From IMG/VR virus record IMGVR_UViG_3300022173_000069, positions 1 through 46,555 of that record: 46,555 bases of DNA, one strand, 5' to 3'. Below the pieces are notes generated by a model. That model ran no database searches and was not told the origin of the DNA. It saw nothing but the letters and a program-made list of their open reading frames with translations. Shown piece after piece: positions 1-46,555 of the stretch (its first letter is position 1; each line of letters begins with the position of its first letter). This DNA comes from a virus (Duplodnaviria > Caudoviricetes). A program made the translations under genes and the position numbers.

Positions 1-359
1 ACTCCCCACGCCTCGATGTAGGTGATGAGGTCGGCCATCTCGGCGACGCTCATTTCCGACGTGTGGAGCCCGAGGATCATGAACCCGCCCTCTAGGCCAG
101 GGACGGCTTCCACCTGCCCCTGAGCGGCCCTGTAGGCCCCTGAGAAGAGGTCTTTCCACTGGGAGGGCGTGCGCGCCTTGCCGGCCCACTCAGCTTGCTC
201 GGAAACCTCCGTCAGCATCGCCCAGAGTTTGCTATTTTGATCCAGGGTCCGCTTGGGCGCCTTGATCTCCACCCGCCAGCCCTTGGTCAGCCGCATCACG
301 GCCCGCATGGCGCGCTGTCGGTCGGTAGGGCTCCACAGGACGAACGTCGAACGGTCCAT
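1..359 (-). CDS. ninB: NinB/Orf-family recombination protein (3' end outside the window)
   Basis: Manual translation: MDRSTFVLW...KRTLDQNSKLWAMLTEVSEQ...WKDLF...VPGLEGGFMILGLHTSEMSVAEMADLITYIEAWG, which carries the typical NinB motifs. Confidence 0.85.
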   Translation of the reverse strand, partial: MDRSTFVLWSPTDRQRAMRAVMRLTKGWRVEIKAPKRTLDQNSKLWAMLTEVSEQAEWAGKARTPSQWKDLFSGAYRAAQGQVEAVPGLEGGFMILGLHTSEMSVAEMADLITYIEAWG

Positions 360-472
360 CAGATCGCTCCTTCAGCGGGTAAGCGGTCGCCCCCGGGAAA
401 GACGCGCTTGACCTCACGGGCGAAGTCGCGCGCCTCTTCAAGGGTCAGGTCGGGGGAGGCGGGGTGAGCCAT
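359..472 (-). CDS. Small hypothetical protein (37 aa)
   Basis: MAHPASPDLTLEEARDFAREVKRVFPG; coupled by TGATG overlaps at both ends. Confidence 0.5.
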   Translation of the reverse strand: MAHPASPDLTLEEARDFAREVKRVFPGGDRLPAEGAI

Positions 473-1227
473 CAGGCCAACTCGGCTTTCCGCTCGGCGA
501 TCAGCTCGTTGAAGAACGTTCGGGTGACCTCCGGAAGGTCGTCGCTGTCGAGTTGGGCCTTGTTCTCGCGCTTGAGGCGGTCCACGTCTGCGGCGGTCGG
601 CGCATTCTCCAGCGCGGCCTTGAAGGCGGCGGCCCATTGCTGGATTGCAGCGCGGCGCTCGTCCTGCGCCTTGGCGAGATCGCGCCGACTGCCGGCGTCC
701 TCCGTGCGGTGCTCGACCTTGTCCTCTTCCTCCTTGGCGTCGTCTCGGTCGGTGATGAGGAAGCGCTTCTTCAGCATCTCCTTCAGCGCGTTCGTGCCGG
801 CCTTGGAGAAGCCCTTATCGCCGTCGTCGGTCCCAGCGCCCGCCCAACGGACCACGCGGCGGTCCTGGGGGTCGTCCAGGCTCTCGAACTCGAAGTCCAC
901 CAGCACGTCGCATCGGTTGCCCGTGTAGGATCGCTCGAAGAGGTTCGGCGTCATGTCCACGCGGTACTTCTCGAAGAGAGGACGCAACTCCGACAGCACG
1001 GCCTCGACGGTGTGGCCTCTGATCGTGAACTCGACCCCGGCCTTGGATTTCATCTTGATGTTGTCCTTGCCGATCCCGTAGGACTCGGCGCGGATCGCAG
1101 CCATGCGCTCGGCCAGGCTCCATTCGGTTATCGGCCGACGCGGGAGGGCGCCTTCGTTGGCAGCAGCGGGCTCATCGCCTTCAGAAACTCCCACTCGCGC
1201 TCGGGTATCGGTCGCCGTGCTAGCCAT
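472..1227 (-). CDS. erf: ERF-superfamily ssDNA-annealing protein
   Basis: ERF signature GAGTDDGDKGFSKAGTNALKEMLKKRFLI; GGAGG RBS before the ATG at 1227. Confidence 0.8.
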   Translation of the reverse strand: MASTATDTRARVGVSEGDEPAAANEGALPRRPITEWSLAERMAAIRAESYGIGKDNIKMKSKAGVEFTIRGHTVEAVLSELRPLFEKYRVDMTPNLFERSYTGNRCDVLVDFEFESLDDPQDRRVVRWAGAGTDDGDKGFSKAGTNALKEMLKKRFLITDRDDAKEEEDKVEHRTEDAGSRRDLAKAQDERRAAIQQWAAAFKAALENAPTAADVDRLKRENKAQLDSDDLPEVTRTFFNELIAERKAELA

Positions 1228-1499
1228 GTCCAAGTCCTCCAAGGGTCTACGCGAACGCCGTCGACTTCAGCGCAGCAGCGCTCGTCGGACAGCAGCTCGC
1301 CGGTTTCGGGGTCGAGTTCGCCGGGTTCCCACCAGATGCGGGCCGGCACGAACGGGCCTTTGACCCACTCGCCGTATCGGAACTTCCGGACAGCGAAGAA
1401 CCCAGCTTGGGGCTCGCCATCATGGATGGGCGGGTCCAGGCCATTAACCGCGGCCTCCCACCAGGCCCACTTCTGAGCGAGCGTCGAGGGCTGGCGCAT
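1128..1499 (-). CDS. Conserved phage hypothetical protein
   Basis: Trp-rich ORF WWEAAVNG..IHDGEPQAGFF..GPFVPARIWW, in the operon orientation. Confidence 0.65.
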   Translation of the reverse strand: MRQPSTLAQKWAWWEAAVNGLDPPIHDGEPQAGFFAVRKFRYGEWVKGPFVPARIWWEPGELDPETGELLSDERCCAEVDGVRVDPWRTWTWLARRPIPEREWEFLKAMSPLLPTKAPSRVGR

Positions 1500-1776
1500 C
1501 GATCAAATCCTCTGCGGGGTATGCTTCGGCCATAGCCTCGCGAAGCTCTGCAGCGAGGCGGCCAGCGGCGGCGTGAAACCAGTCGGACTTGTCCTTGGCG
1601 TCGGCCTCGAACAGCCGCAGCAGTTCCTCGGCGCTCTCCGGCAGGACGAACACGCCCCGGCGGAAGATGGCGCCGTTCCTGGCGGTGAAGACGCGCTCTG
1701 CCGCAGATGGCGGGGCTTCGGGGGCAGCGCGGGGAGGGACCCGCGTCGCTCCATGGCTGGCTCCGGGCTGATTCAT
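1444..1776 (-). CDS. Hypothetical protein
   Basis: ORF with GAGG RBS; begins inside a type-A repeat. Confidence 0.5.
   Translation of the reverse strand: MNQPGASHGATRVPPRAAPEAPPSAAERVFTARNGAIFRRGVFVLPESAEELLRLFEADAKDKSDWFHAAAGRLAAELREAMAEAYPAEDLIDAPALDARSEVGLVGGRG
1728..1770 (-). repeat. Junction repeat type A (copy A1)
   Basis: Sense strand CCCGGAGCCAGCC followed by a CGCGGG/CCCGCG hairpin. Confidence 0.55.
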
Positions 1777-2024
1777 GGCGTCCTCACAAGGGCGAGACGG
1801 GGTGTGTAGACGGGCCTGCGAACCTCAGTCCGGATGACCTCTTCCACCTTCAGTCCGGAGAAGAGTTCGGCGTTGTCTCGCGCGAACTTGCGGGCGAGCT
1901 TCAGGTCCGACGAGGTGTAGAGAAGGACACCGCGAGCGTTCGTGACCTCGAAGTCGGGGCAAGAAGGCTCGGCGTCTGCGACCGCGCCCCTATGCGCGGA
2001 GAAGGGCTGGTTCTGGGGTGCCAT
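1773..2024 (-). CDS. Hypothetical protein
   Basis: MAPQNQPF...; GAGGG RBS; coupled to the next gene. Confidence 0.55.
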   Translation of the reverse strand: MAPQNQPFSAHRGAVADAEPSCPDFEVTNARGVLLYTSSDLKLARKFARDNAELFSGLKVEEVIRTEVRRPVYTPRLALVRTP

Positions 2025-2025
2025 A

Positions 2026-2256
2026 TTACCGCTCCCCTCCCTCATTAAGAGCGGCTCTGCCGGCGTCCACTTCGGCTTGGGCGATGGCCTGGGCGGCTTC
2101 TTGGGCGGCGCTCTGCATGGCGCGCGACGGCTGCGTGAAGCCGGCTCGCGCAAGGATGGCTCCGGCGTCGGACAGGTTGTTCGCGGCCCGCTCGACGTAC
2201 CGCTTGGCGGCGCGGACCTCGTGCTCGGCCTGGGTCAGCTTCGTCTTCCCGTTCAT
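2026..2256 (-). CDS. Hypothetical helical protein
   Basis: 76-aa ORF with ATGA overlap. Confidence 0.6.
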   Translation of the reverse strand: MNGKTKLTQAEHEVRAAKRYVERAANNLSDAGAILARAGFTQPSRAMQSAAQEAAQAIAQAEVDAGRAALNEGGER

Positions 2257-2759
2257 TGTCCGGGTTCCTTGGAAGAGGAATTTTGGTTATCCCGGGACCC
2301 CGCCCGTTCGACCTGAGGGGCTCGCGGTTGGGAGGCTGAGCGAGCGCGCAGGAACGCCGCGCAGAGGGCGAGGGCGGGAGCATTGCCCGGGTGGACGACG
2401 GAGTGGCCGCCAGAGCCGCCCGGCGGCGTCAGGACCGCATAGGAACATCCGCTGTCGCCGTGCAGCGGGTTGAACAGCGTCAACCACTCCCACCCCGGCA
2501 GCTCCCGCTCCACCAGGGCCAGGATGGCGTCTAGGGAGGTGGTGTAGGCGACAATGTGACTGGCGAGCTTGCCCGCGCGCGCGGCCTCGGGCGTCTCGTC
2601 AGGAAACACGTATCCGCTTTGCCGGCGGCGCGCGTCAGTCAATCGGAAGATCGCCGCGTCCAGCTCCCGGCTTCCCGCTTCCGCCTTCTCCAGCTTGGCG
2701 ATGAGGTCCGCAGTCCGACCAACGGGAGTGCTTGCACTCTCAGCAACGGACGAACCCAT
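2253..2759 (-). CDS. Phage hypothetical protein, paralogue of 45814..46365
   Basis: DLIAKLEKAEAGSRELDAAI...YTTSLDAILALVERELPG...ALALCAAFLRA, shared with the paralogue. Confidence 0.7.
   Translation of the reverse strand: MGSSVAESASTPVGRTADLIAKLEKAEAGSRELDAAIFRLTDARRRQSGYVFPDETPEAARAGKLASHIVAYTTSLDAILALVERELPGWEWLTLFNPLHGDSGCSYAVLTPPGGSGGHSVVHPGNAPALALCAAFLRARSASQPRAPQVERAGSRDNQNSSSKEPGQ
2285..2330 (-). repeat. Junction repeat type C (copy C1)
   Basis: Sense strand CAACCGCGAGCCCC...GGGG..CCGGGATAACC. Confidence 0.75.
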
Positions 2760-2775
2760 TCCTTCTCCTCCCTCA
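2708..2775 (-). repeat. Junction repeat type B (copy B1)
   Basis: Sense strand GAGGGAGGAGAAGGAATGGGTTCGTCCGTTGCTGAGAG..GGACTGCGG. Bases 2737-2760 match 45262-45285 at 23/24 positions. Confidence 0.8.
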
Positions 2776-2964
2776 GTCATGGCTAGACACCTGAAGGAGC
2801 GCCGGAAGCTCCAGCAGCCCAAGGGCGACTGTCTCTGGGGTCATCGGGTCGGAGAGCTTGGACACCCACCCCCAATCACCACAGACGCAGCGGATGATGG
2901 CGGGCTCTCGGTCCAGCAGGCAGGCCTGGCCGGCGGTCCACGTATTGATCGTCTGGTCAGGCAT
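2773..2964 (-). CDS. Hypothetical protein
   Basis: 63-aa ORF with AGGAGG RBS. Confidence 0.55.
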   Translation of the reverse strand: MPDQTINTWTAGQACLLDREPAIIRCVCGDWGWVSKLSDPMTPETVALGLLELPALLQVSSHD

Positions 2965-3112
2965 GGGGCTTAGCCTCCTGGGTGAGGGCGGGAGGGCGGG
3001 GCTCTTCCCAAAGCGAATCCCAGTCGCGCCATACGCGGGCTTGCCGTTCGATCTCGGCCGTTGCGGTGGCGTCGCGAGGTGGCCGCTTCGTCTCGCTCTT
3101 CTCGTCAGACAT
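2957..3112 (-). CDS. Hypothetical protein (51 aa)
   Basis: MSDEKSETK...; AGGAGG RBS. Confidence 0.5.
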   Translation of the reverse strand: MSDEKSETKRPPRDATATAEIERQARVWRDWDSLWEEPRPPALTQEAKPHA

Positions 3113-3647
3113 CTGTCTGAGCCTCCTGGTTGGAATTGGGTTCGTCCCGGGAGCTTTCCCCGTCGTTCTGCGGGCCTCGCGGCTGGAACGTCGACGCGGC
3201 TGCGCAGAGCGCCTCGAACTTGGCAACTGGGATCAGGACGTGACCGGGGTGGTGCGCCTCGCTGGTCATGTAGTCGTCGGCGATGCCGGCCAGTGCTTCG
3301 TGCAAGAGGTGATCAGCGGTCGGGCAGGCGCACGCTCCTGGCAGGGGGCAGCCCATCGGCTCGCGGACTTCACCGCGCTCCTGATAGCGCTCAGCCATCG
3401 TGAGCAGCGCCGCGACAGTTTCGGCCCCCTCGTCACCAACCACGTCGGTGACAGTGCAGACCTTGAAGCCGAGGCTGATCGTCTTCTTGCCGGCCTCGCG
3501 GGCGATCTCTACCGGACGCTTCCAAACATCGGAGCCCTTGGCGTAGTAGAGCGCGCCATCTCCAGCGAAGTATTGATCCTCAGTCCGAGCGCCAGCGAGC
3601 GGTGGCAATCCACCAACGGATGTCCCCTTAAACCCTTGATCACCCAT
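3105..3647 (-). CDS. Hypothetical protein, possibly a two-module fusion
   Basis: AGGAGG RBS; begins in repeat B2 and ends in repeat C2. Confidence 0.6.
   Translation of the reverse strand: MGDQGFKGTSVGGLPPLAGARTEDQYFAGDGALYYAKGSDVWKRPVEIAREAGKKTISLGFKVCTVTDVVGDEGAETVAALLTMAERYQERGEVREPMGCPLPGACACPTADHLLHEALAGIADDYMTSEAHHPGHVLIPVAKFEALCAAASTFQPRGPQNDGESSRDEPNSNQEAQTDV
3138..3186 (-). repeat. Junction repeat type C (copy C2)
   Basis: Sense strand CCAGCCGCGAGGCCCGCAGAACGACGGGGAAAGCTCCCGGGACGAACCC. Confidence 0.8.
3578..3628 (-). repeat. Junction repeat type B (copy B2)
   Basis: Sense strand GGGGACATCCGTTGGTG-hairpin-CGGACTGAGG. Confidence 0.65.
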
Positions 3648-3936
3648 GATTAGGAGCCTCCTGGGGGTGGGTGAGGGAGGGGCGCTCAAACCTGATCGTG
3701 AAGTCTCGGCGAGACCGCCTGACGATGACCCTGTCGCCGCTCTCGTACTGCCCGACGATCACGCGGGCGGCCCCGTCGTCATCGAACCAGGCGACGCATT
3801 CCGCGAGAGCCGATCCCCGGTGTTCCGACCACGTCCCGAGCATCGACTTGGCGCTGTCGAGGCCCATGGAGCACCGGTCCCACTCCGCTTTCACGCGAGG
3901 CGGCGCATAGCCAGAAGTGTAGAGGCTAGTGGTCAT
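3640..3936 (-). CDS. Hypothetical protein
   Basis: MTTSLYTSG...; AAGGA RBS. Confidence 0.55.
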   Translation of the reverse strand: MTTSLYTSGYAPPRVKAEWDRCSMGLDSAKSMLGTWSEHRGSALAECVAWFDDDGAARVIVGQYESGDRVIVRRSRRDFTIRFERPSLTHPQEAPNHG

Positions 3937-4429
3937 GGCTCTGGTCCTTAGGGGTGAGGGAGGGAGAAGGGGTTCGTCCCGGTGCTCCGGCTTCGCCTTC
4001 GCTCCCAGCGGCATCGCTTCCTCCGGAAGCTGATTGATCAGGAATGCCCATGAAGTCGGACGCCGACAGCGTCGTGGTCGTGTGGCTGGTGACGTAGATC
4101 TGCTCGACGCGGAGGAACTGCAGGCGCGTCAGGTCGGCGGGGCCGGGGACCGGCGAGGTCCAATAGTCTCGCTGGTTTTCATAGCGGGGATAACGCGACG
4201 GCGCGGACTGGTTGATCCAGTCGTGGCAGAGGTTGAGCAGGTGGCGGCGGACGGAGTTCTCCGTCTTCCAGAAGGCCCCGACATCGGACCAGCTGCCCCG
4301 CTGATGCCACGCAAGGGGGCGTCCTGACGGATGGCGTCCGCCATACCAGACCGGATGGTCGCTGCCGCTGATCAGCGCCTTGCCGGTCAGCGTGCAGACG
4401 ATGCGGTAGATCTTGAAGGCGCGGCCCAT
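3926..4429 (-). CDS. Hypothetical protein
   Basis: MGRAFKIYRIVCTLTGK...; its C-terminus is encoded by repeat C3. Confidence 0.6.
   Translation of the reverse strand: MGRAFKIYRIVCTLTGKALISGSDHPVWYGGRHPSGRPLAWHQRGSWSDVGAFWKTENSVRRHLLNLCHDWINQSAPSRYPRYENQRDYWTSPVPGPADLTRLQFLRVEQIYVTSHTTTTLSASDFMGIPDQSASGGSDAAGSEGEAGAPGRTPSPSLTPKDQSHDH
3955..4030 (-). repeat. Junction repeat type C variant (copy C3)
   Basis: Sense strand: three mini-hairpins, then GAGCACCGGGACGAACCCCTTCTCCCTCCCTCA. Confidence 0.7.
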
Positions 4430-4430
4430 G

Positions 4431-4763
4431 TCAGGCGCCCTTTCCATTGAAGTGTTGAGAGTGGGGATCAGTCAGCTCCGAAGGAGCGACGCCGCTAGGC
4501 TGGCTCCGGGAGGCCGTCATCTTTGAAAAGCACTCGACCCGACGCCTCGAAAAGCTGAGAACGCTGTCCGTCCTACTTGCGAACTCATGCCCGCAGAGAA
4601 CCGCTAACCGTGTCAGATCCTCATGGGCTCTATCGGCCATGCGCTCGACATCACGACCGAGCAAAGTGGCGATCCGTTCTGCCGTCTCGTAGCGAGAGAG
4701 GGCTTCGATCAGGGCGAGGTGATCGGCTTCACAGCCTGCGCCGAAGGGCTTGGCGGGGGTCAT
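4431..4763 (-). CDS. Hypothetical protein
   Basis: MTPAKPFGAG...; TGATG coupling. Confidence 0.5.
   Translation of the reverse strand: MTPAKPFGAGCEADHLALIEALSRYETAERIATLLGRDVERMADRAHEDLTRLAVLCGHEFASRTDSVLSFSRRRVECFSKMTASRSQPSGVAPSELTDPHSQHFNGKGA
4471..4515 (-). repeat. Junction repeat type A (copy A2)
   Basis: Sense strand GGCCTCCCGGAGCCAGCC plus a GCTCC-TTC-GGAGC hairpin. Confidence 0.75.
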
Positions 4764-5041
4764 CAGGAAATCCCCCCAGCGAGGCCGCAGAAGCCATTGC
4801 CGATCACTTCCGGGTAGTCCCGATATTGGAACGGAGGATCGCCCGGCATGTCCTGTATCAGCGCGATCTCGCGGGTCTCCGCCTCGCGAGGCTGGGCAAT
4901 CCACCGCCACGCCATGCAGGCAGAGGCGATGCACTTGGCGGGGAAGTCGTCGTCTTGCTCTGACGACCACGGCCACGGGCTGGAGGCATTGAACGTCGAT
5001 GCCTTGGGGCACAGCTTGGTCTTGGCTTCTTCCTCGGTCAT
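4763..5041 (-). CDS. Cys-rich conserved phage protein
   Basis: MTEEEAKTKLCP...CIASACMAWRW...GFCGLAG. Confidence 0.7.
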   Translation of the reverse strand: MTEEEAKTKLCPKASTFNASSPWPWSSEQDDDFPAKCIASACMAWRWIAQPREAETREIALIQDMPGDPPFQYRDYPEVIGNGFCGLAGGIS

Positions 5042-5406
5042 TGGTCTGAACCTGTTGCCTTGGAGATTGCGGCTCGGGCCTGCGCCTGGGCAGCGTTCGC
5101 GCCATCGTCAGTGTTTCCGAACTTTAGACTGACCAGCGAGACGCAGTTGACCAGCGCCTCCAGCAGCTCCGGCGCGGCGGCGATCAGGCGGGCGTTGGCG
5201 TTGATTTCGTCCCAGGTCAGCCGCTTACTCGGAACCGGCATTCGGCAGAGTGACCACGCAACCCAGCCACCGTTTGGTCCGGTGCCGTGCTTGCTGACCG
5301 CAATCGCGTTTCGATCCTCGTCGCGGTAGAGATCCCAAGGCCCTGGCGTGTGCCGGGCAATGGGGCTCTGAGCCGGTGACGGCGAGGGCAGGGGCTGTTC
5401 GGTCAT
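5038..5406 (-). CDS. Conserved phage hypothetical protein
   Basis: HTPGPW...NARLIAAAPELLEAL motif, common in phage early regions. Confidence 0.75.
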   Translation of the reverse strand: MTEQPLPSPSPAQSPIARHTPGPWDLYRDEDRNAIAVSKHGTGPNGGWVAWSLCRMPVPSKRLTWDEINANARLIAAAPELLEALVNCVSLVSLKFGNTDDGANAAQAQARAAISKATGSDQ

Positions 5407-5861
5407 GATTGGCTCCGAGCCAAGCTGCAGGCCTTGCAGTAGCGACGGCCGCGCGCGTGATGGGTGTTCTCCGCATCAAAGGGATGCCCTCGGACGCAGT
5501 GCGTTTTCAGTGAGTTGTGAGGAACGCCAGGAGACCGACCCCTATTGATCTTGCTTGGGACGTACCGGAGGTTCTCGGGGCGGCTGTTCTCGCGGTCGCC
5601 GTCAAGGTGGTCGATATCGGTTCCCGCCGGCTTTGCGCCGTGGAACGCGAGGGCTACTAGCGTGTGAACATAGACCGGCTTCCGAGTGCGGCGATCCGCC
5701 CCCACCTGCTGGACGCGCACCGTGGGGTAGTCTCGATGAACGGACAGCTCGCGACCGTGCGGCCCAATGATCGCGCCGCCTGAGGTGGCGCTAAATCCAG
5801 GCCAGCCCGGAATCGGCCGAACCGTTCCTTCGTCCGCGATGGGTGGGTTCCGGGAGGCCAT
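5403..5861 (-). CDS. HNH endonuclease with C-terminal Zn-binding motif
   Basis: YVHTLVALAFHG..DIDHLDGDRENSRPENLRYV; KTHCVRGHPF..RYCKAC. Confidence 0.85.
   Translation of the reverse strand: MASRNPPIADEGTVRPIPGWPGFSATSGGAIIGPHGRELSVHRDYPTVRVQQVGADRRTRKPVYVHTLVALAFHGAKPAGTDIDHLDGDRENSRPENLRYVPSKINRGRSPGVPHNSLKTHCVRGHPFDAENTHHARGRRYCKACSLARSQS
5837..5859 (-). repeat. Junction repeat type A (copy A3)
   Basis: The 19-mer TCCCGGAACCCACCCATCG is identical to 8315-8333(+) and 41246-41264(-). Confidence 0.85.
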
Positions 5862-6076
5862 CAAACCGACCCCCACTTCCTAAGAACAAGACCCTTATGG
5901 CTCTCCGCCAAAGTGGCCTCGAAGCAGTCCATCGGGCTGAAGAGTTTCCCCTTCAAGTGCTCCGGAACGACGAAGCCCTGGTTCGCTCTGATCCGCTCCA
6001 GCGTCTTTGCGCGAGCGTCATCAGCGATCTTCCGGTCTTCGTCGGAAAGGCGGGGGGTGACTGCGTCGAAGGCCAT
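5861..6076 (-). CDS. Hypothetical protein
   Basis: 71-aa ORF with GAGGA RBS. Confidence 0.6.
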   Translation of the reverse strand: MAFDAVTPRLSDEDRKIADDARAKTLERIRANQGFVVPEHLKGKLFSPMDCFEATLAESHKGLVLRKWGSV

Positions 6077-6118
6077 GTGCCTGTCCTCGTAGATGGGCTG
6101 ATAGAGGCTTGGCGGGGG

Positions 6119-6298
6119 TTAGGCGGCTACCGAGAGGCAATTCGAGTAGTCGACGCCCCTGCGCTCCAGCTCGCGCTTCGACCAGACGACCTCGGCGGCG
6201 AACCGGCCGTTCGGGTTCGTGGTAGCGATGATGGACTTCAGCGCGCGGTCGCTCGCGGCGACGATTTGCTCGCGGGTCATGTGGGCGGAGGTGGTCAT
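6119..6298 (-). CDS. First gene of the PL operon, hypothetical
   Basis: MTTSAHMTREQIV...; GAGGA RBS downstream of PL. Confidence 0.55.
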   Translation of the reverse strand: MTTSAHMTREQIVAASDRALKSIIATTNPNGRFAAEVVWSKRELERRGVDYSNCLSVAA

Positions 6299-6332
6299 CT
6301 GGCGTTCCTCACCGGTGTGTTCCGATGACCAG

Positions 6333-6383
6333 ACGTTACGATGGGTAACGCGCCAGCACAAGCGAAAATCACCACGGGTAACG
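6333..6383 (-). promoter_or_regulatory. PL-like promoter with two operators
   Basis: Minus strand TTGTGC-N17-TAACGT. Operators CGTTACGATGGGTAACG (6334-6350) and AATCACCACGGGTAACG (6367-6383). Confidence 0.75.
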
Positions 6384-6427
6384 CAAAAAGATGCGCGAAA
6401 GCGGTAGATTCCTTGCCGCTTAAGGGT

Positions 6428-6790
6428 TCAGCCGGTTTTGAGAAGCTTCTCGATTGCGTCGGCGACTGCAGCTCGGCGATCTGCCGGGGCTTCATCATAG
6501 GCGCGCAGCACGCGCTCGCGGTTCTCGTCCGGATCTAGCCAAGGCGCACCCTCGCCAAGCAATAGCCATTCCCAGCGAACGCCGAGGCGCTTGGCGAAGT
6601 GAGCTGCGTTCTGGTGATCTAGGGGAATGTGCTTAGACGACGTGGGTTGGCGCTCATAGGCCCGATAGGTGCCGGCCTTCACGCCGAGCGCCGTCGCGGC
6701 CTCTTCGCCATTGCCGAACTTCTGGCGCCTGGCCCACTTGAGCCGGTCCCAGGTCCCTTCGGTGTTGCGCCAACCATCGTCTCTGGCCAT
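6428..6790 (-). CDS. cI: CI-like XRE-family HTH repressor (120 aa, no peptidase domain)
   Basis: DRLKWARRQK..AATALGVKAGTYRAYER..FAKRLGVRWEWLLLGEG; divergent from cro and flanked by operators. Confidence 0.8.
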   Translation of the reverse strand: MARDDGWRNTEGTWDRLKWARRQKFGNGEEAATALGVKAGTYRAYERQPTSSKHIPLDHQNAAHFAKRLGVRWEWLLLGEGAPWLDPDENRERVLRAYDEAPADRRAAVADAIEKLLKTG

Positions 6791-6796
6791 GCGGCG

Positions 6797-6866
6797 TACG
6801 CTACTAACAGTGACGTTACCACGAGTGCCAAAGTGCTTGTGAGCCCGAATTACCCGTGGTAACGTC
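6797..6866. promoter_or_regulatory. PR/PRM region with two operators
   Basis: Plus strand TTGTGA-N17-TAACGT, 7 nt before the cro ATG. Operators at 6814-6830 and 6848-6864 (AATTACCCGTGGTAACG). Minus strand TAGCGT 7 nt before the cI ATG. Confidence 0.75.
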
Positions 6867-6872
6867 GGGTTC

Positions 6873-7091
6873 ATGATCCAAACCGCCAGTCAGTTCATCG
6901 AGGCCAAGGGGATTTCCGAGGTCGCGCGCGCCACCGGGAGAACCGAGGGCGCCGTTCGCGTGTGGAAGCACCGCAACCGCTTTCCGCGTGAGGCGTGGCT
7001 GGAGATCAACAAGGCATATCCCGAGATGACCCTGGACGTGCTGCGCAAGATCGAGCCGCCGCGGAAGTCCCGCGAAGCTCGGGCGGCCTGA
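6873..7091 (+). CDS. cro: Cro-like HTH protein
   Basis: IEAKGISEVARATGRTEGAVRVWKHRNRFP; position divergent from cI. Confidence 0.8.
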   Translation: MIQTASQFIEAKGISEVARATGRTEGAVRVWKHRNRFPREAWLEINKAYPEMTLDVLRKIEPPRKSREARAA

Positions 7092-7092
7092 C

Positions 7093-7458
7093 TTAAGTGG
7101 CCCGGTCCCTCCGCCTTACCTTGAGCAGCTTCTCCGACCGCGGCGGCGCATGGTTCCCATTGATCAGCGCCAGGAACGGCCTGAGCTGCGCCCTGAGCCA
7201 TAAGACGGCCCTGTGGTGCTCTCGGCTCTCCAGGGCGTGGGTTGACGCCGAGCGATGCGGCAGGAGCCGTGAGTACGAGTCCTCGCTCGCCAGCGTTCGT
7301 GACATGTACGCCAGATGCGCTTCGGCCCTCTCTGGGTCCATGGTCGCCAAGGTTGCTGCGATGTGTGCTCGCAGGATGTGGTCTGTCCACGTCTCGCGCG
7401 GCAATTCTTCGTCCACCAACGTGGTGTCGGATTCCGGTTCGGGCACTGTCTTCCCCAC
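7093..7458 (-). CDS. Hypothetical protein antisense to the PR operon (start uncertain)
   Basis: Protein-like helical ORF convergent with cro; a GAAC-N7-GTAC box lies upstream. Confidence 0.45.
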   Translation of the reverse strand: MGKTVPEPESDTTLVDEELPRETWTDHILRAHIAATLATMDPERAEAHLAYMSRTLASEDSYSRLLPHRSASTHALESREHHRAVLWLRAQLRPFLALINGNHAPPRSEKLLKVRRRDRAT

Positions 7459-7867
7459 AGCCTTGCCCCTCGACCAAACAGCCAAGCACGACCTTGGGTC
7501 GGAGTTCAAGCGTTATGCTCGGACTCCGACATATGGCGCCAGGACCACCTGAGATGGCGCGTGGACTAATCCCATTTTGGAACATCGACCGTACTCCAGT
7601 CGGTCGGTCAGCGCTGGTTCCCGACCAGCGCGGGGGAGGCGGCTTGCCCCGCCGTCTCTCCACCTATCCCGAGCGCCCCGGCCAAGTATTTCAGACCAGC
7701 CTTCCCCAAGGCGGATCTGATGCAGGGGTCGCTCTCTCTGACCGCCCGGAGAAGGCATCTCTCGGCGGCCTCGAACTGTCCGTAGTTCCAACCCGTAGCC
7801 CGTCCACCAACCTCCATCGTCGTGAGCCCCGTGTGCTGGCGACCATCTGCCGCCGTCAGGTGTCAAC

Positions 7868-8284
7868 ATGATGGGGTCGGCCTTGGGGTTCTCTAGCGAA
7901 AATCACACACTTCCCGAGCGGCGTGGTGAACGCGTCGCCCAATGGGTCCAGTCCTACATGGACGCGCAAGGATGCTCGGCGGGCGAACTCGCTTTCCGCA
8001 TCCGGCAGGACAAGCGGGACGTGCAACGGCTCCTGGAGCTGAAGTCCTGCGGTCACCGCCTGGAGGATGCTCTCGCGAGCGCCTTTGGCTGGCCGTTCGT
8101 GGAGGCTGTGATGGCCCCCGTCATCGACAACTCAATCGAGGCCGAAATTGCCAGGGAACGCGCTGAAATCGCGGCTCGGGAGGAACGCCTCTCGCGCCTG
8201 TATCGGGCTCGCGAAAGCTATCGCACGGGGCCTCGGCTGGTCGATGCGCAAGACCGGTCTAGGTCTTCATCGGATCGGATCTGA
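7868..8284 (+). CDS. CII-like HTH regulator
   Basis: Position after cro; HTH-like SAGELAFRIRQDKRDVQRLL followed by a coiled coil. Confidence 0.55.
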   Translation: MMGSALGFSSENHTLPERRGERVAQWVQSYMDAQGCSAGELAFRIRQDKRDVQRLLELKSCGHRLEDALASAFGWPFVEAVMAPVIDNSIEAEIARERAEIAAREERLSRLYRARESYRTGPRLVDAQDRSRSSSDRI

Positions 8285-8305
8285 ACTAGAGCGCTGGGGG
8301 CATCA

Positions 8306-8689
8306 ATGAGTTCGTCCCGGAACCCACCCATCGTGTCGGCCCAAGAGCCGACATCACCGGGGCAGAGCCCTCTCGCCTCAGCCGATCTTCCGCCCCGGGA
8401 ATGGGTTGTTGCGATTCTCGGTGCGATCAATGCCACTCGCGCCACTGACTTGATGTGCGACGGAACCCGCGCAGTCGAGCACGCGCTGGCGGCTGCGACG
8501 CAGATTGCGGCTCATGTCAAAGACCTCACCGACAACTTCGTGCGCGTACCGGCGGACGCCGACCAAGCCGCCTTGATGGTGCTGCTTGGCGACCTGTGGC
8601 TCCGAGAGCACGCGCCGGAAAGGCTGACCAATCAGGCGCGGAGCGCCGATGCCGCACCGGTCTCTCCTCCGATCCGGGAGGACCACTGA
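8306..8689 (+). CDS. Hypothetical protein
   Basis: 127-aa ORF whose N-terminus (MSSSRNPPIV) is encoded by repeat A4. Confidence 0.55.
   Translation: MSSSRNPPIVSAQEPTSPGQSPLASADLPPREWVVAILGAINATRATDLMCDGTRAVEHALAAATQIAAHVKDLTDNFVRVPADADQAALMVLLGDLWLREHAPERLTNQARSADAAPVSPPIREDH
8309..8370 (+). repeat. Junction repeat type A (copy A4, rightward operon)
   Basis: GTTCGTCCCGGAACCCACCCATCG plus TGTCGGC-CCAAGA-GCCGACA hairpin, then TCAC. Confidence 0.85.
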
Positions 8690-8866
8690 GTGTTCAACCC
8701 ATTGAATCTATTCCCCAAACACCGTCAAGCCAAGGCTGAGAGAGCCCGTAAGGAAGCACGCCAGGCCTACCTAGCTGCGTGTGATGCGGGCGACACCCGA
8801 GAACAGCATCGCACCCACGAAGCGTTCGTAAGGGCCACGGTGCTCGTGTTGAGGAGGGGCCTGTGA
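8690..8866 (+). CDS. Small hypothetical protein (58 aa)
   Basis: Manual translation from GTG: MFNPLNLFPK...YLAACDAGDTREQH; GTGA overlap with rusA. Confidence 0.55.
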   Translation: MFNPLNLFPKHRQAKAERARKEARQAYLAACDAGDTREQHRTHEAFVRATVLVLRRGL

Positions 8867-9201
8867 TCGTCCTGCCGTTCCCACCCAGCAGCCTCTCAGG
8901 ACACGCCAAGGGCCACTGGCGGTCCAAGGCCGCCGAGACCAAGAAGCACCGCGAATGGGCACGCCAGGCGACGCTCGCCGCCAAGCCCTCAGTTCCAGCG
9001 ACCGGCGATATCAGCCTGCACATCCACTTCATCCCGCCAGACCGCCGCGGTGACCGGACCAACTTCCCCAACCGCATGAAGGCAAGTCTCGACGGCATCG
9101 CCCAAGCACTCGGCGTGAACGATAGCCGCTTCCTCCCCCGCTACACCTTCGGAGAGCCCTGCAAGCCCGGCCAGGTCCAAGTGACCGTGGAGGCTGCATG
9201 A
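8863..9201 (+). CDS. rusA: RusA-like Holliday junction resolvase
   Basis: LPFPPSSL..HW..FIPPDRRGDRTNFPNRMKASLDGIAQALGVNDSRF. Confidence 0.75.
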   Translation: MIVLPFPPSSLSGHAKGHWRSKAAETKKHREWARQATLAAKPSVPATGDISLHIHFIPPDRRGDRTNFPNRMKASLDGIAQALGVNDSRFLPRYTFGEPCKPGQVQVTVEAA

Positions 9202-9683
9202 CCGTCGAACCCAAGCTCTGGAGCGAACGAGACTTCGACGAGTGCTGCTATGCGGTGTCCGGCCTGGGACCGCAGACGATGGTCTGTGCGACGCCCTGTC
9301 GCGGCTCGTACTGCGACACGCACCGTCGGCGCATGGCGCTTGCGCTCAAGATCCCAGAGCCCCGACCGCCGAAGGTCAAGGTCACCACGCTCAAGCCACT
9401 GGCCGAGCGCCCGCTGGGCTACGTCTATCAGGCCGCAAAGGTGGACCAGATCATCGACCGGGTCGCCGCTCGCTACGGGCTGACCGGCAAGCTGCTGAAG
9501 TCCAAGGCGAGATCCAAGACCTACGCCGCGCCCCGCCAAGAGGCCTGCTACCGCATTCGCCAGCTCGGCCGGCCGTGGTCCCAGGTCGCCGCCGCGATGG
9601 GCCTCCACGATCACACTAGCGCCATGTTGGCTAGCCGCAAGTATGAGGGCCGGTTGGCCGAGCAGGGGAGGGCCGCCGCATGA
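9198..9683 (+). CDS. Fusion of a GcrA-like Cys motif and a DnaA domain IV-like HTH
   Basis: CCY..VCATP..SYCDTHRRRM followed by RSKTYAAPRQEACYRIR..SQVAAAMGLHDHTSAM. Confidence 0.65.
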   Translation: MTVEPKLWSERDFDECCYAVSGLGPQTMVCATPCRGSYCDTHRRRMALALKIPEPRPPKVKVTTLKPLAERPLGYVYQAAKVDQIIDRVAARYGLTGKLLKSKARSKTYAAPRQEACYRIRQLGRPWSQVAAAMGLHDHTSAMLASRKYEGRLAEQGRAAA

Positions 9684-10330
9684 GCCCACCTCCCTATATG
9701 CGCATGTACTGGGGAAACTACTTCCGCCAGACCAAGCACCTCACGCGGTCCCAGCACGGCGCGTACCTGATGCTGCTGTCCTCGCTCTGGAGCGAAGGCG
9801 GCAAGCTCCCTGCCGACGACGCGACGCTCTCCCGCCACGCGCTCTGCACCCCGAAGGAGTGGGCCGAGATGAAGGCTGTCATCATGCCGTTTTTCGATGT
9901 CCGGAGGGGCAAGCTGTCCAACCGAAAGGTCACCGAGGAACTGGCCCATTACGAAGCCATAGTTGGTAAGCGTAAGTCGGCCGGAAAAGCGGGGGCGGAC
10001 GTAACTAACGCAAAACGTTCAGCTTCTAGCGCAGCAAATGCCGCCCGTTTGCCGACAAAACCAGAACCAGAACCAGAGAGTAGTTTAGAAGCCCAAAGAA
10101 GGGCTTCTAAATCTACTCGACGCGAGCGTCCGGAAGCGCGCCCTGAAGGCGCTTCCGCCCTCCGCGTCATCGAGGGCGGAGGAAGCGAGGGCTCGCTGTG
10201 GTCGGCGGCGCTTGAACAGGCCCGGATAGACCTTCCGCACTTCGAGAAGACCGACCCCGACTTCGCCAGCGAGATCGCCGAGTTCATCGCCGTTGCGACC
10301 GTCAAGCTCGGCCTGGAGGACGCGGCATGA
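9680..10330 (+). CDS. DUF1376/YdaU-family replication initiator
   Basis: PYMRMYWGNYFRQTKHLTRSQHGAYLMLL..W..LPADDATLSR; PEPEPE linker. Confidence 0.85.
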   Translation: MSPPPYMRMYWGNYFRQTKHLTRSQHGAYLMLLSSLWSEGGKLPADDATLSRHALCTPKEWAEMKAVIMPFFDVRRGKLSNRKVTEELAHYEAIVGKRKSAGKAGADVTNAKRSASSAANAARLPTKPEPEPESSLEAQRRASKSTRRERPEARPEGASALRVIEGGGSEGSLWSAALEQARIDLPHFEKTDPDFASEIAEFIAVATVKLGLEDAA

Positions 10331-10563
10331 CCCGTCAGGAGTTCACCCGGACCATCGCCGAGATCTACGGCGAGCCCTTCGTGTTTTCGTACGTCCAGCC
10401 CTCCGGCTTCACCGAGGGCGCCCACCCGATCCTGTACCCGTGGTCCTACGTGGCCGAGGAGCGCCTGAAGGACCGTGCAATCGTCACGCTCCGCAGGCTT
10501 GGCGTGAAGCTCGGGCCGGTGATCGCTGAGCATCTGAAACCCAAGACCCAGAGGGCGGCATGA
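10327..10563 (+). CDS. Hypothetical protein
   Basis: ATGA-coupled ORF. Confidence 0.6.
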   Translation: MTRQEFTRTIAEIYGEPFVFSYVQPSGFTEGAHPILYPWSYVAEERLKDRAIVTLRRLGVKLGPVIAEHLKPKTQRAA

Positions 10564-10877
10564 GCCAGCCGACCTACGAAGATCTCGCCCGACAGCTATC
10601 GGATGGTCTGAACCTGTGCGTCAGGGCTCGCGCGCTGGATAGCCACGCCCGCACGGCTGACATGGTGGCGGCTTTCCCGGGCATCGACATGGAGCGCTCC
10701 GCACCTCAACTGAACGCCATCAACGCGGACGCGCCTTACGAAACCCGCAGCCTGACAGTTCCGGCGTGGGTCCAGCAGCAATACGAGCATGACCTGGCGG
10801 CGTGGGAGCGCGCCACGAAGGCCATGCTGTCCACCCTGCCGCTTGAGGCCCTTCAGCCCAAGGAGGCTGGCCAATGA
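10560..10877 (+). CDS. Hypothetical protein
   Basis: ATGA-coupled ORF. Confidence 0.6.
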   Translation: MSQPTYEDLARQLSDGLNLCVRARALDSHARTADMVAAFPGIDMERSAPQLNAINADAPYETRSLTVPAWVQQQYEHDLAAWERATKAMLSTLPLEALQPKEAGQ

Positions 10878-11179
10878 CCCTCGCCTATGTCCGAAAGGCC
10901 TACGGTGTGCCGGCCAAACGCGGAGGGCGCGTCCGCTACACCGGCTGCGGACGGGAAGAGCTGGGAACGATTATCGGTGCCAGTGGCGGCCACTTAAAGG
11001 TCCGCCTAGATGGCGTCCGTCACGGCATGCCGTTCCACCCGACGTGGAAGATTGAGTATCTCCCCGAGCAACCGCGAGGCCCGCTGATCGAACGTGACAG
11101 GTCCCGGGATGATAACCCATTGAAATCGTTCACCCTCACCCAAGCCATGAGGGATGTTATCGCCCGGAGGAACGCGTGA
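10874..11179 (+). CDS. Conserved phage hypothetical protein
   Basis: YVRKAYGVPAKRGGRVRY..GTI..HLKVRLDG..FHPTWKIEY. Confidence 0.7.
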   Translation: MTLAYVRKAYGVPAKRGGRVRYTGCGREELGTIIGASGGHLKVRLDGVRHGMPFHPTWKIEYLPEQPRGPLIERDRSRDDNPLKSFTLTQAMRDVIARRNA

Positions 11180-11436
11180 TGGCTGAAACTGACGACGTTG
11201 AACGCTTGCGCCAGGTCCACCGGCTCACGCTAGGCGAAGCCCGCATCGTGGCCGAGATGTACCGAACCGGCTCCTTCGCCCCACAGCCGCGCTGCAAGGA
11301 CACGTCCCACGTCCTGGTCGGTCGGGTCCGCAGCTACTATGGCCGGGACGTCATCGAAACCATCTGGGGCAAGGGTTACCGCCTCACGGAAGAGGGCCGA
11401 AAGCTCTTCGCCCAAGCGTTGGAATTAGCCGCATGA
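11176..11436 (+). CDS. Stand-alone OmpR/CtrA-type winged-helix protein
   Basis: HVLVGRVRS..IETIWGKGYRL, resembling the Trans_reg_C wing; no receiver domain. Confidence 0.7.
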   Translation: MMAETDDVERLRQVHRLTLGEARIVAEMYRTGSFAPQPRCKDTSHVLVGRVRSYYGRDVIETIWGKGYRLTEEGRKLFAQALELAA

Positions 11437-11464
11437 ACGCGCAAATCATGATAGGATTCAAGGG

Positions 11465-11665
11465 ATGAGCAAGACTTGGAAGATCAAGCGCCCCGGTGAG
11501 AAGGAAGCCTTCTGGGAAGGTGACATCGAGGTCGACGGCGGCGCCCTTCTGCTCATCGGGTTCGCGCAGCCGGCGCTCGACAACCCAGACCAAGGGCCCA
11601 TTCCCTACCTCTCCAAGGCTTACGCGGCCGGCGCATGGACTTCTGTCGAGAGGGTGGAGCAGTGA
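11465..11665 (+). CDS. Hypothetical protein
   Basis: 66-aa ORF with a TAGGAT -10-like box 7 nt upstream. Confidence 0.55.
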   Translation: MSKTWKIKRPGEKEAFWEGDIEVDGGALLLIGFAQPALDNPDQGPIPYLSKAYAAGAWTSVERVEQ

Positions 11666-12003
11666 AGTTGGAATTCATCCCGGAGTTGCCCGGCGTGGAC
11701 GATTCAAGGATCGCCATCCCCGAACAGATAAGCTTCCTGTGGCCGCCGCTTGGTTCGCGCCCGCTCATCAACGCTACGCCCCTCGAAGAGACTTTAGAGG
11801 CGGGTCGGTGTCGGGTGGCGCTTGAAAAGCTGGTCAAAGATTTCGCAGTCAGCCGGATTGGGAAACTCTCCGTGTCTTGGCGCCAGGAGCCATACTGGCA
11901 GCGCGAGCGGGACTACGAAAACAAATCTGATCTGAGCTGGCTCGTTGCGCGGGCCGTCGTCTACATGGACCCGTTGATCTTTCCGGCTGTCGAGAGGGTG
12001 GAG
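11643..12003 (+). repeat. 17-bp direct repeat CTGTCGAGAGGGTGGAG (11643-11659 and 11987-12003)
   Basis: Exact match; brackets the gene at 11662..12009. Confidence 0.85.
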
Positions 12004-12009
12004 GGATGA
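11662..12009 (+). CDS. Hypothetical protein (inserted gene)
   Basis: GTGA-coupled ORF ending in VERVE, like the preceding gene. Confidence 0.55.
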   Translation: MKLEFIPELPGVDDSRIAIPEQISFLWPPLGSRPLINATPLEETLEAGRCRVALEKLVKDFAVSRIGKLSVSWRQEPYWQRERDYENKSDLSWLVARAVVYMDPLIFPAVERVEG

Positions 12010-12200
12010 GCGCGCACTGGCAGATCATCGCGACCGAAATGGATGTTGGCTGCGATTGCTCCATCGTTGGTGGAGCGACCCGGCTGAACGGTAGCCCTTG
12101 GGCCTTGGGTCCGGTAACGCCAGCGCTTGGGGACATCGTTGAGTTCACGACTGACCCTGAGATCTTGGCAGCCCTCTCACAAACAGGAGAGGGGGAATGA
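12006..12200 (+). CDS. Hypothetical protein
   Basis: ATGA-coupled at both ends. Confidence 0.5.
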   Translation: MSAHWQIIATEMDVGCDCSIVGGATRLNGSPWALGPVTPALGDIVEFTTDPEILAALSQTGEGE

Positions 12201-12610
12201 GCGACCATTTCGCAGATGACGTAATCGAAGAGCTGCTGACCCGCATTTCCAAGGGTGAGCCGCTGACCCGTTTGTGTGAGGACCCGAGGATGCCGGGACG
12301 CGCGACGGTATACGATTGGCTGGATGCGGATGAGGCCTTCGCCGGACGTTTCCGTGGCGCGCGCGCACGCGGAGTTCACGCCCTCGCTGAGGACTGTCTT
12401 GAGATCGCCGACGAGCCCACAAAGGACGCCGTCGAGGTCGCCAACAAGCGCGTTCGGATCGACACTCGGCTACGTCTCGCCGGCAAGTGGTTGCCGAGCA
12501 TCTACGGCGACAAGGTGGCTCTGACCGGCGGCGATCCATCCCAGGGCGACAAGCCCTTGCAGATGGAGACCATCGTCCGCTTCGTCCGTCCTGGTGACGT
12601 GGAAGCGTGA
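12197..12610 (+). CDS. terS: Terminase small subunit
   Basis: RISKGEPLTRLC..MPGRATVYDWL..EDCLEIAD..RVRIDTRLRLAGKW.P..YGDK; directly precedes terL. Confidence 0.85.
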   Translation: MSDHFADDVIEELLTRISKGEPLTRLCEDPRMPGRATVYDWLDADEAFAGRFRGARARGVHALAEDCLEIADEPTKDAVEVANKRVRIDTRLRLAGKWLPSIYGDKVALTGGDPSQGDKPLQMETIVRFVRPGDVEA

Positions 12611-13872
12611 AGATCCGGGCCGACCTTCCTGAGTGCATGGAGGTCCCGCTTTTCGCGGCCGTGGCGGATGACGGAAAGCCGGTTCGCCATCGCGCGCTGT
12701 GGGGCGGCCGAGGCTCGGCGAAGTCCCACGGGTTCGGCCGGCGCCTGCTGATGCGGGGCTCTGAGAAGCCCGAACGCATCCTCTGCGCCCGCGAGATCCA
12801 GAAGAGCATCGACGGCTCGATCAAGACCCTGCTGGACGACCTGATACCGCAGATGGGCTTTGGTCCGACCAACGGCGACGGCTTCTATCACAGCCTGCAG
12901 TATGAAATCCGGGGTCGCAACGGCACGGCGATCAGCTTCGCTGGCCTGCGGACCAACGTGGACAACATCAAGTCCACCGAGGGTATAACGCTGGCCTATG
13001 TGAGCGAGGCCCGCGCGGTCAGCCAGAACAGCATCAACGTGCTCACGCCGACCATCCGCGCGCCTGGGTCGGAAATCTGGTGGGACTGGAACCCCGGCCT
13101 CGCCTCCGATCCCGTGGACAAGATGTTCCGCGGCGATGCGCCTCCGCCCGGCTCCATCGTTCGCCAGGTCAACTATCAGGACAACCCGTGGTTCGGCGAG
13201 CCGCTGCTGTCGGAGATGGAGTGGGACCGGGAGCGAGATCCCGACAAGTACGCCCACATCTGGCTGGGGGCCTATCAATCCAACTCCAACGCCCGGGTGT
13301 TTCGCAACTGGCGCGTGGAGGAGTTCGAGACGCCCTTCAACGCCGAGTTCAAGTTCGGGGCCGATTGGGGCTTTGCTGTAGATCCCACGGTGCTCGTTCG
13401 CGCCTACCTGCAAGGCAGAACGCTCTATGTGGACCAGGAGGCCTATCAGGTAGGCTGTGAGATCGACCGCACGCCGGCCCTGTTCGACACCATCGCAGGC
13501 TCGCGCACCTGGGCGATCACCGCAGACAGCGCCAGGCCTGAGACCGTCAGTTACATGAGCCGTCAGGGCTTCAACATCCGCAAGGCCATCAAGGGCGCCG
13601 GAAGCCTGGAGGACGGGGTCGAGTTCCTGAAGAGCTTCGACATCGTCGTTCACCCGCGCTGCACCCACACGATCGATGAGCTGAGCCTGTACAGCTACAA
13701 GGTCGACAAGCTCACCGAGGAAGTCCTGCCGGTGCTGGACGACAAGGAGAACCACGTCATCGACGCGCTCCGGTACGCCCTGGAGGCCCTGCGCCGCGCC
13801 CGGATCGGGTTCGTGGACTACGACATGGAAAACGACCAGCCACAGGGCCGGTCAGGGACTACGGGGTACTAG
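12607..13872 (+). CDS. terL: Terminase large subunit (PBSX/Terminase_3 type)
   Basis: GGRGSAKS Walker A, LCAREIQKSI, GADWGF..DP, NHVIDALRYA. Confidence 0.95.
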   Translation: MKIRADLPECMEVPLFAAVADDGKPVRHRALWGGRGSAKSHGFGRRLLMRGSEKPERILCAREIQKSIDGSIKTLLDDLIPQMGFGPTNGDGFYHSLQYEIRGRNGTAISFAGLRTNVDNIKSTEGITLAYVSEARAVSQNSINVLTPTIRAPGSEIWWDWNPGLASDPVDKMFRGDAPPPGSIVRQVNYQDNPWFGEPLLSEMEWDRERDPDKYAHIWLGAYQSNSNARVFRNWRVEEFETPFNAEFKFGADWGFAVDPTVLVRAYLQGRTLYVDQEAYQVGCEIDRTPALFDTIAGSRTWAITADSARPETVSYMSRQGFNIRKAIKGAGSLEDGVEFLKSFDIVVHPRCTHTIDELSLYSYKVDKLTEEVLPVLDDKENHVIDALRYALEALRRARIGFVDYDMENDQPQGRSGTTGY

Positions 13873-14065
13873 GAATGTGGGCTAGCATCATCTTTGGCCT
13901 GATATTCGGGGGTTTCGGCGCCTATGGACTCTATGTGTACTTCCGCCCCTCGCGTGTCCGTCCCGGGTTCTTCATCGGTTGGGCAGGATCGGTGCTGTTC
14001 GTTGCCGGCGCGCTGAGTTTCGCGACAGGTGTCGGACAGGCGCTAGGCAATGGGACTACGGGGTA
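13855..14065 (+). repeat. 14-bp direct repeat GGGACTACGGGGTA (13855-13868 and 14052-14065)
   Basis: Exact match; brackets the membrane-protein gene. Confidence 0.85.
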
Positions 14066-14069
14066 TTGA
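13875..14069 (+). CDS. Small two-TM membrane protein (moron)
   Basis: Two hydrophobic segments; ends GTTGY like TerL. Confidence 0.65.
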   Translation: MWASIIFGLIFGGFGAYGLYVYFRPSRVRPGFFIGWAGSVLFVAGALSFATGVGQALGNGTTGY

Positions 14070-14070
14070 G

Positions 14071-14145
14071 ATGATCGACTTCGTAGCGGTCGTTATCGTG
14101 TTAGCCATCGGCGCAGGGCTCGCTCTACGTGGCTGGTTGCAGTAG
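14071..14145 (+). CDS. Putative 24-aa membrane peptide
   Basis: Manual translation MIDFVAVVIVLAIGAGLALRGWLQ. Confidence 0.4.
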   Translation: MIDFVAVVIVLAIGAGLALRGWLQ

Positions 14146-14203
14146 CGGTCTCCGCACGGGTCCAAAACCGCACTCTTAGCCAAATGGCGAAATCCTAGGT
14201 ATC

Positions 14204-14566
14204 ATGAGCAAGCGCGTAGCCAACGGCAGGGGAAGCTCGAAGCGGCGTCGGAACAGGCGTGCCAAGCTTCTGCTTTCGCAGCTCGGTCACTGCTACCTGT
14301 GCGTTGAGCCCCTGGCCGATGAGCCGGCGTGCGAGATCCACAAGGCGCGGCTAGGCCGAAACATGGTGGCTCAACCGGGCAACAAAGTCCTGACCCATGA
14401 ACGCTGCGGACTGCCGTTCGGCGGTCTTTCCAATGGCGACCGTCAGGCGATCCTGAATGCGGGCGGTCAGGCGCGGCGTGATCTCGCAAAAAAAGAGAGG
14501 GTCGCGCGAGCAACCCTCCCTCTCAACATAGGAGATACCGCATGCCTACATGGCACGACGCAGTGA
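14204..14566 (+). CDS. Basic Zn-binding protein, possibly a degenerate HNH
   Basis: CYLC...H...NKVLTHERC pattern, between terL and the portal gene. Confidence 0.45.
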   Translation: MSKRVANGRGSSKRRRNRRAKLLLSQLGHCYLCVEPLADEPACEIHKARLGRNMVAQPGNKVLTHERCGLPFGGLSNGDRQAILNAGGQARRDLAKKERVARATLPLNIGDTACLHGTTQ

Positions 14567-14698
14567 CGTTAGCGGATTGCGGCGCCAAGTCCAACGATTC
14601 CAACACCTAAACGTCCCATTAATGGACTAACGCGCCGAACCAGCCCCATGCTTCGGCATGAACGCGGCTGAAGTCCTCCCCATCCTGCGAGCACGTCC

Positions 14699-16915
14699 AT
14701 GAGCGACGTGTACCTCGACGATGAGTTGGAGGTGGAGCCCATCGAGCCCGTGTTCACCGCGGCCTCTGGCGGCGGCCTCGGCAGGCTCCAGAAAGCCGCC
14801 GTCCGCCAAGCCGCGCACGAGTTCCTCGACGAATCCGAGATCGCCCGCATTGGCGCCGACGTGGTCACCGACTGGAACCGCGATCAGGCGGCCAACAAGG
14901 ACTGGCGAGAGAAGGCGGAAGCTGCCCTCGACGCGGCGGCTCAGGAGAAGGTCGAGCCCAAAAACTACCCCTTCAGGGGCGCGGCGAACGTCAAGTACCC
15001 GCTCCTGACCATCAGCTCGACCGGCTTCAACGCCCGTGCCGCCCCTGCGGTGATCAAGGGCGACCAGGCCATCCACGTCAAGACGTTCGGCAAGGACAAG
15101 AAGGGCACGAAGGCCAAGCGCGCGGCGCGGGTCGGCGAGTACCTGAACTACCTGCTGTTCTACAAGGTCAAGGGTTGGGTTCACGACACCGACGCGATGC
15201 TGATCCGCCTGCCTGCGGTCGGTCAGCACTATCGCAAGGTCTGGTGGGACCCGCTTACCCGTCAGACCTGCATCGAGAGCGTGTCGGCCCTGCGCCTGAC
15301 GCTGGCCGAGGGTGCGTCGAGCATGGCGTCCTCGCCCCGCATCACCCACGACTACGACCGCTATCCGCACGAGCTGCAGAAGCTCATGGCCTCGGGCCAC
15401 TTCCGGAAGGTCAACCTCGTTCCGGAAGGAGACGACGACCAGAAGTCCCGCGTGCTGCTGGAGCAGTACCGCTACATGGACCTGGACGATGATGGCCTCG
15501 ACGAACCCTACATCGTCACAGTCGACGCCTCGACGACCGAAGTCCTGCGCATCGACAACGGCTGGGACGATGAGGCCGTAGAGCGCGACCAAGACGGGAC
15601 CGTGCTCAACATCGAGCGCGAGCTGCCGTTCGTGGACTACGGTTTCATCCCCGATCCCAAGGGCCGAGCCTACGCCATCGGCTTCGGTCACCTGCTCACG
15701 CCGATCATGGACGTGATCAACACGATCATCAATCTGTCCATCGACGCCGGCCACGCTCAGGTCGCGGGGGGCGGGTTCTTCGGCTCGGAGATCCGTCTGC
15801 AGGGCGCTGGTCAGAACGGCGCGGCGCGCTGGCAACCCGGCGAGTACAAGAATCTCCCCGTGTCAGGCGACGACATCCGCAAAGGCATCTACGAGCGGAT
15901 CTTCCCTGGCCCCTCGGACGTGCTCTTCCAGTTTCTCGGCATGCTGATGGAGGCGGCCGAGCGCATCGCCTCGGTCAACGACGCCATGACCGGGGATGCG
16001 AACCGCAACGCCCCCGTGGGAACGACGCTCGCGCTCATCGAGCAGGGTCAACAGGTCTTCAACGCCATCTACAAGCGGCTGTTCGAGGGGCTGAGGAACG
16101 AGTTCACGCTGTTTGCGAACATCGTCGCCAAGCACGGTGACGCGGCCGACTATGCGAAGTTCTGCGATGAGGCGGAAGACGCGCCCGAGACGGGCCAAAT
16201 GGGCCACAATGGCGGGCCTCCGATGGCTCCTGAGGGCGCTCAGGCCCCGATGATGGGCCAACAAGCGCAGCCGGGCCTGATGGGCGCTCCTGGGGCTCCC
16301 GTGGCCCCGCCAATGGCGCCTCCTGTCGATCCCGAGGCGCTGTTCAAGGCGGATTTCGACTTCGACGACCTCGACATCCGGCCGATTTCCGACCCTTCGG
16401 CGGTCACCCGGGCTCAGTTGCTCGCCAAGTTCCAGATCGCCCTCCAGTTCGTCGGCAAGGGCGTCTATGCCGACGACAACGCGGTGATCCGCTACGGCCT
16501 GGAGGCTGCGGGGATCGGGGAGGCCAGCGATTGGATTCCGGAGAAGACCGGACCGAGCCCGCAAGAGCAGATGATGATGAAGCTGCAGATGGCGCTCGCC
16601 GAGGCGGAGCTGGCCATCAAGCAGGGGCAGGCCGCGCAGTTCGCCGCGAACGCCCAGAAGACCCAGGCCAGCGTCCAGATCGACGGCGCGAAGGCTCAGG
16701 CCGACATCCAGCACAAGGGCGCCCAAACTGCGCAGATCGTGGACGGGCTGGACGGGCAGCAGGCGCTTGAACGTGCCCGCCAAGCCCAATCCGAACTCGC
16801 CAACGATGAGGTGGATCGCCGGAAGGGCCTGAACGAGGCCGCCATGGCGCTGCTGCAGCCCGGCCTTGAGGCAGAGCGCGAGGAACGGGCGGCGGCTAGG
16901 GAGCCTGCGCAATGA
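14699..16915 (+). CDS. Portal protein (podovirus type, long C-terminal coil)
   Basis: 738 aa after terL; KNYPFRGAANVKYPLL, APVGTTLALIEQG, Gln/Ala-rich tail. Confidence 0.9.
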   Translation: MSDVYLDDELEVEPIEPVFTAASGGGLGRLQKAAVRQAAHEFLDESEIARIGADVVTDWNRDQAANKDWREKAEAALDAAAQEKVEPKNYPFRGAANVKYPLLTISSTGFNARAAPAVIKGDQAIHVKTFGKDKKGTKAKRAARVGEYLNYLLFYKVKGWVHDTDAMLIRLPAVGQHYRKVWWDPLTRQTCIESVSALRLTLAEGASSMASSPRITHDYDRYPHELQKLMASGHFRKVNLVPEGDDDQKSRVLLEQYRYMDLDDDGLDEPYIVTVDASTTEVLRIDNGWDDEAVERDQDGTVLNIERELPFVDYGFIPDPKGRAYAIGFGHLLTPIMDVINTIINLSIDAGHAQVAGGGFFGSEIRLQGAGQNGAARWQPGEYKNLPVSGDDIRKGIYERIFPGPSDVLFQFLGMLMEAAERIASVNDAMTGDANRNAPVGTTLALIEQGQQVFNAIYKRLFEGLRNEFTLFANIVAKHGDAADYAKFCDEAEDAPETGQMGHNGGPPMAPEGAQAPMMGQQAQPGLMGAPGAPVAPPMAPPVDPEALFKADFDFDDLDIRPISDPSAVTRAQLLAKFQIALQFVGKGVYADDNAVIRYGLEAAGIGEASDWIPEKTGPSPQEQMMMKLQMALAEAELAIKQGQAAQFAANAQKTQASVQIDGAKAQADIQHKGAQTAQIVDGLDGQQALERARQAQSELANDEVDRRKGLNEAAMALLQPGLEAEREERAAAREPAQ

Positions 16916-17196
16916 GCGCCCCGGAATACACCGAGGACGATTTTGCGGCGTGGATGGAAACGCCGATGACCCGCCTTGTGATCGCCGGCCTCGAAGCCAT
17001 GGCGACCGAACAGCAGACCAACTGGCAAGCCGGAGCCTGGAGCGCCGAATACCTCAACGCCGAGGACCGCGAGCGCCAACTGATCGCGCTCAACCGCGCC
17101 AAGGTCCGAGCCGACACCTACCGAGAGATGGCGAACATCACGCTCGCCGATGTGCTGGCCGCGAATGGCCTGGAAACCGCCCAGGAGGGGCAATGA
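16912..17196 (+). CDS. Hypothetical protein
   Basis: ATGA-coupled to the portal gene. Confidence 0.7.
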   Translation: MSAPEYTEDDFAAWMETPMTRLVIAGLEAMATEQQTNWQAGAWSAEYLNAEDRERQLIALNRAKVRADTYREMANITLADVLAANGLETAQEGQ

Positions 17197-17359
17197 CGGT
17201 CATCACCTACGCACGGGACCACGAAGCCCTAGAGGAGCTGCGCAGCGCGCTCCCTGATGACGCTGAGCCCTCTCCCGACGAGCTGCGGACTCTGGCGCGG
17301 CATCACGAACGCTTGGCGAAGTGCGCCATGGACGAAGCCGGTTGGGTGGAGGCCTGCCA

Positions 17360-17866
17360 ATGAACTGGACAGTCCCCTCTGTCGCTGAGTGCGACCCCAA
17401 CATTGAGCCCTTCGAGTTCCAGGTTCTCCTGGCCATGGCTGAGTTCAGCCGCACCACGCCAAGCGGCTTGACCATCCCCGAGAGCGTCGCCGACCGGGAG
17501 GAATGGGGCGCCACCCACGCCCGACTGCTGGCCGTCTCGCCGATGGCCTTCAACTACGTGCAGCTTCCGCCCGGAGCCCGTGCGCCCCAGGTCGGCGACA
17601 TCGTGTTCTGCGGCAGGTTCCCGGGCGACGAAGTTCCGGCCGCCGACAAGCATCTGCCGGGCAGGGCGGGGCGCAAGTACCGCCTGTGCTCCGACCGGGA
17701 AATCCGAGCCGTCATCGAGCGGGCAGAGCAGCCAATCCCTACCTCGCAGCCTAACGCGGCAACCGTAATCAAAGCGTCTCGGGAGGGGCCGCGCATCATG
17801 TCGGTCCCGGCCATTTCCGAGGCCCACGGAACCGTCCTTCAAGGAGTTGAATCCCTTGGCCACTGA
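17360..17866 (+). CDS. GroES-like co-chaperonin
   Basis: TPSGLTIPESV..ARLLAVSPMAF..PQVGDIVFCGRFPG..YRLCSDREIRAVIE. Confidence 0.7.
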   Translation: MNWTVPSVAECDPNIEPFEFQVLLAMAEFSRTTPSGLTIPESVADREEWGATHARLLAVSPMAFNYVQLPPGARAPQVGDIVFCGRFPGDEVPAADKHLPGRAGRKYRLCSDREIRAVIERAEQPIPTSQPNAATVIKASREGPRIMSVPAISEAHGTVLQGVESLGH

Positions 17867-18701
17867 AGCAGCCGAAGCCCTGGACGATCCTAACACCCTC
17901 GCCGTGGTCATCGACGACGGCCCGCAGGACGACGCCAAGAGCCCGCCCGAGGCCAACGGCGACGAGCCGCAGTCATCGGAGGAAGCCGTCAAGGTCGCCT
18001 CCCTGATGGGCTGGAAGCCTAAAGACCAATGGAAGGGCGACACGACGAAATGGCGCCCGGCCGAGGAGTTCCTGGCCGAGATGCCGGACGTGCTGCGTCA
18101 CACCCGCCAAGCCAATTCGCGGATGAAGGCGCAGATCGACCAAGTCGCCGGCCTGGTCGCCAAGCTCACGGCCAACCAGCGCCGGGACATGGACGCTCGC
18201 CAGGAGGCTGAACTTGACGCCGCGGTCGAAGCGAACGACCCGGTCGCCGCCAAGAAGATCCTCGCCGAGATCAGAGCCAACGCGGGTTCCGGCTCCGGCG
18301 ATCCGCCGGCCCTGTCGTCGTTCAAGGAGCGCAACGCCGACTGGTTCGAGGTGGACCCTGAGGCGACCGCCTATGCGATGGCCCTGGACGCTCAGTACGC
18401 GCGTCTCGCAAACAACAAGATCACCGATCCCGACGCCCACATGAAACGCGTCGAGGCCGGGGTGAAGAAGAAGTTCCCCGAGCACTTCGACGACGCCCCG
18501 AAGGACGATCCCAAGCCCAAGCCGAAGGCCCCCATCGTGGGCGCTGGGGGACGTGTCGGCGGATCGCGCAGCCCGAGCGGCGACGTGACCGTGGCCGACC
18601 TCACCCCCGCCCAGCGCCGCGGTGCGGAAGAGAGCGGCGTGTCCCTGGCCGACTACGCCAAGGCCGTCACCAAGATGAACCAGATGGCCCGGAGAGCCTG
18701 A
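17856..18701 (+). CDS. Capsid scaffolding protein
   Basis: MGWKPKDQWKGD..W..AEEFL, a coiled coil, FKERNADWF, C-terminal LTPAQR..YAK; upstream of the capsid gene. Confidence 0.7.
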   Translation: MATEAAEALDDPNTLAVVIDDGPQDDAKSPPEANGDEPQSSEEAVKVASLMGWKPKDQWKGDTTKWRPAEEFLAEMPDVLRHTRQANSRMKAQIDQVAGLVAKLTANQRRDMDARQEAELDAAVEANDPVAAKKILAEIRANAGSGSGDPPALSSFKERNADWFEVDPEATAYAMALDAQYARLANNKITDPDAHMKRVEAGVKKKFPEHFDDAPKDDPKPKPKAPIVGAGGRVGGSRSPSGDVTVADLTPAQRRGAEESGVSLADYAKAVTKMNQMARRA

Positions 18702-18702
18702 C

Positions 18703-19158
18703 ATGACCGACGCCCCCCTGACCCGAGCCGAAGCCGTCACCGAGGAACGCCGCCAGCGGGAACGCCCGACCGGCATCGGCTCCCAAGGTGACCCGACCCT
18801 GCGCCGCTTCGGCATCACGCCCGACGTGCTCGACCACAACAAGTACATCTACCGCGCGGCCCTCGACGACGGGAGCCGGCTCTATGAGCTGGTGGACCAG
18901 GGCGAGTACGAGTTCGTGACCCTCAACGACAAGAAGACGGGCCATTCACTCAAGGCCGATGCTCCGGGTGCGATAAAGTACCGTTCCGGGACTAAGGTTG
19001 ACGGCAGTCCAGCTTGGTCGTATCTTCTTCGGAAGTTGAAGAAGTTCGCGGACGAAGACCGCGCCGAAGCCGTCAAGCAGATCGACGAACAGGAGCGCGC
19101 TCAGCTCCAGGGTCGAACCAAGGACGCGCCCGACAAGAGCTACACCCCGAAGCGGTGA
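18703..19158 (+). CDS. Conserved head-module protein
   Basis: 151-aa ORF between the scaffold and capsid genes. Confidence 0.7.
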   Translation: MTDAPLTRAEAVTEERRQRERPTGIGSQGDPTLRRFGITPDVLDHNKYIYRAALDDGSRLYELVDQGEYEFVTLNDKKTGHSLKADAPGAIKYRSGTKVDGSPAWSYLLRKLKKFADEDRAEAVKQIDEQERAQLQGRTKDAPDKSYTPKR

Positions 19159-19209
19159 ACCGTGGCCCTCTGACCGAGGGTCCTCACCGCCAATTTGGGG
19201 TCCCCTTTC

Positions 19210-19788
19210 ATGGCGAACGCTGATTTTCCGCGGGGTCTAATCCCCGTGCGCAACGCGGCCGGGGGCGTGTACAACTGCGCCCTTCGCGCCTACACCGCCC
19301 GATCCGACTACGCCACGGCGCTGTTCGTCGGCGATCCGGTCGTCAAGTCCGGCCTGGCCGACGCCAACGGCCGTCCCGGCATCATCCTCGCCACAGCCGG
19401 CGCCACCAACCCCATCACGGGCGTGGTCGTAGGCTTTGAGGATGGCCCGTCCTTGAGCCTCGGCTACGGCGCGGCCTCCACTCAGCGGACGGTTCTCGTC
19501 GCTGATGATCCCGACCTGCTCTTCGAGATCCAGGAAGACGCTGGCGGCGCGACGACTGCGCTCGCCGACATCGGCCTGAACGTCGACCTCATCGCCGCCG
19601 CCGGCTCCACCACCACCCGCACCTCGGGTTGGATGGTTGACAGCTCGACCAAGGCCGCGGGCGCCACCCTCCAACTCAAGATCGTCGGGTTCCAGGAACG
19701 CCCCGATGTCGAGCCCGCCGTCGCGAAGTCCAAGCTTCTCGTCAAGATCAATCTTCACACCGAAGCCGCCAACACGGCCGGTCTCTAA
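19210..19788 (+). CDS. Capsid decoration/cement-like protein
   Basis: MANADFPRGLIPVR..ALFVGDPV..VADDPDLLFEIQED; immediately before the major capsid gene. Confidence 0.7.
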   Translation: MANADFPRGLIPVRNAAGGVYNCALRAYTARSDYATALFVGDPVVKSGLADANGRPGIILATAGATNPITGVVVGFEDGPSLSLGYGAASTQRTVLVADDPDLLFEIQEDAGGATTALADIGLNVDLIAAAGSTTTRTSGWMVDSSTKAAGATLQLKIVGFQERPDVEPAVAKSKLLVKINLHTEAANTAGL

Positions 19789-19802
19789 GGGGGAGCTGAC
19801 CA

Positions 19803-20711
19803 ATGACCGTCATCACTCGTTCCGCTCACCCGTCAGACCTGTGGCCTGGCGTCATGGCCCACTACGGCAACGCATACGAGCAGTATGCGCCCGAGTGGAC
19901 CGACATCTTCGAGAAGCGCCAGTCCAAGAAGGCCTACGAGAAGATCGTCGAGACCAGCGGCTTTGGCCTGGTCCCGATCAAGACCGAGGGCGCGCCGATC
20001 CAGTACGACACGGACGCCGAGGGGATCACCACCACGTTCACCCCCGTGGTCTACGGCCTGGGCTACATGGTCACCCGTGAAGAGCAGGAGGACAACCAGT
20101 ACCCGGAGGTCTCCCGTCGCCGCTCCCGGGCGCTCGCCAAGTCGGCCCGCGTGACGCAGGAAATCGTCCACGCCAACGTGCTGAACCGCGGCTTCTCCAG
20201 CTCCTACAACGGCGCCGATGGGGTTCCGCTGTTTTCCGTCTCCCACCCGTCCCCGGCCGGCCTCTGGGCCAACAAGCCGGCGGTCGATGCAGACCTGACG
20301 GAGGCTGCCCTGGAAGACATGCTGACCCTGATCGCCGGCGCCAAGGATCGCCGGGGCCTGCCGATCAAGCTTCGCGGCATGAAGCTCGTGGTGGCGTCGG
20401 GCGCGCAGTTCAACGCCATGCGCATCCTCGACTCCGACCTCCGGGCCGGGACCGCGAACAACGACGTCAACGCGATCAAGCGCATGGGCCTGCTATCGGG
20501 CGGCGTGGTGGTCAACCACTACCTCACCGATCCGGACGCCTGGTACATCATCACCGACGCCGAGGAAGGCCTGCTGTCGATCTGGCGCCGTGAGGCCGAG
20601 ATCGAGCAGGACAACGACTTCGACACGGAGAACCTGAAGGCCAAGACCACGATGCGGTTCGCGGTCGGCTTCGGCGATCCCCGCGCGATCTTCGGAACCG
20701 CCGGAGCTTAA
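19803..20711 (+). CDS. Major capsid protein
   Basis: SGFGLVPIKTEG, DGVPLFSVSHP, NHYLTDPDAWYI, DFDTENLK..RFAVGFGDPR. Confidence 0.9.
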   Translation: MTVITRSAHPSDLWPGVMAHYGNAYEQYAPEWTDIFEKRQSKKAYEKIVETSGFGLVPIKTEGAPIQYDTDAEGITTTFTPVVYGLGYMVTREEQEDNQYPEVSRRRSRALAKSARVTQEIVHANVLNRGFSSSYNGADGVPLFSVSHPSPAGLWANKPAVDADLTEAALEDMLTLIAGAKDRRGLPIKLRGMKLVVASGAQFNAMRILDSDLRAGTANNDVNAIKRMGLLSGGVVVNHYLTDPDAWYIITDAEEGLLSIWRREAEIEQDNDFDTENLKAKTTMRFAVGFGDPRAIFGTAGA

Positions 20712-20717
20712 GGCTTG

Positions 20718-20747
20718 GGGCGGGGGTTCGCCTCCGCCCTTTCTCTT
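20718..20747 (+). terminator. Intrinsic terminator after the capsid gene
   Basis: GGGCGGGGG-TTCG-CCTCCGCCC followed by TTTCTCTT. Confidence 0.75.
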
Positions 20748-20761
20748 CATGGGAGGGCCTG

Positions 20762-21205
20762 ATGGCTCTGACGAATCTCGACGCACTGACGCTCACTGGA
20801 GCCCTGAACGCGGCCAGCATCACTGCCACTGGAACGCTCACCACGGCGGGTGTCGTGAACAGCGGGATGGAGGTGCTCTCCTCCGCCGCCGCCATCACCG
20901 CTGAGGCTGCCGGCACCCAGGCCGCCGCCACGCTCCTCACCAAGTCTGTCAACAGCGTTGATACCGTCGCTGGCGCCGCGGACGGCATCAAGCTCCCGCT
21001 CGCCGTCGCCGGGACGATCATCTACCTGACCAACAACACCGCGACCTCGATGCAGGTGTTCGGAGACGGCACCGACACGATCAACATCGGCGCTGGCGAC
21101 GTGGCTACGGCGACCGGCGTTGCGCACGCGGGCAACAAGTCGGCCGTCTATTTCTGCACCGTCACCGCCCCTGCCGGGAAGTGGCAGCGCGTGATGACCG
21201 CGTAA
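20762..21205 (+). CDS. Virion protein (head fibre/decoration-like)
   Basis: Ala/Thr-rich; DGIKLP..GTIIYLTN..DTIN. Confidence 0.65.
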   Translation: MALTNLDALTLTGALNAASITATGTLTTAGVVNSGMEVLSSAAAITAEAAGTQAAATLLTKSVNSVDTVAGAADGIKLPLAVAGTIIYLTNNTATSMQVFGDGTDTINIGAGDVATATGVAHAGNKSAVYFCTVTAPAGKWQRVMTA

Positions 21206-21210
21206 GGCCG

Positions 21211-21471
21211 ATGGCGAACCAAGCGCATCCGGTCAACGATTGGAAACCCGGGGGTACCTGGGCGATCTGCGACCGATGCGCCTTTCAGCGCCGGCTCTCC
21301 TGCCTTCGCGTCGAGTGGACGGGGCTCAAGGTCTGCGAGGATTGCTATGACCCTCGCCCCGCCGACCTGAGCCGCCCCAACATGCGCCCCGAGGGCCTGC
21401 CGGTGCGTGGCGCCCGACCTGACCCCGGCGACGTGCTGGGCGAGAACCTGACAACCGCCGAGGATCTCTGA
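21211..21471 (+). CDS. Small Zn-finger protein
   Basis: AICDRCAF..EWTGLKVCEDCYDP. Confidence 0.7.
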   Translation: MANQAHPVNDWKPGGTWAICDRCAFQRRLSCLRVEWTGLKVCEDCYDPRPADLSRPNMRPEGLPVRGARPDPGDVLGENLTTAEDL

Positions 21472-21701
21472 TGGAACTCTCGACCATTCGCGGCGCGGCT
21501 GCGGTCACGACCAGCGACAGCGCCACCATCGCCACGACCACGGCGCTCTACATCGGCGTGGCGGGCGATGTGACGGTGGACATGGAAGACCGCGGCTCGA
21601 ACGTCACGTTCAAGGCGGTTCCGGTCGGCATCCTGTGGGTGGCGGCCAACCGGGTCTATGCGACCGCGACCACGGCGACGAACATCCTGGCTCTGTACTA
21701 G
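21471..21701 (+). CDS. Head-spike base-like protein
   Basis: AAAVTTSD..ALYIGVAGDVTV..VTFKAVPVG..RVYATATTATNILALY, resembling the RcGTA Rcc01079 family. Confidence 0.7.
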   Translation: MELSTIRGAAAVTTSDSATIATTTALYIGVAGDVTVDMEDRGSNVTFKAVPVGILWVAANRVYATATTATNILALY

Positions 21702-21795
21702 GACGTTTGCCAACTAGGCCGCATTACAGTAGCTTAGCGATACGAGACAGCGGCCGAAGCCCGCAATCCAAATCCCGGATTGAACGAGAGCTTCA

Positions 21796-22491
21796 TTGGC
21801 CGTCTCAGGCGTCAACACCTCCCTCGACACCGCGCGCCAGGTCATCACCGATGCCCTGTTCGAGATCGGCGTGGTCGGTGCTGGCCAGGACCCCGATCCC
21901 AACGACATGGAAGTGGGTCGTCGGCGTCTGAACTGGATGCTGAAGAACTGGCAGAACGACGGCCTCAACCTCTGGCGTGACGACGAGATCACCATCCCCT
22001 GGCCCGCCTATACGGTGGAGGGGGATCTGGACCAGCAGTACCTCGATCTGACCTCGGTTCGCGTGGAAGGGCAGGGGGGCTTCGAGCGCCCGCTGAACCG
22101 GATGGAGGCGGACGATTACGCCAACTATCCCCTGAAGCTGCAGACCGGCGCCACGCCCTTCCAGTACGTCGTCGAGCGCAACACCTCGGTCCTGACCCTC
22201 AAGCTGTGGCCCGTCCCCGACGTGGACGTGACGCTGTACGCCTCGGGCAACCGGGTCATCTATGACGTGGTCGGCCTGGACGAGAACATCGACGTTCCCC
22301 AGCAGTACACCCGCACAGCCATGCTCTGCCTCGCGGAAGCCCTCGTGCCTGTGTTCGGCAAGGCCAGCGATCCGAACGCCGCCCTGACCGTCGCCGAGGC
22401 CCGCAAAGCCTATGCCCGGATGCTCGCCGATGATCGCCCGGCCAGCTACTTCATGGGTCCGGATCGCAGCGAATACGCGAGGGGCTGGTAA
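21796..22491 (+). CDS. Head-tail adaptor (P22 gp4-like)
   Basis: TARQVITDALFEIGV..LNWMLKNWQNDGLNLW..KLWPVPD. Confidence 0.7.
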   Translation: MAVSGVNTSLDTARQVITDALFEIGVVGAGQDPDPNDMEVGRRRLNWMLKNWQNDGLNLWRDDEITIPWPAYTVEGDLDQQYLDLTSVRVEGQGGFERPLNRMEADDYANYPLKLQTGATPFQYVVERNTSVLTLKLWPVPDVDVTLYASGNRVIYDVVGLDENIDVPQQYTRTAMLCLAEALVPVFGKASDPNAALTVAEARKAYARMLADDRPASYFMGPDRSEYARGW

Positions 22492-23207
22492 TGGCCGTTC
22501 CTCGCACCGTCACCATCACGCGTCGCCGGTACATCACCGACAACACGCCCACGGCCTTCGCCTTCACCGACGTGGAGGACGCGGACCTCTCGACCAACTA
22601 CGAGAGCGACCCGGTCACCATCGCAGGCCTGATCGGCGAGGCGGTGATCACCGTCGTGGGCGGCACATACAGCATCAACGGCGGGGCGTTCGTCTCCACG
22701 GCCGGCGTCGTCGAGAACGGGGATGAGGTTGTCGCTTCCGGGACCTCGCCTCCGACCAACTCCGATCAGACGGACGTGACGGTGACGGTCGGGACCTATT
22801 CCGACACGTTCACCATCGCGACCGTGGCCGACGATACGGCGCCGGACCAGTTCACCTTCGTGGACCAGGGCGCGGGCGACTACCTGACGCTCTACGAGTC
22901 CAACACGATCACCGTCGCCGGGATCACCAGCTCGGCGGCGGTCACCATCGACACCACGGGCCTGTCGGGCTCGGTCGGCTACTCCAAGAACGGCGCGGCC
23001 TACACCACGACCCCCGGCAGCGCCGTGGCCGGCGACACCTTCAAAGTTCGCCTGACGACCGGCGCGGCCATCGACACCGCCTACACCACCACCCTGACCA
23101 TCGGAGGCGTCTCTGACGGCTTCACGGTCACCACGTCGGCCTACGTCCCGTCCCTCGATTTCACCATAGCCCGCAACAGCCAATACGTCGGCGCCCTCGC
23201 CGCCTAA
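22491..23207 (+). CDS. Thr-rich virion protein with two beta-sandwich repeats
   Basis: DNTPTAFAFTD..YESDPVTIAG and DTAPDQFTFVD..YESNTITVAG repeats. Confidence 0.7.
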   Translation: MAVPRTVTITRRRYITDNTPTAFAFTDVEDADLSTNYESDPVTIAGLIGEAVITVVGGTYSINGGAFVSTAGVVENGDEVVASGTSPPTNSDQTDVTVTVGTYSDTFTIATVADDTAPDQFTFVDQGAGDYLTLYESNTITVAGITSSAAVTIDTTGLSGSVGYSKNGAAYTTTPGSAVAGDTFKVRLTTGAAIDTAYTTTLTIGGVSDGFTVTTSAYVPSLDFTIARNSQYVGALAA

Positions 23208-23219
23208 GGAGCCTCCGTC

Positions 23220-24233
23220 ATGGCCATTTCAGTCCGCGACGCCAACAACGACGTACAGACCGTACAGACCCTTCCGGCGGTCAGCCGAGCGGCTGCGGCA
23301 AGCTCGCTGCCCATGGCCCTCTCGACCGAGGATAAGGCCGCGCTGGACGCTCTGGCGACGCAAACCACGTCGGCGGCCATCCTCGCCAAGCTTCCTGCGG
23401 TCGGAACCGCGGGAACGGCTTCCACAAACGTGGTCACCGTCCAGGGCATCGCGAGCGGCACAGTCATCCCGATCAGCGATGGAGGCGGCTCGCTGACCGT
23501 CGATGGGACGTTCTTCCAGGCCACGCAACCGGTCAGCATCGCGACCGCTCCTGCACTGGTCGCCAGCTCGGCGATCATCGGGAACGTGCGGATCGACCAG
23601 ACGACCCCTGGGACGACGAACGGCACCGTTCCTGCGGGCAACGTCGCCCACGACGCGGCCGATAGCGGCAACCCGGTCAAGATGGGCGCGAAGGCCACGT
23701 CCTCCGCGCCCTCCGCCGTGGCCTCTGGCGACCGCTCGAACCTCTACACCGACACCTTCGGCAGCCTTCGCGTCATCCAGACCGACAGCGCGGGCGCGGT
23801 TCTCGACTATACGACCCCAGCCGATATCAGCCTCAAGCAGATCAACGGCAACACCGTGGCCGCGGGCAACGGCGTCGCGGGCACGGGCACGCAGCGCGTC
23901 ACCATCGCCTCGGACAATACCCCGTTTGGCGTGAGGTTGGCGCAGGACGAATACGAAACGGTTGCGGCGTCCCAAACTGATCAGGTGCTCGGTCCGACCG
24001 GCGCCAGCGGCGACTACCTCGCGCAAGTCTGGATCCAGCCTGGCACGACCACGCCAGGGACCGTTGTCGTAAAAGATGGGTCCACTACGGTCTACACGTT
24101 CCCAGGCGGCGCTAGCAGCGTGTCCAACCTAGTTCCGTTCTGCTGGGCCCCAGGCATCAAGAGCGTCAGCGGGTCGTGGAAAATCACCACGGGCGCTAAC
24201 GTTACAGTCCAGGCTACCGGCGACTTCACCTGA
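23220..24233 (+). CDS. Fibre/spike-like virion protein
   Basis: Ala/Thr/Gly-rich 337-aa ORF with AAGGAG RBS. Confidence 0.65.
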   Translation: MAISVRDANNDVQTVQTLPAVSRAAAASSLPMALSTEDKAALDALATQTTSAAILAKLPAVGTAGTASTNVVTVQGIASGTVIPISDGGGSLTVDGTFFQATQPVSIATAPALVASSAIIGNVRIDQTTPGTTNGTVPAGNVAHDAADSGNPVKMGAKATSSAPSAVASGDRSNLYTDTFGSLRVIQTDSAGAVLDYTTPADISLKQINGNTVAAGNGVAGTGTQRVTIASDNTPFGVRLAQDEYETVAASQTDQVLGPTGASGDYLAQVWIQPGTTTPGTVVVKDGSTTVYTFPGGASSVSNLVPFCWAPGIKSVSGSWKITTGANVTVQATGDFT

Positions 24234-25201
24234 TGTCGTCGGGTCAGCTCCATAAGCTGCTGTCGCTGCGCCAGTATCCCGTTGGGGGCGACTATCCGCT
24301 GGGCGTTGTCGCGGCGGGAGCCGACGCGCAGACCGCCTGGGACACGCAAACGACTGCAGGTCTGTCGGGCGCGACGCTCTACACGCCTGCAGCCAACCCC
24401 TCGACCATCACGGCAAATGGCGGCGCGATCTCCGGGTCGGATGTGAACTACACTTCGGGAACCCGTGTCGTCGATGACGTCGATTTCACGGGCTACCATG
24501 TGAACGTCGATGGCGCGGCAGACGTCACGTTCCGCAACTGCAAGTTCGCCAACTCCACAGACAGCTATTCGGTCCTGCTGATCAACGTCAATAGCGGCAC
24601 CACGGCCATAGTCCGGCCGGAAGACTGCTACTTCGACCTGACCAACATGACCAAGACCTTCTCGTCTGGCATCCGTCAGTTCGGCGGTTCGCTCTTTGGG
24701 AAGCGCTGCAAACTGATCAATGCGGCCCTCAACTTCCACGACCTGGCGTCCAACTCGGTCACCGGGCAGTGGGAGGACAGCTACTTCAAGGACTTCGGGA
24801 CGGACGCCGTCGACACGGGCGATCCTGGCACCCGCGACCACTGCGAGAGCCTGAAGGTCAATGTTGGTTCGCTGATCATGACCCGATGCTTCATCGACAT
24901 CCGCACTGGAAGCATCGCGCCCAATACCTGCACTTCGAGCGGCCCTTTCCCGGAGGCCGACAGCACCGACGTTGTGCTGACCATGACGAGCTGCGTCATC
25001 GCCGGAACGTCGAACACGGGCGCGACCTACACCTTCCAGCACGGCTCTGGGGACTCAGACACGACGACCGTGACGCTGAACAATTGCGCCATGGATACCG
25101 GCACGGGCGGCTTCTACTCGAAGGGCGCGAACGGCGTGCTCAACGGCGACAACAACTTCAACCTCACCACGGGAGCTGAACTCTCGTTGCCCTATAATTA
25201 G
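24233..25201 (+). CDS. Beta-helix-like putative receptor-binding protein
   Basis: Repeating strand motifs VTFRNCKF, EDCYFD, TRCFID, TLNNCAMD. Confidence 0.6.
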   Translation: MSSGQLHKLLSLRQYPVGGDYPLGVVAAGADAQTAWDTQTTAGLSGATLYTPAANPSTITANGGAISGSDVNYTSGTRVVDDVDFTGYHVNVDGAADVTFRNCKFANSTDSYSVLLINVNSGTTAIVRPEDCYFDLTNMTKTFSSGIRQFGGSLFGKRCKLINAALNFHDLASNSVTGQWEDSYFKDFGTDAVDTGDPGTRDHCESLKVNVGSLIMTRCFIDIRTGSIAPNTCTSSGPFPEADSTDVVLTMTSCVIAGTSNTGATYTFQHGSGDSDTTTVTLNNCAMDTGTGGFYSKGANGVLNGDNNFNLTTGAELSLPYN

Positions 25202-25209
25202 GCCTGCCA

Positions 25210-25803
25210 ATGACCCGACTTCGCAGAGGGATCTACTCCAATGTCGCGGCCATGAGCCCGGCTCCCGCGCCGCCGGCCGGCGCTACGTGGGACGCCGCGA
25301 CGATCCAGTCCGGGTCCCCGGCCATCACCCTATCGAACGGCAACAAAACCGCCGAAGTGCTGGTCGGCAACGTCCGTCAGGGCATTCGTGCCAACACGTC
25401 GATGTCGGCCGCCGGCAAGTGGCATTTCGAAATCACGTTCACCGTGGCAGCGACCGGCTCCGGCGGCGGCGTTGCGACAACCCTGCACGGCAACGAACAA
25501 CTCGGCGGGGACACCGAGAGCATCGGCGTCTATGGTGACGGCACGGTCAACCATCCGCTGTTCGGCGACATTGGGACGATCAGCAGCGGCAATGTGGTGG
25601 CCTTCGAGTACGATGGGCCGAACACCGACCTGTACATCAACCTAAACGGTGGCGGCTGGCAGGGGCCTTACAACACCGCAGCCCTGACCGGCGATCTCTA
25701 CCCGTGCCTCGGGTGGGAGTTCAACCAGCCGGGAACGATGGTTCTCAATACCGGCGGGTCAGCCTTCACGATCACGCCGCAGTCCGGCTATATCGGCTTC
25801 TAG
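25210..25803 (+). CDS. SPRY/ConA-like domain protein
   Basis: ITLSNGNKTA..RANTS..GKWHFEI..GNVVAFEYD..LYP..P.SGY. Confidence 0.7.
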   Translation: MTRLRRGIYSNVAAMSPAPAPPAGATWDAATIQSGSPAITLSNGNKTAEVLVGNVRQGIRANTSMSAAGKWHFEITFTVAATGSGGGVATTLHGNEQLGGDTESIGVYGDGTVNHPLFGDIGTISSGNVVAFEYDGPNTDLYINLNGGGWQGPYNTAALTGDLYPCLGWEFNQPGTMVLNTGGSAFTITPQSGYIGF

Positions 25804-26654
25804 GGCTTCGAGAAGATCACGACGTCCTGATAGAACAGCCCCGCCTTGGAGCGCCAATTGCCGCGGTGAATGGCGTCCACCTTCAGCCCCGAGGTCTTGG
25901 CCAACCTCTCCAGGCCCGCCGGGGTCACGCCGATCATCTCTTCGGGCGTCTGGACCCACGACGGATGGCGCCAGGCGTCCGAGCCGTCCGTCGCGACATC
26001 GAAGGTGTGCTTGGTCGGATCGCGCTTGCTGTAGGGGTTTTCCGCCGGCCGAGACGTCAGTAACTCCTGATAGCCGTCGTCCAGCACGAAGAACGTGATG
26101 ATGGCCTTGCCGCCGGGGCGTAGGCAGCGGGAGACCTCGCCGAGATAGAAGACCGCGTCCTCTTCGTTCAGGTGCGTCCAGACGCTCAGCGCGGTCGCCA
26201 GATCGAACGACGCATCGGCCATCGGGTAGGGCGGGAACTTCTTCGGCTGGCCGGGCGCATAGGTGCGGTTGGAGTGGTCGAGGTGGATGAACGAGACGCG
26301 GGGGGCGTCGGGGCGAGGGTTCGACCAGACCCGACGGGCGATGGCGAGATCTTCCTTGCTGATATCGACGCCGACGTACTGGCCAGAGCCCAGCAGGGGG
26401 GCCATAGCGTGGGCGAGGCGACCCGAGCCGCAACCGGCGTCGAGGACGTCCAGGGCACCGATCTTGTCGGCCATCAGCGACCCGGCGAGGGCCTGCATAT
26501 GGCCGATGGTGTAGGCGTATTCGATGGCGGTGTTCGTGCCGCCCTTCCGATCCGCATAGAGTGGGATGCGCTCCAGGAACCGGTTCTGGTGCATGGTGCA
26601 CCGCTCAAGCGGGATGAACAGCGCATCGACGGCGCGATAGATCAGATTCAGCAT
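25800..26654 (-). CDS. Class I SAM-dependent methyltransferase (moron)
   Basis: VLDAGCGSGRLA, YVGVDIS, SFDLATALSVWTHL, RCLRPGG. Confidence 0.9.
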   Translation of the reverse strand: MLNLIYRAVDALFIPLERCTMHQNRFLERIPLYADRKGGTNTAIEYAYTIGHMQALAGSLMADKIGALDVLDAGCGSGRLAHAMAPLLGSGQYVGVDISKEDLAIARRVWSNPRPDAPRVSFIHLDHSNRTYAPGQPKKFPPYPMADASFDLATALSVWTHLNEEDAVFYLGEVSRCLRPGGKAIITFFVLDDGYQELLTSRPAENPYSKRDPTKHTFDVATDGSDAWRHPSWVQTPEEMIGVTPAGLERLAKTSGLKVDAIHRGNWRSKAGLFYQDVVIFSKP

Positions 26655-26672
26655 TGTGCCCCGGTGAGACGG

Positions 26673-26840
26673 TTACGCGGTCAGAGGCCGGAGATCAGCA
26701 ACGGGCGTGCCGCGGTCGTTCTCGTCATAGCCTTCCGGGAGGCTCGCGTCGCTGATTCCGAAGTCCGCATTGGTCTCAGCGTCGAGCGGCGTGATGACCG
26801 ACGTCCACCAGGAGCGAAAGAACTGCTTGATCTGTTCCAT
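26673..26840 (-). CDS. Small hypothetical protein (55 aa)
   Basis: MEQIKQFFRSWW...; TTGATC-N17-CAGGTT ends 6 nt upstream of the ATG. Confidence 0.45.
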   Translation of the reverse strand: MEQIKQFFRSWWTSVITPLDAETNADFGISDASLPEGYDENDRGTPVADLRPLTA

Positions 26841-26902
26841 CCGCGGAACCTGAGCCGCGAGGCGTGAAAGATCAACAAAATACGCGCTGAGAGCGAGCGC
26901 GG

Positions 26903-27046
26903 TTAGCGCCGCTTGTCGCGATCCCGGCGGTTCTCCCGCACCCATATTGCGGTCTGGATGCAGCCCCAGACGACGGCGATCAGGGCGATAACGACCATGA
27001 TCACCGAGGCGATAGCCGTGACCTTGTCGACCGGGGGGTGAGCCAT
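26903..27046 (-). CDS. Single-TM membrane peptide (47 aa)
   Basis: Manual translation MAHPPVDKVTAIASVIMVVIALIAVVWGCIQTAIWVRENRRDRDKRR; TTGACG-N16-CAATAT ends 6 nt upstream. Confidence 0.6.
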   Translation of the reverse strand: MAHPPVDKVTAIASVIMVVIALIAVVWGCIQTAIWVRENRRDRDKRR

Positions 27047-27119
27047 CCGGCGATATTGGCCGAGTGACCGGGCGCGTCAACCCAGACCCCCTAGGAACTG
27101 GCATTCCTCCCAAATGAGC

Positions 27120-27175
27120 GCATAATCGCAACAGCCGCCTCCGAAGTGGGCCAAGACTGCGCATCCCTTCGGTGG
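27120..27175 (+). promoter_or_regulatory. Late-region motif, copy 1
   Basis: GCATAATC..AGCCGCCTCCGAAGTGGGCC plus a hairpin; repeated at 28479 and 35701. Confidence 0.6.
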
Positions 27176-27184
27176 ACCCCTCCC

Positions 27185-28459
27185 ATGCCCTACGATCTCT
27201 CTGCGGCGCTCAAGGCGTCGGCACCGAACGCCGTGATCCTGGTTCCGCCCGGTGACTATGGCGACGTGAGCGTTCAGGGGGTGGATCGCTCGGCGAGCCC
27301 CGTGACCATCAAGCCGCAGGACCCGGCCAATCCGCCCACCTTCCGAACCGTCGCCCTAAATGGCTGCGCGGGTCTGACCATCGAAGACCTCAGAGTACGG
27401 TTCACTCCCGTGGTCGGAACCGCGCCGCACACGCCCGTGGTCTACATCAACCGCTGCAAGGATATCCGCCTGATCCGCACCGACGTGCAGGGCGGGAGCG
27501 CCGTGGACGGAAGCCCGCCCGACATCGACGTCAACGCGCCCCGGGCTCCGAACATCCTGGGCTACCCGACCGGCCGCGGCCTCCAGATCGAGGCTTCATC
27601 GAACATCGTCGTGGACCAGGCCAACGTCCGCACCTTCGCCAACGGGGTCCTGCTCTATCAATCGACCGGGGTAACGCTGCGCAACGTCGATGTCTCCGAC
27701 GTCCGGTTCCACCACATCGCCGGCGCCACCTGCTCGGACATCACCATCGAGCGTCCGCACCTGTTCTATGCCCGGCCCTGGAAGTGGAGCGGTCCTGGAG
27801 ATCACGGCGACCACATCCATTTCTGGACCGAGGAAGTCGTCGTTGGCGGGGTGAAGACCTATCCGGCGATCTCGAACCTGCGGATCATCGACCCGCTGCT
27901 GGACGCCCGCCTGGAGCTGCCCGGCTCGTTCCCGATCATGGGCGTGTTCCTTGAGGATCGCCGAGCCGCGCAACGGGGCGGACCCGGCTATCCCGGCCTC
28001 GAAATGACCGGCGGCACGATCATCACCGGCAACAACCAGGGCATCTATCTCCAGGAGGCTCAGGGCAAGGTTTCCGGCCAGACCATGCTGCTCAGTCCGG
28101 CCGGGTTCTACAAGGGCGTCCTCGGCGCTCCCAGCGTGCTGATCGAGGGCTCGACGTCGAAGGTCGCGTTCGCCAACATCGCGTCCCACGACATCTACGG
28201 CACCCTGACCACCAAGAAGGCCGGCCCAAGCACCTACAGCGGCTCGGCCAAGGTGGTCACCACGCCCGAGATGGTCGATGCCGCCCGCAAGGCATGGTTC
28301 GCGAAGAACCGGCCGGCCGTGAAGCCCGTCACCCCGCCAGCCCCGCCCGCGCCTCCCGTGGCCACCTATCCATCCCGCAAGGCCGCCTTCGACGCCCTGG
28401 AAGCGGCGCAGCGGCAGATGGCGACGGCGACCGCGTTCCTACGCCTCGGCGAAGGCTAG
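27185..28459 (+). CDS. Right-handed parallel beta-helix protein (polysaccharide lyase/depolymerase-like)
   Basis: LSAALKAS..VILVPPGDYG cap, repeated beta-helix rungs, GDHGDHIHFWT motif. Confidence 0.8.
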   Translation: MPYDLSAALKASAPNAVILVPPGDYGDVSVQGVDRSASPVTIKPQDPANPPTFRTVALNGCAGLTIEDLRVRFTPVVGTAPHTPVVYINRCKDIRLIRTDVQGGSAVDGSPPDIDVNAPRAPNILGYPTGRGLQIEASSNIVVDQANVRTFANGVLLYQSTGVTLRNVDVSDVRFHHIAGATCSDITIERPHLFYARPWKWSGPGDHGDHIHFWTEEVVVGGVKTYPAISNLRIIDPLLDARLELPGSFPIMGVFLEDRRAAQRGGPGYPGLEMTGGTIITGNNQGIYLQEAQGKVSGQTMLLSPAGFYKGVLGAPSVLIEGSTSKVAFANIASHDIYGTLTTKKAGPSTYSGSAKVVTTPEMVDAARKAWFAKNRPAVKPVTPPAPPAPPVATYPSRKAAFDALEAAQRQMATATAFLRLGEG

Positions 28460-28478
28460 CCAAGGCCCCGAAACACGG

Positions 28479-28534
28479 GCATAATCCTCCGTAGCCGCCC
28501 CCGAAGTGGGCCTCGTTCCTCACTTCGGGCGGCT
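28479..28534 (+). promoter_or_regulatory. Late-region motif, copy 2
   Basis: GCATAATC..AGCCGCCCCCGAAGTGGGCC; hairpin with CACTTCGGGCGGCT. Confidence 0.6.
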
Positions 28535-28557
28535 CATGAACTCTGCCGACATCGTAG

Positions 28558-29964
28558 ATGGTTAGCGTCCCCTTCGCTCTGGGGGCCAACAAGCGGTCAG
28601 CCTTCCCCGGCTTTCCGCAACTGAACCTCTATGCCGAGAAATCCCCCACTAGCCCCGACAAGCCCTACGCCCTGGTCGGTCGCCCTGGCCTGGAGGACTA
28701 CGCGACCGTGGGCGACGGGCCGATCCGCGCCCTGCACCGCAAGTCCGGCCTGTTCGACGACGGCGCCATCATCCTCTCCGACGAGACGGTCTACAAGCTG
28801 GCCACGAACGGGTCTGCGACGGCGTTCAGCGGCACGGTTCCGGGTCAATTCCGGGTGTCCATCGCCTCGGGCCTGGACCCCGACCAGCTTGCCGTGGTCC
28901 GCATCGCCAACGACCTTCGGCTCTACAAGGTCACGGACGCCGGCGGGACGGTCGCGGAGAACTTCCCTTCGGCCAGTGAGAGCGACGGGGCCTCGTCCAT
29001 CGCCTATATCCGCGGCTTCTGGATCGCCATCAAGACCGGGACCCAGCAGGCCTACTACCTCGTGCCCGGCGACACCGACTGGACGGCCCTGTCGTTCGCC
29101 TCGGCCGAGTACCAGCCGGACAAGCTGATCGCGGTCATGATCCTTGGGGACCAGATCTGGTTCCTCGGCGCGGCCACCACGGAAGTCTGGGCTCTGACGG
29201 GTCAGGCCAGCCCTGCCATCCAGCCCTACGGTGGCCTGAACTTCGACATCGGCTGCCGCGCGCGGGATACCGCCGTCGTGGTCGGTTCGTCGCTGATCTG
29301 GGTCGGCAACGACTGCAGCGTCTATCTGTCCGCGGGCGGGGTTCCCAAGCCCATCTCCGACAACGGCTTGGCCGAGCAGATCCGCAAGTCCAACCCGCTC
29401 TATCTGCGGGCCTGGGGCTACGTCCTCGACCAGCACGTCTATTACGTCCTCACCCTGGAGGATCAGACCTGGATCTACGACGGCTCCACGGGCTTCTGGA
29501 ACCCGGCGAACTCCAAGGGTCTCAACTACTGGCGCGCCCACATCGGATCGGACGTATCGGGCCTTGCGCTGGCGGCCGACGCCCTGCCGAACAACCCGCA
29601 GATCTGGCGCGTGAACCCCGACGACCTGACGGACTCGGGAGAAGAGATCGAGCGCCTGGCGACGGCCTTCCTGGAGTGGAAGGGACCGCGCACCCGCTGC
29701 GCCAATGCGTCCCTGCTCTGCGAGCTGGGGAACACCGGCCAGGACGAAGCGCCCCAGGTCGGGATGCGCTGGAGCGACGACGGAGGCAAGACCTTCTCCG
29801 ACTGGCTGTTCCGCTCGATTGGCCGGGTGGGGGAATACTCCGCCCGTCCGATCTGGAACCGGCTGGGCGACATCCGCGCCCCGGGCCGGGTCTTCCAGTT
29901 CAAGAGCACCGATCCCGCCGTCATCCGGCTCTCCGACTGCCGCGTGAACGAGGACGTGCGATGA
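28558..29964 (+). CDS. Packaged-DNA stabilisation/tail hub protein (P22 gp10-like)
   Basis: PGL..GPIRA, LSFASAEYQPD, TEVW, RWSDDGGKTFS..GEY..WNRLG. Confidence 0.9.
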   Translation: MVSVPFALGANKRSAFPGFPQLNLYAEKSPTSPDKPYALVGRPGLEDYATVGDGPIRALHRKSGLFDDGAIILSDETVYKLATNGSATAFSGTVPGQFRVSIASGLDPDQLAVVRIANDLRLYKVTDAGGTVAENFPSASESDGASSIAYIRGFWIAIKTGTQQAYYLVPGDTDWTALSFASAEYQPDKLIAVMILGDQIWFLGAATTEVWALTGQASPAIQPYGGLNFDIGCRARDTAVVVGSSLIWVGNDCSVYLSAGGVPKPISDNGLAEQIRKSNPLYLRAWGYVLDQHVYYVLTLEDQTWIYDGSTGFWNPANSKGLNYWRAHIGSDVSGLALAADALPNNPQIWRVNPDDLTDSGEEIERLATAFLEWKGPRTRCANASLLCELGNTGQDEAPQVGMRWSDDGGKTFSDWLFRSIGRVGEYSARPIWNRLGDIRAPGRVFQFKSTDPAVIRLSDCRVNEDVR

Positions 29965-30221
29965 ACGCAACCGTCCCCATCATCGAGGCCGGCAGGGCCA
30001 CGCCGCAGTACCAGACCCAATGGCGCCAGCGCGGGGCCTTGTCCGTCACGCCAGTCCTGGCGATCCCGCCAAGCCTGACGTTGGTCAACCCCGATTACAC
30101 CCCCACCCGGGAGTTCCAGAGCCTCTACGCGCAGGCTTGGGGCGAAACCCTGCCTATCCACGAGGCGATCTGCAATCCGGACGGAACGCCCTCCTGGGAG
30201 CACCTGATCCGATGGCCGTAG
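29961..30221 (+). CDS. Small tail-associated protein
   Basis: Repeated motif V/I-NPD-x-TP-T/S; ATGA-coupled. Confidence 0.6.
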   Translation: MNATVPIIEAGRATPQYQTQWRQRGALSVTPVLAIPPSLTLVNPDYTPTREFQSLYAQAWGETLPIHEAICNPDGTPSWEHLIRWP

Positions 30222-30670
30222 ATCGCGACCCGCAATTCTGGATCGACGTCGCCGAGCACCCGGCGGTGGCGCCTCATGTGCTGTTCGGACACTCAGGCCT
30301 GCTGATCGCCGATGTGATCCGGCATCCGAGCGTGACCGCCTTCAGCTCCGAGCATGGGGGCTATCTGTTCGTGAAGCTGGACGGCCTGGGACGGGTCTAC
30401 GAACTCCATTCCCTGTTCACGCCGGAGGGCTGGGGTAGGGAAGCGCTCGCGACCGCCAAGCGCGCCTTCGCCGAGATCATGAAGACCGCGGCGCTCGTCG
30501 TCACATACGAGGTTGAGGGCAACTGGCGCTCGCGGCCCCCGAAGAGCTTTGGCTTCGCCCCAGCGGGCGGGTCTTCCGATAGTCCCGAACTTGGACTTCC
30601 CATCCGCACCTGGGTTCTCACCCAAGAGGCGTGGATCGCTTCGCCCGTTTGGAGGCGTCAATGCCACTAG
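30212..30670 (+). CDS. GNAT-like protein (P22 gp14/DUF2824 position)
   Basis: VYELHSLFTPEGWGREAL..FGF; lies between gp10 and the ejection genes. Confidence 0.6.
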   Translation: MAVDRDPQFWIDVAEHPAVAPHVLFGHSGLLIADVIRHPSVTAFSSEHGGYLFVKLDGLGRVYELHSLFTPEGWGREALATAKRAFAEIMKTAALVVTYEVEGNWRSRPPKSFGFAPAGGSSDSPELGLPIRTWVLTQEAWIASPVWRRQCH

Positions 30671-31857
30671 CAGTTCCACTCCTCGCCGCCGGCGTCGGCG
30701 CGGCCGGCAGCATCTACGCCGCCAACCAGGCCAAGAAGGCGACCAACAAGCAGATCGACGCCCAAACGGCGGCCAACCAGCAGAGCATCCAGCTCCAGCA
30801 GCAGGCGCTCGCCCAGCAGCAGAAGAACTTCGCGCCCTATCTGCAAGCGGGGTACGGCGCCCTGCAGCAGATCCAGCAGCAGTTCGGGCTTGGGACGGGC
30901 ACGGGCGGCGGCGGTAAGTCCCCGGGCGGCTTCGCGGGCACGAGCCCCACGGCTGGCGGCGGTGGACAGCCCGACTATGGCGCCTACCTCGCCAACAATC
31001 CCGACATCGCGGCCGAGGCGCAGCGCGTCATCACCTCCGATCCCAACGCCATCGGGGACCTGAACGGCGACGGCACGATCAACGCGACGGACTACGGGCA
31101 ATACCACGCCCAGACGTTCGGCGACCGGCCGGTCCCAACGACCGCAGCAGGCCCCCAGGCTGCGCAGGAACAACAGACCTTCGGCCCGCAAGTCGATCCC
31201 CGGCCCACCTATGCCCGCCCCGACCAGGGCGCGGCTCCCGCCATGCCCGACCTCTCGGCGGCGGCCTACCAGAAGTCGCCGGGCTATGAGTCCGGCCTGC
31301 TCGCCGGACAGCGCAACCTCAACGCCAACTTCGGCGCTCGCGGGCTGCTGCAATCTGGCGCGGGGGCCGAGGCGGCGATCAAGTTCGGCATCGACCATCA
31401 GAACCAGGATTACAACGCCTGGAAAGCCAACGAACTCGCCAAGTGGCAGGCCCAGACACAGCAGTTCAACGTGGATCGGGCCAACACGAACTCGAATTTC
31501 GGTCAGGATCGCGCCTTCGGAACCGGGGCCTTCGAGAGCGACCGAGGCTACGACACCGGCCGGTTCGACCAGCAGCTCGGCAACCTGTTCAACGTCGCCC
31601 AGCTCGGCAATCCATCCCAGGCGAACGCGGCCATCCAGAACAACGCCAATAACGTCGGCGGCCTCCTGCAGACCGGGGCGAACAACCTGTCCAGCCTCTA
31701 TGGCCAGCAGGCGCAGAACACGGGCGGCCTGATCGGCAACCTGACCGGGATCGGTCAGGGGCTGCTGGGGAACATGGGCGGCATGTTCGGAGGTTCGGGA
31801 TCGGCAAGCGCCAATCCGCTGCTCAACTGGAATCAATCCTGGGGTGGAGGCTCCTGA
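30661..31857 (+). CDS. DNA ejection/pilot protein (gp7-like)
   Basis: Gly/Gln/Ala-rich; PYLQAGYGAL, SPGY, ARGLLQSG. Confidence 0.8.
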   Translation: MPLAVPLLAAGVGAAGSIYAANQAKKATNKQIDAQTAANQQSIQLQQQALAQQQKNFAPYLQAGYGALQQIQQQFGLGTGTGGGGKSPGGFAGTSPTAGGGGQPDYGAYLANNPDIAAEAQRVITSDPNAIGDLNGDGTINATDYGQYHAQTFGDRPVPTTAAGPQAAQEQQTFGPQVDPRPTYARPDQGAAPAMPDLSAAAYQKSPGYESGLLAGQRNLNANFGARGLLQSGAGAEAAIKFGIDHQNQDYNAWKANELAKWQAQTQQFNVDRANTNSNFGQDRAFGTGAFESDRGYDTGRFDQQLGNLFNVAQLGNPSQANAAIQNNANNVGGLLQTGANNLSSLYGQQAQNTGGLIGNLTGIGQGLLGNMGGMFGGSGSASANPLLNWNQSWGGGS

Positions 31858-33428
31858 TGGCTGGCGCTCTAGACGCATTCAACGCCAATCGCCGGCAGTC
31901 GCTGGACGACACCCAAGGCCTGTTCGATCAGGCCACCCAACGCCGCGCTGGAGGCATGCTCGCTGGCGGCGACTACACCGGGGCGTCCTCGGCGCTCTAC
32001 AGCGGCGGCTTGCTGTCCGAGGGCGCCAACGTCCAGGCGATGGGGCAGGCGCAGACGGATCGAACGGCCAAGGCGCGGGAACGCGAGGAAGCCAAAGCCG
32101 CGGCGATTTCTCAGGAAGAACAAGCCGAGCGGCTGAAGTTCATGGCGCAGGGCGCGACGGTCCTGCTGAGCATCCCTCCCGAGCAACGGGCGCAAGCCTA
32201 CGCCCAATCCATCGCGCCAGCCCTGAAAGCCATGGGGGCGAAGGATGAGGATATCGCGGCGGGCGGCCAGCAGCTCGACGACGTGAGCCTGCAGACCTTC
32301 TCCGGTCAGGTGAACAAGGCTCTGGAGCAATTCACGCTCTCGCCGGGGTCCAAACGCTATGACGCCAGCGGACGACTTGTGGCTGAGGCTCCGTTCGCGC
32401 CGCAGTACAAGGAAGTCTCTCCCGGAGAAAGGATCATCGCCGTGGGCGGCGAGGAAGCGGGCGGGGAAGTTCAGTCCGTCGTCAACGAGATCCTGTCTGC
32501 GGGTGCGCGGATCACCAGCGGCCGGCGTTCGCCCGAGAAGAACGCTGCGGTTGGTGGGGCTCCCAACTCCTATCACCTGAAGGGCAAGGCCTACGACATT
32601 GTTCCGCCCCCAGGTATGAGCATGGCGGACCTCGAAGAGCGCCTCCGCAACAGCGGAGCGGACTTCGCCGAGCTGATCAATGAGGGAGACCACATCCACG
32701 TCGCCTGGAACGACCGGACGCCAGGAGGGGGCCGAGTTGTGGCTGATGGCGGACCAGCGCCGGCGAAGCCAACCGCTCGCCCCGCCACTGCCGAAGAGAA
32801 GGCCGTCTACGGCATCCCGGCAAACGTCCCGGCGCAGATGAAACCAGACGGCTCCGTAGACGTGATCACCCTGCCCAAGGGTACGGCTGATGCAGAGAAG
32901 GCCGCGCAGGCTAACGAGCTTCAGATCCTCAAGGCTCAGGACATTATCTCGACCGTCAAGTCCGCCAAATCAAAGGTGGGGGCGACGACGGCGGGCTTCA
33001 TCGGCGGCAATATCGGTGAGATCAAAGGGACCCCCGCATACAACCTCGCCCGAGAGATCGACACCATCAAAGCCAACCTCGGTTTCCAAGAACTAGCCGC
33101 CATGCGGGCCGCCTCGCCGACCGGGGGTGCGCTGGGAGCTATTGCGGTGCAGGAGCTTGTTGCGCTTCAAGCCACGGTCGCGTCACTTGATACGGGTCAA
33201 ACGCCAGCGCAGCTAAAGAACAGCCTCGATAAGATCGAACAGCACTATTCCCGCTGGATCGACACCGTTGAAGGCCGCACGCCGGCCGGGGCAGCCGCCG
33301 CGCCGCGCCGCCAAGCCGTGACAACCCAACCTCGATCCAGCGCTCCAGCCGTGGGCGAGATCCGTAAGGGCTTCCGCTTCAGGGGCGGAAACCCTGCCGA
33401 TCCGAAATCGTGGGTTAGGGCGCAATGA
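31857..33428 (+). CDS. DNA ejection protein with peptidase M15-like domain
   Basis: ITSGRRSPEKNAAVGGAPNSYHLKGKAYD...DHIHV zinc-peptidase motifs. Confidence 0.8.
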   Translation: MAGALDAFNANRRQSLDDTQGLFDQATQRRAGGMLAGGDYTGASSALYSGGLLSEGANVQAMGQAQTDRTAKAREREEAKAAAISQEEQAERLKFMAQGATVLLSIPPEQRAQAYAQSIAPALKAMGAKDEDIAAGGQQLDDVSLQTFSGQVNKALEQFTLSPGSKRYDASGRLVAEAPFAPQYKEVSPGERIIAVGGEEAGGEVQSVVNEILSAGARITSGRRSPEKNAAVGGAPNSYHLKGKAYDIVPPPGMSMADLEERLRNSGADFAELINEGDHIHVAWNDRTPGGGRVVADGGPAPAKPTARPATAEEKAVYGIPANVPAQMKPDGSVDVITLPKGTADAEKAAQANELQILKAQDIISTVKSAKSKVGATTAGFIGGNIGEIKGTPAYNLAREIDTIKANLGFQELAAMRAASPTGGALGAIAVQELVALQATVASLDTGQTPAQLKNSLDKIEQHYSRWIDTVEGRTPAGAAAAPRRQAVTTQPRSSAPAVGEIRKGFRFRGGNPADPKSWVRAQ

Positions 33429-35029
33429 GCGGGCCGTGGGAAGATTTCGCCGCTGACGACCCCGGCCCGTGGACTGAGTTTGCCGCCGAGGGTGCGCCGA
33501 CTCCGGCCGCCAAGGTCATCCCCCCCGAGGGGGCGGCCAGGCGAGAGCCTAGGCGCAAACGCAACATCTATGGCGAAGTCGCGGGCGCTATGGCGAACTT
33601 CAACCGCGGCCTCGGCATCGGGGATGAGATCGTCGCGGGCGCTAAGACTGTTGGGGGCTTGCTGAGCGGCCAGTTGGGGGAGGGCGGCCTGCTTGGCAGC
33701 TTCAACGCCAACATGGCCTCACAACGCTCCCTAGAGGATGATTACGCGGCCGACCGGCCCAATGTCGCGGGGATGCTGCGCAATACAGGCGTGGCAGGCA
33801 CGGCCCTCATCCCTGCCGGGGGCTCGGCGGGCTTGCTGGCGTCGTCGCCGCGCTGGTTGAATATCGGCCGGGGCGCGGTAACGGGGGCCGGGACGGCTGC
33901 GGCTTACAGCGCAGTTGATCGCGGCACGCCGGCCGAGCGTCTGCGCAACGCTAGTCGGGCGACGACAGACCCGACCGTGCTTGCCCTTGGCGCAGCGGGC
34001 GGGGCGCTTGCGCCGGCTGCTAGCCGAATGCGCCCACCCAAGCGTCAACCGGCGCCCACTCTCGAAGAACTTTCGACCGCCAAGAACGCCGCCTATCAAG
34101 CCGTGGACGCGGCTGGGGTGAGATATGCGCCGACGGCGGTGGATGGCCTAGTGGCCGACATTACCCAGGATGTGCAGTCGGTGAATATCAACGCCGCCCG
34201 CCACCCGCGCGCCGCGTCCATGCTGTCCGACATCCAGGCCATGAAAGGCCAGTCGCCGACCCTGACCGAACTCGACCAACTCCGCCAAGTGATCCGCCGG
34301 GACGTGGCGAGCGCGCCGGATGCGGCCGAGGCGTTCTTTGGAAAGCGCATGATCCGGAAGCTTGATGGGTTCATTGACGGCGCGGGGCCTGCGCAGGTTG
34401 TCTCCGGCAGCGCTACCGACGCCGCTGGAATGCTCCGTAGCGCTCGCGACCTGAACACCCGGGTCCGTAAGATCGAATCCATCACCGAGGGCGTGGACCG
34501 CGCCAAGATGCGTGCGGGCTCGACGGGCTCTGGTGGCAATGTGGACAACGCCACCCGTCAGGAGATGCGTCGTATCTTCGAGAAAACCCCCAACCTCACG
34601 GAAACAGAAGGGGCCATGCTCGAAAGGATCATTGTCGGGACCAGGGGCCAAAACGCGCTGCGTCAGGTCGGAAAGCTATCGCCGCAGGGCAATGGCCTGA
34701 TGACCGCGCTGAGCATCGGGGGGGCTGCAGCTAATCCGCTGCTCGCCGTTCCCACGGCGGCGGGCGCGCTCTCGAAGGTGGCGGCCGACAGGATGACCCA
34801 GCGCGGGGTTGAAGATCTGATCGACGAGATTGCCCGAGGCGGAAGCCCGGCGGCCAATGAGGCCCTTAGGGACCTCGCCGCCAGAAACCCCCAGATCGAC
34901 GCTCTTCTCGAAGCGGCTTCGGCCCGAATGTCCAGAGTTGGCGGTGCGGCTGCTGCGCCTGTGGAGATCGAGGTGAACCAGTCCACGCACCCCGAATACC
35001 TCGCCTGGCGACGGCAGCAAGGGCGCTAA
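33425..35029 (+). CDS. DNA ejection protein (gp16/gp20-like)
   Basis: MSGPWEDF start; Ala/Gly-rich helical 534-aa ORF. Confidence 0.7.
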   Translation: MSGPWEDFAADDPGPWTEFAAEGAPTPAAKVIPPEGAARREPRRKRNIYGEVAGAMANFNRGLGIGDEIVAGAKTVGGLLSGQLGEGGLLGSFNANMASQRSLEDDYAADRPNVAGMLRNTGVAGTALIPAGGSAGLLASSPRWLNIGRGAVTGAGTAAAYSAVDRGTPAERLRNASRATTDPTVLALGAAGGALAPAASRMRPPKRQPAPTLEELSTAKNAAYQAVDAAGVRYAPTAVDGLVADITQDVQSVNINAARHPRAASMLSDIQAMKGQSPTLTELDQLRQVIRRDVASAPDAAEAFFGKRMIRKLDGFIDGAGPAQVVSGSATDAAGMLRSARDLNTRVRKIESITEGVDRAKMRAGSTGSGGNVDNATRQEMRRIFEKTPNLTETEGAMLERIIVGTRGQNALRQVGKLSPQGNGLMTALSIGGAAANPLLAVPTAAGALSKVAADRMTQRGVEDLIDEIARGGSPAANEALRDLAARNPQIDALLEAASARMSRVGGAAAAPVEIEVNQSTHPEYLAWRRQQGR

Positions 35030-35188
35030 AGGCTCTGACCAGATGTTTCCAGCCAATCACCGCCGCATAGACGAAAATGAAGAGGCCGGGGACGAACTTC
35101 GATTCACGGAATATGCGCTCACCAAGTTCCCAGCGCACTTCGCTATTATCGCCTTGCAACAACTTAACAGCGCCCTTAGAGTTGTTAT

Positions 35189-35680
35189 ATGGTGAAGGAA
35201 ATTGAACTCTCTCAAGGCTTTGTAGCTCTTGTCGACGATCAGGACTACGAATTCCTCAATCAGTTCTCGTGGTCAGTTCACGGCTCTCCGAGGTCAAAGA
35301 CTCGATATGCCCGGCGCGGGGACAGGCGGGCGGACGGAAGGGTGATTTTTGTCACCATGCATCGGCAGATCATGTGCCCGCCAAAGGGCGTGACCGTCGA
35401 TCACGTCAACCAGGACGGCTTGGACAACCGCAAGGCCAACCTACGGTACGCGACGAGCCAGCAAAACAGCTTCAACCGCACTCGGGTTCGCACGAAAAGC
35501 CCTTATCGCGGCGTGAGACTGCAGACCCGAGGAGGGGGTTGGCAGGCTCACATTCGAGTGGATGGACACCTCAAGGCTCTCGGAACGTACAGGACCGCGG
35601 AAGAGGCCGCGCGTGTCTATGATCAGAACGCTTTGAAGCACCAAGGGAGCTTTGCGGTTCTAAACTTCCCCGAAGTGTAG
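35189..35680 (+). CDS. HNH-AP2 homing endonuclease
   Basis: [23 protein letters not shown] plus AP2-like [25 protein letters not shown]; own promoter TTGCAA-N17-TAGAGT. Confidence 0.92.
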
Positions 35681-35700
35681 TTCCGCGCTACTATCGAACC

Positions 35701-35723
35701 ACAGATCGCCCCCGAAGCTGGGC
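35701..35723 (+). promoter_or_regulatory. Late-region motif, copy 3
   Basis: TACTAT upstream, then ACAGATCGCCCCCGAAGCTGGGC. Confidence 0.5.
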
Positions 35724-35751
35724 ATTCCGTCACCGCAACTGAGCGGGAGAC

Positions 35752-36804
35752 GTGTCGGCTTTTCAGGAGGCGAACTTGGGCGAATTGCTGGGCCGTTGGG
35801 CTACCGCTGTAGACGCGAACCTCAACGCGCTGCCTGCCGCCCGTTTGCACACCTTCGACTCCGTCGCCACCACGGTTACCAAGGCGACCTATTCCGACCC
35901 CGAGCTGACGACACCCCACGCGAACCCCGTGGTCGCCAACGCGTCGGGCCAGTTCCCGCAGATCTTCGCCGATGTGGGCGAAAGCTTCTATCTCGTGCTC
36001 AAGACCTCGGCCGGCGTTCTGGTGGAGGATTTCGAGCAGGTCGATGCGCTGGGCAATACCGGGTCCGGATCCTTTGATCGCGACTTCGGAGCGGGCGGGC
36101 GATGGAGTGTCGCTGGAGCGGCCGGCGTGGTCCGCATGGAGTTCGGTCCGCCGACCGGAGACGATATCGGCGGCATTGCTGAGCTTGGCGGTCAAGACGG
36201 TACGCAGGGCCAAACCCTGGAAGTTGACTTCGCCGAGACCACCATTACCGGCGACGTAGCGATTGTCGGCGAGCTTGAGGTGACCAGCGACACGGTCCCG
36301 TTCCCGAAGCTCCTCACGCGTGGGACGGTGACGGCGCAAGCGGCTCTTGAGCTGGCCTTGGATGACAGCTTTTCAGAGTGGGAGGTCCGCGTCCGCGATC
36401 TGCTCACCTCGGGCGGCAATCCGATAACGGGTCAGATCAGCGTGGACAGCGCCGCCACCTACAAAGCCGCAGCCGGCGACTACGTCTACGTCTCCATCCA
36501 TCAAGCCAGCGGCGGGGCGGGAGCCACGACGGCGACAGATGGGACATATGTCCAACTTACCAACGCCACGCCCACGACAGCGGCCGATGGCCTGGACGCC
36601 GTGATCAGGATCACCAGCAAAACCTCCCGAGAAACCCGCATGATGGCCAACTGGATCGCCATCTCGGCGACGTCCGGCAATTGCCTTACCGGCCAATCGG
36701 GGGGTGGAACCAAGGCCAAGGCCTACGGCAAGGCCACGAACGTCAAGCTCGCGCCGACAGCAGGAACCTTTACCTGTGACTACGCGGTCTACGGCGTCAG
36801 ATGA
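35752..36804 (+). CDS. Tail fibre/spike protein with N-terminal attachment domain
   Basis: TYSDPELTTPHANPVVANASGQFPQIF..Y.LVLKTSAGV, typical of podovirus spike N-termini. Confidence 0.75.
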   Translation: MSAFQEANLGELLGRWATAVDANLNALPAARLHTFDSVATTVTKATYSDPELTTPHANPVVANASGQFPQIFADVGESFYLVLKTSAGVLVEDFEQVDALGNTGSGSFDRDFGAGGRWSVAGAAGVVRMEFGPPTGDDIGGIAELGGQDGTQGQTLEVDFAETTITGDVAIVGELEVTSDTVPFPKLLTRGTVTAQAALELALDDSFSEWEVRVRDLLTSGGNPITGQISVDSAATYKAAAGDYVYVSIHQASGGAGATTATDGTYVQLTNATPTTAADGLDAVIRITSKTSRETRMMANWIAISATSGNCLTGQSGGGTKAKAYGKATNVKLAPTAGTFTCDYAVYGVR

Positions 36805-36991
36805 CCCCCCACCAAGCCATCAGCGCCGGAGGGTGCGCGAACACCCCCCGACGCCCGAACCGGGAGTTGAGCCCGATCCGTTCCCGCGCGGGACGGCGCC
36901 AACTCTGCACGCCAGCCCCAGATTCACAAGCGAGCGAGTTGAGCGCCCGACATGGTCAAGCATGAGCGCCGTAGTGTCATTGGCGGCCCCG

Positions 36992-37405
36992 ATGGCCGAT
37001 GATCCCCACGGCCAGTATCGGGAGATCATAGCCCGCCTTGAGGGCCAGGACCGGCGACTGGACGAAATCCGCGAGGACGCCCGCGAGGGCCGGGACGCCG
37101 CTGTCCGGATGGCCGAGCGGTACAATGCGGAGGGCGTTCCGACGAAGCTCGCCGAGTTGCGCGGGCAGATGGAGCAAGGCTTTCAAGCCGCTAGGACCGA
37201 CCTGGTGAACTCCATGGACAAGGCCACGCGTGAGAACCGCGAGACGCAGCACGCCATCCATCGCCGCCTGGACGACCTGGAGCGGTTCAAGAGCCGCATC
37301 GAGGGCGCCGGCGGCGTGTTCGGCTGGCTGGCCAAGAACGCCCCCTGGCTGCTGACGGTTGTCTTCGCCATCGCTGCGGCGGTCGGCCTGAAGGACGACA
37401 TCTGA
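36992..37405 (+). CDS. Coiled-coil protein with C-terminal TM (lysis-associated)
   Basis: Coiled coil followed by WLLTVVFAIAAAVGL; TGATG-coupled to the endolysin gene. Confidence 0.6.
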   Translation: MADDPHGQYREIIARLEGQDRRLDEIREDAREGRDAAVRMAERYNAEGVPTKLAELRGQMEQGFQAARTDLVNSMDKATRENRETQHAIHRRLDDLERFKSRIEGAGGVFGWLAKNAPWLLTVVFAIAAAVGLKDDI

Positions 37406-38274
37406 TGGCTGCCTCGAATTTCCAGGCCGCCCTAAAGCATGTGCTCAAGCACGAGGGCGGCTACGTCAACCACAAGGACGACCCGGGCGGAGAAACCAAC
37501 TTCGGAATCACCATCGCGGTGTACCGGGGTTTTCGGGAGCGGAAGGGCCTGGCGGCGCGATCCGTGAAGGCTATCAGCCAAGCCGAGGTCGCTGAGATCT
37601 ACCGAAACCAGTACTGGCATACGATCCACGCCGACGATCTGCCGGATGGGGTCGACTACTGCCTCTTCGACTATGCCGTGAACTCAGGTCCCGGACGCGC
37701 CGCCAAGGACGTCCAGCGGGCTTTGGGCGTGAAGGTTGACGGCGTGATCGGAATGAACACGCTGACAGCCACAAAGGCCGCCGACGACGCCAAGCTGATC
37801 AACGACGTCTGCGACCGGCGGATGCGGTTCCTGAAGTCGCTGCGGACCTGGAAGACCTTCGGCAAGGGCTGGACGAGACGGGTCGAGGGCGTGCGCGCTG
37901 CGGCCCTGGCAATGGTCGAGGGCGCTTCGGACGTGGTTCTCACCAAAGCGCCCCTGCCGGCCCCTCCAGGCCCCGCAGCGGTCGCAGCAATGGCGGTGAA
38001 GGCTCCCGAGGCCCAGCAAGCCCAGCTCAAGACCGCCGAGGGGGCCGGGCTCTCCATCACGGCCTGCGGTGTGGGCGGCGAGAAGGTCCGTCAGTTCGCC
38101 GAGAGCGTCCAACCTCACATGGGGATGGAGAGCATGCTGGGCCGCTTGGCCTTCGCGGCTTTCACGATCCTGATGCTCCTGGGGGGCGCGCTCGTGGCTT
38201 GGTCCTACATCGGCCGGATCAAGGAAAAAGGCGGCCTCGGGGGCTACATCGGCAGCGTTTTTAAGGGCTCCTGA
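37405..38274 (+). CDS. Endolysin, glycoside hydrolase family 108, with C-terminal hydrophobic tail
   Basis: HEGGYVNHKDDPGGETNFGIT, FDYAVNSG, FGKGWTRRV. Confidence 0.93.
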   Translation: MAASNFQAALKHVLKHEGGYVNHKDDPGGETNFGITIAVYRGFRERKGLAARSVKAISQAEVAEIYRNQYWHTIHADDLPDGVDYCLFDYAVNSGPGRAAKDVQRALGVKVDGVIGMNTLTATKAADDAKLINDVCDRRMRFLKSLRTWKTFGKGWTRRVEGVRAAALAMVEGASDVVLTKAPLPAPPGPAAVAAMAVKAPEAQQAQLKTAEGAGLSITACGVGGEKVRQFAESVQPHMGMESMLGRLAFAAFTILMLLGGALVAWSYIGRIKEKGGLGGYIGSVFKGS

Positions 38275-38275
38275 C

Positions 38276-38692
38276 ATGCCAAAACTCCTCATCCAGATCA
38301 TCGCCGGCCTCGTGGGGCTTCTGATCCTCGTCGGGGTCATCATGTGGGTCGTTGGCCTCGGTCCCTTCGCCTCGCCCACCAAGGCCATCGTGAAAGAGCA
38401 GCGCAAGGATGCCGCCGCTTCCCAGAAGATCGAAACCAAGGCCGCAGCCGCCGTCGAGAAGGACGTAGAGGCCGCCGTCGCTGTCCAGGACCAAGCCAAA
38501 GCACAGGTGGAATATGTCACGCGAACCGTTCGTCTTTCCCCGACCGCCTCAACGCCGATTCCGCCTGATCGCCTTGACCGGCTGCGCAATGCTGACCGTG
38601 AGCTGTGCAAGCTGGGGGTCGGGTGCGGCTCGGCGGGAAGTGGCGCTCAACCAAGCCGACCCGCCGCAAAGGCAGATGCCGGCGTCGGCTAA
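38276..38692 (+). CDS. i-spanin (Rz-like)
   Basis: N-terminal TM plus coiled coil, after the endolysin gene. Confidence 0.7.
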   Translation: MPKLLIQIIAGLVGLLILVGVIMWVVGLGPFASPTKAIVKEQRKDAAASQKIETKAAAAVEKDVEAAVAVQDQAKAQVEYVTRTVRLSPTASTPIPPDRLDRLRNADRELCKLGVGCGSAGSGAQPSRPAAKADAGVG

Positions 38693-38915
38693 GGCGCCCT
38701 GTCCGCTCTACACCCTGCCGGCGACCGGAACCGTTGTCTCGGCCGACCTGGACAGCGCCTACACGATCCGTGGCGCCCAAGTGGTGAGCTGCAACGCCGA
38801 GCGTCAGATCGCCGTGGCTGTCCACGAGGGCGAGCACGCCGACGAAGCCGAGTGGCGTGAGGCCAGGGTCAAGAGGAACTGCCCCTGGTGGCGCTTCGGT
38901 ACCTGCCAACCCTAA
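38514..38915 (+). CDS. o-spanin (Rz1-like lipoprotein), overlapping the i-spanin gene
   Basis: Lipobox-like LTGC or TVSC; overlapping reading frame; start uncertain. Confidence 0.6.
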   Translation: MSREPFVFPRPPQRRFRLIALTGCAMLTVSCASWGSGAARREVALNQADPPQRQMPASAKAPCPLYTLPATGTVVSADLDSAYTIRGAQVVSCNAERQIAVAVHEGEHADEAEWREARVKRNCPWWRFGTCQP

Positions 38916-38930
38916 CCAAGGAGGCCCATC

Positions 38931-39122
38931 ATGGACCTGATCTCGCTTCTCATAGTGCTTGTTGTCGTCGGTCTCGTCTGGTGGCTGGTGACGACCTACA
39001 TCCCAATGCCGCCGGCCATTCGGACTGTGATCACCGTGATTGCGGTGCTGGTGCTCTGCATCTGGCTGCTCCAGTGGGCCGGGATCGGCAACTTCCACAT
39101 CGGCTCGCCGCGGTCTGGCTGA
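38931..39122 (+). CDS. Two-TM small membrane protein (holin candidate)
   Basis: LISLLIVLVVVGLVWWLV..IPMPP..VIAVLVLCIWLL; AAGGAGG RBS. Confidence 0.75.
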   Translation: MDLISLLIVLVVVGLVWWLVTTYIPMPPAIRTVITVIAVLVLCIWLLQWAGIGNFHIGSPRSG

Positions 39123-39128
39123 GTGGAG

Positions 39129-39356
39129 CTATTCCTGATCGTGACGGGCCTGCTCTTCGGAGCGGCCTTTCTCGTGGTCGGTAGCGTCTGGGCCATCATG
39201 CGCCGCGGTCGCTGAGAGACTATCCACGTCCCTCTTCGCCAGTTCCAAGATCCTCCGCACGAACTCTGGATGTTCTGCCATCCATGCGTCTACTGCTAGT
39301 TCTTCTTCTGGGGTTAGAGGGCGGAGGGCGTCGGGGTCGTTAGGCGCATCGGGCAT
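39129..39356 (-). CDS. Hypothetical protein
   Basis: 75-aa ORF convergent with the lysis genes. Confidence 0.4.
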   Translation of the reverse strand: MPDAPNDPDALRPLTPEEELAVDAWMAEHPEFVRRILELAKRDVDSLSATAAHDGPDATDHEKGRSEEQARHDQE

Positions 39357-39411
39357 TGAAAGGTCCAGGATTTAGGGTTCAGCACGCGCTTACCTATCGT
39401 GGGCTAGCCCA

Positions 39412-39630
39412 TCACCTAGGGCGGCGAAGCTCCCACCTCACGGTGAGCACCACTAGGACCATCATCGGCAGGACGGAAGCGCCCATCCCGCCGCCCACCA
39501 TGCTCAACCAGGCGGTGGCGAATGGCTGCCACGATGCGGGCGCGGTGCTTCCGTAGGTTCCGCCTAGCGCGCCCCCAAGGCCAGCGCCGGCGACGGTGAG
39601 AAACCAGAACGGCTTCATGTGCTCGCTCAT
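39412..39630 (-). CDS. Small membrane protein
   Basis: MSEHMKPFWFLTVAGAG...; two hydrophobic segments. Confidence 0.55.
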   Translation of the reverse strand: MSEHMKPFWFLTVAGAGLGGALGGTYGSTAPASWQPFATAWLSMVGGGMGASVLPMMVLVVLTVRWELRRPR

Positions 39631-39635
39631 TTCAC

Positions 39636-39821
39636 TCAGTCCTTGGTGATGCCGCTTCTTGGAGCGAAGGCGAGAAGCCAGCCAATGACGGCGGTGGCCG
39701 CGAGGAACATGCAGGCCAAGACCACGAGTCCGAAGGGCGGCGGAACGGTTGCCGCAAGCGCGAATAAGCACAGGACGCCACCAAGCAGCCCACACCCCAC
39801 ACCCGCGATGCTTCGGATCAT
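39636..39821 (-). CDS. Two-TM membrane protein
   Basis: 61-aa hydrophobic ORF with TGATG coupling. Confidence 0.6.
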   Translation of the reverse strand: MIRSIAGVGCGLLGGVLCLFALAATVPPPFGLVVLACMFLAATAVIGWLLAFAPRSGITKD

Positions 39822-40141
39822 CAGCCTTCCCCCTTAGTGTTGGGGAGGGTGAGGGCGAGGGTGCCGATGGCGCCTTCTAGCGTCTCGCCGAAAACCTTCG
39901 CCACTTCATCCATGACGCGTTCGTTGATCTCGCGAGCCTCCAGCATCGTCACATCTTCTCGGCCCTCAAAGGCCGCCCTGCGCCGCTCGGCGACCAGAGG
40001 GTGGAAGGCGTCAGGCATCGCCCGCACGCTGAACCCTGCTCGCGTCGCTGTGATCGAGATTTCCTGAAGGGATCGAGAGGTGATGAGCCTGCGGATCGCT
40101 GCGTCCAAGGACTTTTGGCTGCGACCTGGATGGTTGACCAT
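39821..40141 (-). CDS. Hypothetical protein
   Basis: MVNHPGRS start with AGGAG RBS. Confidence 0.6.
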   Translation of the reverse strand: MVNHPGRSQKSLDAAIRRLITSRSLQEISITATRAGFSVRAMPDAFHPLVAERRRAAFEGREDVTMLEAREINERVMDEVAKVFGETLEGAIGTLALTLPNTKGEG

Positions 40142-40221
40142 GTGTTTCTCCTGCCCCTGAAATCGCGAGGCGCCGATGAAGAAAGCATACACCCGGATCG
40201 CTGTTCGGCGAAGCTTTTTCG

Positions 40222-40370
40222 TTGATTCCGCTGGGGTTTTTGCTATGGTGACGGGGCGTCAGGTGGGTAGCCGGATCGCGGTGCTGCGGCGGAGTTTAGC
40301 GCCTTTCCTGGTCCGCCGGGAGCTGATGCCTAATCGTGAGGCGGCATGATCCGCCGCAGCATCTACCCCC
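40222..40370 (+). ncRNA. Promoter plus candidate structured RNA or leader
   Basis: TTGATT-N16-TATGGT; perfect 12-bp stem 40282-40293/40350-40361; further helices 40265-40270/40363-40368 and 40255-40262/40323-40330. Confidence 0.4.
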
Positions 40371-40504
40371 GCCAACCCCAGGAGCCTGCCATGAGCACCG
40401 AGACCCTCTAACCCGCCAAGCCTACTCCCCGGAGAAGGCCCTCCAGATCGCCCCGACGATCATCAAGGCCCCAAACCAACCCCAGAACCTAGCCGACCGA
40501 TACA

Positions 40505-40768
40505 TCAAAGCACCGGCCTAAACGGTGTTCCCCTACTCGGAGACGCCAGGAACAGAACCTCTCCGCCACAAGCCCGGCAGGAATGGTTCACGTCCCTAAG
40601 ATTCGCTCCTTCCCCGTAAAGCCCTATGAGTTCGTCAGCCGGGATGTCGTACCAGTCCTTGCAGGCTGGAACCTGGCAGGAGGCTCGGATGATCGTTTCG
40701 TGCTTCTTCATCCCCCGGAGTGTCGAGATCCACTCCATGGGGCCTAAGGGGGTTCTGTTGTCTCCCAT
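40505..40768 (-). CDS. Small Cys-rich (Zn-ribbon-like) protein under predicted LexA control
   Basis: CQVPAC...CRACGG; SOS box directly upstream. Confidence 0.65.
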   Translation of the reverse strand: MGDNRTPLGPMEWISTLRGMKKHETIIRASCQVPACKDWYDIPADELIGLYGEGANLRDVNHSCRACGGEVLFLASPSRGTPFRPVL

Positions 40769-40778
40769 GGAGGAGAGA

Positions 40779-40804
40779 GAACAGATTGAGAACGAAGGAG
40801 TCAA
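40779..40804 (-). promoter_or_regulatory. Alphaproteobacterial LexA box within a promoter
   Basis: Minus strand TTGACT then GTTC-TCAATCT-GTTC (40779-40793), an exact GTTC-N7-GTTC. Confidence 0.75.
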
Positions 40805-40844
40805 TTGGGTTCAGCATGTACCGACCTTTCGTCGGACTAGCCGA

Positions 40845-41207
40845 TCACAGAAGCCCCGCCTCAATGGCCGCCTCGCGCCCGGCGTAGGAGTTGGCCTCGA
40901 CCTCTGGCGGGCCATCCTCGGGAAGTGCTATCTCAACCCAGGTCAGGTACTCGTCGCGAGCATAGCAGCCGCGCAGCCAGTCGATGAAGGCCGCCCGCGC
41001 CAAGTCTCCCCTATCACTGTCTGCCCAGCCCTCTTTAGAGCCGTCCAGGCCGACCATGAACGTGAACCAGTCGTTGATCTCCGCAGAGAGGATTTCAGAG
41101 ACCGGAGCGACGCCGTTGAACAACTTCCCTGCTTCTGCCCTGGCGGCAAGAACGGCGCCCTGCTGAAAGCCCAGAACGATGATTTGGTGGTGGCGGTTAT
41201 AGCCCAT
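40845..41207 (-). CDS. Conserved phage hypothetical protein
   Basis: MGYNRHHQIIV..DGSKEGWADSDRGD..R; AGGAG RBS. Confidence 0.7.
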   Translation of the reverse strand: MGYNRHHQIIVLGFQQGAVLAARAEAGKLFNGVAPVSEILSAEINDWFTFMVGLDGSKEGWADSDRGDLARAAFIDWLRGCYARDEYLTWVEIALPEDGPPEVEANSYAGREAAIEAGLL

Positions 41208-41222
41208 TTCACGCGCTCCTAT

Positions 41223-41266
41223 GTGATGGCGATACTTGGTCGCCACGATGGGTGGGTTCCGGGACA
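41223..41266 (-). repeat. Junction repeat type A (copy A5)
   Basis: Sense strand TCCCGGAACCCACCCATCG plus TGGCGA-CCAAGTA-TCGCCA hairpin, then TCAC. Confidence 0.85.
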
Positions 41267-41296
41267 GACACTCATCCTACCCTCTCCCCGTAAGCC

Positions 41297-41521
41297 TTAG
41301 AGCCGAGAGCCGCCGTCTTCAGCGACCATTCGCTCGAAAATGTCGTAGAGCGGCTTGAGATCGCACGCCCCCAGGCCTGTCATCTTCGGGTCCTTTGGGT
41401 CGTACATCAGGCCGACAAAGCCCATGTCGGCCCCGCTGCGCTCCATCGACCAGTAGGCGTCGGCGAAGGGGCGCAGTGCGTCCTTCAGAACCTGACGTTC
41501 AGTCTTCGCTTCGTCACTCAA
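41297..41521 (-). CDS. Hypothetical protein
   Basis: LKDALRPFA motif, also seen in 44841..45344. Confidence 0.6.
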   Translation of the reverse strand: MSDEAKTERQVLKDALRPFADAYWSMERSGADMGFVGLMYDPKDPKMTGLGACDLKPLYDIFERMVAEDGGSRL

Positions 41522-41711
41522 CGGGCAGGTCCGGATTCACGATCTGTGGTGTCCACCCACGAATGGCTGGGATTGTCTCCGCGACGCGGCCCTGCAGCGT
41601 GGCGTTCCCCATGGCCTCTGCCTTCTCGATGGCTTCGCACTCATCATCGGCGCTCACCGTCATGCAATATGTGTGGCCACGGAAGGGGTACTCAAAGAGG
41701 TATTCGCTCAT
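41514..41711 (-). CDS. Hypothetical protein
   Basis: MSEYLFEYPFRG..A.D..EA; 65 aa. Confidence 0.6.
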   Translation of the reverse strand: MSEYLFEYPFRGHTYCMTVSADDECEAIEKAEAMGNATLQGRVAETIPAIRGWTPQIVNPDLPVE

Positions 41712-41825
41712 TTCACGCCTCGCTCGATGTTGGCGGGGGCAGGGTCCCGCGCCACGATGGTGGGCTCCGGGACGCCTTCAATCTCTTCCATTTCCATCCT
41801 CCTTCTAGACCTCGAGGCGACCTCG

Positions 41826-42028
41826 GCATTTTACAAACTCGCCTGGCGACTGGCGAAAACATTGGGCTTTTCGGGAGGCGCTTTACAGGCGGTTCGTTGA
41901 TTCAACTGGGGAACGGTCGGTTTACAAAACCGCTGCTCTACCAGCTGAGCTAATCCGGCCCCCTTATCCTGTAAGGCTTTGCGAGATTGACACGCGTCAC
42001 GCTTTACAGGGACCGGGAGCATTTTACA
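41826..42028. other. attP region with candidate integrase arm sites
   Basis: GCATTTTACA at 41826 and 42019; CGCTTTACAGG at 41879 and 42000; inverted CCTGTAAGGC at 41968; all surround a tRNA fragment next to the 3' end of int. Confidence 0.8.
41918..41959 (-). pseudogene. 5' half of tRNA-Thr(UGU), the att core
   Basis: GCCGGAT-TA-GCTC-AGCTGGTA-GAGC-A-GCGGT-TTTGTAA-ACCG; no T-arm or 3' acceptor strand follows. Confidence 0.88.
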
Positions 42029-43124
42029 GACGCGCCCCCGATTTGTTCTGTCTTAGCCGCTCGAGCATCCCGGCCGCAACCGCTTCCGAGGTGACGTAGC
42101 GACGGGCGATCCCCTCGACCTTGGCCGGCGCCCAGCCCATGACGCCTGCTACGTCGTTGAGCGGCAGTCCCGCCCGGACAAAGTGTGTCGCCGCCGTGCC
42201 GCGCAGATCGTGGAAGCGCAGGCCCTTGATGCCTCGAGCGACCTTCGCCCTCTGCATGGCGGTCTGAAGCCCCCAGCCGGTCCAGGGCTTGCCTCGAGAG
42301 TGCGTCAGCACCGCGCCCACATCCTTGCGCCCGATCTGCTTCAGCACGGCCTCGAGCTTCGGCGTGATAGGGATGACCACGACGCGCTTGCCCTTGCTCT
42401 TGCCGGTCGCGAGCGTGATGGCCTGGTCGCCCACGTCGGCCCAGGTGAGCCGCACCAAATCCCCCAGCCTTAGCCCCGTGAAGATCGCAACCAGCACCGC
42501 CCGGCGGAAGTCGGCGTCCGTGCCCCTGAGAAGCTTGATCAGGTCGGGCTTCGTCCAGATCACGTCCGCCCGATCCACGCTGTAGATCCGCGGCCAGTTC
42601 TGGAGCGGGTGGGCCGTCAGGTCGCCGCGCTTGTGCGCCCAGCCGATCACCTGCGCGACGGCCCCCAGGTAGCCGTCAGCGGTCTTGGGCGTGGCCTTGT
42701 ACTCGTCGCGCCAGGCCAGGAACTCTCTCCGGATGCCATCCCCGCCAAGCGCCTTGATTTCCAGCTCGGCGAAGGCCTCTCGAGCGACGTCCAGGGCTTT
42801 GCGGAGGTCGCGCTTCGACCGGTCGCCCAGCTTGGCGTACTCGGCGCTCTCGAGGTATTGCGCGATCAGGGTGGGGAAGAAGTCTCGAGACGCCTCGGGC
42901 TTCATCGCGGCTTGGTAGGCGGCGGCTGCGGCCGGGGTCTGGCGCGCGACCTCGAGTGCAAGGGAGGCCTCGTTGGGCGCCGTGGCCTTGAGGATGCGCG
43001 GCCCGCCCCGGAAGGCGTACCAGTATTCGCCCACTCGCCCGGCGGCGAGCTTTACCCGGACCCTATGAGCGCCGGGGAGCACGGTTCTTAGCCTGACGGA
43101 ATCTCGCGAGTGCGGCGTCTGCAT
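42024..43124 (-). CDS. int: Tyrosine recombinase/integrase
   Basis: FTGLRLGD (R), KSKG (K), FHDLRG (H-x-x-R), MGW (W), RRYV (Y). Confidence 0.95.
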   Translation of the reverse strand: MQTPHSRDSVRLRTVLPGAHRVRVKLAAGRVGEYWYAFRGGPRILKATAPNEASLALEVARQTPAAAAAYQAAMKPEASRDFFPTLIAQYLESAEYAKLGDRSKRDLRKALDVAREAFAELEIKALGGDGIRREFLAWRDEYKATPKTADGYLGAVAQVIGWAHKRGDLTAHPLQNWPRIYSVDRADVIWTKPDLIKLLRGTDADFRRAVLVAIFTGLRLGDLVRLTWADVGDQAITLATGKSKGKRVVVIPITPKLEAVLKQIGRKDVGAVLTHSRGKPWTGWGLQTAMQRAKVARGIKGLRFHDLRGTAATHFVRAGLPLNDVAGVMGWAPAKVEGIARRYVTSEAVAAGMLERLRQNKSGARL

Positions 43125-43317
43125 CTGATAGGTTCTGGTTGGCCGGCAACTGAGTGGTCACCCCGCGCTGCGCGTCAAGCCATGCGTCGAGAGCCACACG
43201 ATCCCAGCGGACCCGCCCGTCAATCATCACCCGGCCAGACGCAAGGCGCTTCACAGCGGCCAGGGGCAGGCTCAGGTAGGCCGCGGCGGCGGCTTGATCG
43301 AGCAGGCGAGGGGACAT
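43063..43317 (-). CDS. Excisionase-like HTH protein
   Basis: PRLLDQAAAAAYLSL..RVRWDRVALDAWLD; directly upstream of int. Confidence 0.75.
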   Translation of the reverse strand: MSPRLLDQAAAAAYLSLPLAAVKRLASGRVMIDGRVRWDRVALDAWLDAQRGVTTQLPANQNLSDADAALARFRQAKNRAPRRS

Positions 43318-43754
43318 CAGGTCTCGCGCCCTCCAGATGGCAGGGTTTCTCGGGTGTCTTCTTCAGACACGATTGGCTGGCTCTGGGATGAACTCTTCTC
43401 ACTCCCTCTAGATGGAATAGGGGAGGGAGGGGGTTCATCTTGAGGTCTGTCCCCATCGTCTTTCGGGGCTCGCGGTTGCGACGCCAAGCCAGGGCCGAGT
43501 GGCGAGCGGTTTTCCGTCCAAGGGACGAAGTAGCCCCAGTCAGGGGTCCCAGCGTCTGGCTGTGGGGGGTCGGGAAGTGGGTGCCAGTGCGTGAAGGGGA
43601 AGCCCTTTGCGGTGGACGCGACGCCGCGCCCTCCGTCCTCATGGGCGTCATAAGCATAGACAGCGCCCATAGTGTCCGTTCGCGCGCCCAGCTCTGGGCA
43701 CCAGACATGCCCCAATGTGTCCAGCGGCGCCTGCTTGATGGTTACCCAGCTCAT
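43317..43754 (-). CDS. Hypothetical protein (DUF551-like THWxPLPxPP) with repeat-encoded tail
   Basis: FTHWHPLPDPP; the last ~55 aa read through repeats C4 and A6. Confidence 0.6.
   Translation of the reverse strand: MSWVTIKQAPLDTLGHVWCPELGARTDTMGAVYAYDAHEDGGRGVASTAKGFPFTHWHPLPDPPQPDAGTPDWGYFVPWTENRSPLGPGLASQPRAPKDDGDRPQDEPPPSPIPSRGSEKSSSQSQPIVSEEDTRETLPSGGRET
43343..43478 (-). repeat. Adjacent repeats C4 and A6 forming a palindromic junction
   Basis: GATGAAC (43387-43393) ... GTTCATC (43433-43439) with pyrimidine and purine arms; GTGTCT-GAAGA-AGACAC hairpin. Confidence 0.8.
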
Positions 43755-44407
43755 GCGGCGATCCTTTGCGCTTGTAGGTGAGCGAGGATCTGCAGCCCGA
43801 TCAGTCGCGTGTATGCTGGCGGGATGGCCTCGCAGAGCTCGTCGCCGGTCATCCAGTCGATGCCCATGGCCTCAGGTCCGACGTAGGTCCCCACGTCCCC
43901 GGTGATGCTGACGTGCCAGCCCTCCGCCCATCGGGCCTTGCGCTGCTTCGTGGCCGTGGGCCTGCTGTGGGGTGGATGGTCTGGGGCGACCAGTCCAATG
44001 TTGTTCTCGAAGCGCCGGTGCCGGATGGTTCTGAGGCCGAACATCTCGCCGCAGAGCACGATGGAGCGCTCCTTGATGAGCGGCGCCGGCATGACGTTCT
44101 CGATGACGTAGGGAAGCCCGGACGCCTCACAGAGCGCGCGAGCCTCGGGGATGAAGTCGAGGTGCTCGATGTGCGGATGGCGGGCCGCGAGCGCCGAGTG
44201 CTTTTGGCAAGGCGGACTGATGTGGATGGCGTCTGCGATGGCCCTAACGAATGCCGGTGTCAGGCTGCGCAGGTCGGCTTGGAGAAACGGAAACGGGTAG
44301 TTTGGCTGCGGTTCCCAATCGACGCCGAACACGTCGAATCCAGCTTGCGCATACCCCGCGGCCGCGCCGCCTGCCTTGCAGCAGATGTCGATGAGGCGAG
44401 GGCGCAT
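43751..44407 (-). CDS. Short DNA cytosine-C5 methyltransferase-like protein
   Basis: IDICCKAGG (motif I variant), SPPCQ (IV), VIENV (VI), RHRRFE (VIII), EAIPPAYT (X). Confidence 0.85.
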   Translation of the reverse strand: MRPRLIDICCKAGGAAAGYAQAGFDVFGVDWEPQPNYPFPFLQADLRSLTPAFVRAIADAIHISPPCQKHSALAARHPHIEHLDFIPEARALCEASGLPYVIENVMPAPLIKERSIVLCGEMFGLRTIRHRRFENNIGLVAPDHPPHSRPTATKQRKARWAEGWHVSITGDVGTYVGPEAMGIDWMTGDELCEAIPPAYTRLIGLQILAHLQAQRIAA

Positions 44408-44429
44408 CAGCCTTCTCCATCGGAGTGTT

Positions 44430-44490
44430 GATTATCGAGACCAGCGTGGACCGAAGGTCCCGCGCCGCAGGGCTGGCTCTGGGAGGAATT
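44430..44490 (-). repeat. Junction repeat type A (copy A7)
   Basis: Sense strand TTCCTCCCAGAGCCAGCC plus a GGACC-TTC-GGTCC hairpin; tail TCAACACT..ATGGA shared with A2. Confidence 0.75.
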
Positions 44491-44848
44491 ATTCAATGAT
44501 TTCCTCCCCCTGGTGACTGGAGACCAGGGCTTCGACGGCTCTAGCGTGCGCATCGCGCTCAGCCTTCAGCGTGTCGTTCCAGGCCGCGACCGGCGGAGCG
44601 AAGTTCTCGACCATCCCCCTCAGCGCCTCTTCCAGCTCCCGCTGTCGGGGGTCTGGTGCGCGACGGTTCCACGCAGTGATCCTATCGGCGTCTCTGCCCG
44701 TGACGCGATAATCCACCAGCGGGCACATGTCGTAGGCGGCCACCTCAGGCGGCTCATGGACGAAGAAGTCGGTCGACCGAGTGCTGAACGCCTCGGACTT
44801 CACCAGCCGGGCGCCGCAGAACGGGCAGGGCTTCAGGACTTCATCCAT
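44489..44848 (-). CDS. Lar-like restriction-alleviation protein
   Basis: LKPCPFCG...AWNRR motifs. Confidence 0.65.
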   Translation of the reverse strand: MDEVLKPCPFCGARLVKSEAFSTRSTDFFVHEPPEVAAYDMCPLVDYRVTGRDADRITAWNRRAPDPRQRELEEALRGMVENFAPPVAAWNDTLKAERDAHARAVEALVSSHQGEEIIE

Positions 44849-45344
44849 TGGAGGTCTCCAGGGCTTGCCGGGCGCGATAGAAGTTCGTTGGGCCGAACCA
44901 AACGGCTATCGGCTCTCGCTGACAGCCGTCGCCGGACCAAATCCCGAACCCTGGCGAGCTCTCATCCGGAGCGGTGTTGTTCTCGGCGAACTCAGCGAAC
45001 GGTCTCAGCGCTTCACGTAACTGGATGATCTCTTGGAGTAGGGGGTCATCCGGTGCTCTTTCCCCTTCGTCATGCGGGGCTCGCGGTGTCAGGTCTAGCG
45101 CCAGCAACTCGCGACGGATGCGCGTGCGGTCTGTGTAGAGGGACCACTCAGCGGGGTATTGGCCTTCGTCAACCGCCTCCATCTCGGGAACGATCCGGTC
45201 GACAGTCTCGCGCCATCCAGCAGCGCTCAGACCCTCAGTCGCCCCGGAGGGGCTGCTTCCGCTCTCAGCAACGGATGAACCCATTTCTTCCTCCCCCTCC
45301 AGATCCAGGAGGGCTTGCTTATCGGGGGTCATGGGCGAGTTCAT
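44841..45344 (-). CDS. Mosaic hypothetical protein containing a repeat-bounded in-frame insert
   Basis: ATGA-coupled; reads through repeats B3 and C5 without a stop. Confidence 0.55.
   Translation of the reverse strand: MNSPMTPDKQALLDLEGEEEMGSSVAESGSSPSGATEGLSAAGWRETVDRIVPEMEAVDEGQYPAEWSLYTDRTRIRRELLALDLTPRAPHDEGERAPDDPLLQEIIQLREALRPFAEFAENNTAPDESSPGFGIWSGDGCQREPIAVWFGPTNFYRARQALETSNG
45043..45087 (-). repeat. Junction repeat type C (copy C5)
   Basis: Sense strand ACCGCGAGCCCCGCATGACGAAGGGGAAAGAGCACCGGATGACCC. Confidence 0.8.
45233..45305 (-). repeat. Junction repeat type B (copy B3)
   Basis: Sense strand GAGGGGGAGGAAGAAATGGGTTCATCCGTTGCTGAGAG..GACTGAGG. Confidence 0.8.
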
Positions 45345-45817
45345 GCGGCTTGCTCCAGATCGGCGAGTTGCTTCCACGCCCCGAACCCGTAGGCGTGCTT
45401 GTCCTCGGTCGGATGCTTGTCGGTGCGGGGGCGGGAGGGCGTGTCCCAGCTGCGGCCATCGACGGTCCAGAGGTAGCGCCAGCCGGCGGCTCGGAGGCTT
45501 CCGCCGTCCTCGCTAGCCAGGATGTAGGTCAGGCCGCGCCGGTAGCCCTTGGCCAGCGCAGCGCGCCGAGCGGCGGCGTAGAGCAGCGAACAGGCGTTGG
45601 GCGAGCCATCGGTGCAAAGGCGCGTCACCTCCATGGTCAGGTGATCGTCCAGCGCCTTCGCCACGGGGCGCCCGACGACGGCCACGCCGATCAGTTCTCC
45701 GTCGTCATCATGGGCGCCGTGGAACCACAGATGGCCGACCGGGACGCCGTGGTGGCGATGATGGTCGCGGATGAACTCGCGGGCTTCGTCGCGATAGACG
45801 GGGCGAAGGTCGATCAC
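45341..45817 (-). CDS. XF1762-family protein (GNAT/Mom-like)
   Basis: FIRDHHRHH, GVAVVGRPVA, EVTRLCTDG..NACSLLY, TYIL..E.G.SLRAAGW. Confidence 0.8.
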   Translation of the reverse strand: MIDLRPVYRDEAREFIRDHHRHHGVPVGHLWFHGAHDDDGELIGVAVVGRPVAKALDDHLTMEVTRLCTDGSPNACSLLYAAARRAALAKGYRRGLTYILASEDGGSLRAAGWRYLWTVDGRSWDTPSRPRTDKHPTEDKHAYGFGAWKQLADLEQAA

Positions 45818-46365
45818 CGGTCCCGCCCCTCTATGGTAGAGGGAGCGAGAGCCTTAGCCTTTAGGAAGGCGATGCAGAGGGCGAGGGCGGCTGTGGCGGC
45901 GTCCGTCCCTTCGCGTTCACCCGGGCGCCCGACCGCAGCCCAAAAGGGGCCAAGCGCGCCCGGCACTCGCTCGCTCGGCAGAAGCCGCCGGACCTCCCAA
46001 TACGGTCCTGGACCCGGAAGCTCTCGCTCTATGAGAGCAACGATAGCGTCGAGACTGGTCGTGTAGGGTGGGGCCTTCCAGGAATTGTCGCGCCGCTCAT
46101 AGCCGTCACCGACGACCCATTGAACGATCCGCTCGTTGGTGTCGTCGGGCCGCAGGTCGTACCGGAAGCCCTCACGGAGTTCGGCGGCATGAAACGGTCG
46201 GTGGCCGACTTCGATAGCCAACAGCGTGTCCAGCTCCCGGCTTCCACCTTCCGCCGCTTCAAACCTTGAGATTAGGTCAGTGGAATCAATCATTTGGTCA
46301 TCCGTTGAACGATTGCCTTGTCGCCCAAGAGCGACACACGACGGCTGGCGCGATCTGGAGGTCAT
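45814..46365 (-). CDS. Phage hypothetical protein, paralogue of 2253..2759
   Basis: GSRELD..YTTSLDAIVALIERELPG..ALALCIAFLKA; N-terminus encoded by repeat A8. Confidence 0.7.
   Translation of the reverse strand: MTSRSRQPSCVALGRQGNRSTDDQMIDSTDLISRFEAAEGGSRELDTLLAIEVGHRPFHAAELREGFRYDLRPDDTNERIVQWVVGDGYERRDNSWKAPPYTTSLDAIVALIERELPGPGPYWEVRRLLPSERVPGALGPFWAAVGRPGEREGTDAATAALALCIAFLKAKALAPSTIEGRDR
46296..46365 (-). repeat. Junction repeat type A variant (copy A8)
   Basis: Sense strand GCCAGCCGTCG, TGTCGC/GCGACA hairpin, closing CAACGGATGACC. Confidence 0.65.
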
Positions 46366-46555
46366 CGAACCTCCTCCACGCATTCCGCCGCAAACCGCGT
46401 CGCCAAGGTCTTCAGGTACCGGTCGGAGAAGGTGCGATCCCAGGAGGCGGACACGTAGCGGCCGCCGACCACCATGTTCATTGCGGTGTGGGGCTTGCTG
46501 CGCCCCTTGGCGCTCTGGTCGTAAAGCCCGACCGTCCCATGCGCCGTCAGGATGT
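46362..46555 (-). CDS. Hypothetical protein (5' end outside the window)
   Basis: Open frame ILTAHGTVGLYDQ...RFAAECVEEVR with ATGA overlap. Confidence 0.45.
   Translation of the reverse strand, partial: ILTAHGTVGLYDQSAKGRSKPHTAMNMVVGGRYVSASWDRTFSDRYLKTLATRFAAECVEEVR

Follow-up and report, generated by a model that had tools for sequence, protein, structure and literature searches.

The 46,555-nt stretch of phage DNA analysed here, which we call the window, encodes a single-strand annealing protein of the ERF type (472..1122, minus strand; phrog_155, E 1.6e-10; start codon not fixed), a NinB/Orf recombination mediator truncated by the contig end (3..359, minus; phrog_72, E 1.4e-34), a RusA-like Holliday junction resolvase (8863..9201, plus; phrog_34, E 1.4e-15) and a tyrosine integrase (42024..43124, minus) that has relatives in Caulobacteraceae and matches phrog_1 and PF00589 only. 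A tRNA-like fragment at 41887-41959 adjoins the integrase gene and is likely to be attP. Distributed among the small accessory genes are 21 related elements, the 16 listed as types A, B and C in the original prediction and 5 added here.

Repeats in the accessory operons

Strands are given below for the head-first reading of each element. The leftward operon opens with an A copy (5794..5864, minus) at the N-terminus of an HNH endonuclease gene (5403-5876). Other minus-strand A copies form the C-terminus of ORF 4431-4763 (4446..4520, with a C(GAA)G mini-hairpin on the tail-first strand and the ribosome-binding site of the next gene within the element tail), the N-terminus of ORF 1444-1776 (1700..1776, head-first in sense, frame +1) and an N-terminal add-on to ORF 1773-2024 (1955..2027), homologs of which begin at residue 24. 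A C copy at the C-terminus is combined with a B copy at the N-terminus of ORF 2253-2759 (C, 2278..2342, plus, tail-first in sense; B, 2695..2762, minus, preceded by a purine run and ATG), and with one close to the N-terminus of ORF 3105-3647 (C, 3133..3197, plus; B, 3558..3631, minus). The copy in the C position at the C-terminus of ORF 3926-4429 (3961..4032, plus; C(GGA)G mini-hairpin, tail-first strand) pairs as an inverted cognate with the A copy of 4446-4520, the likeness covering about 50 nt.

The rightward operon also begins with an A copy (8306..8379, plus; N-terminus of ORF 8306-8689), whose head shares 18 nt exactly with the copies at 5855 and 41264, and the same ORF ends in a C-type copy (8622..8692, minus) that matches locus L401 at 90% over 39 bp. 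Homology to locus L100 stops at the edge of a C copy in the C-terminal part of ORF 10874-11179 (11057..11121, minus), and an A copy (11666..11748, plus) forms the N-terminus of the ORF from 11662, in frame +2.

Towards the other end of the window, minus-strand A copies lie upstream of ORF 40845-41207 (41206..41276), make up most of a 29-codon mini-ORF (41713..41781), form the C-terminus of a DUF551-like ORF (43326..43397 in 43317-43754) ahead of the excisionase gene, and constitute a mini-ORF whose stop overlaps the start of a DNA methyltransferase gene (44417..44493; C(GAA)G mini-hairpin, tail-first strand). A C copy at 43426..43490 (plus), which does not match the attC consensus, and the A copy at 43326-43397 face each other head-to-head, separated by a pyrimidine/purine spacer of 40 nt. 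The mosaic ORF 44841-45284 has a C copy mid-way (45037..45101, plus) and a B copy at its N-terminus (45213..45287, minus; C(GGA)G mini-hairpin, tail-first strand). The last element (46290..46366) had been typed as an A copy at 46296 and does have a weak A-like start on the minus strand, but it is a composite, in which this start is joined to a hairpin whose reverse complement occurs in locus L111 and to a reversed B head.

Detection and controls

The repeats are real. A related element was present at all 16 positions originally listed, although the count of about 16 was too low, five copies having been missed (A at 2024, 41778 and 11672; C at 8628 and 11069), and the elements are about 60-85 bp long rather than 45-70 bp. 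The motif GTTCRTCC occurs 12 times against 4.2 in codon-shuffled controls, none of 200 shuffles reaching 12. In a leave-one-out test, the withheld copy came top of about 93,000 positions scored by the PWM in 5 of 7 cases for type A, 2 of 3 for B and 5 of 5 for C (the copies at 46296 and 3955 stood outside this test). HMMs trained without any window copy placed the 10 A copies in their first ten ranks, 9 of them above the control maximum, and recovered 4 of 7 C and 3 of 3 B copies; over six windows that had been shuffled or reversed, the control maxima were 7.9, 8.8 and 10.0 bits. A head matrix of two blocks proved noisy, with 41 hits to the decoy's 10, and was excluded from the counts. The confinement to accessory genes first noted was upheld: the 27 kb of virion genes contain no copy, and no hit in 12,200-39,100 exceeds the control maximum.

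Anatomy of the elements

Sequence comparison places types A and C in one family, read in opposite directions. Their common head faces the nearest gene end, and B has the same outer head. When only window copies went into the C model, it missed the A copies (best E 8.7); the A-C link emerged with further copies in the models. The orientation first described, always in the sense of the operon, proved to be a typing artefact, since A and C are the same family in opposite orientations and relatives contain all three types in either direction. The idea that the elements bracket genes as inverted repeats holds for the geometry, but when six A/B-to-C brackets were aligned the arms were alike beyond chance in only one (A4517/C3970). 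Neither the matching ends nor the target-site duplication of a MITE or other non-autonomous transposon with terminal inverted repeats was seen, one of six brackets being cognate and none having a shared run longer than 4 nt.

Copies are about 60-85% alike, with little conservation of the outermost head bases. Behind the A head, at a constant distance, lies a variable hairpin, with perfect stems of at least 5 bp in 16 of 22 copies compared with 17% of control 35-mers; the stem sequences are unrelated between copies, the structure being conserved and the sequence not. One tail type is a small hairpin in which the ribosome-binding site for the following gene lies. In a post hoc count, 9 of 60 copies have a C(GNA)G hairpin with a stem of at least 4 bp on the tail-first strand and 1 of 60 has one on the other strand, against a background of 0.4-0.5% of 75-mers, and the 9 split into 5 sense and 4 antisense; among 23 later copies the numbers were 2 and 0. 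Such GNA loops are present in a minority of copies, and whole-element folding z-scores were weak.

Eighteen identical nt are common to the copies that open the leftward, rightward and att-side operons, and in genome G003 the first pL and pR copies have a common hairpin. The placement of nutL and nutR resembles that of these first copies in the pL and pR operons. One of three readings offered originally is that the repeats are RNA signals for antitermination or processing, to which translational control can be added; they would then be under selection and appear as islands because they are conserved amid cargo turnover by other means. The fixed-distance hairpin with its unrelated stems, the sequence common to first copies and the tail that holds a ribosome-binding site all fit such a role, which is weakly favoured also by the sense strand folding better in 37 of 52 copies compared with 63 of 120 controls. 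However, each subtype occurs in both orientations within operons, the triloop geometry suits DNA over RNA hairpins, there is no Rfam match and many relatives have no copies (nothing above background in 183 integrase-linked loci). The copies are also translated, whereas nut sites are not known to be. Nor was there any co-evolution of A-C pairing, duplexes being no stronger within than between genomes (permutation p 0.74, 8 genomes), a result on which an antisense pair of the C4/CI type was rejected as well. Overall we consider RNA signalling rather unlikely to account for the family.

Coding position

The elements had been placed at or near gene starts and ends, and they are indeed terminal; nearly all, though, lie inside ORFs and are read as terminal peptides. 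By heuristic gene calls, 19 of 27 head-first copies are N-terminal and 16 of 25 tail-first copies C-terminal. They are attached to unrelated gene bodies, homologs of the window genes are without the element-coded ends, and the ORFs include mini-ORFs consisting of a single element as well as long mosaic ones in which copies lie internally. Because the copies are translated in all three frames, the constraint is on the nucleic acid; a peptide-level function was rejected on this ground, and the peptide encoded by C plus A had no credible homolog.

Distribution among phages and hosts

The repeats are present in about 20 Caulobacteraceae-type phages and prophages. GenBank phages gave no element match, and exact-pattern scans of IMG/VR with window-specific motifs gave one chance hit, no hit, and nine hits with one real element, in a related phage; degenerate patterns found elements where these exact patterns failed. 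The PWMs detected nothing above background in 183 integrase-linked loci, and the repeat family therefore does not track the integrase. Most relatives of the integrase are without elements, and no evidence was found that it acts on the repeats.

Integron cassettes resemble the arrangement here in being small promoter-less genes in arrays, with imperfect hairpins (attC) at their ends, and attC core sites have the form RYYYAAC ... GTTRRRY. It is hardly credible that the repeats form an integron-like array in which the phage integrase would recombine attC-type sites. One AAC...GTT head-to-head arrangement exists at 43388-43441, and the integrase gene lies downstream of the array; the attC core consensus, however, occurs once in the window, within a late gene (17749-17852), and never at an element. 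The repeats differ further from attC sites in standing in both orientations and apparently in having no integron integrase; the integrase present, an ordinary one and the sole site-specific recombinase found, has an att-like tRNA fragment and an excisionase adjoining it.

In host chromosomes there were at most 2 A-head matches per genome (201 genomes). Host model searches scored about 31 candidates per genome, with B left out of the family-level search; the two best A-model hits among 150 genomes were both in prophage accessory regions, and no copy was found outside prophages among those inspected. Rfam 15, including phage antisense families, gave 0 hits at gathering and none on an element up to E 10. 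In these searches the motifs matched neither a high-copy host repeat nor an Rfam family.

The repeats do resemble CGTC-tagged REPs, intragenic REPs and Rickettsia palindromic elements in being alphaproteobacterial palindromes with inverted pairs and a read-through peptide (PMC3733652, PMC3184786). Comparison of the head consensus with the description of CGTC REPs did not, however, find a CGTC/TGTC/CCTC tag followed by an intact 8-9 bp terminal stem and a CCA tail, and the phage repeats are divergent mosaics of phage accessory operons only, not high-copy in host chromosomes. Caulobacter CIR are chromosomal intergenic repeats of about 110 bp; for the phage repeats, no chromosomal abundance was found. 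REP fusions both within genes and at their ends have been described (PMC3733652, PMC3184786), the phage head resembles host hairpin arms (see below) and all three frames are used, as might be expected of inert relics of REP/RPE-like palindromes that inserted randomly once and survived where read-through was harmless. We find this quite improbable, given no more than 2 A-head matches in any of 201 genomes, the prophage location of the two best A-model hits of 150 genomes, the conservation of hairpin structure but not sequence, and the concentration of copies at breakpoints.

Breakpoints between relatives

Genomes G410 and G411, the single informative pair, are colinear, with islands 83-100% identical separated by DNA that is unequal in length and essentially unrelated. 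Here the expectation that gene-swap breakpoints fall at the repeats was borne out: of 12 short islands, 9, or 10 with a sub-threshold B copy, overlap or adjoin an element of G410, where 2.2-2.4 would be expected (p 6e-5 or less), and 8 of 27 island ends lie within elements covering 7.6% of the region (p 6.5e-4), the region and island cut-offs having been chosen after the data were seen. Presence or absence of an element was always accompanied by a changed neighbour module. Between G001 and G004, 1 of 11 islands shorter than 300 bp overlaps a detected element, so mosaicism proceeds without elements too; in this pair a 113-bp identical island stops at an A tail, and the downstream modules differ. 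Loci L466 and L470 have the same A hairpin ahead of different genes, and each of two head variants is combined with either tail type (alignment A4), the pattern expected from crossovers within elements. Breakpoints are, in any case, favoured at gene ends, which is where the elements lie.

At six junctions, where the element is present in one relative only, the joint is found 6-12 nt outside the head core; homology inside the element therefore cannot have made those joints. At a seventh, with the element in both relatives, the joint is 8 nt outside the core. The clustering of these seven junctions is consistent with a dedicated cassette system, in which a nuclease or transposase acting in trans would cut or join at the outer head edge of one folded strand and move arm-plus-gene modules between gene-end sites, in the manner of the hairpin arms of host GIY-YIG genes. 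Heads face outward at both gene ends, C(GNA)G hairpins favour the tail-first strand, and the window and locus L132 contain one cognate inverted pair each. Host GIY-YIG and DUF559 genes similarly bracket a small gene with outward-facing hairpin arms (47 of 55 loci), GNA mini-hairpins occur in 15 of 47 host arms, and one host arm type, once its own loop is taken out, resembles the phage head and reaches a C-head matrix score of 11.4 (null 99.9% 6.6).

Against such a system, the junctions differ in base position and the outermost head bases are poorly conserved; target duplication is absent (mean shared length 3.3 for matched and mismatched flanks alike); five of six brackets are not cognate and no clean empty site was found; PHROGs and Pfam scans yielded no candidate enzyme; the A and C models have no host-arm hits at E below 2; and GNA loops are confined to a minority of copies. 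The two arms of a host pair are almost the same and carry a nuclease, whereas the phage arms are mostly non-cognate and flank varied genes. The original suggestion of mobile-element ends fares unevenly, with outward heads and junctions at the head edge in its favour and, against it, no target duplications, no clean empty site, no transposase and no host copies outside the prophages among those inspected. We regard a dedicated system as possible though not probable. It is also unlikely, in our estimation, that the arms descended from host REP-like nuclease cassettes and, with an enzyme acting in trans, built operons and fusion proteins combinatorially under translational coupling. IS91-type ends, nut/put sites, stoperators and a tRNA- or 5S-derived origin were weighed from description and none was supported.

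Discussion

The repeats are likely to act as connectors for gene shuffling. As gene-shuffling sites in a loose sense, the reading first proposed is supported by the G410/G411 breakpoints, and it is its integron-like version that fails, there being no attC consensus at any element. Our preferred reading, which we hold with about even confidence, is that the repeats are 60-85 bp hairpin linkers at the joints of interchangeable accessory modules, and that ERF, NinB and RusA probably swap modules through them. The linkers would serve these proteins, with ERF as the candidate catalyst, as short, divergence-tolerant homology and as fragile points. During lytic growth, single-stranded ends would become exposed in one phage; such an end would anneal at a linker, or at gene-end sequence just outside the head, in another phage or prophage; and a pair of such crossovers would substitute the module between them. 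Products would persist if the linker is translatable and stop-start coupling to the next gene is retained, and because survivors keep these properties copies would pile up at gene ends and as mini-ORFs. The hairpin with strand-fixed GNA loops is a candidate for what turns linkers into recombination hot spots. In phage D3, Erf/Exo recombined 78%-identical DNA 100-fold better than RecA (PMC3945230). The conserved hairpin position and the inverted geometry are left without explanation by the ERF-linker model.

The closest parallel is with the PeSLs of T4-type phages, repeats between accessory genes that can mediate gene exchange (PMC2839356). Both are hairpin repeats in hypervariable accessory regions, found at insertions, deletions or replacements between relatives and proposed as exchange homology (PMC2839356, PMC4122927); location at exchange points was matched strongly in G410/G411 and at 1 of 11 islands in G001/G004. 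PeSLs, as these papers describe them, are well conserved, lie between genes in direct repeat, combine a promoter with a terminator and belong to lytic myoviruses; mini-circles have been demonstrated for them. In contrast, the present repeats lie within coding sequence, in both orientations, are 60-85% alike and belong to temperate phages; no promoter consensus was seen, neither -35/-10 nor T-tract being visible in alignments A3/A4. Lambdoid boundary or linker sequences are short conserved sequences at mosaic joints, with a proposed use by homologous recombination (cited in PMC3029335), whereas the repeats are one dispersed family with head-hairpin-tail anatomy and about 20 copies per genome, not locus-specific and used at either end of unrelated genes. 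The repeats would thus work in the manner of T4 PeSLs while being coding, bidirectional and apparently promoter-less. No description of a family of this form was found in the literature consulted, which lay mostly outside subscription journals.

Whether the mosaic joints of temperate phages come from dedicated linkers or from random joining plus selection is a long-standing question, and in the account of PMC3029335 linker sequences were not findable at most mosaic boundaries. The repeats offer a defined family whose members can be counted; they mark most of the short joints in G410/G411 and can be recoded without protein change. The disordered ends of many phage hypothetical proteins would be explained as read-through of DNA elements, and in these genomes the repeats would provide a marker for the entry points of accessory, possibly counter-defence, genes.

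Results

The hairpin repeats scattered among the accessory genes of this phage are a real feature. All 16 copies listed in the original prediction, which sorted them into subtypes A, B and C, are present in the window, and five that it overlooked bring the total to 21 sites. When each copy was in turn omitted from its matrix, the omitted copy ranked first for 5/7 A, 2/3 B and 5/5 C copies tested. In a stricter test, HMMs were built exclusively from copies in other phages (13 A, 19 C and 5 B). The ten best window matches of the A HMM were the ten A copies, nine of which exceeded its control maximum (7.9 bits); the B HMM recovered all three B copies, along with a reversed head at 46290 that scored below the control maximum, and the C HMM recovered four of seven, missing those at 3955, 43432 and 45043. 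As predicted, structural genes are spared, the virion genes having no HMM match above the control maximum.

The window (46,555 bp, 64.7% G+C, estimated completeness 82%) is a temperate phage by gene content (PHROGs, 78 ORFs scanned). Terminase, portal, capsid and lysis genes lie at about 12,200-39,000 and repressors at 6431-7091, and PHROGs also identified ERF, NinB, RusA, an excisionase, an integrase, two HNH genes and two DNA-modification genes. Phenylobacterium, Brevundimonas and Caulobacter supply most of the named relatives of the integrase, and the phage therefore probably infects a member of the Caulobacteraceae. A tRNA-like fragment adjoining the integrase (41887-41959; Rfam E 0.21), conserved in many integrase relatives, is likely attP. 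Two genes (2253-2759 and 45814-46365) encode members of one protein family, about 130 aa long and widespread in phages, that has 154 relatives in IMG/VR and no PHROGs or Pfam match. A GC-rich, apparently structured stretch with weak Rfam matches only (7590-7790) separates cro from the rightward gene that follows.

About 20 records of phages or prophages contain elements, and in these ORFs longer than 300 aa contain only 1 of 23 copies yet span 24% of that DNA. They were not detected, at the sensitivity used, in most of 80 loci with a common accessory protein or of 183 with a common integrase. A match to a known host repeat or Rfam family had been envisaged; Rfam gave none, and across 201 Caulobacteraceae genomes the A-head pattern (one mismatch allowed) has at most two matches per genome. 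In model searches of host genomes, which were confined to some 31 candidates per genome, the two best matches of the A model in 150 genomes fell in prophage accessory regions, and 11 other loci inspected (four A-model, four C-model and three pattern matches) were chance-like. None of the conclusions depends on the unpublished genome G034.

In every copy a head is followed by a short spacer, then by a hairpin and finally by a tail. A perfect stem of at least 5 bp follows the A head in 16/22 copies, compared with 17% of control 35-mers, and these stems are unrelated to one another in sequence. Read from the head inwards, A and reversed C are alike on both sides of a CCC(A/G)G core. When these bases were left out and the null was restricted to sequences containing them, 20 of 23 A heads exceeded the 95th percentile of the null on a C-only matrix (p about 1e-14), and a C-only HMM also detected two reversed A copies and matched no decoy; an earlier C model from the window copies alone had failed this kinship test. 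Judged by sequence, A and C are one family read in two directions, and the membership of B is weaker because it has only outer head and tail motifs in common with them. The elements had been described as always in the sense orientation of their operon. Relatives carry every subtype in both directions, with B running both ways in one related genome (G003), A copies tail-first in another (G410) and C-type copies head-first in three loci (L109, L132 and L073); the apparent uniformity therefore reflects typing.

By heuristic gene calls, 19 of 27 head-first copies begin within 23 codons of a start (six are C-terminal, one internal and one unassigned) and for 16 of 25 tail-first copies a stop lies no more than 25 codons from the end of the element (four internal, five unclear), so that the head usually faces the nearest gene end. 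The ends that elements encode are missing from homologs of element-bearing genes. All three reading frames are used (one frame in 17 of the head-first copies, the other two in 8, unclear in 2), and the constraint is thus on the nucleic acid. C(GNA)G hairpins are unusually stable as single-stranded DNA. Those with stems of at least 4 bp occur on the tail-first strand of 9/60 copies (five sense, four antisense) and on the other strand of 1/60, against a background of 0.4-0.5% of 75-mers, in a strand test devised post hoc on sequences already inspected; the 23 later-found copies gave two and none, respectively. At many junctions between accessory genes the sequence closes with a pyrimidine run that could base-pair with the ribosome-binding site of the following gene (2975-3005, 3645-3685, 39830-39860 and 45825-45855), suggesting translational coupling, and similar linkers occur three times within one 772-aa mosaic ORF in L132.

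The proposal that synteny breakpoints fall at the repeats held for one pair of relatives and largely not for another. In the colinear genomes G410 and G411 elements mark the joints. With integrase and att blocks left out and region limits set after inspection, 9 of 12 accessory-region homology islands shorter than 320 bp overlap or abut a G410 element, against 2.2-2.4 under random placement (p 6e-5 or less), or 10 if a B copy of 8.0 bits is included; in a wider region 8/27 island ends lie within elements covering 7.6% (p 6.5e-4). The intervening DNA is of unequal length, with poor alignment (best local scores 12-55). Two short islands common to the pair (L472 10327-10356 and 13182-13246) have no model match, the former bordering an A head of G411 on its outer side. 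Between G001 and G004, only 1 of 11 short islands, identical over 113 bp, terminates at an element, an A tail; the other ten meet no detected element.

At one type of G410/G411 junction the element is common and the gene body past the tail differs; at the other the element is in one phage only and the joint is offset outwards from the head core by 6, 9, 9, 11, 12 or 12 nt. For one further joint, where both phages have the element, the offset is 8 nt. In G411 a central 30-bp stretch of a B copy is replaced by an HNH-like gene (by reading of its translation). Such genes lie within or directly adjoining elements in three phages (L474 about 10280-10730, in G411; window 5363-5876; L056 2095-2760), and a weak A-like head (E 0.73) also lies past the stop of the window gene; elements may be homing targets. 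Another free-standing HNH gene, located among the late genes of the window (35189-35680), has no adjoining element.

Discussion

We found no description of this family in the literature, as searched with thin coverage of subscription journals and with supplements outside its scope. The elements function most like PeSLs, the hairpin repeats of T4-like phages (PMC2839356, PMC4122927), and like the boundary sequences to which PMC3029335 refers, although they depart from PeSLs in both position and orientation. They likewise resemble CGTC REPs (PMC3733652) and intragenic palindromes (PMC3733652, PMC3184786), as these are described there, but are without their tag-stem form and host abundance.

Integron-like sites, one of the options first raised, can be set aside, as the elements do not conform to the attC consensus as generally known. 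An RNA role retains slight support, and the test for A-C pairing failed. It is unlikely that an enzyme acts at the head edge as part of a dedicated trans-acting cassette system. Such a system would fit the outward heads, the clustering of joints outside the head and the restriction of GNA loops to one strand; Caulobacteraceae GIY-YIG and DUF559 genes, moreover, lie between inverted, outward hairpin arms at 47 of 55 loci examined (L405-L464), and one host arm type, when stripped of its loop, resembles the head. However, we found neither target duplication nor a candidate enzyme, the joints are not at any single base, and the arms flanking the bracketed genes are non-cognate in five of six brackets.

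The elements are most likely linkers used in module replacement, an objection being that gene ends draw breakpoints regardless of elements. Homology inside the element does not explain the joints outside the head, which may use the gene-end sequence adjoining it or may instead reflect an enzyme working at the edge of the head. ERF, with NinB and RusA, would carry out the exchange, since these genes are present in the window and Erf/Exo tolerates 78%-identical substrates (PMC3945230). The terminal positions and mini-ORFs would be accounted for by selection that favours read-through and stop-start coupling.
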